64,000 nt of DNA, taken from NCBI GenBank assembly GCA_012295275.1, contig CM022665.1:11656001-11720000 (forward strand). The letters run 5' to 3'. The notes under the pieces were generated by a model that was not told the origin of the DNA, searched no databases, and worked only from the letters and a program-made list of their open reading frames with translations. This document shows, one piece after another, positions 1 through 64,000 of this stretch. The position numbers were made by a program, and so were the translations under genes. Each line of letters begins with the position of its first letter. Positions within the stretch are counted from its first letter, which is position 1. The DNA comes from Chrysomallon squamiferum. Its lineage: Eukaryota; Animalia; Mollusca.

Positions 1-159
1 TTAACTTAACAGTGAGTCTTTTTATCACAGTTAGAGACTCCCTACTGAGCTCTCATTGCTCTAAGCAGCTGTAGAACTGTATGGACTCTTGTGTTCTGTT
101 CATTCCTCACCATTAAGTCATTAAACTTTGATTTGCTTATCTTGTTCTGCTAAAGGTTT

Positions 160-400
160 TGTAATTAGCATTTAAACAGCAAAATGTGTTTGTGGGTTTA
201 CTTATCATGTATCAGTATAGGACTGACAACTAATAAGTTTAATTTAAAAGCAAAATCTAAGTTTGCCTTTATTGTTTTATTCAAGGATTGGCAGTTATTA
301 GCATATGAATAGTAAAATGTGAATTTTGATTATCTTGGAAGGTTTTTTTTAATCAAAGTTTGATAATTAGCATTTGAATAGCAAAATACGAGTTTACATT
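160..400. repeat. Degenerate ~66-bp tandem repeat, 4 copies
   Basis: A taattagcatttgaatagcaaaat-like core occurs at ~163, 232, 295 and 364. Confidence 0.55.
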
Positions 401-3032
401 GCAAAAATACAAGTTGTCATTAATTAACATGTTCTTTTAAAATGTAGAAAATTGTTGTTTTTAAAAATCTGTTAAATTGAAGAGCAAGAATTTAAAGTTT
501 GTAGATTTACTAACATAGTGGCAGTCATTATTTATAAGGAAGTTAATAATCCAAGGATGTATGAATTCTAATGTCTAAAAATGTTTATATGTATACTGTA
601 AGAAACATTAATCAATACTTTATGTTTATATAATCATAAATAAAATAATACATGAATGTACATGTGCATGCATGTGAATACACACATAAGACAAAGACAC
701 TAAATACATATACATGCACATGTGCACATAATTACATTGCCATCAAAATATCCTCCAGATTTTAATTTATTTTTGCTACAGTGAAATTGGCTACAGTGAG
801 ATTTATCATTAATAAATTCCTTTGAACAATTCTGTTTTAAAATATAAATTATTGGCCCACTAGAACAACCAAACTTAATCAGATAATAAGATGTTCCTGT
901 TGTGTTCTCATTTGCTGATGACACAGTGCCAGCTTTACAGTATAATTATCAATGAACCTCTTTTTTTTTCATGAAGACAATCTCTTGGAAGAAGTAAGTA
1001 GTAAACATAAATGCCAGCATTTACTACAACATTGTTTACATTAATAGTAGTGTGTATGTTATCTTGCAACTGGTACAGCCTGCCACATTGGATTGATAAA
1101 AAGACTTGCTGAAGAAGATTCCAGCAGCTTTGGTTTCAAGCTTTAAGAAGAAAAAAAAAAAGGAAGAAAAATAGAACATTACTTTAGCTTATGCACCATG
1201 CAGTGAGCTGCAGTTAGTTGGCAAGAGTCACAATCCACTGCGTAGTAGTAGAGAAAGAGAAAAACAAATACAAACTGACAGTGTTTTCCTGGCAGGCGAT
1301 CTGTTCCATTACTCTACTACTACTACTACAACAGTTATTTTGTTTGTTGTGAAAGTGTTGCTTTTATAGCCACTATGTATTTTCCTCTGTTTGTTTAAAT
1401 CATGTATAATCATAGTTTATGGGTTTGAACCAGTTAGTATATTCAGATATCTACCATCTGCCTTGCATTCCATATCATAAATCTGAATATGTAAAAAAAA
1501 AAAAAAGAAAAGAATTTAAAAATAAAATAATTAGCTCTGATCATTATGAAAAGAATGAAATGAATTGTTGACATGTATTTCACTGGACATGTCCCCACCC
1601 CTTTCACCTTGACTTGGGTTGTTGTTGTGTTGTTGTTTTTTTCTCTTTATAAAGAAATTCAGTTTATCTTAAAGGTTATCCCATCATCTTTAAAAAAAAA
1701 AAAAAAAAATTACTTCCACCTCTGGTTATTTTGATGGAAATATTTCTGTTATCTAAAATAGTAAACTTTTCATAATGTTAATCAAGATATATCTATGTAA
1801 TTTTAGATAATATATGATTACTTCTTTTAGTTCTCTTTAGTGTACTAATAAAACATCATATTAGGTAAAAAATACATAAACGTTTACAATATTAAAAAAA
1901 CCTAAAAACTTATACTTGAGAAAATGTTTTTACCATAATATCAGTGAATTATAGATAAAAATGGACATAAAAGGCTAATCACATTAATTTTTTTTTTTTT
2001 TTTTTAAACAAATGTACATGTACACATGTGTTTATATTTTGTTGTTAGTACTACATAATCATCAGCACTTTAATTTAGAGTGCAAGGTAATACAAAACCA
2101 AAGGACATGATATTTTTCAAATTCAAAATGAAATATATGTGCAGGAATTAACACAAATGAATTGTGATAAATTTCATCATGATTTGAATCAATTGTAATC
2201 ACTGTTTTTTTAAAAGAATACTTAGATGTTTGAGAGTATATTATTTATATACCAATCTAGTGTAGGAATTTTTTAGTTTTTATTTTAATTTTTTTTTTTA
2301 AATATTTTAGTTTCTGATTCTGCTTAAGTTTAACATACAAACATCTGATTTACAGTGTATGTCTTTGTGTGTGTTGTGTGTGTCTGCATTTATGTGTATG
2401 TGTGTATGTTTGTGCATGCTTGGGATGGTTGGTATGTGTATATGTGTGTATGTTTGTGCATGCTTGGGATGGTTGGTATGTGTATATGTGTGTATATTTG
2501 TGTGTGTGTGTATGATGATAAACTGTAATTTAATATTGCCTTTCATTATGTTTTTAAAAAGATTTCTTCTTCTTCCTTCTCTCTCAATCTTTTTTTATTT
2601 TGTTTTGTTTTGTTAATTTGTTTCTTTCTTTAAAAAGAAAATAATAAAAAATTAAACGAGGTGGTATATGACCATGGCAGAATGACAGAATCTAACATTA
2701 TTGATTTTCCTTTGTTGCTTAATCACTCATTTCCTCTACTTAATTATGAAGAAAAAAAAAGCCTGAAGATTATTGACTAGATAGAGGTAATTGAAATAGG
2801 ATGTTATAATGAAGTCTTCAAGGTTACAGTGCAAACTATTTTGTCATTTTAAATTCCTTTCACGAAGACATTGATTGATTTATCTAATTTATTAATGTTA
2901 TGTGTTCTTTTTCCTGCTCTCTTTTTTCTTTCTTTTTTTAGCTCATGCATATTGTTTCTTACTTTCTATCTACAGGATTTCTTTTTTCTAAGTGAGTAAG
3001 TCTCTTATTCTCTGAATATATTTTTTCACCTA

Positions 3033-3105
<73 letters not shown>

Positions 3106-3469
3106 CTTTCTGAATGTATTTAAAGTGTTTCTGCAGGGGTTTTTTATCTTCATTTTCTCTGTAAGTGTGTTTGTGCTGACCCAAGTCAGAAAAATAAAAA
3201 CTGGAAAATTACAGCTGTTTAATTGATTCAAGACAAATGGAATATTACCAAATCCATAAATCATATAAAGTACAGTTCCCATTCCTTTCATAATAACCCC
3301 CTGTTAATTAATGATTTTTATGTTATAGTATGTTATAGTGTATGCTATAAAGATCCCTGCTATGATCTTTTTTGATTTTATTTCCAAAACTGTTGATGAT
3401 AATATAAAATATATAAAAGAAAAATTATATTGACTGTAACAGTACATTTTGCACAAAACGAAGCAGGTT

Positions 3470-3937
3470 GTTACTGCAGCAGAATGTTTTCTTTGCAAGA
3501 TGTAGTTTAAATAATTCAAAGGAGATGTACCAGTTACTGACAAAAAGATGATACACCTTTGTCCAGAGTAGAGGCATCAGATGTTCCAAGGATGTCCAGA
3601 ATTTACTGCTTCAGAAGGCAAGTTCCAGTCCATTTCTGCAGCACTTTGATCTCATCCAATGTAGATTCATAACCAATAAGTATATCCACTACTGTCATCC
3701 AGCAAAAAACTCTTGACACCAAACTGTGTCCATTTCAAAACATAATCTTTGCCAAATTAAGAGAATAAAAGTTTCAGGGGAGCTAATTCTTTTTGTTTTT
3801 AATCTGTTATTTTTCTTTCCTTTTTCTTTTTCTTTTTGCTATGCTGATCAAAACAAAAAGTGCTTAGCTGAGCTAAGCAGAAGGTATGTTGTTTTAGGAC
3901 ATATGGTATAATATCTACAGTGCAGTCAAGGGGTTAA
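3470..3937 (-). mobile_element. Degraded piggyBac-like transposon fragment
   Basis: The minus strand at ~3735-3470 reads (Q)FGVKSFLLDDSSGYTYWL*IYIG*...KVYHLFVSNWYISFELFKLHLAKKTFCC, resembling the piggyBac motifs KYGIK..CDS.TGY..F.IY.G and HLY.DNFYTS..LF..L....ACGT. A terminal ...CAAGGGG|TTAA end sits at ~3927-3937. Confidence 0.7.
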
Positions 3938-6090
3938 CTTTTTCATTTAATCTTTACAGTTTTTATTCTAAAATGCCATCTTTAGATTTATTTAAAACGA
4001 AATGTATGGAACGTTGTCCAGTTTCTAATCTGACAGTGCGTTGAGAAAAAAAGAGATATTCTCATTTGTTTTCTTTTTAATTTTAAAATGGTAATTTTCT
4101 CACCATTTTCTGATTAATAATATTGTTATAGTGTTGTTAGGTTAAATTAAATGTACTGAAGTAATTACCAAACTGTATAAAGAAGAATCCCTCATTTTTT
4201 AATTATTTCTTTTTCACATCTTTTGTCTTCAGAACTCAGTTACAATAATTTAAAAATAAAATGATTACTAATACTGAATGTTTTTAAATTTTTCTTTTAT
4301 TAATTCAATGTCATTTATTTTCAATTAGGATTTTTTAATTTGTTTTTATTTTAAAACTCCATTACCAGGTAAATTTAATATTGATTACTCTTTTGGTATG
4401 TTTTCCCCTCTTTATTGTGAGCTTATTTTCAAATTACAAAAATATATAATATGTACCAAATGGCATATTTAAATTTAATCAGATTTTATTGGATTTCCAG
4501 AACTGCTGACACATATATTTACCAATACAAAAATGTCCATAGCCTTGACTGTTAATAACAGAACTGTTTTTATAATTTTTTCTCTTTTTTTTTTTTTAAT
4601 AGCTGAACTTTGATAAATTATAGAAGTATTTTTACAGTAATCTTTTTTTCTTTATTGTTTTTCAATAGCTGGTAACAAGTAAGTGATTACTGAAGTGAAA
4701 ATATATTACATTTAACAGATGGTGTTGCTGTTCTGTATTTCAAATGTTGTGAGATATCCTGGCAGAGATTCAAACCAAATTAAATATGTAATAATATATA
4801 CCTTTTCCTTTGGAGAATATCTTGCATTTTATATGGGTATTATAATTTACATTATACACATACATATAGAGATAGACATCACTAATAAAAAACTGACTAT
4901 TAAAATTTGTATACAGATACAGTTTTCATTTCAAAGATTATTAATCTAAAAAATTCCATTTTATAAAGGGTTGACACATATGGAATAATGTATTTTGTAA
5001 TAAATGGAATTTTTTTTACAAATAAAATGAATAAAATTTTACATTCTACATTTTAAAATAATGTGCTGCTGCAAAATATTTTTGAAAGATGCAAGTATAC
5101 AAGTTAAATTTGCATTTACTAGCAGTGTGTGTGCCTCTATGCATGGTTATGTAAGTGTGTTTTCAGAAAAATGAATATAACTTTACTTGAACAATATGTT
5201 ACCATACTGAGATTCCACTTTTGTACAGCATATTCATCTGTTTTGAAAATGATATACTTGTAAAAGCATTCCAGTGGACATATTTTTCTAGATAATATAA
5301 TTCATCAAGAAAATTCTTCACAACAAAAAGTAATCATTTTCTGAAAACATAATTTTTAACTATTCAATAACAACAATACACAGCAAGTTTTAATCTATTT
5401 GTATATGTATCACCTTTGGAACTCAATAAAATACTTTTATATTAACCATATCTGCAGAATTATTTGATATCAAATATTTATCATTCCTGTGTGATCTTGA
5501 CTACCAAAAAAACACAGTAAAAAAACCCATTATAGCAAAACACACATCCGTAGAGACAATACTGTTAAACAAATTATGAAATTATTTTATAGAATGCAAA
5601 ACTAATATTCACCATACCTTAAACAGCAGGTCTTCTCTCTCTGATTGTGTTGTCCCAAGTTATTGCCTGAGATTTTCTAGATTGCCTAGTGCAGTTTGTA
5701 AAAAAGTTATTTTCTTTTTTACATTTTACGCACAAACTTGTAGTAAAATCTGATTTGCTCAGAAGCTATTTTGGGATTTTGCCAAAAAGATGAAAAAAAA
5801 AGTAGGAGTATTTATTTCTTACATGAAAACAGCTGATATTGGTGCACAAAATGCCTAAGGTGTACAGGTAAAAAAAAGAAAAAAGAAAAAAAACAGTGTG
5901 GAATCTATTTGGCTTACAGCCAGAAGAAAAATCTTCATGCAGCTGTCAGTTATTCTCAGAGGTCACTGGATAACAGATTTAAAAAAAAAAAAGATCTATG
6001 TTGATGCTTGGTAATAAGAACAAGCCCAGGAACATGGATCAGTTATACTTTGATAAAGATAGAATGTTTTAAAAAAAATATAGAATTTAC

Positions 6091-6300
6091 ATCCAAATGC
6101 CTGAATTAGTAGTGGTAGCATCCATGTGCCTGGATTAATAGCTTTAAATATCCAGCTGCATGGATTAGTGGTTATATTAGGTGCCTTAATTAATAATAGT
6201 TATATCCATACGCCTGGATTATTCATAGATACATCCAGGTGCCTACATTAGCAGCAGTTAGTCATTGCATGGATAAATAGTAGACAGATCCAGGTGGATT
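6091..6300. repeat. Degenerate ~30-bp minisatellite (ATCCAGGTGCCTGGATTAGTAGTAGTTAT-like)
   Basis: About 7 imperfect copies of atcca..tgcctggatta are visible. Confidence 0.65.
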
Positions 6301-9300
6301 GTTACATAGAGTTGAAATATAAAATTGTGTTATACCAATATGCCTGGTGCTTGGATCAAATGATAATTACAGAGGCAGAATCAACTATTTGATCTGGACT
6401 AGCCTATATACCTTGGTGCCTTGGTGTGGTGACAAGATTTAGGAAGACTGTCATATAGAAGAAGAATATGTAAACCCATGTAGGACATTCATGACCTTGA
6501 TCTGTAGAGAGAGAAAACTGGGCAACATACTGATCATTCTTGAACTAGATTGTCATAATGCTAACCATTCCTAATATATCACAAATAGCATTTCCACAAC
6601 ACTAGTGTTTTTGTGTACATCCCAGCTTACCTTTTGTTTTCATCCTCGTGTTTATATTCATCCTAAATGTCAACCAAACTTTCTTTGGGCACAAAAGTCA
6701 GATGATAGTTGTTTTGGGGTTTTTTTTTTTTAGTTTGTTTCTTTGTTTGTTTGATTTGTTAGTGAATTAGTAAGTTAAAACATTTTCTTAGAACCTGGCA
6801 ATAGGAATTCAGTTTTCTTGTTGGTGAGTTGGTCAGTTACTATACTGCTTTTAGAGTTGGGAATGATTGAAAGTATTACAGTAAGTAGAGCCTGGCTACA
6901 AGAGCCTAATGTTTCTTTTTAGAGATATATTTTAATACACATTACTAGAGCTTGCTATTAGAACTAAGGTTAGTGAGCTAGTGTGTTTGTAGGCATCTTG
7001 TTACTTACTAAGTTAACATACTGTTACATCATGGCAGTCATAGTCTAGTTTTATGTTAATGAGATAACATAATAAGCTGTTACAGTTGGTGAGTTAGTAA
7101 GTTAAAGGATTAGAAGACTGATCTGTTGTACAGTTGTAGCTATGTTTACACCTTATACAAGTAGAGATAAATATTGCTCTAACTAATTCATTCACAGTGC
7201 ATGAGAGAATTTGATTTAACATTAATGACAGTAATTTAATTTAAGTAAAAGTATTTTTTGTGTCATTAAATATTCATTCCTTCTTAGTCATTTTACAGCT
7301 TTCCTTCAAGGATGTGTATAAGGAAATCCATTCAGTTATGCAATTATAATAGAAGATATGCTTTATTTAATGGTGCAGCTGGTATATTTTTAATCTGATC
7401 CTGCAACTGTGCTCAAATCAGTTTATGTGTGTTACAGTCATTCATATCTGAACTGACATCATTATTGTATTTATGTATAATTTATCTGTAGAAATACGTT
7501 TTCCTTAAATAAAACTATTACTTATGTTAATATACACAATTTGCACAGTTTGATGATACTAATTAAACTTATTTAAAGTTACTGAATATGTAATGAAATT
7601 AAACGTGTATTTATATTTACATTAACTTTGATCAATACAAATTAATCAAATCCCAAGAATTTTAATTTATAAAATCAGGTGTTTATTTTTATATTTAGGT
7701 TTATTCACATAAATTGTCAATTAATCAATAAGATTAAAAATTGATATATATTTTTTTTAAATTATTATTTAATCAGATATATTTTATATATTCACGCAAA
7801 TAACTTGAGTAAATTTGAGCTCATCAAAAATATCTTATGAAACTGATGAAATCAGGTGGTTATTATTATAATTATATTTATGATTATAAACTCAAATAAA
7901 ATAATGTATATTCAGAGGTAAGTTCAGAAAATAAATTATATAATCTGGTATTTGTATATCATTATCAACTATGGCCACACCATCAAATCAAAACTATCAT
8001 CACAAAATTATTTTAATTTAAAAAATGAGGCATTTTTTTTTTTTCTTCATATTTAGATCAACTCAGATAAGTACTGGTTAATCAAGAATATCCTGATGAA
8101 ACTATTTCTTTGATGTTGGTACCACATTACCTTCAGATGGTGAGGTGTGTTCATTATTTTTCTAACACACAACCCAGCTACTGGAATTCCCTCATGTTGT
8201 AAGTTCATAGATTTTTTGAGATTCCAGTTTATGACAGACAACATCTGGATGTTATAATATGATTGGAGCTATGTGGAAGATACAGTAGTATGTGTGCATC
8301 ATCTGAAGAATTGTGCATTTGCATTAACTGGATGTTTTGCATCTATGTTACTAAGAACTTGTGCATTAAATAGTAACACCATTCCATATTTACATAATTG
8401 AGAGTGCAGTGCTAACAGTCAGCAGAGTGCAAGTTATACCATCCCTTCTCATTGTTTTGTTCACCTCAGTCCCAGTTATCTCATTATTAACTTGATGAAT
8501 AAAACATGCACATATGCTGCAAGCTTATTGACTGCATCGACAATAAGAATAGCAGCAGTAGCAACCCAAACCTAGAATAACAAAAACAGTACATATGAAT
8601 ACACATCCATACACACACATACAACGACATGCATACACACACATACACACACACACATACTTGCTTATTTGTACAGTATTATGGTAAAATATTTAATGAC
8701 TTCATCAAAACAACACTGGCAATAACGATAACTCAATAGAAACAATAAAGCAAACAATTACATTAACAAACACTCATCTGAATCCACATGCACACCCTTT
8801 GACACACACGCACACACACACCATTATAATTCTGTCAGGTATAAAACTTATTTTGTATTTTAAATTACCTACATAATTACACAAGACAGATGATAAATGA
8901 ATAAAATATCTAATGAAAGGTTTAATTCCTGTCTGTATGGAAAATACATTTTTGTAAAAAAAAAAAGGGCTTTGAGCAAACGAATGTTGTTTCACCTTCA
9001 GAACCTCATCTGTACATATTTTACATTTATTATTTTAAAATCGTTTTTGTAAAATTTTATTTTAAAATGTTTCTTTTTCTGTTATATTTAAAGCATTAAT
9101 AAATGAGAATATCAATTCAGTGCCAAATAACAGACAAAACTGAAAATATTTTCTGCAGCTGTGAAAATTAATGAAGTCTGATTTAATTTTTCATTTTATT
9201 TATTATTATTATTATTATTATTACTTCTTTTTTTTTTTTTTGGTATTTACACTGTTTTATTTTCTTAGGCTTTTATATTTGTCTATAAAATTTTATTGGA

Positions 9301-12300
9301 AGTGAAGCTGTGTTAAATAGTTTTCATTGGTTATATATCTTTCTTGAAATAGTTACAGTTCTGGCTTTCAAATAAGTATAAATATAAATATTCTTATTTA
9401 TATGTTTTCTGAAAATGTTTTTATTTATAAAATAATGTTATGAAAAATGACTTCCAAGAAATATGAAATTATTTAATGAGAAATTTGTTTAGTACATTTT
9501 TAAGTTCCCTTCTTGAAATATGTTTATGAATATTTCAGTCATATAATAGTTATTTTATTTTATTTTTTAAAATATTTTTAGGCAGTAATATTATTTATGT
9601 TTTATTTCTTACATACACACTGATAACTTGATAATAATATATATAACTGGACTTGTTTATATAATCTTGAAGAACAAGAAAATGATTGATAATGCATTTC
9701 TCTGCTTCATAATTGTTTTGAATGCTTATAAAATCAAATATTTTTACAGCTGAATATATAGCTCTTTTGACTGAATATGGTTTATGCAAGATAATAATGT
9801 GCTGATTATTTCCAAGATGTAAAATATAGGCTCTTTTTGTTAAAAACAATAGATATAGTTTTCAGTCTTGTTTACAATATTTGTTACAATGATATAATAA
9901 ATATAACCATAAATAATTTAAAAAAAAATAAATTGAAAATTAAAGAAGGCAATAAAGAATAAATATGGAAATATAAAAAAATATAAATTTTAAAATTTTA
10001 AAAATTAAAATATTAAAAAAATGCTTTTGATATTGTAAATAAAATCTTTTTCTTTTTGCTTTTTGTTTTAAAAATGTTTGTTTTCCATGGAAGTATTTTT
10101 AGCTTTATAAATGTGTTAAAAAAGTGACCTTTTCCATTTACATGTGAATTATTCTTTCACAAATTCTTTGCATATATATATGTGCATGCATGTGTGTGTA
10201 TGTGCATACATGCATAAGTGTGTGTGAATGAGTATTTTATTGTCTGATTATCAATTCATACAAATGTAAATGTAATTAACTTTACTGATCCTATACAAAC
10301 GTACACACGCACTCAGTGAACAAACTGTAAGATAAAGAACTGGGTAAGAAACTCAACATGAAACAGCTGCTAGGTGTGTGACCTGTGGCAAGATTACCTG
10401 AGCAGAGTCATTTGTAAAAAGCTCTGCAAAAGTCTTGGTAAAGGTGCTGACACAGTGAGATGATGCTGTTTTACCTACCCTCTATTGCTTGGGAGTGTGC
10501 CAGCATTAGCTAGATGTTGCCTGCATTTTTCTTTCATTATGTCAGTGTTCTAGTTTCCCCAGTGGCCCTCAGAAAGGTGAACAACAACAACAACAACAGC
10601 ATCAAAGTGTGAGCTGTGTACAGTAATTTGAAATAAATCACTGCCTATTTGCAAATTGTTGGTTCATTGATACTAATGTTTTTTTTTTTTTCTGACACGT
10701 TTAAATAATTAAAGTCAGAACTATAAGAAAAATTTTGCAGTTTTAATCCAGTTGCTTTTTCAGTTGAAAGTTTCAGATCCAGCATGGCCTAACCCACTCA
10801 AGACAATTTTTAAGATAATCAATACTGATGTTCTTAAAAATATATATATATATATCCATAGATTTGTTCATTGGTACAGTTGATATCAGCTACATCATTC
10901 AGGTGCTGATGAACCTTAAACCATCTGTCACTACAGGTCTATTATCAAAACTTATTTCTTTGAGTTATATCATTATGATTCTCATTCCATCTATTATAAA
11001 TGATGTAAAAGTTTTTTTTATTGGAAATTATTTAACTAATTATTTAACATTCAATCTGGGAACATAAGAAAATATATGTTTAATTATTATTATATTTAAG
11101 AAAAATATTCAAATGAATTACAATAATAACGACAAACAAAAGAAAATGTAAATAAATAAATAAATAATAAAAATAAATAAATTAAAAAGACCCACCAGTA
11201 CTAAATGAAAATGAATGTAACTTGATCACTGTTTCTATAGATTTCAAGTCATGCATTGATTAGCTACAGTCTAAGATACATTTCAGATATATGACCACTT
11301 TCTCTGAAAGGAACTAAAAGTAAGCAGTGCCTTTTAAATTCTTTAAACATCATGGCTATATTTATCAGTTTTGAAGTTCAGTATTCTTTGTCTACAGCTT
11401 TTATTATTATAGATAATCTGGCTGTAAAAAGATGCTGATATTTGGTTTATAATGCATGTCAGAACATTACATTTTTATATGTAACTTCACATCAGAGGAT
11501 AAACAGATTTGATATAAGGAAAATGAAAATAATAGCAACCTCTAAAATCAATATTTTATCGCGTGACATACATTAATTGTTAGTTTTGTTGTTGTTCATC
11601 TGCAGTTATGTTATGTAACAGTTCTATGTGTTATTAATTATTAATTAATAATGTCAGTGTACTAAGAGAAGTCATTATATTAATGAATCAGTAATAATAA
11701 TAATAATACTAAAAGAAACTGTTCTCAGTGGACAGTTATGTTAGTGTGTTGTATTTATTATTTAATTTTTCTCAATGGTTTGTATGTCTGTTTTTGACTC
11801 TGTGATGCCTGTTTTTCTCTCTATCCTTCTCTGTCTATCTGTCTCTTTTTCTCCACACTCATATACACACACAGAAACATATATAGGTCATTCTCAAGAA
11901 AGTGTGAAAATGTCAGTTAAAAAATTGAAAATGTTTTTTTCTTTTGTTTTTTTATATAGATTGCCACTAGATTTTGTAAATAAAGCAGAGACAACCACAG
12001 CAGTGATGTTTTCTACATTAGAATACATTATGTTACCATCACTTTTTTAACACACTAGCTCATAATATTGATTATGGACAAGAACAAAATAAAGTATAGA
12101 TGATGTCAGTATTAATAAATGAAGTTTCTTGAATTATATGTCTTCATAGCAACAGATACCAATAATTTTAATATTTACATTGTATTATCTCAGATTTTCC
12201 TAATTTTTTATTTTAGGTTTTGTGTCTTGTGGCAGTAATGATATTAACATTACAGTAATACTACAAACTACTCCATTTTCAAAATGTTTTCTGAACAGCA

Positions 12301-15300
12301 TATATCAGTGTTAGAATTTTAAATTGGGGAGACCAAACAACATTTATTATTGGACTAAACTTTTTTTCTCTTTTTTTTTTGGTCAAGACTGCTTATGACA
12401 CCCAGTTTATATAATGCACTGCACGTGAAAAATGCATGATCACCCAGATGGCATATACATGTGTCTGAATCCATGCTTGTTGGAGACAAAACCCAGAATA
12501 GGATAGTTTTGAAAAACTTTGAATATGAAATCTTAAGATCTGAAAGCTCAGTGCAGAATTTTAAATGCAGAATTTCAAGAAAGTCATTTGGTGTTCCAAG
12601 TTATTGTATCCTCCTTTCCTGGTTTTACTTAGATGTTACCATTTTTTGGAAGGTAAGTTGAAATGATGTTTATAACTTAAGATGTTCTTTTGGTAACATG
12701 AAGCTTATGTACACAACATGATTGCAAACATTTTCTTGAACAACCTACTGATAATTTAGCCATTTGAGGAAGGCAATATTTTTGTAGGAGCTTCCCAGTG
12801 ATGATTCTAGTAAATAACTGTTTTTGTTTATAGCCTTTTTTTCTTGATATTTATTCTTTAATTGTTGAAGCAAAGAATGGTGGAAAATAAAGTCCTTTGG
12901 ACAACAGATGTGACCAAACATGTCTTAAGCAAACATTCTTGGAAACAAATGTATCTGTTGTTCCATTACTTTTTTGAGAACAAGTTCTTGACTTTTTAAG
13001 AAGTTACAATCATTTTTTGCATTTTCCAGTTTTCTTTACTGCTGTCAGTGTTTTTATTTTTCTGTATGCTGTGGCTCTATCCTTTCTTACTTTTTTTGCA
13101 TCTAATCTTATTACTTGTGTTTGTCTCTGTTTAGCATGGTCCATTTCAGTTAGTGGCATTATCTAGATATCTGTCACAATTTTTATGCATGCTGGTGTGT
13201 GTGTATATGTGTGTGTTTGTGTATGTATATTATGTACATTTGTTGTTGTTGATGTACATTTGTAGTCATTACTGTCACTATTTTAGTGACTGCTGGTTTA
13301 GTGACAATAATCACACTAATGATAATGATATTTTTAGGTTTTTCACATTATTACTTCTTAGACTTATCTAACAGACAATAGCAGAATATTGCATCAATTT
13401 CATTTAATACTGTTTTCTCATAATTTCTTATTAAAATGATTTTCTTTTCATCTACAGTGTTCAGTAATGATGTGCAATAACCATACAAATGTCAGGTCAT
13501 ATGATTAGATATTTATTAAATAAATACTTAGACATGAATTATTTTTCCTCTCTTAAACATGGTGCCTGCAGTTGCTTTTGATCAGGGGATGCATTGTCTT
13601 TACCTTTGTTGGTAAACCAGTTGTCTTCCATATACTAAGTAAAGGTAATGATTAATTAACAAGGGACATGTTTGGTGGGGGCTTTTTATGAAACAAATAT
13701 TCAATAAAACATGTTTTTATTCATATGTTGGATACGATCCTATTCAGAAAAATTATTTAACAATCAACACAGTAATGCCTGTTGGAAATGAGACACAGCA
13801 TTTTGCATGATACTTGGCAAATTGTTATGCTACTTTTGCAAAAAATAAATATGACTTAGTGAACAAATAATGTGGTTCATAATGGTTTTGATATTCTTGT
13901 GATATTGTTTTGCTGCATATTTTTAATTCTCTTGAAGCATTAATATTTAATATTGTTATTGTTATTGAAAGGACATAAAATTCTCTAGTTAGTCCATTTC
14001 TAGGAGAATGACCCACATACCACGCAGATGTAATTTGCTAACATACACAAAGGCTTAAAGTTTGACATGTAACTAATTTCAGCCTTACCTTCAATATTAC
14101 ATCACATGACAAAATAACACAGTGTCGTGTTCTACCACCAGCTTATTGACAACAGCACCTTCCTCATTCCATCACTGTCACAGTGGATGTTGTCACAGAT
14201 GACATCCCAAACCTCGCAGATGTCATGTTAAGTTTATTAAGTGTCAGTCATTCCACATTGAAACACAGCACATGAGTCAACAGCTTGTATATCCCAGACA
14301 GTTTTGTATGGGAGAAAAATCAATCACAGGTCACCTTCAGTTTATATTTTACACATACATGTGTAATAAACAGCACAGTCTAAAACATCCTTGATATAGT
14401 AGTATTATAAAGTCATTCCTTTCCTATGACATGGTTTATTAAGGCAGGTTTAAGCTGTAGACTTACTGACTGTGAATAACATGTGATTGTTGGTTTGTAT
14501 GTCTGTGGGTTTTTTTGTTTTTTTTGTCATTCTGAACAAATCAATACATCCCAGCCAAGTTAATATTGATAAGTGCAAGGTTATTCATTAGATTGTTTAA
14601 TCATGAAAGTGGTTAATTGGTTACAGCAGCATAATGTTGTTTTAGCTGTAAATTGATTAATTTCTTGATCTTGTATTTTGTTTTGTTTCTTAGCTATTTA
14701 AAATTTGTATTGTTTTTATTATTAGTAATTATTATTATTGTTGTTGTTGTTGTTATCATCATCACCATCATCATTGTGAACCTTTTTGTAAACTAATTTA
14801 AAAACTTTGTACTTTATATTTTGAACTCTAATTATCAGTTAAAAGTATAAACCAGCTAATCCACATAAACAGTAAAATACTTCAGTTTGTTACAGATATC
14901 ATCTCCATATTTATTTCAAAACATATTATTACCCATTTCCATCAATGCCCTATGATGATACCAAACGAGTCAAATGTATGTTTTGCATTTCATGATTCTA
15001 TCATAATAAATGATTCTTGATACTAAATGGAAAAAAAAAAAAATAATAATAATCATATATTAGTGTTTTTTTATAAATATTATGTATCAGAAACATTTAT
15101 GTTGGAAAAATTAACAGAAAAATTGAAAAATTAATTCATACAGACCAGTGATGTTGAATAAACTTTATTTATAATTTTCAAATACTGAAAAAACAAATTA
15201 ATAAATGATTACTTAATCTGTTGTATTTACTAGCAAAACAAATATCACTACATCTTCAGAGCATGAACGGAATCACATTTATTTCAGTTATATAAATGAC

Positions 15301-17258
15301 CATGTCATAAATCACTAAATGATTGGATACTCAGTCTGATATATACATTTCTACCTGCCATTTTATGACCAGTGTTTAAACGATGTCTTCCCATCTGGTT
15401 GAATTTCCAGTTTGCCTAATTCCCAGTTTGTCAAAATAACTCATCTAGCTAAATACCTGAATACCTCTGTATGTAATGAACTTGGCTTCTTCATGTTCAT
15501 ACAAGTTTTAATTATAGACAGACACTAGTTTATATATAAATCTGGTTTCTGTATTCTTCTTCTGCTGCCATAAAGTTGGCAATTGATTGTAACATTTAGG
15601 GCAGAGTGCATTTTTTTGTAAATCGATTATATAAACATCAACCAAAAGCAGAACAAGCATTCATTACTCATTTGTTTTAGATTATTTACTTTTCCAATCA
15701 CAGCCAAGATGTTGCCATTTGTGAGATCGAGCTTATTCTTCTTATTATTGTTATCATCATCATAATCATCATTATCATCATCATCATCATCATTATTATT
15801 ATTATTATTTAATCTGGTCATTTCTAATTCATCAACATTTCCTTTCCATTAAAAAACAACAACAAAAAACCCCCCAAAAACACCTTTTTTTTTAGATGAA
15901 TACCTTCTTTTTTAATTATTTACATTCAACTACAATCAGTACATGAACTATTTCAATATTTTCATATTTGTATAGTTAATGCGATAAGCAATATCTATAT
16001 TTCCTATCATTAAGCTGGAGACTAATTTACATAGAATTAAAATAAAAAAAAGCGGTTACATTCTTCATGATTGAAATTTGACATAAAAAGAAATGTTAAA
16101 TAAGGAGAAATAAAATGGCAATTTAGACAAAAATGTTTTAATAGATCACAGATAATAAACAAACAGTAAATCGTCTACAAATCAGTTTATACAAATATAT
16201 TAAGAAATAATTATATGCCACTGATTGTTAGTTCATTTTTGTGGGTTTTGTGTTCATTTAAGATATTGTGTTCCATTTCTTTTTATCATCAGCATTCGCT
16301 GGTGTACTTTTATTCGTTTTGACATATTGAAAAGGTAAATTACAAAAGGGTTAAGTCTAAATGGAAACAAAAGAGACAACAGAATCTGAACATCACATGT
16401 ACGTATGATGTCTGGATGTCAACTGATCAACATAGCTTAGAGAAGCTTGTGAATGAATGTAAAGTGAAAGAAAACAGACTTAACACATGCATTGTACTCA
16501 TTTTATATCAATTATTTCGAGCAATTAACTATTAAATTTCTATTTATATAATTAGTAAAGAAAAAGATTGTTAAAGCGGATATTGTTAAGTGAGGTGTTA
16601 CTGTATCTGTACAATAATAATCAGTTTCCAGATAATCCGGAACAGTTCACTATAATGACTGAGGTAAAAACAAGCATGTAAATAACACCAGTGAACCATT
16701 TTTTTACCTTTTGATAAACTGGGAATTCTACCAAATGGGAGTAACACATTTAAACACTGTCAATACAGAATAAATTGAAATAAATCTAACAGTTCACTGA
16801 GCTTTAAGTGTTTATTTAAAATAACATAAAAGTTTTGTACAGTGTTGTACATTATATGTATGAAAGCATAGAATATCAAAGATATCCAGCATGATACATG
16901 CTAAAATAATTAAAATTATGTATTTAAAAAAATACAATAACACAAAAAAAACACAAGTTACAAAATGTTCTTCAGATCATAACAGTATTTAACAAATAAG
17001 CTGGGTTTTTCGGTGTGTTTTTGTTTTTTGCATTTAGATAATCTTTTATATATTAAAATTTTCTTCTAAGTATTCATACTTAACTGAAACCCTTTAAAAC
17101 TGGATAACAGTTTCTTCTTTATTTCAAACATATTCATGAAATTATAGATCATATTATATTAATGCACACACTCACACACACACACACACATACACACACC
17201 TTTTCTCTGTGTCTATCTTTCTTTTATTGTCTGTTTTTCAAGTATTATATTTACAGAT

Positions 17259-19044
17259 CTATAAGGAAGAGGTCATAAAATACAGATCATTATCAACCAT
17301 GTAATCAGCTGCAGACCCATCTTTACTCATTTCATGTTCGTTCCAGTCCTTATTCACTTTGCTTGCTGGGATGTCTTCAGATGTGGTATTATTCTGAATG
17401 TTACTGTCTAGCTTCTGATCCATAACATCAGTGTTTCTGATAATATGTGTTTGTTCATCATCTCTTTGTCCTTTTATATCCTCATCTAGCATGGAATAGA
17501 TATCATTATCTATCATTTGATCCTTGTTTAATCCAACAGTGTCATTATTCTGACTGTTGATCATTTTTTGTTCTTTAAGGATAGTTGAAGATTTTTTATT
17601 TTCTGATTGTGTGTTTCTTTCAGTGCTTGGTGTGTCAGATCTGGTAAGTGGTTTCAGATCATCAACTTCATCATACAGATGTTCACATTCAGTTTCTACA
17701 TTACTGTCATCAGCCAGTTTCAGTATTGTGTCTTCACTGAGAGATCTCTTTGGTACTTCAGGTTTATTTCTTGTTTCTCCAGGAAGATTCATCATAACAG
17801 ATTTTGTCTGTTTCAGTCTGGGTTTAGGACTTTTCTTTTCATCTGCTTTGGAGTCATGTTGCAGACTGAGATTTTCTTTAGTTGAATTGGGATTTCTTAG
17901 GAAAATTATTTTGACAGATTCCTTTCTGGACAGTTGTGGAGTTATTTTTTCTTCACCTTTACTGTTTAAAGATTTGTATTCCATGTTTTCAGATTTGTCA
18001 CCAGTTTCATTTCCACATTCTGTTTCATCTTCATATCCACAGGATGAGATTGTGTCATAATCTGGTTCATTATTTTGTGGCTGGCTTGCTATATCATTCT
18101 CTTTGCTGAAATTAGTTTTATTTGATTCAGTTACCATCATCTCTGTTTCATTCTTGGTTAAATTTTCTTTAGATTTGTTTATGTTTGAGAATTTGTTAGA
18201 TTCTGATGAATTTTGAATGGTGGCTTTATCTGGATCTGATTCATTACTGCTTGCATTTTGAGAACAGTTTACATAGAGCTCTTGATCATCTTCTAGTGAC
18301 TGTATCTCTTTGAGTTGAGTTGTTTCTGTGTCTCTTTTGTCAGTGTTGTAGTTTTGATAATAGTCTTCACTGTCAGGGTTCAGTTCTTTTTCAAGATTCC
18401 TGGGAACATCAGCATCTTTTAGTTTATTTATACTCAAGTCTTTCTTCTTCAAATTAATATTTTCATTTTCAGAATCATCACTTAATGATTTCTCTCTTGT
18501 TTCTTTGTCATCACAAACTTCTTCAGCAGTTTTCTGTTTACTTATTTTCACAGAATGTTTTGAATGCTGGACTGTGTTAGCATCTGAAACCAGCATTGAC
18601 AAACCCAGATTTTTATTACTAGTATCAGAATTTGTCAGTTTGGGGCTTTTGTCCTTTACATTCTGTTCTTTTTCATTTTCTATCTTAAATTCTGTTTTAT
18701 TTTTATCAGATGTGGATTTCACTGGACTTGAATTATCCAGATCTGTTATGTCCTTATTATGCAGATTGTCTGTTGTTGTATAGTGAGGTTTCTTCTCTAG
18801 TCCTTGCATCTCTAAATCAGTATATCCCTCTGTATCTCCCTCTGTATCTATCTTCTCTGTGGGTTTAATGTCAGCAGTACAGGTTTTGCTGTCTGCTGGT
18901 GAATTAAAGGTTTTGGAGAGAACCTGGTCTTCTTTGTTTATTTCCTCATACTGAACCACAGTATCATCTAGAGTGGAAATCATGTCATTGTTTTTCAAAG
19001 CTGTTGGGTCATCTTTGGTGGATGTATGTTTTTTCTTAGAACAA

Positions 19045-19080
<36 letters not shown>

Positions 19081-22000
19081 CATTCTTTGAAAGTTTGTTA
19101 TTTTTTAAAATCTTTTTCAGAAGCATCATCTTGTATATAATTAATTCATCATTATTACTTTTTTTTTTTTTTTTTTTTTTTCTCAAACTACTGGTATAAA
19201 TAGTGGTTGTTTCTTTCAAGTTTTTGATAAAATGTCTTCTATTTTTCTGTCAATATATCCCAAAATAAGGGTAACAATATCATGATCTATTAGCACTTTC
19301 ATAACTTTCTTTTTGTTGTTAAACTTAAAATACAATGGTACCTGTCTTTAGTGGCCCCCGAGATGAGTGGACACCTACTGAATGCAGATATGAAATGAAC
19401 AGTCATACTGATTTGGATTTGTTTTCTCCAGAATTAATAATTATATTGTTGTATGGCAGCTTTATTTTTAAAGACGGCATCATCCATTTCCTGCACTTGT
19501 AGTGCATGTGGGGAATGTTGTTTTTGTTGAAACACAAAAGTGTGAAAACTTGTCAAACACTTGCCCACCAAAACATTTGGTACATAATTTTGATAACTCA
19601 ATAATTCGACATCATTCCATTCATATTTATATCTTATAAATACTTTGTCTTGGTGGATTTCTGAGATTGAAAAGACTGTGACACAAATTGGATCTATTTG
19701 AGTTTCAGATGCAATATTTAGTAGAGTTTTATGAGTTGCAAAGTATGTTTTATTTACATCCATGAATGAACTGGATATGTTTCACAACAGTGTTTTGGTA
19801 GAATGTCATGATGCTTGCTATGGCATTGCCCAGTCATGATGATTTATATTTGTTGTGGGGGTACTGGTGTGATGTATGTGAATAAAGATTGTATATATGT
19901 TAAAAATAAATTCTGTAATTTTTGTCCCTCTGGTAAGGGAACACCTGCAATGTAGGGACACCTGTGCTTAGCCCTACAGGTGTCCCTACAAGACATTTAC
20001 CACTGTATTACAAAATAAATGTATCACTAGGATTGATATAGTCATCACCAGATCTTCAGAAATCTTGTTAGACTTAATACTAAACTGCTAAATGACACCA
20101 TGAATATTTTGTGGGGTATTTTGTTAAAATAGTGAAGGCAACACATTAATTGTTTTAAGATAATATATTGTAACAAGGACTGATAACATTAAAAATAATA
20201 ATTAATTATTTAAAATACCTGGCTGTTATAATACACAAAAGAACTGCAATAAGTAGAAAGACAGCACCAATACAAATTAGAAGTAATCCAATTAATATTG
20301 CTGAAATAAAATGAGAAAAACAATGAAATTTTCTAAATATATATCAGTTCAATGTATGATTGATTTGATTTCAATACATTTAATATTAATTACTATTAGA
20401 TGTCAGATATTCATTGTTGTTAGTGTGAATATATATGTTTCATATATAGGTATGTTTATATGTGTTATTTGTGTAAGAATATGAATATTATATGTAATGT
20501 GATGTGTATGTATTATATATGTAATGTGTATATGTAAGTATGTAAGTGTGTGTGCATGTAATACAAAAGAACATCTAGCATTCTTTTATCTGATGAATAA
20601 ACTTACCATTTGGGAAATTTTCATCTTCATTTTGTTTATTATTTACTGTGTTTGTCATGATAGCGGAGTTGTTGGAGATACCTGTTGTAACTGACTCATG
20701 AGATTCAGATGATTTATTATTTCTTTCTGCTGCAGCAACTGTGAAATACTCTGGTCGAGATGTTGAGTTAGTGCAGGTTGTGTTTATAATTCCTTTACCT
20801 GAAATTATACATGTATTGTAGATATATAGATATATAGATAAATAGATAAAATAACAAATCATACATGTTTGCGTGCATACTTGCTTATGCAGTCTTCATA
20901 TTTTGGAAAGTGGGGTTGAAATGTAAATAATTTTAAGTTTTGAATGGAGCCTTTTACAAACAAAAATTATATTTCTTATTACTGATGACAGTTTTCATAT
21001 TGCTTTGTTTACTATTTTCCTTCTGAGATATTTAACCAAAACATAAAATAATTAACAAATAAGAGAGAGAGAGAGACAGAGAGATCAAAACAAAATAAAC
21101 TTAGTAACTTGTATCTTAGGAACAGCTGGTATGAAATTAAAATTATCAAAAAAACTATCTGATCATAGATGATTTATATCCTTTATATTTTGTCTTACCC
21201 TGCAGTGTAAGATAAATATTCATGTAAGATGATATATTCTCGTAAATTCCAAATTCGATCATAGTGGTGAGGTTAATCCAGCAGCTTTCTGGTGATGTCA
21301 CATTTGGTGAGTTTATCACAAGACAGTCTGGTCCAAGTGGATCATTGTAAACCTCCATCAGATCAATCATCTTATGGCTTTGAGTTGCATTTTCTTCATT
21401 TGAATTTGTTCCGTTTATAAAGATATGGGTTTCAGTATCCCTGTCAGATTGGGAATTAGACATCATGATTCGTTTTATTGACAGTGTAAATGACTGACTG
21501 GAGTGGACTGAGCAGTAACAGAAGTTTGGTCCAGTGTTGTTGTGGTATAGATATACTTGAGCAGAGGAGTCTTTACCATTACAGATTTGTATGCTGGCTG
21601 GTTCACCTGAAAGTGTTCATATTGTTCTTATTTTGGACTAGATATAGAAACTAATTCAGTTAAGAATTTTACATTGATATATATATATATATATATATGG
21701 TCACACACAAATAAAAGTGTATGTACATCTGTGTGTGTGTGTGTGTGTTATATAGAAAGAGATATTTACAAACATACACATATTTATATAAACATATACA
21801 TAATCCTACATACATCTGTGTACCTCTCTAAAAAGTAATAACTTTATTCTGTGAGACTTGTGTGATTTTAAAGCTTATTTAAATAACTAAAACTCAAAAA
21901 ATGTCACCGTATGTCCTTTTTATGATAGTGGATCACATACATATGCATACATACATACACCAATACACAGTAATAAAATATATAAAAAAAGAAGAAGAAG

Positions 22001-22097
22001 AAATGAATAAATGATATTTACATTTATATGTGTTTATGTAAGAGGAAAAAATGCTTAGAGTAAGTGTATGTATGTGAGAGAAAGAGAAAGGGGATAT

Positions 22098-22161
<64 letters not shown>

Positions 22162-22190
22162 ATATGACAGAGAGAAGAGAAAGGGGATAT

Positions 22191-22243
<53 letters not shown>

Positions 22244-22657
22244 AGGGGAGAGAGAGAGAGAAAGGGAGAGAGAGAGAGAAAGAGGGATATGAGAGAGAGA
22301 GAGAGAGATAAAGAGAAGGGATATGACAGAGAGAGAAAGAGAAAGGGGATATGAGAGAGAGAGGGGATATGACAGAGAGAGAGAACGAACACTGTAGAGT
22401 ACTGGGTGCAGCCAACTGAAAATGAGCTAGTGTATAACTATGCCATTATTAGTGAATAAATATTTCTGGATCAAAAAACAGTTATCTCTGTATTTAATTT
22501 AATACTTCACAGTAAAAATAAATCTGAAGTAAATCTTTTATCTGATTGAGGAAATGGATTATACTTTAATTATGGCTGTCTTAATACTAAAATACATTGC
22601 ATGTTTCTGTCGGATTTAATTTTTTAACACAAAAGTATAGAAGCAGTTGGACATTAC

Positions 22658-22688
<31 letters not shown>

Positions 22689-23628
22689 CTTGTTATTACT
22701 GTTATTATTTATACACACCTTTAATTACTGACAATGAGAAAAGGTTGCTGAAATATTCATATATCTAGCAACATTAGTATGTATTTATATAATTTATTTT
22801 TGTATACATTTTTAATAGTAATTTAAAAAATGTATAATCTGATATAACTTACACACTGATTTAAAAAGTATATATATATAAAAAATACATTCTGTTATAT
22901 AATACAGAAAAATCTTCTAATAAAACATTACTTAATAAACTTTAGTACACATTTAAACATCATGAAACTATCCTATAATTATTTTTTTGGTAAAGATTAA
23001 TTTAAAATGTTATTAGTTTGTGAGTGTGTAAAATTCTCAATTTTATATGATAGAAGAGTTAATGCTAAATAATAATAATCATAGTAGTAATAGTAATAAT
23101 TAAAAAAAAACACAATGGGGGGGGAAAAGTTAAAAAAAAGAAAAAGGTCCATTTAATGATAATTTTAAGATTTCTTTCAGTACAGGCCTGTCATTGTTAT
23201 CCAGTATAAATATTGTATCTGACAGCATGTTTGTTTTTATGGATAAGCCTCTATATATTATTGGATCAAATGCCTTATTGGATATAATGAATCATAGGAT
23301 TGATCCTTTTCAAGGTACATTAGGGTCTATTTCCTATTCCAGTAACATGTTTATCAAAAAACATAAGTGAATATGTCCATGAAAAGGTGCTTATAAATGG
23401 TATCTTTCTGCCACTCAGTAAGAATAACCCATGGATAAGTAACACTGGATTTCTTTTCTCTTATGTCATTATTTAACCAAAATTCAAAGTTCAGTATCTT
23501 AATAATGTATTAAAATGTTGTGAAGTAACACTTAACAAGCATTCATTAATTCAACTACTATACTTACCAAATGCAGAACAAATATGGAGAAAAATAAATC
23601 CAGAAAAACAAAACAGTTTAAAATTCAT
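17259..23628 (-). CDS. Receptor A: signal peptide + CUB-like domain + S/T stalk + TM + ~595-aa acidic Tyr-motif tail (no lectin exon). Exons 23628-23568, 21606-21199, 20798-20607, 20300-20219, ~19050-17259
   Basis: Signal exon MNFKLFCFSGFIFLHICSAF|G with a GTAAG donor. Phase-1/1 exons of 408 and 192 nt. TM exon AILIGLLLICIGAVFLLIAVLLCIITAR. The 579-aa ORF ends DYMVDNDLYFMTSSL. The last acceptor lies in a poly-T/poly-A junction (~19046-19080), and I see no AG in the required phase there. Confidence 0.8.
19333..20005. mobile_element. Tc1/mariner-pogo-type non-autonomous DNA element in the last intron of receptor A
   Basis: Imperfect TIRs TA|CAATGGTACCTGTCTT ... AGACATTTACCACTG|TA, with internal GGACACCT subrepeats. 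The internal minus ORF contains HSPHALQVQEMDDAVFKNK, weakly like the pogo DDE_1 motif HLLQPLD..VF..LK. Confidence 0.55.
22075..22385. repeat. Compound (GA)n microsatellite with recurring GGGGATATGACA spacers
   Basis: Seen directly; it generates spurious ER/SL ORFs. Confidence 0.95.
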
Positions 23629-24181
23629 GTTTAATATCTTCTTGAGATGTTCCATTATCATATCATCATCTCATTCTTCATCCAAGTGACATCATCCCTG
23701 TGGTTGTTGTGACACACCCATCCAGAGATATAAGCCTGAATGTAAAGTAGAGATTGTATAAAAATACAACCAGGATGTTCTGTTCATTGCATTCCGGAAG
23801 AATGTTTCGTGACTGTTAAGATAACAATTACAGTGTATGTAATATTTACACAGAGATTACTTTGGGTCACAGTTACAGTACAATGGTGCTTGAAAACTTA
23901 GGTTCGTAAATATCTTGTTACAGCAAGAAATAAATGTGTGTACATGTATGTGCAAGTACTGTGCATAGTCACTCTCAAATAAATATATTTTTTTACATAT
24001 ATAAATATACAAACTTAATACTATACATGTTGCATACTTACACATACCATGCACTCTTATACTTTCAGATATATTATTCTTTCTATCCTTGTACACACTG
24101 AACATGCAGACACAAACACAGACATACCTTTCATGTAGATCTACACAGATATATCCTCTTGATTCATATATACTTGCAAGC

Positions 24182-24246
<65 letters not shown>

Positions 24247-24449
24247 TACATAGATATATATAAACACTCATACCAAACCCAAATACACACACACACACAT
24301 GCTGTTTCTGACTGAATCCTTTTTTAACTATTTGCATATTGAACATTGCTTTTAAACACATTAAACACGGATCATTGTGATGGAATAAAGTTAAAACTGA
24401 CTCATAAAATGTTACCAGTAATAACAATAACATTAACAATGACACTAAC

Positions 24450-24480
<31 letters not shown>

Positions 24481-24851
24481 TCTCAACAACTACCAACTAA
24501 TTAATTAATGAAAGAAAGAAATCACGAAAGAAAAAACAAAACTGTCTTTGATCCAACCCTTTATAATCTATTAAAAGTAATAATAAAATAAAAATAAAAA
24601 GCCCCAAATTAAGAAATTAAAAAAAATAAAAAATAAAAATAATAATTAAAAAACAAACCTGTGACCAAAACCTGAAAAGACTATCTTATCAAAGGGAAAA
24701 GACTATCTTATCAAATTTCAGATATCTTTTAATCCATTTGTATTTCTCTTTTTACCTTTTTTTTTTTTAATGTCATCTCATTTTTTTTGTTTCTTGGGAG
24801 ATAATTTGAAGGGTCACGACCAAGAAAAAGTATATTTTGATCAATTGTTGC

Positions 24852-24885
<34 letters not shown>

Positions 24886-25084
24886 CAATTATATTGACAT
24901 TTCTATGATTATTTACTTGACGAGAGAGAGAGAGAGAGATTTTTTTAAATTCTAATTTTTAAATAATTATTTTTATTAATTTTTTTCTTCTGTTTTTTAA
25001 TTGCAACAAAGGCCTTGTATAACTTTACATGAAAACAGTGACAGTGATTCTTCTCATTTTTATTTTTCTGTTGTATTTGTACAG

Positions 25085-26482
25085 CTACTACAATCTGGAC
25101 AGTACAGATTTTGATGTGGTGAACAAATTCCTGTCTACTTTAGTGGAGAAATCTCTGATAGAATTGGAAACCTCGCAATGTATTCAAGTTGGAGAAGTAA
25201 GTTTTTATCTACTTACATTATTAAGTTTGATTAAACATTGATTATTTACACACACACACACACACACATAGAGATGAATACACACTTAGCCACAGACATC
25301 AGGATTAGGAAAAACGTATGACTAAAGCATTTACATTTGTGCTGCTTTTTTGAAATTTATAAAATAATAATAATGATAATAATAAAAATCAAACATAAAA
25401 AAGAAATAAAAAAATGCATGTATTTAAAAAAAAAAAAAATTAAAACTTACCTGCATGAATAATTCCACCTTGAATATTATTTTGTAAAGTGTAAATATTT
25501 TGAAATGTTTCTAGGACAACAGGAGTGTGTCACCTCAGACTCTGGGTAGGATATCTTCCTACTACTACCTCAATCACATGACCATGCGGATGTTCTGTGA
25601 GGATCTCAAACCTGACTCCAACATTGAAGATCTCATCAAAATTCTCTCTGTATGTGGTTTCCTTTAAAAATAAAACACACACACACACACACACACACAC
25701 TCACTCACACTCTTGCTCTTTTTCACACTTGCTCTATCTCTCTCTTTCTCTCACTTTCCCTCTCTTTCTCTCTCTCTCTTCCCTCATCACATTGTAATAT
25801 AAGCTTGTAACTTTTGCACTGTTTCAAATTATATCATTCAGAATATTGATACATTTCAGAATGCTCATGAGTATGATGAACTTCCAGTGAGACATAATGA
25901 GGACCATATCAACAGGTGAATCACTTAGCTTTTTATCCATTGTTACACTGTTTTGTTCTCTCTTTTTTTAAATAATCACTTTTATTAAAATGAATATTTT
26001 TTATAATATTATGCTTACTCTATTTCAACACACTAATATTTATTTGAAAATTTATTGTTTTACAGTGAACTTGCTCAGAAGCTGTCACTAAACCTGTTTG
26101 CATACGATTCATCACATACAAAGACCCAGATTCTGTTACATGCACATTTCAGTCAGACACAGCTTCCTTCCACCGACTACTACACTGACACCAAGTCTGT
26201 ACTTGACCAGGCAATACGAATAATTCAGGTATTGAAATAAAAATTTAGGTTTTTCTTACAGAGCACAGGTTTGGCAACCTACAGAATGTGCTGGTAGTTT
26301 GTGATCTTAAAAAACCCATCCATTTTAAGTAATATTTTGTTCCCTTCACCAATACAATTTTATGTTTAAATAATGATAGTAATTGTACTAATAGTAGTAG
26401 AGTATAGTTGTTGTTGTAACAGTAGTGGTAGTAGTAGTAGTAGTAGTAGTAGTAGCAGTAGCAGTAGTAATAGTAATAGTGA

Positions 26483-26528
<46 letters not shown>

Positions 26529-29500
26529 CATAGTAGTAGTAGTAAGTTTGACATACATTGATCATAGGTAAGAAAGGGCCTTCATTTCTGAACTGTTTCC
26601 ACACTAAATAAGTCTCCAACATACCATATTGAATTTTGAGGAGTAGATATTCTAGTTCAGGTAGACATATGTTTACACTTTGACCATTTATGTTGTCTAA
26701 TATCAAATTACTGATCTGAAATACTCAATCATTTCATTGTTTGACCAAATGTACTAATCACTTTACATCTGAAAAATTTCTGAAATTATGTTTATTTTAT
26801 CCAGGCAATGCTGGATGTGTCCGCAGACCAGGGCTGGCTGGTGACAACACTCAGAGTCATCATGCTCATACAGATGGTTGTTCAGGCTAGATGGATTCAT
26901 GATTCCTCACTGCTGATTCTGCCTCACATCATGCCTTACCATCTACACTGCTTCAGGTAAATTGTAGTTTCATGGTATAGAGGTATATATGATTTTTACA
27001 TTTTTCCCACATTCTTCATCCTGCCCCCTGATAAAACATATCATTTCAACTTCAGTGGTCTTAACACTACATGGTTCAGCATTATTGTTCATTCCTGATT
27101 CTGATATGGCTTCTCATTTCTCACAATCCATACCATCTCTATGGCTTTAAGTATATTATATTTCTCTCTGTATACATATTTATATTATTCCTTGTTACTG
27201 ACTCCATCATGATTCTTCATTCCTCATCCTATCTCATGTTAAACTGTATCATCTTCATTTCTCAGTGGCTGCATTTGTCATCACTGCTGATTATACTTCA
27301 TGTGCCTTTCTATCATTTCTGTTGCCTTATTATACTCTCTTCTCTACCAATTGTTAATGATTGGTTTTTCTACCTGTGATTATGTATGATGTTGCCAAAA
27401 ATTAAATATTTTCTAATGTTATTATGAGATCAATGGCTACAGGTTCCTTGCTGTTGATCCTTATGTGATTCCTTGCTTTAATATTGATTCTTACACAGTT
27501 ACTTATTTTTTATTCTTATATGATCCATCAAGTTAGTTTTTACATGATTTCGTGCTATTTATTCATGTGATTCCTAACCAGTGATTCTAACATAATTCCT
27601 TAATATTGATTTTTATATCATCATTGTTCTTTCATGATTCCTTTGATGATTCCTCATTGATTCTATTTCATTTTTAGAACTATCATTTCCATTAATGAAT
27701 TAAATTATTGTGACAAATATGATTTCTAAGTGTTATTTTTGCCATTTCCACACTGTGTTTAAGAACTTTATCAAATAAATTCACAATGCTGCTATTACAG
27801 TAACAATGCAAATATGATTTTGAATGTACTTAGACATTTCATTAATAATTGTAATGTAAATCTACTTCAGGCCACAGAGTAGAGGTGGTGCCAGAAAAAA
27901 AGGAACTCCAGATTTGCCTGTTCCCATAGAAACTCTGCCACAGCTTGTGGCAACGTGTGATGGCAATTTTAGACTTCTGTCAGCCATGTTAGATGGTGAA
28001 ATGAGTCCAGCACATATTGACCAGGTCAGTTTGGATTGGAGAAGATGAAAGTACACTGAGTTTTTCACTAACATATTTATTATAACTTGTGTCAGAGTAA
28101 ACTGTTGTTTCTTATAGATGAATGATAATTTCAGTCCATAAACTAAAGCATTTATTTAAATGTGTGGCATAAAAAATTACATATGCTTGAAAATAAAATA
28201 AAATAAAAATCATAATATCTAAAATCTATGAGCCTTCATAAAAACCCACAAAGCTTACATCAACAGCAGCAACCAAACATTTCCATTAATATGTAAAAAA
28301 TACATATTTATACAGTAAATATTAACAAATGATTGTTTATAAATGAACATTTCTAATAGAATGAGAGACAAAGAGAGAGAAACAGAAAAGTGGCAGAGAT
28401 GTGGTAGAAATGCTTACAATTCATTTTAAAACACCCATGCACACACAACATAGTAATTTTACAGTAACAACAAGACTTAAATAAAAGAAAATAAACAAAA
28501 CCAGACTAGATATTTTCAGTGTCATTATAATTTCATTTTATTAATTGTGTATTTTGTCTTTGTAGTTGTACCAGACAGTATGTCGACTGCCTCAGATTGA
28601 AGTGACCATATCCATCAAAGGTTGGTGGACTGAAGAAGGTGGTCAGGAGGATGAAAAACCAGTGGCTATTAACTACAGAGGTGCTATTATTAATTATAAT
28701 ATATTCTTTTTACAGAGGTGCTATTATTAATTATAATATATTCTTTTTACATGATTTTTCATTAATTAGAATTTCCATGTATATGTTTCTGATAATTCAT
28801 AAGGATGTAGATATGTGGATATATATGTGTTAGTGTATATAACCTGTTTTTAAAACTATTTCATTACATTCAGATCTATATAGACTAAATACCAGAAGAG
28901 ATTTTAAAAGTGTATTTAGGTTTAATTATTTCTTAGTTCACTTTTACATTTTCCACACTTAAATTTAGTCATTCAGTTAACTGATCTAAACAGGTTTTAC
29001 TTTCCCTCTCTTGGTGTGCTGATTATCTACTTGTGTTGTTTTTGTTCACTGTACTGTAGTGTTGTAATTCTCACAGGTGGCCGCCGTCCAGACACTGACT
29101 GGATACCTGTAAATGCTGACCAGGAGTATGTGTTGAAAATAGTTCTAACCAGAATTAACAAAACTAAGGTGAGTATTTACAATAAAAGTGTCAGGACACA
29201 GAAAAATCTTCTCGTTTCTTTTTTGCAACATTTGCTGTCTTATAATTTACCATGATTTTCTAAAATACTGATGTTAATTTTTTTTTTATTATTGTCTTTC
29301 ATGTAAACTTATTATTATATAAATTATTTGGCATTTTGTTCAGGTTTGCTATGAATTTTATGTGGTAGTCATGCTAGCAGACTGTAAATCTAATAACATG
29401 AAGCAGACGACCTGTCATGATATGAGCTAAACTGATTTTCTGTTCAAAAAGAAATAACTGTAATGTAAAATGACTTGCAGACACTGTATATATACTTTAT

Positions 29501-30076
29501 AAAGGGTAAACATACATTATTTTATTTAGACCAAATACACATGATTTATAAATGGTAAATATATATAAATATGTACCTGGTGAATATAAGTAATTTATAC
29601 AGGTAAATGTATATATTTTATGTAGTGAAATTGTACACAATTTAAACATGGTGCTTGCATTAATGTTATACAGCTGTTAAATATAAACACTACATTTTGT
29701 TACATTAAATACATATAATTTAAATATGCATTATTATTTTCCTTTTCAACAGAAATATGACAGCAAAGCCTACACACCTCGATTCCCTAAACCTAAGGAT
29801 GAGGGCTGGATAATTGTTGTTGGTGACATAGAAAACAAAGAGGTAATTGCTCTGAAACGTGTGGGATATGTTCGAGGTCGGACAACAGTTCAGATGGCAC
29901 TGTACACACCAGAAACTGTGGGGCGTGTGATATACACACTGTATTTCATGAGTGATGCATACCTCGGTTTAGATCAGCAGTATGATCTGTGTCTGGATGT
30001 GATTCCTGAAAGTATTGAGGCACAAGTGAATACAGAAGTGAAAGATCAACTGGAAAATCTTCAACTTCAAGACTGA
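25085..30076 (+). CDS. ASCC3: Activating signal cointegrator 1 complex subunit 3 (Ski2-like helicase), last 9 coding exons (C-terminal winged-helix/Sec63 region): 25085-25196, 25515-25649, 25860-25915, 26066-26228, 26805-26956, 27871-28024, 28566-28680, 29077-29168, 29753-30076
   Basis: The exons have AG/GT boundaries and join in frame to give SYYNLDSTDFDVVNKFLSTLVEKSLIELE...GRISSYYYL...EYDELPVRHNED...DYYTDTKSVLDQAIRIIQAMLDVSADQGWL...ADQEYVL...TPRFPKPKDEGW...YTLYFMSDAYLGLDQQYDL...AQVNTEV. This closely matches the vertebrate ASCC3 C-terminus as I recall it. The 5' part of the gene lies outside the window. Confidence 0.95.
26390..26545. repeat. (AGT)n microsatellite. Other simple repeats: (CT)n 3036-3102, (CA)n 24186-24243, (GA)n 43775-43840, (GT)n 44832-44868, (AAT)n 56826-56885, (GA)n 61398-61484
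   Basis: Seen directly. Confidence 0.95.
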
Positions 30077-32429
30077 AATTTTATCTATGGCGTTTTGGGA
30101 TGTTTTGGGGTTTTTTTGTTTTACTTTACAGTTTTCTGTACCATGTTAATGATTAATTTATTAGTGTTTTGAGGTTTTTCTTGCTTAAAAACCTGCATTG
30201 TGTTTGATTTAGAGAAAAAAAAAATAGCCTAGCAAATGTTATTTACTTACAGAAAATCAACAGTAAAAAAAATATAAAATGTTTACAAAAATAATAAGAC
30301 GAGGAAGAAGAATGTAAAATACAATCAGAACATTATAATAAGATATAGCTGTTAAAATATTGATGCTAGTGAAAACTGTTGAATTTAGAAAAAGAACTTT
30401 AAAAAATATGTTTAAGAAATGATAAATTACACTTAAATAATAATTAAAAAAACAACAAGAAGACTGACAAAAAAAAAAAAAAAAAAATCACAGTTGGAAA
30501 ATATCTTCAAATAAAAACAGAACACTGCAGTGAATGCTTCTTTGTTACAATGCAAAAACAATACAAAGGCATCTTCAGTGTGTTCAGTGACTTCATGGCT
30601 GTGAAAATGGAATTCGCAAAAACAGTTTATTTTATAGTAAAATAAGCTGCCTGATAAATTATTATTATTTATTTATAATTAACAGTCTTCTTTGTGTATT
30701 TATTTTTCTGAGAAACTAAATTCAGTGCAGTGTTTCTCAGAAAATTAAAAATTTTGTGTTTTTAAAATAAACCTTTGTGGTTATGGAATATTTTATGTAT
30801 TATATACATATATGCAAATATGTTTTAACACAAAACACATACTAATACTGCTTTGTGCATGCATTCTTAGAATTTTAATAATTTAATTATTTAAATGTTA
30901 CAGTAATTGGTTTCTGGTTTTAAATTAATAAAGAAAAGAAAAATCAGGAAAATGTTATTAAGTGTTTTTGCTATAATACAATCTGTTACAGGTTTAAATT
31001 TTTAGCAATATATGGATGACTCGTTATTTTTGATTTATTAAAGTATGTAATTAAATATTCTGTTCATGTTTTGTTTCTGAATTAATAGTAAAGGATAAAT
31101 GAGTTACTGTTTTGAGCACATCATATTTTGTGCATGAAAAATTATGAATAACGACAAAGAGACGAATGTTCCCTGTGAAAAAATGTACATTTATTTATTA
31201 ATAAAGCAAATAAGTACATCTAAATCAAAGTTGATGGTGTCTTTTTTTTATTTTTAAATCTGCATATTTGATCACTTAGTGTGTGTAATTTGAAAGTGGT
31301 TTAATCCAGTGAATCTCAGCTTGAACTCTAGCACTCTATTGTGACTCTATGAGAACAATGATGGTAAAAATTAAACATTTACAATATATAAATGTGTAAC
31401 TACACTACAAAATTCATCATATATCTATCATTGTTTATAAATTAACCTTGGGGTCTCAGCTTTAAAAAGTATTTGAAACTGGATAATTAAACAATTAAAT
31501 GTCCAGTACCACAGGTTTAATCCTGTTCTCTCTACTTAGATCCAGCTAAAAGTGTGTGTACAGTGGTAGGACAATTAGCCTTAATAAACAAGGTAATTTC
31601 CAGATGAATGTTTTAGTTGTTACTAGCAACCAACCTTCAGTAATAATAAAATTTAAGGATGATGTAACAAGCTTGTAAATGCTGTAATTTATTATGTTAA
31701 TTTCTTCTTTGCATTTTTCTGTATGAAATAATGAAATAAATAAAGAGAAAATGTGAGGGTCCTTCCATTGTCACATATTTAACCATCTTATTAATGAAAA
31801 TACTGGGTTTCTTCCATTCTCACACCTTATTTTAAAAATGTTAGGCTTCTTCAAGTTCTCATATTCTTATTTCAACCTGATAAATTGTATTTAATTCAAA
31901 TGTAAATTGAAAGCATGTATAACAGGCAGATTATATAGTTTTAAAATTGTTCATTTATATTTAAAAAATATACTTAAAATTTAACTGTATACAGATGAAG
32001 TGTGTGTGTGTGTGTGTGTGTGTGTTAATAACAAAAACATTTTAGCTCAAGTAAACATGATTATTATTTTCATTATCTGTTGCTATATTAAAACTTAACA
32101 TAGACTTTCTTAAAGAAATAAGAAATTTAAAGACATTGAAATTTTACCTTTAATTGAAACAAATCTGTTATAAACATTGTTGTATTCAAGAAATGTATTT
32201 TCGAAATTATTTAATAATACTGTTGTTCATTTAATTATTATTAATTTTTAATGTTATAATTATAGTTAATAATATTATTATGGTTATGATACTGATTATT
32301 ATTATTATTACTACTGCTCCTACTATTATTACTCCAATTTTGTTTTTTAAACTAAAAAAAAAAAAAAAAAAAATAGTAATAAAAATAAAAATAATAACAT
32401 ATAAATACCAAAAAATTTAAAACTTGTAC

Positions 32430-35400
32430 TAAAAAAGAGTTATAAGTGTTCTCATTTGTTAAACCTTCAGTTAAGTTTTTCATATTCGTTCAAGTGAATA
32501 TTTTGTTCTGAATTAACATATCCCCATTCATTCAACCTAGCTGAGATTTGTTCATCTACAGATTCTTGTTCTCTTGGATTCTCATTATCTTCATCTGAAA
32601 CTGTATTGGTGTCTGACTGTACAGCAGAAACTGTGTTGTTATGTGAGTTCTGTTCAGTGGAGATTTCTTACACACTGTTAGTATTGTTTGTGTGTCTGTG
32701 GTTTTCCTCAAGTATCTGTTTGTTGTGATTAGATGATGGTATTACATACCTGAAACATATATACAACAATATTTATTTTAATTTTCTCTATTTTCTGGCT
32801 TTATTTATTTATTTATTATTATTATTTTTATTATCATCATCATCATCATCATTATTATTATTTTGTTGTGGTTGTTATTTCTCCCTGTCCCTCCCTCTCT
32901 CACTCTGTCTGTCTGTCTCTCTCTCTCTAAATATGTATGTATGTTTATATGTATCTTTTTTCTTTCATTCTCTCTCTCTCTGGGTCTGTCTCTTTCATAT
33001 CCATCCACACGTACACTTATTCACATATTTGTAAAGACTTACCCACCATGAGATAATCTAATATCTTTATCATTAAATGTAAGAAATAATTTAGAACATC
33101 TAATTAATTAATTAATTAATTAATTAAGACCAAAATATACCCACCAGATTAATATTCCAGTGACAGTTATCAACAGAAGTAACAGAAACACACACACACA
33201 CTGGCTGCTGCTATAGCAAAGTCTTTGTAGTCTGAAGGATAAAAAGAAAAGCAAATTTAAAAAATATAATTAACAAGATAAACTGGAGTATGAAACACAA
33301 AACCATAAATTTTATTTTTGTCTCAACAGAAAATATTCCTTCTCAATGACATTAAAAAAAATATATAATAATAATTTAAATAATATAATAATAAATAATA
33401 TATGCTTGTATACAAATACAAGATGTTTTATTCTGTAATGAAAATATTATAAATTATTTTAGAATACTTACATGTTAACCCACATATATATTTGCAATAA
33501 TACATACTTTTTTAAAATTTAATTTCTTGTTTAAAAACATATTCACAATGCATATCTGTAATGTTTGAGACATTTGCTCATTTTAAATAAAAATTATTTT
33601 TCTGTTCAAATTATGAAACATTTTCATTTATTTATTTATTATTATTATTATTTTTTTATTGTTTGTTTTTTTTTTTTTTTTTTGAGTTAGATTTAATTTA
33701 ATTACTTATGTAAATGATGATAATATTTCTGATATATTTCTCTTTCTGATGATAATGATATATGATGATGGTAGTGATGAATTTTCTAGTTTAACTGATC
33801 TTTTTGAGGAAAAACATATTTATAGTAATGATGATGTTGATTTTTCTTACTTGAGCTTTTTGATGACAGATGTTTCTGATGATGATGATGATGATGGTGA
33901 ATGTGGTGAAGATGCAACTATAATTCTTTCTTTTAAATTTGACATTGTTGATGTTCTTTCAGTTGAAGGTGTGTTTGTCAATCTTTATAACAGTATGTTG
34001 ACTTCTGACAATTTACCATTGCATTCAAATGTCATAGGTTCTTGATTATATCCTTAAGAAAAGTATGTAAATATATTTTGACAAATAATAATGTCTAAAA
34101 TAAATAAATAAATAAATAATAGTAATGATGATGATAATTATTAGAAATAAATTTTTATCTCATGGCTTTTACTTATATCCACACATGCACACATAAAAAA
34201 AAAAAACATATATTTTTCATTATTATGTTTACTATTATTTATACTATATTTTATTTATTTATTTAAATAAAGCAAAATATTAATTACAGATTAGCTAAAA
34301 AAAAAAAAAAAAAAAAAAAAATAAAAAATAATGTTTTATTTATCAAATAATTTATTGAAATTTTATTACAAAGTTCAACAGTGATATTTATATTTAGCCT
34401 TTATTTTCTTAAAAAATATGTGACCAAGCAAATTTGTTAAAGGAATGAACAATAATAAAAGTTCATACATTGTATATTTATAAAACAATTAGTCTTTGCA
34501 AACAATAAAGTATAGAAGTAAATTAGGAGGCAGACTTTTAAAAAATAAAATTATTATGTTAGTACCTACTCTTCAGAATGTGAAACAAAAATCATTGTAA
34601 TTTCCCTATCCTCAGTCTATCATGACTTTTTTCATAACACCAGTTGACTGTAGAAAATAAAATAATGGAATGAAACTGAAATAATATATTCATATTAAGA
34701 ATACATTTAACATACCCTTTATCTCCAACCATACATTCTGTTGAGACTGATTCTTGTTGTTGTAAAATATCTGAACTCTTTTCTGTGACTGAGCAAAAAT
34801 TAGGTTTTTCTTTTGTAAAAGACAGTTTTCAGTTGGACACAGTTCCACAACATCTCTTTCTGTATCCCATAAAACTGTTGTAGAATTCACTACAGTGAGA
34901 CTTGCTCTCTGGTTAGAACTGTAACTAAAATACAAGTCAAGAATTTGTAATGTCATATATTGTCTATTTGTTTTCAGTAAACAAGCACAGTTTTTAGTTG
35001 ATGGCTGAGAATTCAAAAATCCAGGACTTTTTAGATACATGACTGGATTTGATTTGTTTGTTTTCAGATAAATGTCATGACAGATGTCAATGATTGCAAA
35101 ATCTAAAATACATAACAATACATTTGTTACATCCATGTCAAACAATAAACAGTATTCTGTTGTATTTTAATAATAATAAGAAGAAATTAGAAAGGTATAC
35201 TGGTAATAATAATAATAATACAGTTATAATAATAAGAAGAATGTGTATGTGTATGTCTGTTTGTGTGTGTGTGAGAGCAAGAGTCTGTAAGTGTCTGTGC
35301 ATGTGTGTGTGTGTAAATACAAGTGTGCAAGTCTGTGTGTATGTGTATGTATGACATCAAATAACATTAATATTAAAATGAAAGTATATTAAATAAATAT

Positions 35401-36486
35401 GATATTGTTAACTATACTTAACAATTAACACAGTCATAATTCACTTGAGCTGCAGTAACATTACATCCTTGAAAGTTATAAATTAAAAATTCTTGTTGAC
35501 ACTGTGTTTTTCCGTTGCAAGTAACATATGTTTTCCAGTTTATGCGTGTACAGTTTAATTCAGTTATCTGTGTACAGTTTTATCTGTCTGTTTTCCTCCT
35601 CTAACATCCTTGATCTGTATCACTGAACCAACATCACACACAAGATTAAGTGTGACAAAATTATTCTTAAAACAACCTGATGATGTCATCATGTAACCTG
35701 AAAATTAAATTCTTGAATATTTTGAATTCTAAGTATAAAGTTTTCGCAGACAGCAGCTTATTTTAGTTTGATGAAATTTAATTTCGAATTAAATTTACAG
35801 CAAACTATCAGAGTATGTTAGAAATGAGAAATGGTATTTATCGTGGTGTGAACATAATTTTAGCCTAAATATATTTTAAATTTTTCTATATGCTTCTGAA
35901 TAATAATAAAGTATCACTATAAAATAGAAATCTTATATGAAGATTGATATTTTGTACATAGAATTGCAAAAATATCTTTAGATTGAAGATATTAAATCAA
36001 GTTTTGTATGCATGGATTTTATGTATTTTCTTTTCAGTGTTTGAAAATCATGCAAGGGACAAGCAAAATGGTTGTCATAAAACATTTAACAAGTGGTCAT
36101 TATAAGCAGGTAGCTGTCACAGAGAGGTAGCCACATTAGAAGAAGTAACTTTGTGCAGCATTTGATATTACTTAACATATACAGCTAGATCCATGAAACA
36201 AAATAAAAAACATATGTCAACAGTTTAAACATATCTTATGCCTCCACTGTTTGATATCAACAAATGTTCAAGGAACAAAAACTGCAAAATAAAATAAGAA
36301 AACATATGTCAGCAGTTAATATTTTATTTTATATGAAATAACATAATATATGTCAACTGTTAACAACATATTTAATACATCTAGTATTTAATATTACTTA
36401 CCAAATGCTGAAGGAGCAAAATCCATGAAATAAATTAAGACAGTACATGTCAGTAGTTTATGATTGTATCCACAGATACCCTCCAT
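32430..36486 (-). pseudogene. Receptor B, disrupted paralog. Exons: signal 36486-36402, lectin-like 35697-35423, CUB-like 35102-34716, stalk 34052-~33705, TM 33231-33145, tail 32749-~32430
   Basis: Same exon plan as E. The lectin exon is 275 nt vs 276 in E (1-nt deletion at ~35579). The stalk has three in-frame TAA codons, the TM is frameshifted by a (GT)n expansion, and the tail has in-frame stops. The CUB exon is intact (ORF 34690-35145). Confidence 0.8.
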
Positions 36487-37341
36487 GTTTAAAATATTTT
36501 AAATTACTTGTTTGCTTTGTGATACCCTAACTCTTGTTTTTGTGAGTACAAATTCTTCCTGGTTATGAATGTATCTAGAAAAAAGCCTTAAAAATCTGTC
36601 TGTGTAAAGAAGACAGCTCTGACAGGCTGACCTATTAAAATATATAATACATGATTTGTGTATGCTGTGTATTTCTGTTAATATTAACAGGATTGCATAT
36701 ACAGAAAAATGTATTCACACACATTCAAATACTGATTTGTGTGTGTCTGTGCATGTGTGTGTGTGTAGGTGTGGGTATGTGTGTATGTATTTTCGTGTGT
36801 GTGTGTGTATGTGTGTGTTAATGTGGATGTGTTTGTGATTATGTGGGAGTAATTATTTTAAAAAGACATCCACCCCAAAATCCCTTCAGTAGAATGGTAG
36901 GTACACAGCATGTATGTTATAATGATAGATATGAAATCATTTATAAAGTCACAGCTACTCTGAATGTTTGTTTGTGTGATTATTTATGTGTATATGTACT
37001 GATGTGTATGTGTGTGTGCATGTCTACATTTGCATGCGAGTATGTATATGTATGTGTGTATGCATAATGTCTGTATGTATGTGAGTATGTATATATATAT
37101 ATATGAGTATATATATAATGTGTGTATCTACATGTATATCAGATAACATTTGTTATTTTAACTCAGATATCTCCATATATTCTGTTTCTGTTTTCATTTC
37201 TTGCTATACTTTTTTTTAACTTACATTTTTTATTTCTCAGAATACTCTGATTATAAAGAGCATGTGAACAGACACTACTTTACACTTTTGTATGAAATCA
37301 TTCAGCTGTGACCAGTAAAAAGTCACTCAAATTAACTTGTA

Positions 37342-37685
37342 CAGTGAAACTCCTCTAAACCAAACCCTCTGTAAAATGAAGTCCCCAGTGAATATCTTGC
37401 TGTTTGAACCTAATCAGTTTACATAAGTGTCCAGCAAAGCAGCCATGAATTTAACTCATTTTAATTGTTTCTTTTCCACAATGTTTATTTAGTCTAATAA
37501 GTAATTCTAAATTTAGTATGTTTCAAAGTTACTTCAATAAAGAATTTATAAAGAATTTAGAATTTAATTTTTTACAGTAAGCATTTTTATTTTTTTTAAA
37601 GACAATTTCTTGAAACCTCATAAAATCAAATACCTCTTAAAAGCAAACAATTGATTTGGGTGTTCAGGTTAGATGAGTTTCACTG
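37342..37685. mobile_element. MITE with TA target-site duplication
   Basis: TA|CAGTGAAACTCCTCTAAACC ... GGTTAGATGAGTTTCACTG|TA. Confidence 0.75.
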
Positions 37686-38354
37686 TATAATAAAAATCAG
37701 TGAGCAGAGTGTAATGTTTCACAATAATATTTAGCAGACATTATGTACATTATTTTCACACTGAGATATCTTGTAGATACAGATATGATTTTATTTTTAA
37801 AATATTTTATAAAAAAAAAAAATTATTTTACCATCAATTTTTTACTTTTTTAAAAATAAATAAATGAATAAATATATAAAATAAATAAGTAAATATAAAA
37901 AAAAATAAATAAAATGAAATAAAAAAAATAAAAAATTAATTAATTAAGTAAGTAAAGAAATAAAATAAAATAAATATATAACAAAAATTTTAAACCAAAA
38001 TATCAAGAAAATTTTAAAAATAAAACAAAAAGAACAATTTTAAAAACATGTTTTTAAAATGTTTAAACAGAAGCTTTTTTTTTAATGATAAATAACAAAA
38101 ATGAATAAACAAATATATGAAAATAAATGAATAAATATATAAAATAAATAAGTAAATATATAAAAAATAAATAAAATATAAAGAGAGAGAGAGAGAGAGA
38201 GTTATTCAGCTAAATGTTTTGTTAAATATTCAGAATTACATGTTATTAACATCTATACATAAAAGATATCTTAGATTTGCTTTTCCTGTAAACAGAATTT
38301 CTAAATTTTGTGGTTAAATGATGTCTTTATTCACTTTGCTGTACAATGATGCAT

Positions 38355-38541
38355 TGAAAGAGGAAAACTGTAACCTCTGCTCCACTGATTTCTGTTGTCA
38401 GTCAGCAGCAAGGAATCTTGTCAGTTGTAGGACACTGGCTGGATTGAGAAATAGCACAATTGGAGCACTGAGGAGGAGAGAGCTTGTGACCTGTCAGACA
38501 TCAGACTTTTACTCTAACCACTGAGCTAAAGTCCTCTACCC
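38355..38541 (-). mobile_element. Degenerate tRNA-derived SINE (second copy at ~61645-61822)
   Basis: The 5' end has an A-box-like TTTAGCTCAGTGGTTAGAG, followed by GCTATTTCTCAATCCAGCCAGTG...CCTTGCTGCT, which I recall from gastropod SINE bodies. No full tRNA cloverleaf is present. Confidence 0.55.
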
Positions 38542-38692
38542 AGTCAACAGGAATCTGACATTTTAAACTTTTTTTTTTTTTTTTTATTTTGTATTATGTA
38601 ATTTGAAAAAGAAGAAAAAATATTATGAACAAATCCCTATTTAACAATAATCATTTAATATGTATGTTTTTATATCATTCAAGTTCCTATTC

Positions 38693-41015
38693 TCAGACAT
38701 CTGAAAAGTCTGACATTTGTTCCTGTGGGATAATTAGCTGGTTATCTTCTGTATAGTAAATATCATTAACTTTCATTTCATCATCTGGAACACATTTTGG
38801 TTCTTGTTCAGCCTGATAGTAAATATCATTAACTTTCATTTCATCATCTGGAACGCATTTTGCTTCTTGTTCAGCCTGATAGTAAATATCATTAACTTTC
38901 ATTTCATCATCTGGAACACATTTTGCTTCTTGTTCAGCCTGATAGTAAATATCATTAACTTTCATTTCATCATCTGGAACACATTTTGGTTCTTGTTCAG
39001 CCTGATAGTAAATATCATTAACTTTCATTTCATCATCTGGAACACATTTTGGTTCTTGTTCAGCCTGATAGTAAATATCATTAACTTTCATTTCATCATC
39101 TGGAACACATTTTGGTTCTTGTTCAGCCTGATAGTAAATATCATTAACTTTCATTTCATCATCTGGAACACATTTTGGTTCTTGTTCTGTACCATTATCA
39201 CCCTGATAGTAAATATCATTAACTTTCATTTCATCATCTGGAACACATTTTGGTTCTTGTTCTGTACCATTATCATCCTGATAGTAAATATCATTAACTT
39301 TCATTTCATCATCTGGAACACATTGGGGTTCTTGATCAGCCTGATAGTAAATATCATTAACTTTCATTTCATCATCTGGAACACATTTTGGTTCTTGTTC
39401 AGCCTGATAGTAAATATCATTAACTTTCATTTCATCATCTGGAACACATTTTGGTTCTTGTTCTGTACCATTATCAGCCTGATAGTAAATATCATTAACT
39501 TTCATTTCATCATCTGGAACACACTGGGGTTCTTGTTCTACTTCTTCATCATCAGGTGTTTCATCTGAACACTTGTTAAATGGAACATTTGTTTGATCCT
39601 TGAAATAAATATCATTCATTTTCATGTCTTTTTCAGGAACTGATATGATCTGGATTTTAGTTTGTTCTTCTTCTGATTTGGTTGACATACTTTTCAGTGA
39701 CTTCATTTCCATCTCACTGTTCTTGGCACTGTTTATCAATTTTGGTTTTGTTTTCTTTTCCAGAAAACATTTGGGATTTCTTTCTATTCTCCATCTGTCA
39801 GTGTCTCCCTGGTCATCGTCTTTGGTACAATAAACTTGATTGATGTCCATCAGTTTGTCAGGGACACAATTTTCAGAGTGCTCTGCAGTAAAATTGTCCT
39901 GTCCAGATGGTTCCATCTCCTCCAGGTTTATTTCAGTGTAGTTGCTGAAACGTTTGTCTAGTTCTGGGATTTCACAGTATAAGTTGCTGGATTCTTTGGG
40001 TTCAGGTTCATGATGCGATTTGAAATTATTTTTCTTTATCCTGAAACAAAGAGAAACAAACCACTTAATATTATTATTTATTTATTTATTTATTTATTTT
40101 TTGGATTTGTTGTCCATATTGACAGTAGAAAGATCCTATATTCAAACTATACAGAAATGAGGTCTGTTTTTTTTTTAATTGAATTAATTTAACTTTGTGT
40201 ATTTGTCTATTTTCCAGATTGGATTATGAATTAATTCAGTGGACTTTAGATTATGTTATGAAAATAAAAAGGAAAAAATTATAATACTGAATTAAAAGTA
40301 AAAAAGAAAAAAGAAAATTTAAATATTAATAATAGATCTATAACATAATAGTAACAAATCAACATAATAAAAATAATAAAAAGAAGAAGAGGTAGAGGAA
40401 AAACAACAAAGCAACAACAGCTACAGTAGCAACAACAACAACAGCAAAAAGAAGATGAACACAAAAAGATTAGATGCAAATTTTAAAGAACATTCAATTT
40501 CCTTGTTTGTTATATAATCAATCATCTTCCTAACTTATTCATTTTTCAAATTCTTTTCCTCGACATTTCTAAAAAAAAACTAAAAAAAAACATACTCTGA
40601 TTAAGGATTATAGAAAAGGATCATTGCATTTTTGAATGTATGTGCCCTTACTGTTTAGGTTTTAATCATAATGTATTACATGACAGTGCACACTAACGTG
40701 ATTATTATATACATACCTGTAAAGATAACATACTCCTATTACAACTGTTGCAATAATCAAAACAACACCTACGACAGCAACAGGTATTATGATTATCTTG
40801 ATATCGGTATCTGAAAATATAAAGCTATCTCTATAACATTAACAAAAAATATAATCTTAGTAATACCTCAGAATACTTTACTATTAACTTGTATTTGAAA
40901 TTTCTTTCAAAATAGAAGCCTTGTGTATTCACCACTATTGAGTCCCTTAGAAGGAGGTTTATAAATACATGTATACGAGTGTTTGTCTGTGTGTCTCTAT
41001 GTCTGTCTATCTTTC

Positions 41016-41060
<45 letters not shown>

Positions 41061-43770
41061 ATATATGTATGTATGTATGTATGTATGCTTGTATACATAT
41101 ATACTTACATATATGTGTGTGTGTGTTTATGTATGTGTCTATATATGTATGTAATTGACTACTACTATTAATAATACTAATATACAAGTGAATATTCTGT
41201 TGTACTGAACAATAAACAAATATGTATAACATTACAATTAAAATACAACAGAACAACAACAAAAAAGATACCTTCTTTCCCATTAAGTGCTGAGTGGTTG
41301 CTGAAAACTGAGGTACTGACATTGTTCAGCAGTTTTGTAGTGAAGAATGATGATGAAGTACTGTTATTATTCAGTTTTGTAGTTTTGTGATGAAGAATGT
41401 CTAATGGTGATGAAGTACTGTTATTATTCAGTTTTGTAGTGTCCAATGATGATGAAGTACTGTTAATATTCAGTTTTGTAGATGTCTAATAATGATGAAG
41501 TACTGTTAATACTCAGTTTTGCAGTGTTTGATGATAATGTGCTGCTGATAAACATGGTCACTGATGTTGATTGTGTTATTGTGGTTGAAGCTGTTGTCTG
41601 GTTCTTGCTGTCAGAAACTTCAGTAGACATGTTTGTGGTTTCTGCTGCTGTTGTAGATCTGTCAGTCTCATGTTTCACTGCTGTTGTTGATGTTGATGGT
41701 GATGTTGTGTGTAGTCTGGTGTTGTTCTAGAAGCTGTAGTGATTGTACTATTCCTTGTGTAAGTACAGCTCAGATTCATAAGAACATCAGGTGAACCTGT
41801 AATAGAATTGTATGTATGTATGTATATATGTATGTATGTATGTATGTATGCATGTATATGTGTTTGTATGTATGTATGTATGTATGTATATATACACTTA
41901 TGTATGTATGTATGCATGTATATGTGTTTGTGTATGTATGTGTGTACAAATGTAGGTAGGTAGGTAGGTATGTGTTGTGAATGTGTGTGTCTGTGTGTGT
42001 GTGAATGTGTGTATATTTGTTTGTGGGTTTGTGCATTTCTTGAGTGTGTCTGTTAATGATGTAAACTGCACAATTTTCTTTCAACAAATATGAAAATAAA
42101 ATAATAAGGAATTATTAATCTGTTTATAATTTTTTTTATTTACCTTTTACCTGTATCCATATATTATGATTTCTGCTTGTTTGACTGGAATACTCTATAA
42201 AAACACTTCCACCATATCCTGGTATTATGTTATTTATCAGTCTTTCTTCTGTGGTATTTGATGATATTTGATAATTTAGGTTGGAGTCAGATGTAATGTT
42301 CAAATACCACTTTTCACTTGTAGTTTTATTTCTATAAAAGTCAGCAATTATAACTTGTATGTTTTTTCCTTGAATTTCACAATGACACATCACATTATCT
42401 GAGTAAGACTGAGGATTCCTGAGAAAAAGTGAGACATTGACTGTTTCTGTGAGACTAGAACACATGTCAAAGTTAACAGAATCTGAAAGATATACAAATA
42501 TTACAAAATAAATTCAACAAATCAAAAAAAACATGAAATAAATAAAATTTGAAAGAAAGTGTTTGTTTTTATTTGTATGTGTTTTAGTAAATGTTTTTAA
42601 AATACCACTAAAATGTTAAAAATTCTGCATCATTTCACATTTTAAAAAAAAAGACAGTGAGAGAAACTTAAAAACAGTTACTAAAATACATATTATTTTT
42701 TGCTTTTAAATAGTTTCATATTTTAACTATACTTTGTTTTCTTCTTTTTTTTTTACTTGCATTAAGGTTGACATTTGTGTAGACTTTTTGTATTAAACGA
42801 AATAACAGAGACAACATAAGCCTAATATTAAGATGAATTTTCAAAATTAGCCAAGATCAGAAATAACTTTACATAGGCTGTTTAAAATTGATCAGACAGA
42901 TTTGAAAGAAGGAATAAGAAGTAAATCTTCTGATAAAATATTTTTCATATATTAATAATATTATTAACAGAGGAAACAGTTAAATATCAAGTAATTATAA
43001 AAAACATGATATTTAATATATAAAGAAACAAAAAAGATAAAATATAATATATATATATATAGGTATGCAGATAGGTATATGCAGGTTAAGTATATATAAA
43101 TATGGAAGTAGAAAAAATTAAGTAAAATAAATATTTAATTATACAAACCTGGAACACATTCATAATGAGCTAAAACCAAGTGTCTACCAGAACAGTTGAA
43201 ATATTGAGGTTTAAAATATTGAGGATTGAAATATTCAGTACACTGTGTTTTACTGTTGCAGTTTGTCTGTAGTTTTATATGAGATGACATTTTGTTGTTT
43301 TCTGCTGTCTGTCCATGACATTTAGAATCTGTTACACAAGTATCACTGGAACTGCTGTTTGAATAAGACTCTGATAAAACGTGAATCACTGAATTGTTGG
43401 GACAAGCTAAATCTACTGTGTATGTGTTATCTGTAGAACAGTTCCATAGCTTGTGCTGTTGCAAACCACACACTAAATAATAAGTAAACAAAAAGAAGAA
43501 ATAAACAAATGGTATTAGTGGAACAGACACATGCATACTGAATGAGAATTATTGTTAAGATCTAATATAAATATATACAACTTTAAACTTTGATATTTTT
43601 AAGCTCTGTGTTATCTTACTGGAGCAGAAATGACATGATTGAAGACAGGAACATAATACACACTATGTCTAAGAATAATCTAGAAACTGAATTTATATAT
43701 CACTAGAATACATTGAACTTTATCTTGAAAGTTAAAATGTTAACTTTGTGTAACATGGTTGTCCTCTAAG

Positions 43771-43844
<74 letters not shown>

Positions 43845-43968
43845 TTCATTTTTAAAATCTCCTCAAGAAATAAAACAAAAACTCACCTTGTTTAACATCA
43901 AAGAAAAACATAACTGCAATAAAACAGAAGTAAAAAGAGCAAAGCAAGGAAACAAGTGTTTCAGCCAT
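38693..43968 (-). CDS. Receptor C: signal 43968-43887, SUEL/Gal-lectin-like 43472-43149, CUB-like 42482-42144, stalk 41796-41272 (internal frameshifts), TM 40810-40717, tail 40040-38693 with 12 NDIYY repeats
   Basis: Signal MAETLVSLLCSFYFCFIAVMFFFDVKQ|G. Lectin exon LACPNNSVIHV...CNSKTQC...HYECV. TM IIIIPVAVVGVVLIIATVVIGVCYLY. All splice phases are consistent. The 525-nt stalk exon contains compensating frameshifts with a TGA at 41675-41677, so C may be truncated or a pseudogene, or the assembly may be in error. Confidence 0.8.
38745..39540 (-). repeat. Coding minisatellite: 12 units of 63 or 75 bp (EQEPKCVPDDEMKVNDIYYQA with or without DNGT)
   Basis: The core tagtaaatatcattaac recurs 12 times at spacings of 63 or 75 nt. 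Confidence 0.97.
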
Positions 43969-44038
43969 ATTTCTACTTAAGAATGTCAGTCTATCCTGTT
44001 TAACATAAGGAAAGGTTTTTACTTTGATATAAAAAAGA

Positions 44039-44068
44039 GATCGTGTGAAACAGGAAGATATTTAGAAA
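44039..44068. promoter_or_regulatory. Conserved proximal promoter block with an ETS-like CAGGAAG overlapping AGATA (GATA), shared with D at 51909-51938
   Basis: CAGGAAGATATTTAGAAA is identical upstream of C and D although the surrounding sequence has diverged. Confidence 0.45.
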
Positions 44069-44829
44069 AAGTTAACAATAAACCAAACACAGAGTTTACG
44101 CACATCATGAAAGCTTTGAAAGTAATAACACTTTTTTTCCCACAGATATTCCTTTCATAGGAGAGTCAGAGTGGAGGGTAGGAGGGGGGTGGGTCAGAGG
44201 AATTCAGTGAATGTAATCACTGGACATAATACTGATATTGGCACACATATCAGTTTATATAAGCTGACTGCAAAACAGCACAGAAAAGAAATCTATAAAT
44301 ATTAAAGTAAATAGAAAGTGTTGTTTTGCACTTCTTTTTAAAGGGATAACAATCATAATCATGAGAGTTTGTAATGTTCACATAACAAATGTAGATAGAA
44401 TCAAAATTTATATTACTATGCTTGTAGAATGGAAAATTATTTCAGAGGTAAAAGTGTTGCTATCTCTCTGTCTGTCTCTTTGTTTATCACTATCTAACTG
44501 TCTGTATATATGTGTATCAGTACATCAGGGTTTTTAATTATTTTTGTCTTTGTGGTAAGTCGAAATGATATCACATCTCTCACACATCTGGGTTTGCACC
44601 TTATTTCCTTCTTTCAACAAAACAAGTGAACCTTGGTTTATTACAATGGGTATCTTAGTCTGGCAGTTTCACACAGAAATGAGTCACAGTTAAATGATTA
44701 TGTAAAAAACGTGACTTGGATTAGATTAGATAAGATTTCATTTTTATATTACAGACCTTTTGAGTTTATTATAATGAGAGATTTTTAAAATGATTTAATA
44801 CGATACTGTCAGGAGACAAGCGTAATTTA

Positions 44830-44871
<42 letters not shown>

Positions 44872-47351
44872 CTGCATATATGTATGTAGCTATAGGTAAA
44901 AACGCAGAAAAAATAATGGTAAAGTGAAATTATATTAACATTTAAAGTATTTCAAAATAGAGCTTCACATAACAATTAAATTAATGTGCAACTCTAAAAT
45001 ACTATTTTACAAATACAGTTTTAAAAGAGCTATTTAATTTAGTATAGATCTGTAAAACAGCTATTATATTAATACAGAGATTCAAAATAATAAATTATTT
45101 TTTTAAATGTTTAATGTAATCGCAATTGTTAAAACATATATATATATATATAATGAAGTAAAATAAATAAAATAAACAAATAAAAAATAAATAAAATAAA
45201 ATAAAATAAAAAAAAAACCCCACTAATTTACAGATAAAGTTCTTAAGCTTTCCATTCCATCAACTTTTGAAACAGATTTTTAGTTATGAAGTGACGTATA
45301 AAATGTTACCTTCATGTTCTAAAATGAAATTTCAAAGTCAAATTAACATTTGTAAAATTGTAGCACACTGATTATATTTTAAATACTTTACCTGTTTTCC
45401 TCTTTGAACATTACCAAATTGTCTGCATTTAACTCATTTGAGATCTATAATCTATCATTTTTTTCTTATTTATTTTTCTTATAAATATTTTATGTACATT
45501 AACATTTTGTTGGCCAGGCAAAGCTTAGAATGGTATTTTAGATTTCAGTACCTCTTGATATCCTTTATGGAAATTAATCATAGACACATTGACAAATATC
45601 AAGATGGTATGTAACATGACATGGTAAGATAATAAAATAAATGGCCTTGTGAGAGCAATGTTGATCCTTCTGCTGTCTTTCTCATCGTACTGTTGCAGTG
45701 GTAATCCATGTTTTTTATTCTAACAAATACAAAAGTTCTATACTGTGTGTAGATGCACTTTTTGGTTCATTAATATATATAAATTATTTGATTTAATTTT
45801 TTTCCCTGCAACTATATTTTTGAGCTATGTTTTTGAGTATCTTAATGTTATGTTAATTGTCTTCTATGACTTTTGTTTCATAATTTAAAAGGTAATATTA
45901 TACTTTTTATTATAGAATTTTCTTTGTTATAATTAATTAAGTGAAACACTCGATGAAAACACCCTGTGAAGTATTTTCTTAAGAATGTCTCTCTTTTTAT
46001 CCTGTTTCTATTGAAATTTAAATAAGAAACGTTCTTTTACTGATGTTTTCATGGAACTCAGTGACTTTTATACTGAAATACAGATTTTCTTTAATTATAA
46101 TTTTTTAAATATATTTCTTCTAGTTTGAAATGGAGGAATATTTAATATGGTCTACATAAAAGATAAAATAAGATGAAGATATTAACATTATTAAATTGCA
46201 TTTTGAAGCATTTAGTATTTGTATCTTTTAATTTCATGTAGATATTACCAGTTAATACATTTAGATCTTTGCTTGTATTTTTGTACTTTATTCGTACTTA
46301 CTTAAACATTTTAAATTTATTTTAACAATCAAGTAAGAATAGAATATAACCAAAACAAAGCTTTTCAAATATTTATTATCAGATAATAGATAACTATCAG
46401 GTATAATATACTCGTACACTCATATCCTATATTACACTCTTATTAAAACAATGCTAATTTAATAAATAATATCATACTAAATATATGAAGCAAATGTAAG
46501 GGAAACATGAAAAAGATCGCTTATCTGTATAATCTGTATAATTATTAATTGACTGATTTAATAATGATAGCAGCAGTAGCAGTAGTAGCAGAAGTAATAT
46601 AATAAGCAGAACTGTAAAGAGGTAACTGTATATGTACATGTGTAGATATGTATGTGCATTGGTATATATGCATGCAAGTGTGTATATGTATATATATGTG
46701 TTTGTTCATTTATGCAGTCGTGTATTTTTTTGTATATATGTGTGTATTTAAAAACTAATGGGTTTTAAAATAGTAATTAATGTATACCTTTAAAATAGCT
46801 ATTATTTTTTAAGCATTTAGTATTTGTATCTTTATAATCTGTTTCAGTTTTTAATTTTATGTACATATCATGGATTAAGACATAAAATTTCTGCATATAT
46901 TTTTGTGTTTAAACATTACTGATTCATTTTTGTAATCATTTAAGAGTACACTATAAATAAAACAAAGCATTCAATTAAATGTCATTTAAAAGATATACTT
47001 CCATTAAAAGCAATAACAACTTATTTAATAATAATATTATTATGAACATCAGTTTTATTATTAAATAATATCAAATATTACTTATCTTTTCTTCCTTTGA
47101 ATAATATCACTTCTGTTTACATTTGATATAATTATTACAATACCTGCATAAATAAAATTATATTTTTAAATAAGGTTTGAAAGAAAGATTTGAAAGAAAG
47201 ATATATAACTATAGTAGCAGTAGCAGCAGCAGTAGTAGCAGTAGTTGTAGTTGTAGTAGCAGTAGTAGTAAATAATAAGTAAATAATAAGAACTGTTAAG
47301 AGAAGACTGTATGTGTGTCTGTGGATCTTTATAATAGTCTTTGATAATTTC

Positions 47352-48137
47352 TTAAATATGAACAGACAACTTTTCATAGACATCATTTGATGTTCTAGAT
47401 GAAGGATTCAAATGTTCGTATTCATTTTGTCCAGAATTAACAGAATTTCTCTCTCTCGTAGAATCTTGACCATTTGAAGACGTCAGATCGTTCTGGTTTG
47501 TTTCAGCTTGTTCAACAGGATTTGAAAAATTGACGTAACTATTTTGCTGAGACTTTTCTCTAACGTGAAAGTTGTTATTTAATTGATGATTGACTTCACT
47601 GATTTCGGAATTTAATTGTTGTTGGTTGTTTGAAGATGCGTGATCATTTTGGTTAGCAATATCTTCATAGTGATTAACAAAGTGGTTATCTTGAGAATGT
47701 TGAGTTGTACGAGAACTGTGTGCAATCTGTGCAACTTGACCATTGTTTCCTACATCATCTAGTTTGTAGACTCCATCACTCGTCATTGTGTTTTGGTTTG
47801 TTTGTGTAGGATTAGTGGCAGACATTTCTTGATTGTTAGATTTTGTCTTTCTGTTGTGTCTCCTGAGATGCCTGTAAGATATTGAAAATGTATATAAATT
47901 TATATATCAGAATAGAAACACATTGTTGATATATAAATAAATAAATAAATAAATAAAATATTTTTTTAAAAATATAACATAAAATAAGGAGAAAAATAAA
48001 AGAAAATACTCTAAAGCAAAAGACATCAAGAATTACAAAAAAACAAGCAAAGAAACCTTTCTATACTGACATTATTAATTTTGAGATACAATTTGATTTG
48101 TTTGCCTTACTAACAAAAATATACACATAGACGGACT

Positions 48138-48176
<39 letters not shown>

Positions 48177-51100
48177 AGAGAGAGCGCAAAAGTTAAGTAT
48201 GTATATTTAATAAGTCAAACATATATAAAAAAAGTCAAGTTAAAACAAATATCAACTGTCCATCCAAAACAAACCACAAAATCCTATTGTAAGACACTCA
48301 CACACGCAGAGACAAAGACAGCGCAAAAGTTAAACATATATATTTAATAAGTCAAAATAAAAAAGTCAAATTAACAATTAAAACAAAAATCAACTCTTCT
48401 ACTGAAACAAACAACAAAAAGAATAGTAAAATATAATCCTGTAATGATTTTTTTCTTTTGCAAAAGAAGAAAATAAGTAACTTTGTGTTCGAGAGTTATT
48501 ATAATTCACTCACCAAAACAAAATACTGCTAACTGTAACAAGGAGTAGAAACAAAACTGCTGTCAAAACTGACAACGCAGTAACAGTGGAAATGTTGTTT
48601 TCTTGATATGAAAAAAATAATTTATATAAATGCCAATAATTTTTATGAAAAAAAAAAAGAATGAAAGAAAAAAGAAATATAAATAAACATACAATAATAA
48701 AAACAATTTAAATAGTAATAATAATATTTAAAAAAATTATAAACCTGGTTGTGTAAAGCCAATATTTACAAATATTTATAAAATCAAAATTACTTAAATC
48801 GAAATTTGCAATATATTAATTAAACTTTACTGAAATAAAACTTATCAAAATAAATATATGTATGTGTGTAGGTGTGGGTGTATGTATAGATATGTATCTA
48901 TATATGTATGTATGTATGTATGTATGTAATTGACTACTACTATTAATAATACTAATATACAAGTGAATATTCTGTTGTACTGAACAATAAAAATAAATAA
49001 TTATAACATTACAAGAGAACAACAACAAAAAAAGATACCTTCTTTCCCATTAAGTGCTGAGTGGTTGCTGAAAACTGAGGTACTGACATTGTTCAGCAGT
49101 TTTGTAGTGAAGAATGATGATGAAGTACTGTTAATATTCAGTTTTGTAGTGTCTAATGATAATGTGCTGCTGATAAACATGTTCATTGATGTTGATTGTG
49201 TTATTGTGGTTGAAGCTGTTGTCTGGTTCTTGCTGTCAGAAACTTCAGTAGACATGTTTGTGGTTTCTGCTGCTGTTGTAGATCTGTCAGTCTCACGTTT
49301 CACTGCTGTTGTTGCTGTTGTTGATGTTGGTGTGTAGTCTGGTGTTGTTCTAGAAGCTGTAGTGATTGTACTATTCCTTGTGTAAGAAGTACAGCTCAGA
49401 CTCATAGGAACATCAAATGAAATCTGTAAAATATGTATGTATGTATGTATGTATGTAGTATGTGGGTGTGTGTGTGTACGTGTGGGGTTTGTTGTGTGTA
49501 TTTTATGAGTGTGTCTGTTAATGATGTAAACTGCACAATTTTCTTTAAACAAATATGAAAATAAAATAATAAGGAATTATGAATCTGTTTATAATTTTAT
49601 TTATGTACCTCTTACTTGTATCCATATATTATGATTTCTGGTTGTTTGACTGGAATACTCTATAAAAACACTTCCACCATATCCTGGTATTATGTTATTT
49701 ATCAGTCTTTCTTTTGTGGTATTTGATGATATTTGATAATTTAGGTTGGAGTCAGATGTAATGTTCAAATACCACTTCTCACTCATAGTTTTATTTCTAT
49801 AAAAGTCAGCAATTATAACTTGTATGTGTTTTCCTTGAATTTCACAATGATACATCACATTATCTGAGTGAGACTGAGGATTCCTGAGAAAAAGTGAGAC
49901 ATTGACTGTTTCTGTGAGACTAGAACACATGTCAAAGTTAACAGAATCTGAAAGAAAAACAAATATTACAAAAAATTCAACAAATCGAAAACAACATGAA
50001 ATAAATAAAATTTGAAAGAAAGTGTTTTTTTTTTATTTGTATATGTTTTAGTAAATGGTTTTAAAATACATTTGACATTATTTCTTTCTTGTCACAAAAA
50101 TGTTAAAAATTCTGCATCATTTCACGTTTTTTTTAAAAAGACAGTGAGAGAAAAATATAAACAGTTACTAAAATATATATTTATTTTTTGCTTTTAAATA
50201 GTTTCATATTTTAATATTTTGTAGTTGCATTAAAGGTTGACATTTGTGTAGACTATTTGTATTAAACGAAATATCACAGACAGCATAAGCCTAATATTCA
50301 GATCAGTTAATTAGCCAAGATCAGAAATAACTTTACATAGGCTGTTTAATACTGATCAGACAGATTTGAAAGAAGGAATAAGAAGTAAATCTTCTGATAA
50401 AATATTTTTCATATATTAATAATATTATTGAAAGAGGAAACAGTTAAATATCAAGTAATTATAAAAACATGATATTTAATATATAAAGAAACAAAAAAGA
50501 TAAATAGGTATGTATGCAGATAGGTAGGTAAGCATGTAAATATGGATAAAAATTAAGTAAAATTAATATTTAATTATACAAACCTGGAACACATTCATAA
50601 TGAGCTAAAACCAAGTGTCTACCAGAACAGTTGAAATATTGAGGATTGAAATATTCAGTACACTGTGTTTTACTGTTGCAGTTTGTCTGTAGTTTTATAT
50701 GAGATGACATTTTGTTGTTTTCTGCTGTCTGTCCATGACATCTGTAATCTGGTTTACATGTCTCACTGTAACTGCTGTTTGAATAAGACTCTGATAAAAC
50801 GTGAATCACTGAATTGTTGGGACAAACTAAATCTACTGTGAGTGTAGAACAGTTCCATAGTTTATGTCGTTGAAAACTACACACTAAATAATAATTAAAA
50901 GAAAAGAAGAAATAAATAAATGGTATTAGTGTAACAGACACAAGAGCTATATAATACAGTAATATAATAATGTAAGAACAGAATGTAGATACATGTATTA
51001 ATTTAAAAAAAAAAAAAAATCAACAAATGTGATACAGTATATGTAAAGAAAAAGTGTAGGAAAATGTAGGCAAAATAGGGTGAAGTTAAGCTAGGATGGT

Positions 51101-51812
51101 TATGGGTGCAGTTGTAAAAGTTATTCTTACTTTGATGGAAAGTGGGTTGAGAGATGGTTGCCATGATCATGTAATTGGGATTGAGAATAACTTAATAGTT
51201 CCTAGAGGTAAGGTTTCAGGTGGGAAATGGTGGCAAGTTCACATTTTGTAACTTTTTCAGTTCTTATCTGAATATCCCAAAATCCGGAAAACTGTGTTCT
51301 GTGAAATCGAGGGTCACAATACAAATATTTGCTACCTACAGATCGACCTACATACATTCACAAACAGATGCACATACATATATATATATGCAGGATACAC
51401 ATATACGCATTCACACGCACACACTGAAACCATATAGACAGACAGAGAGATGAATGGATAGGACTATAATGAGAAAAATAGATATTGACTGCTAGAGAAA
51501 TGATTAGATACGTACAAATAGATATACAGTCAGAGAGATATTTAGATGACAGTTACATAAATATATAGACATACAAACAGATAGAAAGATAGATATAAAG
51601 ACAGATGGTTTGCTAGACACGCAGACAGATACACAGACATATTTACTGAATGGATGTTTCTTAGTAATAACAGAAATCTCAGTAGTATGTACGGTTTACC
51701 ACTTATGAATAAAAACCAAAATGAACCCACCTTGTTTTGTATCCAAGTAAAATGTGTATACGATAAAACATAACAGTATCGAGCAACGTGAAGAAATTCT
51801 TGTTTCTGCCAT
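47352..51812 (-). CDS. Receptor D, apparently intact: signal 51812-51731, lectin-like 50883-50584, CUB-like 49947-49616, stalk 49423-49039, TM 48601-48514, tail 47871-47352
   Basis: Signal MAETRISSRCSILLCFIVYTFYLDTKQ|G. Ectodomain exons are nearly identical to C. TM VTALSVLTAVLFLLLVTVSSILFW followed by basic HLRRHNRK. The N/Q-rich tail ends NEYEHLNPSSRTSNDVYEKLSVHI. The ORF is open if the CAA|GTAAG donor at 49616 is used. Confidence 0.85.
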
Positions 51813-53811
51813 TCTACCATCTGACAGAAAGTTGTTAGTTGATCAGCTAAGATAAATTCTCAGTCTTTTGTTAAATATAAAAGTCACACTACGTGTTAAA
51901 AATACAGCGATCTTGTAAAGCAGGAAGATATTTAGAAACGTAAGTACAGCGTTCATCAAAAGGCTTTACAAATAATAATGTAGACACAGATTTCTTTTTT
52001 ATGCACTAATTTTGTATGTGTGTCATTATTAATGTGTGTGCGTGTTTGTATAATTATGAATGTTTTTGAGTATAACACGGTTATATTCATAATACAAGAT
52101 CGTTGTATTATACTTTTTTATTACATAATTTCCTGTGTTAAACTGGAAAGTTTAATTAATCACGTTTTATTTAAATGTACTGTTATTGAAATTAAAATTC
52201 TTTCGTAGACCGTCATCAGATGTTTTATGAAGACAGCATATTTATTTATTTTACGATCTTAATTTTCTTTTTTTTTTATGTTCATTTTATGTTCTTTAAA
52301 TTTAAAAAATAATAATAATTATTTTCGCCTTCATGAAAAGCATATTTTAGTTTGTGGAATTTTTTTGCTTGTGAAGTAATTTACAAAAGCTAATATGAGT
52401 AAATACTTCTATGAATTTACATTCTTTCAATAAATAAAGTAAAACTCTGTTTTGTACTCCGAATAGCCAAGTCTGACAAACCGTCAACAATAAAATCTTC
52501 TTCTTCTTCATGCATGAGTGATAAACTGGAACGAACAATAAGTAAAATGCTTGTATAAAATCATCCAGGCTTGACGGATGGATGTAAAATTTGCTTTGTG
52601 AGTTCATTAATTGTATGTAATATACCAAGACATCCGTGTGCAAATTTAGACTGTGCACCATTCACTCCTACGTACACAAACACACTCTTACACACATCAG
52701 TATACTTCATTTCATATTAAAGGTTTGGGAAGAATAAAAAATTAATCACTTGTTTTCATTAATGATTAAATGATTAATTTGATTTAATTTAAGCATATGT
52801 ACTACGGTTGTATTATATTAACACTTAGGTTGATAAAATTCGTTGATATTAGTACCTCAAATTATAAAAATAATAATAGCAATAACAATAATATATAAAA
52901 AAAAAATAATAGTAATAATAACAGTAACAACAACAACAACAACAGCAATACTAAAAATAATAATAGTATATTACACACTATAATGTTCGACAATAATATC
53001 ATATTATTAAATGGGTTAGTAATAATAATATATCACACATAAACCTCTCTAAAAATAATATATGACGCATAAAACGCGCCAGTAAATAATATCACATATT
53101 GTTATTAAAAGTCACTAACTAAAGTATACAACATATCAAACAGGTGATCACATTGTGTACTGCTACTAACAATAACCTATCTAAGAATAACTCATTACAT
53201 AATGATTATAAAAATATTCAAGACATATCTAGGAATAATAAAATATCTTTAAAAATTCACGAATTTCTAAATTATATAATTTTATTATCATTTTTTCTTT
53301 CTTTCTTTTGGAAGCATTCTATAATTAAAATACGTATAACACACTCATACACGCACAAACACAGACACACACGCGCGCGCGCGCTCGCAGACACACATTT
53401 AGAATATAAAAATGTATTCAGGAGGATAGGTCATTTTAAGGAAGATATAATTTATTTAGAAAGTGTTTCCTCCCAACCCCAGCAACTTGTATCTAGGATT
53501 AACAGATTACGTATAATAATGTTATTCTGGAAATGTATACTTTACAATGTCATCTATAAATATTATAACATATTATAAATATTTATAGAAAACGGATTTT
53601 CGAACATGTACATGACTAACAGAGACGTTTTCCAACATCTAGGACATCAGAATGAAATATTACAAGAAAAACATTTAAAGCAACATTTTTAGGACTAACA
53701 AATCAAAATAAATAATTAAATAAATAAATAAAATTTTTAAAATAACGAATATATTGAAGATTACTCTATGTTAGATTATAAAGAAATTTTCAGAAACACA
53801 GACGAAAAAGA

Positions 53812-56800
53812 TCACATGTAATATAGTTCATTATCTTCCATAAAACAGCCAGGCTTGCAGGAGTCTTGACTGTCTTCTTCTGCTACAAGTTTAGCATGTT
53901 TACTCTTGGGCAATGTGCTTTCATAAACGTCCTTGTCTTTCACGAGTGCACCTGGAAGACATAGAGGAGGCTCGGACGCTGGTCTGCCGATGGCGTCAGC
54001 TGGTACAGAGTACGGATGCTCGTCCTCGGAGTCTTGTTTCTCTCGTTTAGAATTTTTCAGAGAGTCTAAAGGCAGCATGTAAGGAACGCTGTCCCTTGAC
54101 TCCACTGGCTGTTGTATCGAATTACCGACTGGTTTATTCTTACCAGACTCTGCAAGAATGGTATCAGGAGACTGTTCCTTGTTGGTGTTTTTTCTGGAAT
54201 TACCATCATTACCAGCCGTTCTATTTAGACTGTGTTCATTTGTATTCTTATCTGAAATAAAGCCAATCATTCTGTAGTATAAATCTGGTTTATTTTCTTT
54301 CGTGTTTGCTGCTTCGGTTACTTTTCTTTGTTGTGATTAGAATTATCGCAACTCTCATCCATCTGAAAACATTTATTGTCATACTCCATGTCAGTGGTTT
54401 TCTTTTCCAAGTATTCCTTTCTCTTAAATCTTCTTCTGCAATAAAATATAAAAAATATCTCACTGAAAGTAAAATCAAATATGTATAATCAAGTCAAATC
54501 ATAAAAACACCAGTTCGATAAAAATATTGGTATGGACTACATCTCTTTCGGAAATCGACTGATAACAAGCAAACAGCATTATTAATTAATAAGAATATAT
54601 GCAAAGTACTGGTTGATCATAAACTCACCTGATAACAAAAACACCTGTAATTGCTGCACCAACGAGCAGTATTCCCAAAATCGTTGATATCACTATTATT
54701 ATAACTGTGGTTCTCTTGTTTTCTGAAGAAAAAAATATTAAAAAATCCAGATCTTAGATGTGTTTAAATATTCTATTGATTTTTCTAATTTCATTATTAT
54801 TGTTATTATTTCTGTTATTGTTATTGTTATTGCTATTATTATTATTGTTGTTATTATTAGTATTAAATTACATTTATAAGACCATGTACGTAGTAGCAAT
54901 AAAGCACGCACAGACATGCATATTAAGACATGTAATAATAATTTGTACTAATATTCACCTATGCTTTCTAAATCTTTTAAATTTTCATTTCGTGGCGAGG
55001 TAACTGTTGACGTGAACGTTGATGGTGACGAGGCACCTGTTGATAAAGATGCTGAATTCAAATGTGACACTGTAGCTGTTGATGTTGTCAGTATATTCAT
55101 GTCTGATATATTGCCATTGCATTCAAGACTTATTTGACTGCTGTTTGCTGTAATAGAAAGAAATAAGAAAAACTGCGTTTGAGCAAATTTGTTAAGGTAA
55201 TGAACAATAATAAAAATTCATGAATTATATATTTATAAAACTATTAGTCTTTGCAAACAATAAAGTATAAAAGCAAATTTACGGGACGATATTAGGAGGT
55301 AAACATTTAAAAAATAATTTATGATGTTAGTACGTACTCTTCACAATGTGAAACAAAAATCATTATAGTTTCCCTATCCTTAGTCTATCACGACTTTTTT
55401 TTCATAAGACCAAAAGTTGACTGTAGAAAATGACAGAATGAAACTGAAATAATACATGCATATTAAAAATACATTTGACATACCCTTTATCTCCATCCAT
55501 ACATTCTGTTGAGACTGATTCTTGTTGTTGTAAAATATCTGAACTCTTTTTTGTGACTGAGCAATAATTAGGTTTTTCTTTTGTAAAAGACAGTTTTCAG
55601 TTGGACACGGTTCCACAACATCTCTTTCTGAATCCCATAAAACTGTTGTAGAATTCACTACAGTGAAATCTGCAGCTTGTGTATAATTATCTTCGTACGA
55701 AAAGTCTAAACTGAGTATTTGAAATGCCATTAAATCGCTACTTGCTGTTAATAGGCACGTACATTTGTTATATGACGCATTTGACTTTGGGAATCCAGGG
55801 CTTTTCAAATGCAACATTGAATCTGTTTTTTGATATTCGTTAGCACAGATGTCAAAAGTATTAGAATCTGAAATATAAAATATTATAAAATATTATCAGT
55901 TATCTTGTTGGAAGAGAAAATTCTTACTTCAAGAAGACAAATGCAAAATCTTAATTTCCAGTCACATAATACAAAGTACTGTATATATACTTTATAGAAA
56001 ATACGTATAATCAGCAGTTAAATAAAAGTCACTGATTCTAGACACTGACACATCCAGCCAAACATCAGATACAGAAACTGATGACATGAATACCTGATGA
56101 CATGAATACCTGTCATACCCATTTCCAAACATCAAGATGCAATGCAAAGTCACAGAAAGATACCCATCAAGTCCATTTGAATCAAGCAGAACGAATGGTG
56201 AACAGAAGAGAACATATCTTATTTACCAAGTAAATAGAAGACAATGTTACTGTTCACATTCTAAAAGAAGTTGAAATATTCCTGGCGTATGACTGAATGC
56301 AGTAGCAATGAGCTTTACTTAGTAACCATCAAGAGTGGCATTCTGAACAGAAAACTTTGTCGCAACCAGTTTGAAGTATTCGACTGATGATTTCTGCTCC
56401 CAATTTATTTAATTTGCCTTGTGTGTTAATTCACCCCAGATTCAGAAACATTGTGATGCATGGTGCTCTAAAGGTATTGACGGTATTTGTATATCATAAT
56501 TATTGACTCAAAAGTGTATTGCTGAATTACTGAACTATTATTATTATTATTATTTTTGTTGCTGTTGTTGTTATTATTATATGATATGGATGACGAACAA
56601 TTAGTTATATTATATTGTATTCAGTTTACAAAAAAATAAATAATAAAAATAAATAAATAAATAAATTATAATAAAAAAAATTATATAAATAAATAAATAA
56701 ATAAACAAATAATCAAAAAATTAAAATTGAAATAAAATAAATTAAAAAATTAAAAAATTAAAATTAGAAATAGAAAAAACAATAAAAATTCGACTACTGC

Positions 56801-56823
56801 TGTTACTACTGTTACTTCTATTA

Positions 56824-56882
<59 letters not shown>

Positions 56883-57273
56883 TAATATTCATAATAATTT
56901 AATTACATTAATATATATTTAAAATTACCTAGATAAATCATAGAAGTGAGATCTTACCTTTGACACAGTCATATTTCACTTGAGCTGCAGTAACATTACA
57001 ACCTTGAAAGTGATAAATTACAAATTCTTGTTGACACTGTGTTTTTCCGTTGCATGTAACATACGTTTTCCAGTTTATGCGTGTACAGTTTAATTTAGTT
57101 ATCTGTGTACAGTTGTTATCTGTCTGTGTTCCTCCTACAACATCCTTGATCTGTATCACTGAACCAACAACACACACAAGATTAAATGTGACAAAATTAT
57201 TCTTAAAACAACCTGATGAAGTCTTTTGCTCACCTAAACAATGAAAAAACACCATGATAATATCAAATTACGC

Positions 57274-57321
<48 letters not shown>

Positions 57322-58625
57322 GCGTAATTTGTTTTTTTACGTATTACTGATAAGCTATTAATAATTTATGTAAAGCGACTGAGATAGACGTTTTGAACAA
57401 CAAATTCAGTCGTAATTTATCTAGATTATTATTATTATTATTATTATTTTTAAATAAAATAACATACACAGCGCTTAACTTGCAGTGTGCAATAATTGTA
57501 TCTGGGCAGCAACAAGATAATATATTACTGTAACGTCTTATAACTGTTTACAGAATGGCCATTTTTGTATTGTCAAAATTAGTTTCTAGATCAGATAAAG
57601 TAGTTTTTGTATTAGGACTGTGATGGTAGTGCTCAGTTACTCTGATGGTTACTGTAGTAGTGTTGGAGATGGCAGAAGTAGTTTTCGTTATTATTACATG
57701 TTAACGGTATCAGGAATCATAATTATAATAAGGTATGGTCAGGTGCGGTGAAGCGTATAACTGTTAAAAGGTAAACACTTTAGCTGACATATTTTTGTAA
57801 CAGTTTAGTAACAACTTGACGAAGTCTTCATGTAACCTGAAAATTAAAATTTTGAATATTTTGAATTGTAAGTATAACGTTTTCAAAGACAGCAGCTTAT
57901 TTTAGTTTGATGAAATTTAATTTCAAATTAAATTTACAGCAAACTATCGGAGTATGTTAGGAATTAGAAAATGTATTTATGGTGGAGTGAACATAATTTT
58001 AGCCTAAATATATTTTAAATGTTTTGGTGTGCTTCTGAATAATAATAAAGTATCACTATAAAATAGAAATCGTGAATGAAGATTGATATTTGGTACATAG
58101 AAATGCAAAAATATCTTTAGATTGAAGATATTAAATCAAGTTTTGTATGCATGGATTTTATGTATTTTCTTTTCAGTGTTTGAAAATCATGCAAGGGACA
58201 AACAAAATGGTTGTCATAAAACATTTAACAGGTGGTCATTATAAGCAGGTAGCTGTCATAGAGAGGTAGCCACATTAGCAGAAGTGACTTTACACAGCAT
58301 TTGATATTACTTAACATATACAGCTAGATCCATGAAACAAAATAAAAAACATATGTCAACAGTTTAAACACATTTTATGCCTCCACTATTTGATATCAAC
58401 AAAGGTTCAAGGAACAAAAACTGCAAAATAAAATAAGAAAACATATGTCAGCAGTTAATATTTTATTTTATATGAAATAACATAATATATGTTAACTGTT
58501 AACAACATATTTAATACATCTAGTATTTAATATTACTTACCAAATGTTGAAGGAGCAAAATCCATGAAATAAATTAAGACAGTACATGTCAGTAGTTTAT
58601 GATTGTATCCACAGATACCCTCCAT
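53812..58625 (-). CDS. Receptor E: B-type signal exon 58625-58541, lectin-like 57233-56958, CUB-like 55867-55484, stalk 55147-54959, TM 54722-54629, tail 54435-53812 (1-nt frameshift at ~54322)
   Basis: 8-Cys lectin-like exon of 276 nt. CUB-like exon DICAN...LKSPGFP...CTC...VWMEIKG. TM VIIIVISTILGILLVGAAITGVFVI followed by RRRFKRK. The tail ends CFMEDNELYYM. One A is missing in GAA-AA-GTA relative to an open frame. Use of this signal exon is uncertain. Confidence 0.75.
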
Positions 58626-58908
58626 GTTTAAAATATTTTAAATTACTTGTTTGCTTTGTGATACCCTAACTCTTGTTTTTGTGAGTACAAATTCTTCCTG
58701 GTTATGATTGTATCTAGAAAAAAGCCTGAAAAATCTGTCTGTGTAAAGAAGACAACTCTGACAGGCTGACCTATTAAAATATATAATACATGATTTGTGT
58801 ATGCTGTGTATTTCTGTTAATATTAACAGGATTGCATATACAGAAAAATGTATGCACACACATTCAGATACATGCATACTGATTTGTGTGTCTGTGCATG
58901 TGTGTTTG

Positions 58909-58943
<35 letters not shown>

Positions 58944-60350
58944 ATTTTCGTGTGTGTGTGTGTATGTGTGTGTTAATGTGGATGTGTTTGTGATTATGTG
59001 GGAGTAATTATTTTAAAAAGACATCCACCCCAAAATCCCTTCAGTAGAATGGTAGGTACACAACATGTATGTTATAATGATAGATATGAAATCATTTATA
59101 AAGTCACAGCTACTCTGAATGTGTTGTGTAATTATTTATGTGTATATGTACTGGTGTGTATGTGTGTGTGCATGTCTACATTTGCATGTGAGTATGTATA
59201 TGTATGTGTGTATGCATAATGTCTGTATGTATGTGAGTATGTATATATATATATGAGTATATATATAATGTGTGTATCTACATGTATATCAGATAACAGT
59301 TGTTATTTTAACTCAGATATCTCCATATATTCTGTTTCTGTTTTCATTTCTTGCTATACTTTTTTTTAACTTACATTTTTTATTTCTCAGAATACTCTGA
59401 TTATAAAGAGCATGTGAACAGACACTACTTTACACTTTTGTATGAAATCATTCAACTGTGACCAGTAAAGAGTCACTCAAATTAACTTGTACAGTGAAAC
59501 TCCTCTAAACCAAACCCTCTGTAAAATGAAGTCCCCAGTGAATATCTTGCTGTTTGAACCTAATCAGTTTACATAAGTGTCCAGCAAAGCAGCCATGAAT
59601 TTAACTCATTTTAATTGTTTCTTTTCCACAATGTTTATTCAGTCTAATAAGTAATTCTAAATTTAGTATGTTTCAAAGTTACTTCAATAAAGAATTTATA
59701 AAGAATTTAGAATTTAATATTTACTGTAAGCACATTTATATTTTTTTAAAGACAATTTCTTGAAACCTCATAAAATCAAATACCTCTTAAAAGCAAACAA
59801 TTGATTTGGGTGTTCAGGTTAGAGGAGTTTCACTGTATAATAAAAATCAGTGAGCAGAGTTTAATGTTTCACAATAATATTTAATATTAGCAGACATTAT
59901 GTACATTATTTTCACACTGAGATATCTTGTAGATACAGATATGATTTTATTTTTAAAATATTTTATAAAAATTATATCATTTTACTGATTATAACTAAGT
60001 AAGTAAAGATTTTACCATCAATTTTAAAATTAAGAGCTTTTTAAAAAAAAAAAAATGATTAAATATATAAAATAAATAAGTAAATATATAAAAAATAAAT
60101 GAATGAATAAATACATAAAATAAATAAGTAAATATAAATAAAAAAAAAAAAAAAAAAATTAATTAATTAATTAATTATTAGTAAGTAAATGAAATAAAAT
60201 AAATAAATATATAACAAAATAAATAAATAAATAAACTGCCAGAATATTAGACAGTCAAAATATAGAAACAAGAACACCGTAAATAATAAAACAAACAAAC
60301 AAGAACAATTCTAAAAACATGTTTTAAAATGTAAAAACAGAAACTTTTCT
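57823..60350. repeat. Segmental duplicate of ~35690-38070 (B-type intron 1, signal exon, promoter, MITE)
   Basis: Long collinear near-identity by eye, e.g. 35701-37800 vs 57841-59970. The duplication resumes at ~61480-64000 vs ~38200-41630. Confidence 0.93.
59492..59835. mobile_element. MITE, duplicated copy of 37342-37685
   Basis: TA|CAGTGAAACTCCTCTAA ... TTAGAGGAGTTTCACTG|TA with the same flanks, so it was copied by the segmental duplication. Confidence 0.75.
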
Positions 60351-60390
60351 TCATGAAAAGTCACAAAGAGTCTGTGAAAATACTGATTTT

Positions 60391-60935
60391 TAATACATCT
60401 AGTATTTGATATTACTTACCAAATGTTGAAGGAACAAAATCCATGAAATAAATTAAAATGTTTAAAATATTTTAGATTACTTGTTTGCTTTGTGATACCC
60501 TAACTCTTGTTTTTGTGAGTACAAATTCTTCCTGGTTATGAATGTATCTAGAAAAAAGCCTGAAAAATCTGTCTGTGTAAAGAAGACAACTCTGACAGGC
60601 TGACCTATTAAAATATATAATACATGATTTGTGTATGCTGTGTATTTCTGTTAATATTAACAGGACTGCATATACAGAAAAATGTATTCACACACATTCA
60701 AATACATGCATACTGATTTGTGTGTGTCTGTGCATGTGTGTAGGTGTGTGTGTGTGTGTGGTGTGTGTGTGTGTGTGTATGGTGTGTATGTATTTTCGTG
60801 TTTTGATGTATATGTGTGTGTATGTGGATGTGTTTGTGATTATGTGGCAGTAATTATTTTAAAAAGACATCCTCCTTCTGTAGAATGGTAGGTACACAAC
60901 ATATATGTCATAGTCATAGATATGAAATCATTTAT
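60391..60935 (-). pseudogene. Third, internally deleted copy of the B-type promoter and signal exon
   Basis: Matches 36372-36940 and 58511-59095. It keeps the TTTG|GTAAG donor at ~60419 but lacks the ATG-containing ~50 nt (junction aattaa/aatgtttaaa at ~60455). Confidence 0.7.
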
Positions 60936-60961
60936 GTGTGTGTGTGTGTGTGTAATTATAG

Positions 60962-61005
<44 letters not shown>

Positions 61006-61415
61006 TACACCCACGTATATATATATGTGCATGTGTATGCAAGTACCAATTTTAAAATTGAGAGCTTTTAAAATAATTAAATGAATAAATAAATAAAATA
61101 AATAACTAAATGGTAAGTAAGTAAATAAAATAAAATAAAATAAAACAAATACAAATTAAAATAAATAAATAAATAAACTCTGCCAGAACATTAGATAATC
61201 AAACTACAGAAACAAGAACAATGAAAATAATAAATTGCATCAAGCAGTACAAACAAGAACAACACTAAAAAAAAGTTTTAAGATGTAAAAAAGAAACTTT
61301 TCTACAAAGAGTCTGTGAAAATACTGATTAATAAAAATGTGAATTTAAACAACATGTAATGAAAATAACAACAAACAAGTACAACAAAAGTGACAGTTAT
61401 AATCTAAAGCACGTT

Positions 61416-61487
<72 letters not shown>

Positions 61488-61979
61488 ATTAAGCTAAATT
61501 TTTTGTTAAATATTCAGAATTACATGTTATTAACATCTATACATAAAAGATATCATCTTAGATTTGCTTTTCCTGTAAACAGAATTTCCACATTTAATGG
61601 CTATATGATGTCTTTATTCACTTTGCTGTACAATGATCCATTGAAAAGGGGAAAACGGTAACCTCTGCTCCACTGATTTCTGTTGTCAGTCTTTTCTTTT
61701 CTTTGATAAGTCAGTTGTAAGACAGTTGTAAATAGCACAATTGGAGCACTGAAGAGGAGAGAGCTTGTGACCTGTCATACATCAGACGTTTACTCTAACC
61801 ACTGAGCTAAAGTCCTCTACCCAGTCAACAGGAATCTGACATTTTAAACTTTTTTTTTTTATTTATTTTGTATTATGTTTAATGTAATTTGAAAAAGAAG
61901 AAAAAAACATTATGAACAAATCCCTATTTAACAATAATCATTTAATATGTATGTGTTTATATCATTCAAGTTCCCATTC

Positions 61980-63385
61980 TCAGACATCTGAAAAGTTTGA
62001 CATTTGTTCCTGTGGGATAATTAGCTGGTTATCACTCTGATAGTAAATATCATTAACTTTCATTTCATCATCTGGAACACATTTTGATTCTTGTTCTATA
62101 CCATTATCACTCTGATAGTAAATATCATTAACTTTCATTTCATCATCTGGAACACATTTTGGTTCTTGTTCTGTACCATTATCACTCTGATAGTCAATAT
62201 CATCGTCTTTGGTACAATAAACTTGATTGATGTCCATCAGTTTGTCAGGGACACAATTTTCAGAGTGCTCTGCAGTAAAATTGTCCTGTCCAGATGGTTC
62301 CATCTCCTCCAGGTTTATTTCGGTGTAGTTGCTGAAACGTTTGTCTAGTTCTGGGATTTCACAGTATAAGTTGCTGGATTCTTTGGGTTCAGGTTCATGA
62401 TGCGATTTGAAATTATTTTTCTTTATCCTGAAACAAACAGAAACAAACCACTTAATATTATTATTTATTTATTTATTTATTTTTTGGATTTGTTGTCCAT
62501 ATTGACAGTAGAAAGATCCTACATTCAAAGTATACAGAAATGAGGTCCAAGTTTGTTAAATTGAATTAATTTAACTTTGTGTATTTGTCTATTTTCCACA
62601 TAGGATTATGAATTAAATTCAGTGGACTTTAGATTATGTTATGAAAATATAAAGAAAAACATTATAATACTGAATTAATAGTAAAAAAGAAGAATTTTTT
62701 TTAAATATTAATAATAGATCTATAACATAATAGTAACAAATCAACTTAATAATAATAATAAAAAGAAGAAGAGGAAGAGGAAAAACAACAAAGCAACAAG
62801 AGCTACAGTAGCAACAACAACAACAGCAAAAAGAAGATGAACACAAAAAGATTAGATGCAAATTTTAAAGAACATTCAATTTCCTCATTTGTTATATAAT
62901 CAATCATCTACCTAACATTTATTTTTCAAATTCTTTTCCTCGACATTTCTACAAAAAAACAAGAACAAAAAATGTACTCTGATTAAGGATTTAAGAAAAG
63001 GATCATTTTTGAATGTATGTGTCCTTACTGTTTAGGTTTTAATCATAATGTATTACATGACAGTGCACACTAACGTGATTATTATATACATACCTGTAAA
63101 GATAACATACTCCTATTACAACTGTTGCAATAAACAAAACAACACCTACGACAGCAATAGGTATTATGATTATCTTGATATCGGTATCTGAAAATATAAA
63201 GCTATCTCTATAACATTAACAAAAAATATAATCTTAGTAATACCTCAGAATACTTTAGTATTAACTTGTATTTGAAAATAGAAGCCTTGTGTATTCACCA
63301 CTATTGAGTCCCTTAGAAAGAGGTTTATAAATACATGTATATGAGTGTTTGTCTGTGTGTCTCTATGTCTGTCTATCTTTCAAAT

Positions 63386-63420
<35 letters not shown>

Positions 63421-64000
63421 GTATATATGGTTGTATACATATATACTTACATATATGTGTGTGTGTGTTTATGTATGTGTCTATATATGTATGTAATTGA
63501 CTACTACTATTAATAATTCTAATATACAAGTGAATATTCTGTTGTACTGAACAATAAACAAATATGTATAACATTACAATTAAAATACAACATAACAACA
63601 ACAACAAAAAAGATACCTTCTTTCCCATTAAGTGCTGAGTAGTTGCTGAAAACTGAGGTACTGACATTGTTCAGCAGTTTTGTAGTGAAGAATGATGATG
63701 AAGTACTGTTATTATTCAGTTTTGTAGTGTCTAATGGTGATGAAGTACTGTTAATACTCAGTTTTGTAGTGTCTAATGGTGATGAAGTACTGTTATTATT
63801 CAGTTTTGTAGTGTCCAATGATGATGAAGTACTGTTAATATTCAGTTTTGTAGTGTCTAATAATGATGAAGTACTGTTAATACTCAGTTTTGCAGTGTTT
63901 GATGATAATGTGCTGCTGATAAACATGGTCACTGATGTTGATTGTGTTATTGTGGTTGAAGCTGTTGTCTGGTTCTTGCTGTGAGAAACTTCAGTAGACA
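61980..64000 (-). CDS. Receptor F, 3' part (C-type): stalk >64000-63617, TM 63187-63094, tail 62427-61980 with 2 NDIYY repeats
   Basis: Near-identical to C in stalk, TM, tail and the intervening introns. The visible stalk ORF is open. The gene continues beyond the window end. Confidence 0.85.
63690..63905 (-). repeat. Coding 42-bp stalk repeat, 5 units (DTTKLNINSTSSSL-like)
   Basis: Seen directly in ORF 63519-63932. A disrupted version lies at ~41340-41530 and a single unit at ~49110-49160. Confidence 0.9.

Follow-up and report, generated by a model that had tools for sequence, protein, structure and literature searches.

A tandem cluster of gastropod SUEL-CUB receptor genes with two types of tyrosine tail, likely a paired recognition system

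The window, a 64,000-nucleotide stretch of DNA, contains a tandem cluster of receptor-like genes in which conversion tracts homogenise ectodomains above unrelated transmembrane (TM) and tail exons. As read from its sequence, the cluster is likely, though with considerable doubt, a paired activating/dampening recognition system, in which two unrelated tail types are carried on conversion-homogenised ectodomains. The means by which invertebrates weigh attack against tolerance through germline receptors are not settled, and the candidate clusters of molluscs (PTC, LG5R) lack a clear signalling logic. The SUEL-CUB family may offer a testable one, with two motif-defined tail types on a shared sensor that are kept from a Gigantopelta relative to abalones. 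The sorting of tails into two types, both present in each ectodomain class, appears to be new here; the gastropod family is apparently undescribed, and no description of it in print was found in the open literature.

Six gene models (A to F) occupy positions 17259-64000, all on the minus strand, with a separate exon for each domain and with GT-AG borders (coordinates are minus strand unless stated). Extracellular exons of the six models are mostly phase 1-1 and a phase-2 intron follows the TM, which is the co-oriented, exon-per-domain plan that the first-pass annotation had described. In B to F this plan is a SUEL-fold domain, a CUB domain, a stalk, a TM and a tyrosine tail, and the proteins are predicted to be single-pass. 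The edge of the window truncates gene F, leaving five complete models (A-E).

The visible part of F comprises a stalk exon in open frame (63617..64000; 354 of 357 nt locally identical to the stalk of C), a TM exon without a charged residue (63094..63187) and a tail (61980..62427) with an ITAM-like YCEI-x9-YTEI pair, three M-x-x-N-x-[IV]-Y motifs and two repeat units. At 60386..60935 lies an orphan copy of the first exon of E/B with its upstream region; it is partly deleted and 82-84% identical to E and B. Gene E has a signal-peptide exon encoding 28 aa (58541..58625), 27 of which are the same in B, a SUEL-fold exon with eight Cys and neither YGR nor DPC (56958..57233; family profile E 1.7e-13), a CUB exon (55484..55867) with a conversion breakpoint relative to B near 55660, a Ser/Thr stalk exon (54959..55147), a TM exon (54629..54722) and a tail (53812..54435) that stops after 38 aa in the window allele, the downstream frame terminating in MEDNELY. 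In gene D, a signal-peptide exon (51731..51812; 14 of 27 aa the same as C) is followed by a SUEL-fold exon (50584..50883), a CUB exon (49616..49947) whose inferred donor, of phase 0, precedes the donor equivalent to that of C (49609) by 7 nt, a mucin stalk exon (49039..49423), a TM exon (48514..48601) and a tail (47352..47871) with an ITAM-like YEHL-x10-YEKL pair, YVN and YEDI and no PTB-type motif.

Gene C has signal-peptide (43887..43968), SUEL-fold (43149..43472), CUB (42144..42482), stalk (41272..41796) and TM (40717..40810) exons, and a tail (38693..40040) with an ITAM-like motif and 14 M-x-x-N-x-[IV]-Y copies, 12 of them in a 63/75-nt tandem array at 38753-39538. Its stalk exon is frameshifted in the assembled sequence, and the first stop would yield a secreted lectin-CUB protein. 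Gene B (32467..36486) is a pseudogene. Its signal-peptide (36402-36486) and CUB (34716-35102) exons accompany a lectin exon with a frameshift (35423-35697), a stalk exon with a stop (33851-34052), a TM exon with a frame break (33141-33231) and a tail with YVN and YEKL that also holds a stop (32467-32749).

With the obvious splice sites, the reading frame is broken in all five complete models. Alternative splice sites give full open frames in D (569 codons) and A (859 codons), and these frames depend on inferred sites. Three of the six copies are broken in the window allele, with first stops at codon 289 in C, 382 in E and 73 in B, and a cluster of six working genes is not supported. Assembly error is unlikely for the frame breaks of B because this gene has in-frame stops. 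An assembly indel error behind the frameshift of E was rejected, as DNA runs X1 and X2 both contain the path of the window with no differences. As a control for assembly quality, the ASCC3 exons in the window had no lesion in 1303 nt, a stretch too short to decide.

For E, RNA run X9 contained a contig spliced from stalk to TM and another from the tail. This support comes from one of two RNA runs (X9, not X8), at a depth of 4-5 and as contigs only, and the splicing expected of the models was thus borne out at one joint of one gene. Read paths of 55 nt and 362 nt across the E tail indel were both present in X1 and X2, which belong to two studies, and a tail-truncating variant of E is segregating. 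The variant is a 307-nt deletion; the length of the longer path would restore the frame, and 5 nt of microhomology lie at the indel (54328..54332). Origin of the longer path by transposon insertion, with the 5-nt repeat as a target duplication, is less favoured because the window's frameshift would stay unexplained.

The ectodomains form two classes, as the first-pass annotation had proposed: C/D, which the visible part of F resembles through C, and B/E. Genes D and C share 88 of 99 aa in the lectin and 105 of 112 aa in the CUB domain, and the E and B CUB domains share 85 of 121, compared with 19-30% across the two classes. The near-identity of D and C lies in a conversion tract (48900..50950) that spans the lectin, CUB and stalk exons with their introns. 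Within it, 100-nt windows are 85-100% identical except for one at 72%, and the flanks are 40-72% identical. Synonymous divergence falls from a dS of 0.95 in the signal exon to 0.083 for the lectin exon and 0.036 for the CUB exon, and intron 2 is 94% identical. Between E and B, the 5' half of the CUB exon has a dS of 1.3 and a dN/dS of 0.37, and the 3' half has 5 differences in 177 nt. Below these tracts, the similarity of the TM exons and tails of D versus C and of E versus B is at shuffle level; for the D and C TMs, 4 of 18 residues agree and 140 of 200 shuffles are equally good. Near-identical ectodomains with different tails and gene conversion, as first suggested, are thus upheld by the dS tracts of both gene pairs. 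Positive selection is unsupported, since the D/C lectin dN/dS is 0.70 on 18 changes.

An improbable reading of these data is that the locus is mostly a decaying duplicate array in the source species, with conversion and duplication following mechanically from microsatellites and the tandem layout, and with tail pairing functionless here. It would account for the broken frames of B, C and the window's E allele, the D/C dN/dS of 0.7-0.8, the end of the D/C tract beside a microsatellite and the orphan first-exon copy, but it fits poorly with the dN/dS of 0.37 at a dS of 1.3 in the 5' half of the E/B CUB exon, the long tails that stay open in A (594 aa) and in C (448 aa), the transcription and splicing of E, and the motifs and pairing that abalones also keep.

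The eight-Cys spacing of SUEL domains noted at first reading is present in the lectin exons (8 Cys in E, 9 in D), and Pfam PF02140 matches C (E 2.2e-5) and D (E 6.5e-5) weakly, both under the gathering cut-off. PF02140 gave no match to the E lectin exon, Pfam CUB none to the CUB exons of the window, and a search with the single lectin exon returned none. Pfam matches to IL6, PH_NF1, MpAgo_N, XPG_I_2, Sialidase and WW_1 on tails and CUB exons were taken as chance. Folds were assessed on an AlphaFold model (pLDDT 68.7) of the Gigantopelta homologue P0067, which is 51% and 42% identical to the exons of D. Its lectin domain matched latrophilin lectin (Z 8.2, rmsd 2.9, 86 aligned), SUL-I (Z 7.8) and CSL3 (Z 7.4), and its second domain matched MASP-1 CUB2 (Z 9.2, rmsd 3.0, 101 aligned). 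Both expected folds were thus recovered on the homologue, and SUEL and CUB folds for the family are supported by this model. A spermadhesin was also among the structure matches. A single-sequence fold of the CUB exon of E reached a pLDDT of 38.8, and Foldseek on the two-domain model, dominated by generic beta-sandwich matches with rmsd >14, was set aside. Of 28 matches to the window profile, Pfam identifies 15 as multi-CUB proteins, and these align across the N-terminal LxSP half.

Sugar-binding rhamnose-binding lectins are described as marked by YGR and DPC motifs (PMC3269628). At these places the window lectins read YSN or VGG and FNC or QGC, and neither motif occurs in any of 19 homologous lectin domains. 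Sugar binding is therefore not supported, and, judging from these residues, neither rhamnose nor galactose is a probable ligand.

The loss of the sugar motifs would also suit developmental or neural adhesion or guidance receptors like EVA-1, latrophilin and neuropilin, with a host-protein ligand, NxxY motifs that recruit activating PTB adaptors as RET does, and tail variety as tissue-specific signalling rather than a balance of self and non-self. Latrophilin lectin domains are the top solved-structure matches (neuropilin CUB matches weakly, E 0.17), and the family is old, adjoining ASCC3 in the window and in Physella. As a rule, guidance receptors are conserved genes present in single copy. 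Homogenisation at the species level, changes in repeat number, pseudogenes, a segregating truncation and the ITAM-like pairs kept in 28 of 41 abalone proteins all weigh against this explanation, which we consider unlikely.

The tails fall into two types, M-x-x-N-x-[LIV]-Y (A, C, E, F) and YVN/YxxL (B, D). The [MY]xxNx[LIV]Y motif, which was spotted in the same data before being tested, has 2 copies in A, 1 in E, 14 in C and 3 in F (expected 0.006-0.028 each) and none in the D and B tails. The minus strand holds 20 Met-led copies, every one of them inside the tails of A, C, E and F. The exact Leu form occurs in A, E and abalones and the Ile/Val form in C, F and A, far above chance. Both tail types are found on each ectodomain class (C/F versus D, and E versus B). 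However, C and F carry an ITAM-like pair together with the motif, so the split is not clean within the window; the B tail has just one YxxL. Among tail tyrosines, 14 of 38 have a hydrophobic residue at +3 (6.0 expected; 4 of 5000 shuffles). Of the tail classes drawn at first, the separation of D from C and of E from B stands, but alignment gives a joint D and B class little support (2 of 200 shuffles, for one of 21 tail pairs compared).

No strict ITIM ([ILVS]xYxx[LV]) occurs in seven tail pieces of the window, which hold only the loose forms SNYTEI, VQYEEI and LYYRMI, and none of five window TMs has a charged residue, including a Lys/Arg for a DAP12-type adaptor. The mechanism of KIR, LILR and Siglec receptors, which had been invoked, is accordingly not supported for this cluster. 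A scan for extra TM cassettes recovered two of five known intact TM exons and says nothing on the absence of such cassettes. The Dok-PTB consensus is given as Y/M-x-x-N-x-L-pY, a form that the papers searched did not show, and NxxY motifs also bind the activating PTB adaptors Shc, IRS and FRS2. By analogy, the fit of M-x-x-N-x-[LIV]-Y to this consensus suggests CD200R-like inhibition without ITIMs.

Gene A (17259..23628) has no lectin exon. It consists of signal-peptide (23568-23628), CUB-like (21199-21606), stalk (20607-20798), TM (20219-20300) and juxtamembrane (19192-19238; second AG, inferred) exons and a tail with MIDNDIY, MVDNDLY, YEEI, YDEV and YVN (17259-19045). A profile of 25 family CUB domains, which finds B-E at E<=3e-22, did not find the domain of A (no match to E 10 among 2843 six-frame pieces). 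Pairwise scores of its ectodomain against B-E are at shuffle level, and the domain is CUB-like by language-model features only, with low recognition. We therefore regard A as a look-alike rather than the family member first listed. The last nine exons of ASCC3 (25085..30076, plus strand), without a lesion, lie between A and B and had gone unmentioned in the first-pass annotation. No upstream ASCC3 exons were found in positions 1-25000, and A is probably inside a long ASCC3 intron.

Homologues were found in Gigantopelta, four Haliotis species and Physella, and the lineage-specific family that had been proposed is thus not supported. In abalones, 41 of 44 matches have a TM; 13 of these are motif-only and 28 ITAM-only, with none having both or neither, in a set from four species that includes many isoforms of few loci. 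Strict ITIMs occur in 2 of the 41 tails, and charged TM residues are terminal Lys only, in 2 of 41 windows. Physella P0079 has neither tail motif. Three abalone loci swap TM plus tail between RefSeq isoforms with consecutive accessions, and at two H. rufescens loci the swap comes after 310 and 320 identical residues. Where genes lie in tandem arrays, some RefSeq isoforms may be chimeras. The isoform pairs come from a farmed species.

Haliotis ectodomains cluster by species and not by tail type, with 85-89% identity within species across tail types and mostly 66-82% between species within a type. Such clustering could also reflect gamete or other conspecific-recognition receptors whose ectodomains are kept species-specific by concerted evolution, and egg lectins and spermadhesins are known to use SUEL and CUB folds (SUL-I, CSL3 and a spermadhesin being among the structure matches). 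Gamete binding does not need opposed tyrosine tails or alternative TM cassettes, and we hold this explanation to be distinctly improbable. The paired-receptor logic first suggested was strengthened by conversion over unrelated TMs and tails and by the repetition of this arrangement in abalones.

Under the paired-receptor reading, the ligand would be fast-changing and probably non-self, and ligand clustering would lead a Src-type kinase to phosphorylate the tails. The YxxL-x10-YxxL/YVN tails (D, B and the abalone ITAM classes) would act through Syk/Shark and Grb2 to activate, and the M-x-x-N-x-[LIV]-Y tails (C, F, E, A and the abalone long class) through a Dok-type PTB adaptor and RasGAP to dampen. 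Signal dose could be set by the number of repeats (12 units in C and 2 in F), by the tail-truncating deletion of E and through copies that are soluble or dead (C, B), and one recognised target could trigger an "on" or an "off" signal.

More tentatively, the cluster may belong to an ancient, ASCC3-tied gastropod paired-receptor system with a SUEL-CUB sensor and either an ITAM/Grb2 "on" or a multi-copy Dok-PTB "off" tail. Its wiring might run through alternative TM-plus-tail exons in abalones or gene conversion in the vent-snail relative, its gain might be set by tyrosine repeats and the segregating tail deletion, and its ITIM-free pairing might be independent of CD200R. We find this fuller reading possible but doubtful. 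If the Dok link is true, inhibitory pairing without ITIMs would have arisen a second time, independently. In a relative of symbiont-bearing vent snails, the family would be a symbiont-tolerance candidate.

Among gastropods, the Biomphalaria PTC1/GRC, PTC2 and LG5R clusters of single-pass receptors have been proposed for non-self recognition (PMC13712769, PMC4361660). As described there, they carry EGF/Tie2, fucolectin, chitinase-like and PTP domains, not the SUEL and CUB combination of the window. The words "CUB", "lectin" and "ASCC3" are absent from the main text of the PTC2 paper, word searches linking the SUEL-CUB family to PTC/GRC clusters were negative in the 12 of 27 supplementary files covered, and no Biomphalaria protein was seen among the matches, of which, for the window profile, 13 of 28 were looked up or named. 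Latrophilin, EVA-1/C21orf63 and PKD1L2 are described with the same lectin fold and eight-Cys pattern (PMC3269628), whereas the window family has a single SUEL domain followed by a CUB, a stalk and one TM, has lost YGR and DPC, and forms a multigene cluster.

In Hydractinia Alr genes, domain, spacer and TM are reported as one exon each, with exon shuffling, tails that diverge more than ectodomains, ITAM tails, pseudogenes and truncated-tail forms (10.1101/2022.03.04.482883). The window cluster is alike in exon plan, divergent ITAM-bearing tails, pseudogenes and truncated-tail forms. However, Alr proteins have Ig and Fn3 domains, ITIMs and a mapped allorecognition role in a colonial animal, and have no homology to the window family, whose modelled folds are SUEL and CUB and not V-set/I-set Ig domains of the Alr type.

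Siglec-11/16, PILR, KIR and LILR are described as tandem genes with conversion-homogenised extracellular exons and different signalling ends (PMC5701461, PMC2211832), and the window cluster resembles them in highly similar, conversion-kept ectodomains on different TMs and tails. These mammalian receptors belong to the Ig superfamily, whereas the window family has SUEL and CUB domains and lacks strict ITIMs and a TM Lys/Arg; its putative activating motif is in its own tail, unlike the mammalian use of DAP12-type adaptors. CD200R is described as inhibiting without an ITIM, its NPxY tyrosine binding the Dok2 PTB domain and recruiting RasGAP, and as having paired activating relatives and soluble splice forms (PMC7915401). 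It has an Ig ectodomain and a single NPxY, and its activating partners use a TM lysine and DAP12, whereas the window motif, with its putative Dok binding, is present in 1-14 copies with D/E/Q replacing Pro.

Six minus-strand receptor models (genes A to F) were set by coordinates, all with canonical borders. The first-pass annotation had placed them on one plan; this holds for genes B to E, which have signal, lectin, CUB, stalk, transmembrane (TM) and tail exons, and for the visible stalk, TM and tail exons of F, but gene A has no lectin exon. With the obvious splice sites, the frame breaks in all five complete models. Gene D is open over 569 codons if its CUB exon ends at a donor lying 7 nt further upstream; in D this donor fits the consensus better, and its use compensates a one-base gain at the start of the stalk. 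Gene A is open over 859 codons when its small juxtamembrane exon starts at the second AG. We infer that these alternative sites are the ones used. Gene C reaches a stop at codon 289, within the stalk, and its product would be a secreted lectin-CUB protein. Gene B is a pseudogene, given a stop at codon 73 and more stops further on, and gene E has a stop 38 residues past the TM. Half of the receptor copies are broken. Neutral decay in Chrysomallon squamiferum is one way to read such a cluster, which we regard as distinctly improbable.

By eye, a short candidate exon can be seen in intron 5 of both C and F (approximately 40569-40533 and 62948-62912, minus strand), preceded by a strong pyrimidine tract and an AG, that would end the protein about 10 residues past the TM. 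The first AG of the juxtamembrane exon of A (19246) would likewise end the protein shortly past the TM. These candidate early ends could give rise to tail-less isoforms. Also by eye, the post-TM intron of A (19300-20060, minus strand) has broken frames resembling a transposon remnant and a short inverted repeat near 19990-19950. In the 57836-57240 stretch of gene E (minus strand), a degenerate B-type lectin exon start lies about 600 nt upstream of the acceptor that works, and the two are separated by an AAT-rich inverted repeat (57264-57331).

For gene E, reads of two DNA runs (X1 and X2) and two RNA runs (X8 and X9) were compared with 53770-54790. In X9, a 306-nt contig covers the TM exon, and the final letters of the stalk exon stand at its loose end, which shows that the stalk-TM joint is spliced and keeps the frame; the tail is covered by a second contig. 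The spliced transcripts that had been anticipated are therefore seen at this joint in X9, whereas no X8 reads were placed on the interval. The DNA runs, from two studies, both contain two paths at 54328-54332, the 55-nt path of the window and another of 362 nt, with respective depths of 36 and 75 in X1 and 9.2 and 8.9 in X2. The extra 307 nt of the longer path have the length needed to restore the frame to a C-terminal MEDNELY. As both paths occur in both studies, the frameshift in E is a real variant, most simply read as a deletion; the contigs cannot tell an allele from a paralogue here. Across 53846-54332 of the E tail, the X9 sequence (a single contig, depth 4.7) differs from the window by five substitutions in 487 nt, four replacements and one silent, and by an in-frame 3-nt insertion.

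At least four tail classes had been proposed; by motif we find two types, A/C/E/F and B/D. A hydrophobic residue is enriched at both +3 and -1 of the tail tyrosines (each 4/5000 shuffles). M-x-x-N-x-[LIV]-Y, which presumably matches the Dok PTB consensus Y/M-x-x-N-x-L-pY, occurs twice in A, once in E, 14 times in C and three times in F (chance 0.006-0.028). The tails of D and B lack it and have YVN and YEKL, the latter within YEHL-x10-YEKL in D; C and F additionally have YCEI-x9-YTEI. Since the M-x-x-N motif is present in C, F and E and absent from D and B, both tail types are found on each ectodomain class (C/F versus D, and E versus B).

Near-identical ectodomains over differing tails had been attributed to gene conversion, and the D/C comparison agrees. 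The two genes share 88/99 amino acids of the lectin, 105/112 of the CUB and also the stalk, whereas their TM exons and tails are no more alike than shuffled sequences. The tract that they share extends from about 50950 to 48900, introns included (94%), and dS is 0.95 in the signal exon, outside the tract, versus 0.04-0.08 inside. The tract is a product of conversion or block replacement, not of selection. Genes E and B have in common the signal exon and intron 1, along with the lectin (249/263 nt) and the CUB 3' half (5 differences in 177 nt), whereas their CUB 5' halves differ (dS 1.3, dN/dS 0.37), and the block C-3'/B-5' has a second copy, F-3'/E-5', that is 88-94% identical. Residues 38-47 of the D lectin hold 6 of the 11 D/C lectin changes, and the D/C lectin dN/dS of 0.70 does not demonstrate positive selection. 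Gamete recognition, another role considered for these ectodomains, seems to us very unlikely.

In Pfam, the lectins of C and D matched SUEL_Lectin, the rhamnose-binding-lectin (RBL) domain, under the cut-off, and neither the E lectin exon nor the CUB exons had a match; latrophilin lectin domains were the best match of the window profile (E 6e-4). The expected SUEL and CUB folds were both recovered in a structure model of the Gigantopelta homologue P0067, built from a 34-row alignment: the first half matched the latrophilin lectin (Z 8.2), SUL-I (7.8) and CSL3 (7.4), and the second half the CUB domains of MASP, C1s and cubilin (Z 9.2). The domain of gene A is CUB-like by language-model features only and was missed by the family profile that found B to E at E<=3e-22. 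YGR and DPC, the motifs that sugar-binding RBLs carry according to the accessible text of PMC3269628, are absent from the window lectin exons and from 19/19 homologues. A role in developmental adhesion is a further reading of these domains, and we consider it unlikely.

A CUB profile matched 28 proteins, 15 of them true multi-CUB proteins. The matches include both ectodomain classes in Gigantopelta, as well as Haliotis, Physella, Owenia and unnamed relatives; among named relatives, Gigantopelta aegis proteins come closest to the receptor domains. A second search returned 44 proteins, every one from four Haliotis species, on contigs of a single size within each of H. rufescens, H. cracherodii and H. 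asinina. Because the best 7994 candidates were scored and shared words were required, the family range is a minimum. A TM is present in 41/44, many being isoforms of few loci, and among these 41, 13 have only the M-x-x-N motif and 28 only an ITAM-like pair, with none having both or neither. Their ectodomain tree groups by species, not by tail type. Three loci have isoforms that carry consecutive accessions but a different TM and tail; two of these loci are in H. rufescens, where LOC124137133 and LOC124137135 have both TM and tail isoforms, and there the isoforms agree over 310 and 320 identical residues and split at the TM exon. These tail-switch isoforms come from RefSeq models, which may be chimeras. 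The Physella tail (P0079) has neither the M-x-x-N motif nor the ITAM-like pair; at residues 507-602 it has a separate tandem repeat with a 12-residue unit that lacks tyrosine, so expansion of tail repeats recurs within the family. The Owenia (annelid) protein P0076 has two SUEL-CUB units with a more canonical CUB sequence, and is possibly an ancestral form of the module.

The window is animal DNA, with 24-33% GC and many microsatellites. The last 433 residues of ASCC3 are encoded, free of lesions, by nine plus-strand exons (25085-30076), and a 27-row tree places this piece as sister to Patella (unstarred support 82/81). ASCC3 starts abruptly at an exon beginning YYNL (window; upstream 1-25000), as do 15/18 of the short ASCC3-like records among those listed, and in Biomphalaria the gene is present both as split models, separated by six intervening accessions, and as a joined 2195-aa model. 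The shared start exon and the Biomphalaria models suggest that a giant intron containing nested genes is conserved; gene A would sit inside it, antisense. The Physella homologue (XP_059138481) and an ASCC3 3' piece (XP_059138482) have consecutive accessions on contigs of 34,039, which suggests that the receptor family has long been linked to ASCC3. Neither strand of 1-17000 showed a convincing coding exon in the ORF listing or with the family profiles.

We somewhat favor a paired system, with activating and dampening tails on one sensor. In this putative signalling scheme, the ITAM-like/Grb2 tails would be the activating type and the multi-PTB tails the dampening one, and both would be retained on the same sensor through conversion or alternative splicing. 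The paired-receptor proposal survives as a real feature with paired-receptor-like logic, although the window tails contain no strict ITIM and the window TMs no charged residue. CD200R1, as described in the accessible part of PMC7915401, inhibits without an ITIM, via NPxY, Dok2 and RasGAP. In the open literature we found no paper describing a SUEL-CUB-TM family. As far as the available portions of the sources describe them, the cluster would work like mammalian paired receptors (PMC5701461, PMC2211832) and Hydractinia Alr (10.1101/2022.03.04.482883), and it resembles the Biomphalaria TM clusters (PMC13712769, PMC4361660); given its different domains and its lack of ITIMs and charged TMs, it appears to belong to none of them. 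The concept already has invertebrate precedents, and here the two-tail logic, which lends itself to direct tests, recurs in distant gastropods.

Follow-up and report, generated by a model that had tools for sequence, protein, structure and literature searches.

A tandemly repeated tyrosine motif in the tail exon of a probably disrupted receptor gene copy of Chrysomallon squamiferum

In the mollusc Chrysomallon squamiferum, the terminal exon of one member of a tandem gene family (copy C) carries 12 repeats of a short tyrosine-containing motif, and the corresponding exon of a paralog (copy F) carries two. The original prediction proposed that the motif is a docking site whose valency is tuned by repeat number. 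The question raised by this locus is whether the 12-copy array belongs to a working signaling receptor or is a repeat expansion in a gene copy that no longer works. We analyzed a stretch of 64,000 nucleotides (GenBank assembly GCA_012295275.1, contig CM022665.1, positions 11,656,001 to 11,720,000 of the forward strand), hereafter called the window, in which gene copies are designated A to F. All coordinates are those of the window.

Organization of the receptor genes

The window holds tandem paralogous genes for a type I receptor. Their parts are arranged in the order signal peptide, SUEL-lectin-like domain, probable CUB-like domain, optional Ser/Thr-rich stalk, membrane anchor and acidic tail. 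Copy E is naturally without the stalk exon, and copies C and D have a common ectodomain type with unrelated tails. The exons of C and the relevant exons of F are as follows.

43887..43968, minus strand: copy C exon 1, MAETLVSLLCSFYFCFIAVMFFFDVKQ, with the start codon and a predicted signal peptide
43149..43472, minus strand: copy C exon 2, SUEL/rhamnose-binding-lectin-like domain
42144..42482, minus strand: copy C exon 3, all-beta domain, probably CUB-like
41272..41796, minus strand: copy C exon 4, Ser/Thr-rich stalk, 525 nt, phase 1 at both ends, broken
40717..40810, minus strand: copy C exon 5, membrane anchor DTDIK-IIIIPVAVVGVVLIIATVVIGVCYLY, phase-2 end
38693..40040, minus strand: copy C exon 6 (terminal), 448-aa acidic, predicted cytoplasmic tail plus stop, from the ORF translation and the acceptor
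38583..38588, minus strand: poly(A) signal AATAAA, ~105 nt past the C stop (ATTAAA is also present at 38659)
63094..63187, minus strand: copy F membrane-anchor exon
61980..62427, minus strand: copy F terminal exon, 148-aa tail with two units of 25 aa (62040-62189)

The counterpart of C exon 1 in copy D is located at 51731-51812.

The minus-strand frame containing the C tail (38693..40081) comprises 462 open codons. The tail exon begins at an acceptor (...tttcag|G at 40041/40040, with the AG at 40041-40042), downstream of which are 448 amino acids and the stop codon. The encoded tail has a pI of 4.1 and contains 118 Asp and Glu, 28 Tyr and 17 Cys residues. The anchor exon, which encodes IIIIPVAVVGVVLIIATVVIGVCYLY and has a phase-2 end, is compatible in phase with the tail exon, and their junction reads R-IKKNNFK. 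Because the anchor exon is directly upstream and is followed by this basic stretch, the C tail is predicted to be cytoplasmic. The cytoplasmic placement of the motif that was originally proposed is thus supported as a prediction of the gene model, given the anchor, the basic stretch and the acidity of the tail.

A reading in which there is no cytoplasmic tail is barely credible. It would require either that the plus-strand ORF at 38738-39568 is the real gene or that the acidic region is extracellular and tyrosine-sulfated. Sulfation sites have acidic residues around the tyrosine, and the surroundings of the tyrosines in the tail resemble such sites. Also, the plus strand has an uninterrupted 276-aa frame over the array. 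However, this frame ends at the array borders and would encode a repeat of hydrophobic residues only, whereas the minus-strand frame, which F also has, runs 500 nt past the array to a canonical acceptor. Moreover, the series of signal peptide, ectodomain, single anchor and then RIKKNNFK places the tail inside the cell. Both the antisense ORF and tyrosine sulfation were rejected on ORF extent and topology.

Exon 2 of C aligns with the SUEL/RBL lectin domain of latrophilin over ~90 residues, which take in the Cys pattern and the ...YECVP end. Searches against PDB latrophilin lectin domains gave E=3.7e-5 with the single sequence (8djg_E) and 2.2e-5 with a profile, with values ranging to 7e-4. The score against Pfam PF02140 is 24.1 bits, under the cut-off of 31.4, and another PF02140 score is 22.1 bits. 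The latrophilin residues YGR, DPC and KYL, which have a role in sugar binding, are replaced by YSN, FNC and HLV in C exon 2, so sugar binding by this domain is doubtful. Exon 3 gave no Pfam match and no PDB sequence match, and its AF2 model has a pLDDT of 46.3, which is too low for use of the fold. CUB clusters account for 22 of 30 matches of exon 3 in an ESM Atlas feature search, with a top score of 0.94, which we regard as a lead only.

Under the thresholds applied, protein searches with the C tail (at near lengths) and with the F tail and the exon 3 alignment (at longer ones) gave no match. When metagenomes were scanned with the F tail, 148 stretches fitted the pattern, and tblastn confirmed none of them. 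The literature searched for such receptors, or for a precedent of repeat number or NPxY in such tails, yielded nothing relevant. The window has no Rfam matches, and ARAGORN predicts no tRNAs in it.

The repeat array and its comparison with copy F

The repeated part of the C tail and the tyrosine elements around it are given below.

38753..39544, minus strand: coding minisatellite, 12 units of 63 or 75 bp, each with the end ...CVPDDEMKVNDIYY
39602..39640, minus strand: older diverged motif copy, VPEKDMKMNDIYF
39827..39865, minus strand: older diverged motif copy, VPDKLMDINQVYC, with an F counterpart at 62217-62237
39929..39979, minus strand: ITAM-like pair YCEI-x9-YTEI, membrane-adjoining and common to C and F

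Translation confirms the 12 NDIYY repeats, MKMNDIYF and MDINQVY that were first noticed in this tail. Splitting the tail at NDIY[YF] gives 13 matches, which correspond to 12 units ending PDDEMKVNDIYY and to MKMNDIYF; MDINQVY is upstream of both MKMNDIYF and the array. Eight units are 21 aa long (63 bp) and three are 25 aa long (75 bp), and the first unit has a unique linker. TRF reports the array at 38753-39538 with a period of 63, 11.9 copies, 91% matches and a score of 1171. Overlapping TRF rows with periods of 75 and 276 are also given on the C array.

Five of the 12 units are identical at the DNA level, as are three consecutive units that occupy 189 bp in all (38942-39130). The 63- and 75-bp units occur in irregular order and have private point variants. 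All 14 units of C and F share a 39-bp core without a single difference. When 13 units are compared, variation is seen in 7 of 24 linker columns and in 0 of 39 core columns (Fisher p=6e-4). The core is invariant at synonymous sites as well. Therefore, the lack of core variation can be explained by homogenization through repeat exchange instead of by protein-level selection. The older copies VPEKDMKMNDIYF and VPDKLMDINQVYC retain V-P, Met at -6, Asn at -3, a hydrophobic residue at -1 and the Tyr, even though they have changed at synonymous sites and in their flanks.

C and F were duplicated very recently, and the identity between their flanks is 99.3% in one stretch of 279 nt and 97.6% in another of 125 nt. 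The alignment of the two copies agrees with the earlier observation that F has two repeats and is missing a block of ~110 aa. F is without the counterpart of C positions 39295-39816 (522 nt, including this block) and without further units. The contrast of 12 copies in C with two in F is therefore a contrast between near-identical paralogs compared in one assembly. The F stalk (63617-63998), anchor and tail form a single open frame of 307 codons (924 nt), which is the part of F inside the window.

A motif common to otherwise unrelated tails

Three further tails carry related sequences at their ends.

17280..17516, minus strand: end of the A tail, with MIDNDIY (17496-17516) and MVDNDLY (17280-17300)
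47352..47871, minus strand: D tail, unrelated to the C tail although the ectodomain is of the C type; its end has NDVY within YEHL-x10-YEKL
53821..53841, minus strand: C-terminus of the E tail, MEDNELY-YM-stop

The motifs originally reported for A and E are present. The pattern M..N[DE][IL]Y has 18 matches in a six-frame translation of the window, and all 18 are in the tail exons of A, C, E and F. By chance, a mean of 0.09 matches and a maximum of one are expected (100 second-order Markov simulations of the window). The broader pattern M..N[DEQ][ILV]Y has 20 matches, again all in the A, C, E and F tails. The A tail ORF spans 17259-19097 (612 aa), and the phases of the A anchor and tail exons are mismatched at the obvious acceptor.

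As was initially suggested, the motif is common to tails that are otherwise unrelated: no pair of tails gave a blastp match with E<0.01, and the best pair (C and E, E=0.018) aligns up to the motif, on which the alignment ends. The tails have diverged beyond recognition save for the motif near their C-termini. In the receptor copies of the window, the conserved form is V-P-x-x-x-M-x-x-N-[DE]-[IL]-Y, with one occurrence per array unit.

The positions kept across the paralogs are Asn at -3, a hydrophobic residue at -1 and Met at -6. Among the 20 broader matches, N-x-x-Y and Met at -6 are found in all 20, and position -5 is hydrophobic in A only. The Pro at -2 of canonical NPxY is absent, and Asp, Glu or Gln is there in every copy. 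Residues +1 to +3 after the Tyr vary among paralogs (YQA, FKD, CTK, SML, FMT and YM-stop). Because positions -3, -1 and -6 are kept, while the positions read by SH2 domains are variable, an NxxY-type PTB ligand fits better than a Src substrate that becomes an SH2 site. The original prediction had likened the motif to Src-family substrate sites. The putative anchor is at -6, as compared with -5 in Shc/Dab-type ligands. IRS/Dok-type PTB domains prefer a hydrophobic anchor at -6 or beyond, and the Dok-type consensus is Y/M-x-x-N-x-L-pY.

According to the accessible part of one source, PTB domains require NPxY or NxxY, with a beta-turn formed with the Asn at -3 (PMC4985636). NxxY variants are described as accepted PTB ligands in available portions of two papers (PMC4985636, PMC8007030), and phosphorylated NxxY is given as the ligand of the Dok1 PTB domain in an excerpt of another (PMC4479986). 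We predict from the sequence that the motif is an NxxY-type dock for a PTB adaptor, probably once it is tyrosine-phosphorylated.

The ITAM-like matches (YCEI-x9-YTEI in C and F, and YEHL-x10-YEKL in D) are just modestly over chance. The pattern arises in 35 of 2000 shuffles of the F tail and in 27 of 2000 shuffles of the D tail, and six-frame translation gives a background of 0.16 matches per 150 aa.

Damage to copy C and explanations for the 12 copies

In a six-exon GT-AG model, copy D is open, with an ORF of 568 aa (1707 nt). The equivalent model of C has five in-frame stops, all of which are in exon 4 (codons 289-352 of 903, between 41677 and 41486). Two indels are found in this exon: 2 additional nt relative to D near 41706-41710, and one T at 41482 that F lacks. 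The first of these is called against D only, because F is beyond the window at that point. The two indels total +3, and neither is within a homopolymer run. Exon 4 is symmetric, and its skipping gives an intact ORF of 728 aa. There are 19 cryptic GT-AG pairs that restore the C frame, all with weak donors (GTTCAC, GTACTT, GTACAA, GTGAAA). An alternative acceptor at 41726, which cures the first frameshift and leaves the second, was rejected. The neighboring copy B, which is in the duplicated block that also holds C, is a truncated and frameshifted fragment.

With five stops and two frame-shifting indels upstream of the anchor, C encodes no 12-valent receptor under the canonical model. In the assembly, C is therefore a broken copy, although skipping of the symmetric stalk exon would spare its frame; the frame-breaking indels could be assembly errors. 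The proposal that valency is tuned by repeat number is thus unsupported. The new element here is this frame-breaking damage upstream of the 12-copy array, seen against the intact model of D.

The explanation that we favor, and to which we give an even chance of being correct, is that the array is a real coding array of a predicted PTB-docking motif and that its 12 copies are an unconstrained expansion in a recently disabled C, not tuned valency. According to this explanation, the last exon of receptor copy C, which encodes the tail, contains an in-frame 63/75-bp coding minisatellite. In the intact members F, E and A, one to three copies of the motif would bring in an IRS/Dok- or CED-6/GULP-like adaptor, and in C/F and D the motif would do so beside the ITAM-like Tyr pair, a logic known from CD200R and Draper/Jedi-1. 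C would have reached 12 copies through the recent multiplication of a derived 63-bp unit by slippage or unequal exchange. The two indels and five stops in the stalk exon make an unconstrained expansion the most likely origin of the 12-copy state. The main lesson is one of caution, in that the array more likely shows fast repeat expansion under relaxed constraint than tuning of signaling.

It is unlikely, but conceivable, that C works as originally imagined, with acidic I-Y sites that are Src-family substrates docking SH2 proteins and a repeat number that is an adaptive valency dial, in the manner of the CagA EPIYA or p130Cas YxxP arrays. Src-type kinases prefer Ile at -1 and upstream acidic residues, and the motif matches in both respects. 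The tail and anchor exons of C are intact and match their F counterparts at ~99% identity, exon 4 skipping would leave the 728-aa ORF, and a stalk-less member (E) exists. There is also a parallel in DCBLD1/2, CUB-bearing scaffolds whose YxxP arrays bind CRKL after phosphorylation by Fyn/Abl, as the accessible part of PMC6029619 describes. However, the in-frame stops precede the anchor in the canonical model, and the five DNA-identical units suggest a very recent and possibly neutral expansion. Moreover, the contexts that follow the Tyr differ (YYQA, YFKD, YCTK, YSML, YFMT, YYM-stop), whereas -3 and -6 are kept. We consider it improbable that an old invertebrate PTB-docking motif, M-x-x-N-x-[IL]-Y, has been placed on a minisatellite as a natural valency dial for phosphotyrosine signaling, with C expressed as a stalk-less, 12-valent receptor via exon 4 skipping. 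In that event, slippage could alter the number of docks several-fold between recent copies or alleles, because the motif would be carried by a coding minisatellite.

Errors of assembly, in the array copy number, in the exon 4 indels or in both, are quite improbable. Short reads could miscount the 189 bp of identical units (38942-39130), and the indels are within low-complexity, CAA/CAT-rich and repeat sequence. Against such errors, the 63- and 75-bp units are irregularly ordered and have private point variants, the window has zero N, neither indel is in a homopolymer run, and no frame errors are found in D (1707 nt, six exons) or in the visible part of F (924 nt). In addition, B, the other copy of the duplicated block, is broken too. 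We assign similarly little probability to a functional motif that is not a signaling dock and that instead directs, for example, sorting or endocytosis in the way of FxNPxY signals recognized by clathrin adaptors. NPXY frequently serves internalization, according to available portions of PMC4055271 and PMC8007030. However, the motif has neither Pro at -2 nor an aromatic residue at -5, the sequence after the Tyr contains no conserved YxxPhi pattern, and 12 copies are unneeded for sorting.

Should the motif prove to be a genuine adaptor dock, the genes would represent an uncharacterized class of invertebrate lectin-type receptors with interchangeable tyrosine-signaling tails. They would also provide a rare animal case of a docking motif on a minisatellite that is able to shift valency in one step. 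Several known receptors resemble the proposed arrangement in part. CDCP1 is a CUB-bearing scaffold receptor with a multi-tyrosine tail that is phosphorylated by Src-family kinases. DCBLD1 and DCBLD2 (ESDN) are likewise single-pass, with a CUB-type ectodomain and several repeated Tyr motifs bound by adaptors once phosphorylated by Src-family kinases or Abl, as described in the accessible part of PMC6029619. They differ in that the motifs are YxxP, the reader is the SH2 domain of CRKL, and the motifs are scattered and not in tandem; the CUB assignment of the receptors here is a lead only.

In CD200R, according to the part of PMC8007030 that is available, the Pro of the motif is conserved among mammals only, Ile or Leu occupies -1, an acidic stretch is upstream, and the motif recruits Dok2-RasGAP. 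CD200R1 is similar to the receptors here in being single-pass with N-x-[IL]-Y and an upstream acidic stretch, which correspond here to N-[DE]-[IL]-Y and an upstream DDE. CD200R1 differs in having an Ig ectodomain and one motif copy, in the extended form EEDExxPYxxYxxKxNxxY. The receptors of the window have instead a lectin/CUB-like ectodomain, an upstream VPxxxM and up to 12 tandem copies, and the likeness to CD200R1 is drawn at the level of the motif and its setting only.

In Jedi-1, Draper and CED-1, NPXY (read by GULP/CED-6) is combined with an ITAM (read by Syk/Shark), according to an excerpt of PMC4055271. The C and F tails similarly pair NxxY with YCEI-x9-YTEI, and D has YEHL-x10-YEKL. 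Unlike the receptors here, Draper, CED-1 and Jedi-1 (MEGF12) have EGF-repeat ectodomains and a single NPXY, with the Pro present.

Arrays of short motifs whose number varies between alleles or strains include CagA EPIYA, p130Cas YxxP, Chlamydia Tarp and the 48-bp VNTR of DRD4 exon 3, the last of which is in a cytoplasmic segment of an animal receptor. These arrays have other motifs with SH2 or SH3 readers, and their variation between individuals or strains is documented. In contrast, the comparison here is between two paralogs of one assembly, and the long copy is broken upstream.

A tandem family of receptor genes

An AT-rich stretch (GC 26-33% across 2-kb windows) with abundant microsatellites, no Ns and GT-AG introns in its genes carries a receptor gene family in tandem on the minus strand, as copies A, B, C, D, E and F. 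Copy F is truncated by the window edge, and its 5' part lies outside. The GT-AG introns mark the DNA as eukaryotic, evidently from an animal. The gene model for D comprises six exons with canonical GT-AG sites that yield one intact 568-aa ORF; C has the same six-exon set, also with canonical sites.

Features of the receptor genes (window coordinates)
51812-51731, minus, D exon 1, signal peptide (MAET...)
50883-50584, minus, D exon 2, SUEL-lectin-like domain
49947-49616, minus, D exon 3, second all-beta domain
49423-49039, minus, D exon 4, Ser/Thr-rich stalk
48601-48514, minus, D exon 5, membrane anchor
47871-47352, minus, D exon 6, tail
43968-43887, minus, C exon 1
43472-43149, minus, C exon 2
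42482-42144, minus, C exon 3
41796-41272, minus, C exon 4
40810-40717, minus, C exon 5
40040-38693, minus, C exon 6
17259-19097, minus, A tail (612-aa ORF)
about 20220-20302, minus, A candidate anchor exon
about 34427-35700, minus, B fragment

The C tail is predicted to be cytoplasmic because in C, as in D and E, the anchor exon ends in phase 2 (AG/GT or TG/GT), immediately ahead of a basic tail start. In A, the phases of the candidate anchor exon and the tail exon fail to match at the obvious acceptor. In C, the anchor exon IIIIPVAVVGVVLIIATVVIGVCYLY has AG as its last bases (phase 2), and joining to the G of the tail exon gives R-IKKNNFK. The C tail as a whole is strongly acidic (pI 4.1; D+E = 118/448 residues).

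Exons 1-3 and a portion of the stalk are common to C and D (41128-43531 versus 48903-50942) at 88-92% nucleotide identity, and the protein identity of this common ectodomain is 83-93% per exon. In contrast, their anchors and tails are unrelated (tails 38693-40040 versus 47352-47871): C carries NDIYY units, and the D tail ends in an ITAM-like pair. One ectodomain with different tails resembles the arrangement of vertebrate paired receptors.

Exon 2 of C (43149-43472) scores 24.1 bits against Pfam SUEL_Lectin, under the 31.4 cut-off, and matches PDB latrophilin lectin domains over ~90 residues (E=3.7e-5 as a single sequence, 2.2e-5 as a profile). In comparison with the latrophilin-3 lectin domain, YSN, FNC and HLV replace YGR, DPC and KYL, which we take to be the sugar-site motifs; thus, the SUEL-like domain of C may be unable to bind sugar. 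For exon 3 of C, no match was found in Pfam or among PDB sequences, and the AF2 model (pLDDT 46.3) is unusable. A language-model feature search returned CUB in 22 of 30 matches (top score 0.94); the CUB identity of this exon is a lead only. The stalk holds a second coding minisatellite, a 42-bp (14-aa) unit N-S-T-S-S-x-L-D-T-T-K-L-N-x that is rich in N-glycosylation sequons. TRF reports 3.4 copies in C (41398-41539) and 5.6 in F (63675-63910), and D has fewer.

A tyrosine motif shared by otherwise unrelated tails

The pattern M..N[DE][IL]Y has 18 six-frame matches in the window, all of which lie in receptor tail exons (A 2, C 13, E 1, F 2). In 100 second-order Markov simulations the pattern came up 0.09 times on average and never more than once. 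The tail-motif observation is real and greatly exceeds chance. Apart from the motif, no relationship is seen among the tails of A, C/F, D and E: C-E, the closest pair, aligns with E=0.018, and that alignment terminates on the motif.

In every tail the motif is located at or near the C-terminal end. The A tail finishes with MVDNDLYFMTSSL-stop, the E tail with MEDNELYYM-stop and the D tail with SNDVYEKLSVHI-stop, while C and F have 20 residues between the final unit and the stop. The paralogs keep the Tyr, with a hydrophobic residue directly before it (-1), Asn three residues before it (-3) and, except in D, Met at -6; the motifs of C/F and E additionally carry [VK]-P at -11/-10. No conservation of residues after the tyrosine was found across the paralog tails. 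Judged from sequence, this conservation across old paralogs is the best evidence that the motif has a function. The A tail carries further classical tyrosine motifs (YEEI, YVNC, YDEV and YSML).

The original prediction noted a resemblance to Src-family substrate sites and suggested a conserved docking motif whose valency is tuned by repeat number. Conservation on the N-terminal side, Asn at -3 and variable residues after Tyr favor a PTB reading over an SH2 one, and the motif is likely an NxxY-type PTB ligand. It would be bound via its N-terminal side, with an Asn-dependent turn; such binding, like all binding proposed here for receptors A-F, is what we infer. A peptide-library study by Songyang et al. 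(J Biol Chem 2001) reportedly gave Y/M-x-x-N-x-L-pY as the consensus for the Dok PTB domain, and a literature text search for this Dok-type pattern found nothing.

PTB ligands are described as needing NPXY, NPXpY or NXXY, with the turn stabilized by Asn -3 (PMC4985636). The PTB domain of Dok1 is reported to bind RET and integrin beta tails through phosphorylated NxxY (PMC4479986; PMC3938774), and one account of IRS-type PTB domains gives them an upstream anchor that is hydrophobic or Trp (bioRxiv 10.64898/2026.07.03.735260). CD200R is described as signaling via N-x-[IL]-Y with an acidic stretch upstream, where Pro is conserved in mammals only (PMC8007030).

An ITAM-like pair, YCEI-x9-YTEI, adjoins the membrane in C (39929-39979) and F (62316-62366), and YEHL-x10-YEKL is located at the C-terminus of D (47364-47417). 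These pairs are only modestly above chance, with 35/2000 shuffled tails matching for F and 27/2000 for D. The pairing of motif and ITAM-like element recalls the layout of Jedi-1, Draper and CED-1, in which NPXY is reported to bind GULP/CED-6 and the ITAM to bind Syk/Shark (PMC4055271).

Docking tails with several tyrosines, NxxY motifs and coding minisatellites each have precedents. What is new is that all three occur together in a lectin/CUB receptor family for which our literature searches found no description. Protein and metagenome searches found no protein relatives of the C/F tails or of exon 3, and the absence of the family from protein databases is weakly established.

The repeat array of C and the break upstream of it

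All of the sequence statements in the original prediction are correct: 12 units in C, 2 in F, a block of ~110 aa missing from F, and motifs in A and E. TRF detects a period of 63 (11.9 copies, score 1171) at 38753-39538, within a minus-strand reading frame that stays open between 40081 and its stop codon at 38693. The tail exon of C (acceptor tttcag/G) encodes 448 residues, including 12 units that each terminate in CVPDDEMKVNDIYY. Eight units are 21 aa long, three carry a DNGT insert and reach 25 aa, and the first has a linker of its own. C also retains older motif copies, VPEKDMKMNDIYF and VPDKLMDINQVYC. The F tail exon (62427-61980) encodes 148 residues with two units. The flanks of C and F are 99.3% and 97.6% identical, and F lacks both the segment C 39295-39816 and the additional units. 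Poly(A) signals are present ~35-115 nt past the stops of both copies.

Five of the 12 C units are identical in DNA, three of them consecutively, and two further units are one and two bases away from these. The 63-bp unit corresponds to the 75-bp unit less 12 nt flanked by GA, and F has only the 75-bp type. From the identical units and the derived 63-bp form, we infer that the array grew mainly through recent amplification of the derived unit. Among 13 units, 7/24 linker columns vary as against 0/39 core columns (Fisher p=6e-4). Synonymous sites of the core are invariant too, and this core invariance may owe no less to repeat homogenization than to peptide-level selection.

As assembled, copy C is interrupted upstream of its tail. 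Under a D-type model, its 903 codons include five in-frame stops at codons 289-352, all within stalk exon 4, because two indels put the stretch between them in the wrong frame: a +2 indel versus D near 41706-41710, and one surplus T versus F at 41482. An alternative acceptor for exon 4 at 41726 repairs the first shift, and the second remains. Inside the window, F reads through stalk, anchor and tail as a single open frame of 307 codons. The proposed docking role is plausible for the motif, read as PTB-type, but a 12-copy array as a tuned device is unsupported because C is interrupted.

Random assembly error could produce such a break. However, the 3' part of C belongs to a duplicated block (34427-41629 versus 55182-64000, 88-96%) that also contains B (34427-35700), a truncated 5' piece of an E-like gene that has a frameshift as well. 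The SUEL exon of B aligns to E in two different frames, which indicates the frameshift, and the CUB-like exons of B and E are 62% identical. B lacks an E-like anchor or tail because the duplication stops in the intron preceding the anchor exon. The presence of broken C and broken B in one duplicated block favors true decay over assembly error.

Even so, pseudogene status of C is not firm, as the gene could potentially be read without its stalk exon or via cryptic splicing. The two indels sum to +3. Exon 4, 525 nt long with phase 1 on either side, is symmetric, and skipping it therefore gives an intact 728-aa SUEL-CUB-anchor-tail ORF. E (54631-55868) appears to be a natural stalk-less member, in which the CUB-like exon joins in frame straight to the anchor exon (donor AAAG/GTATGT, phase 1; acceptor ...cttcag/AA). 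The frame of C is also restorable by 19 cryptic GT-AG pairs, but the donors are weak in all 19.

Unrelated to the receptors, a plus-strand exon at 29687-30076 codes for the C-terminus of a helicase with a Sec63/Brl domain (Pfam PF02889, E=2.7e-10; Atlas also), which resembles ASCC3 or Brr2.
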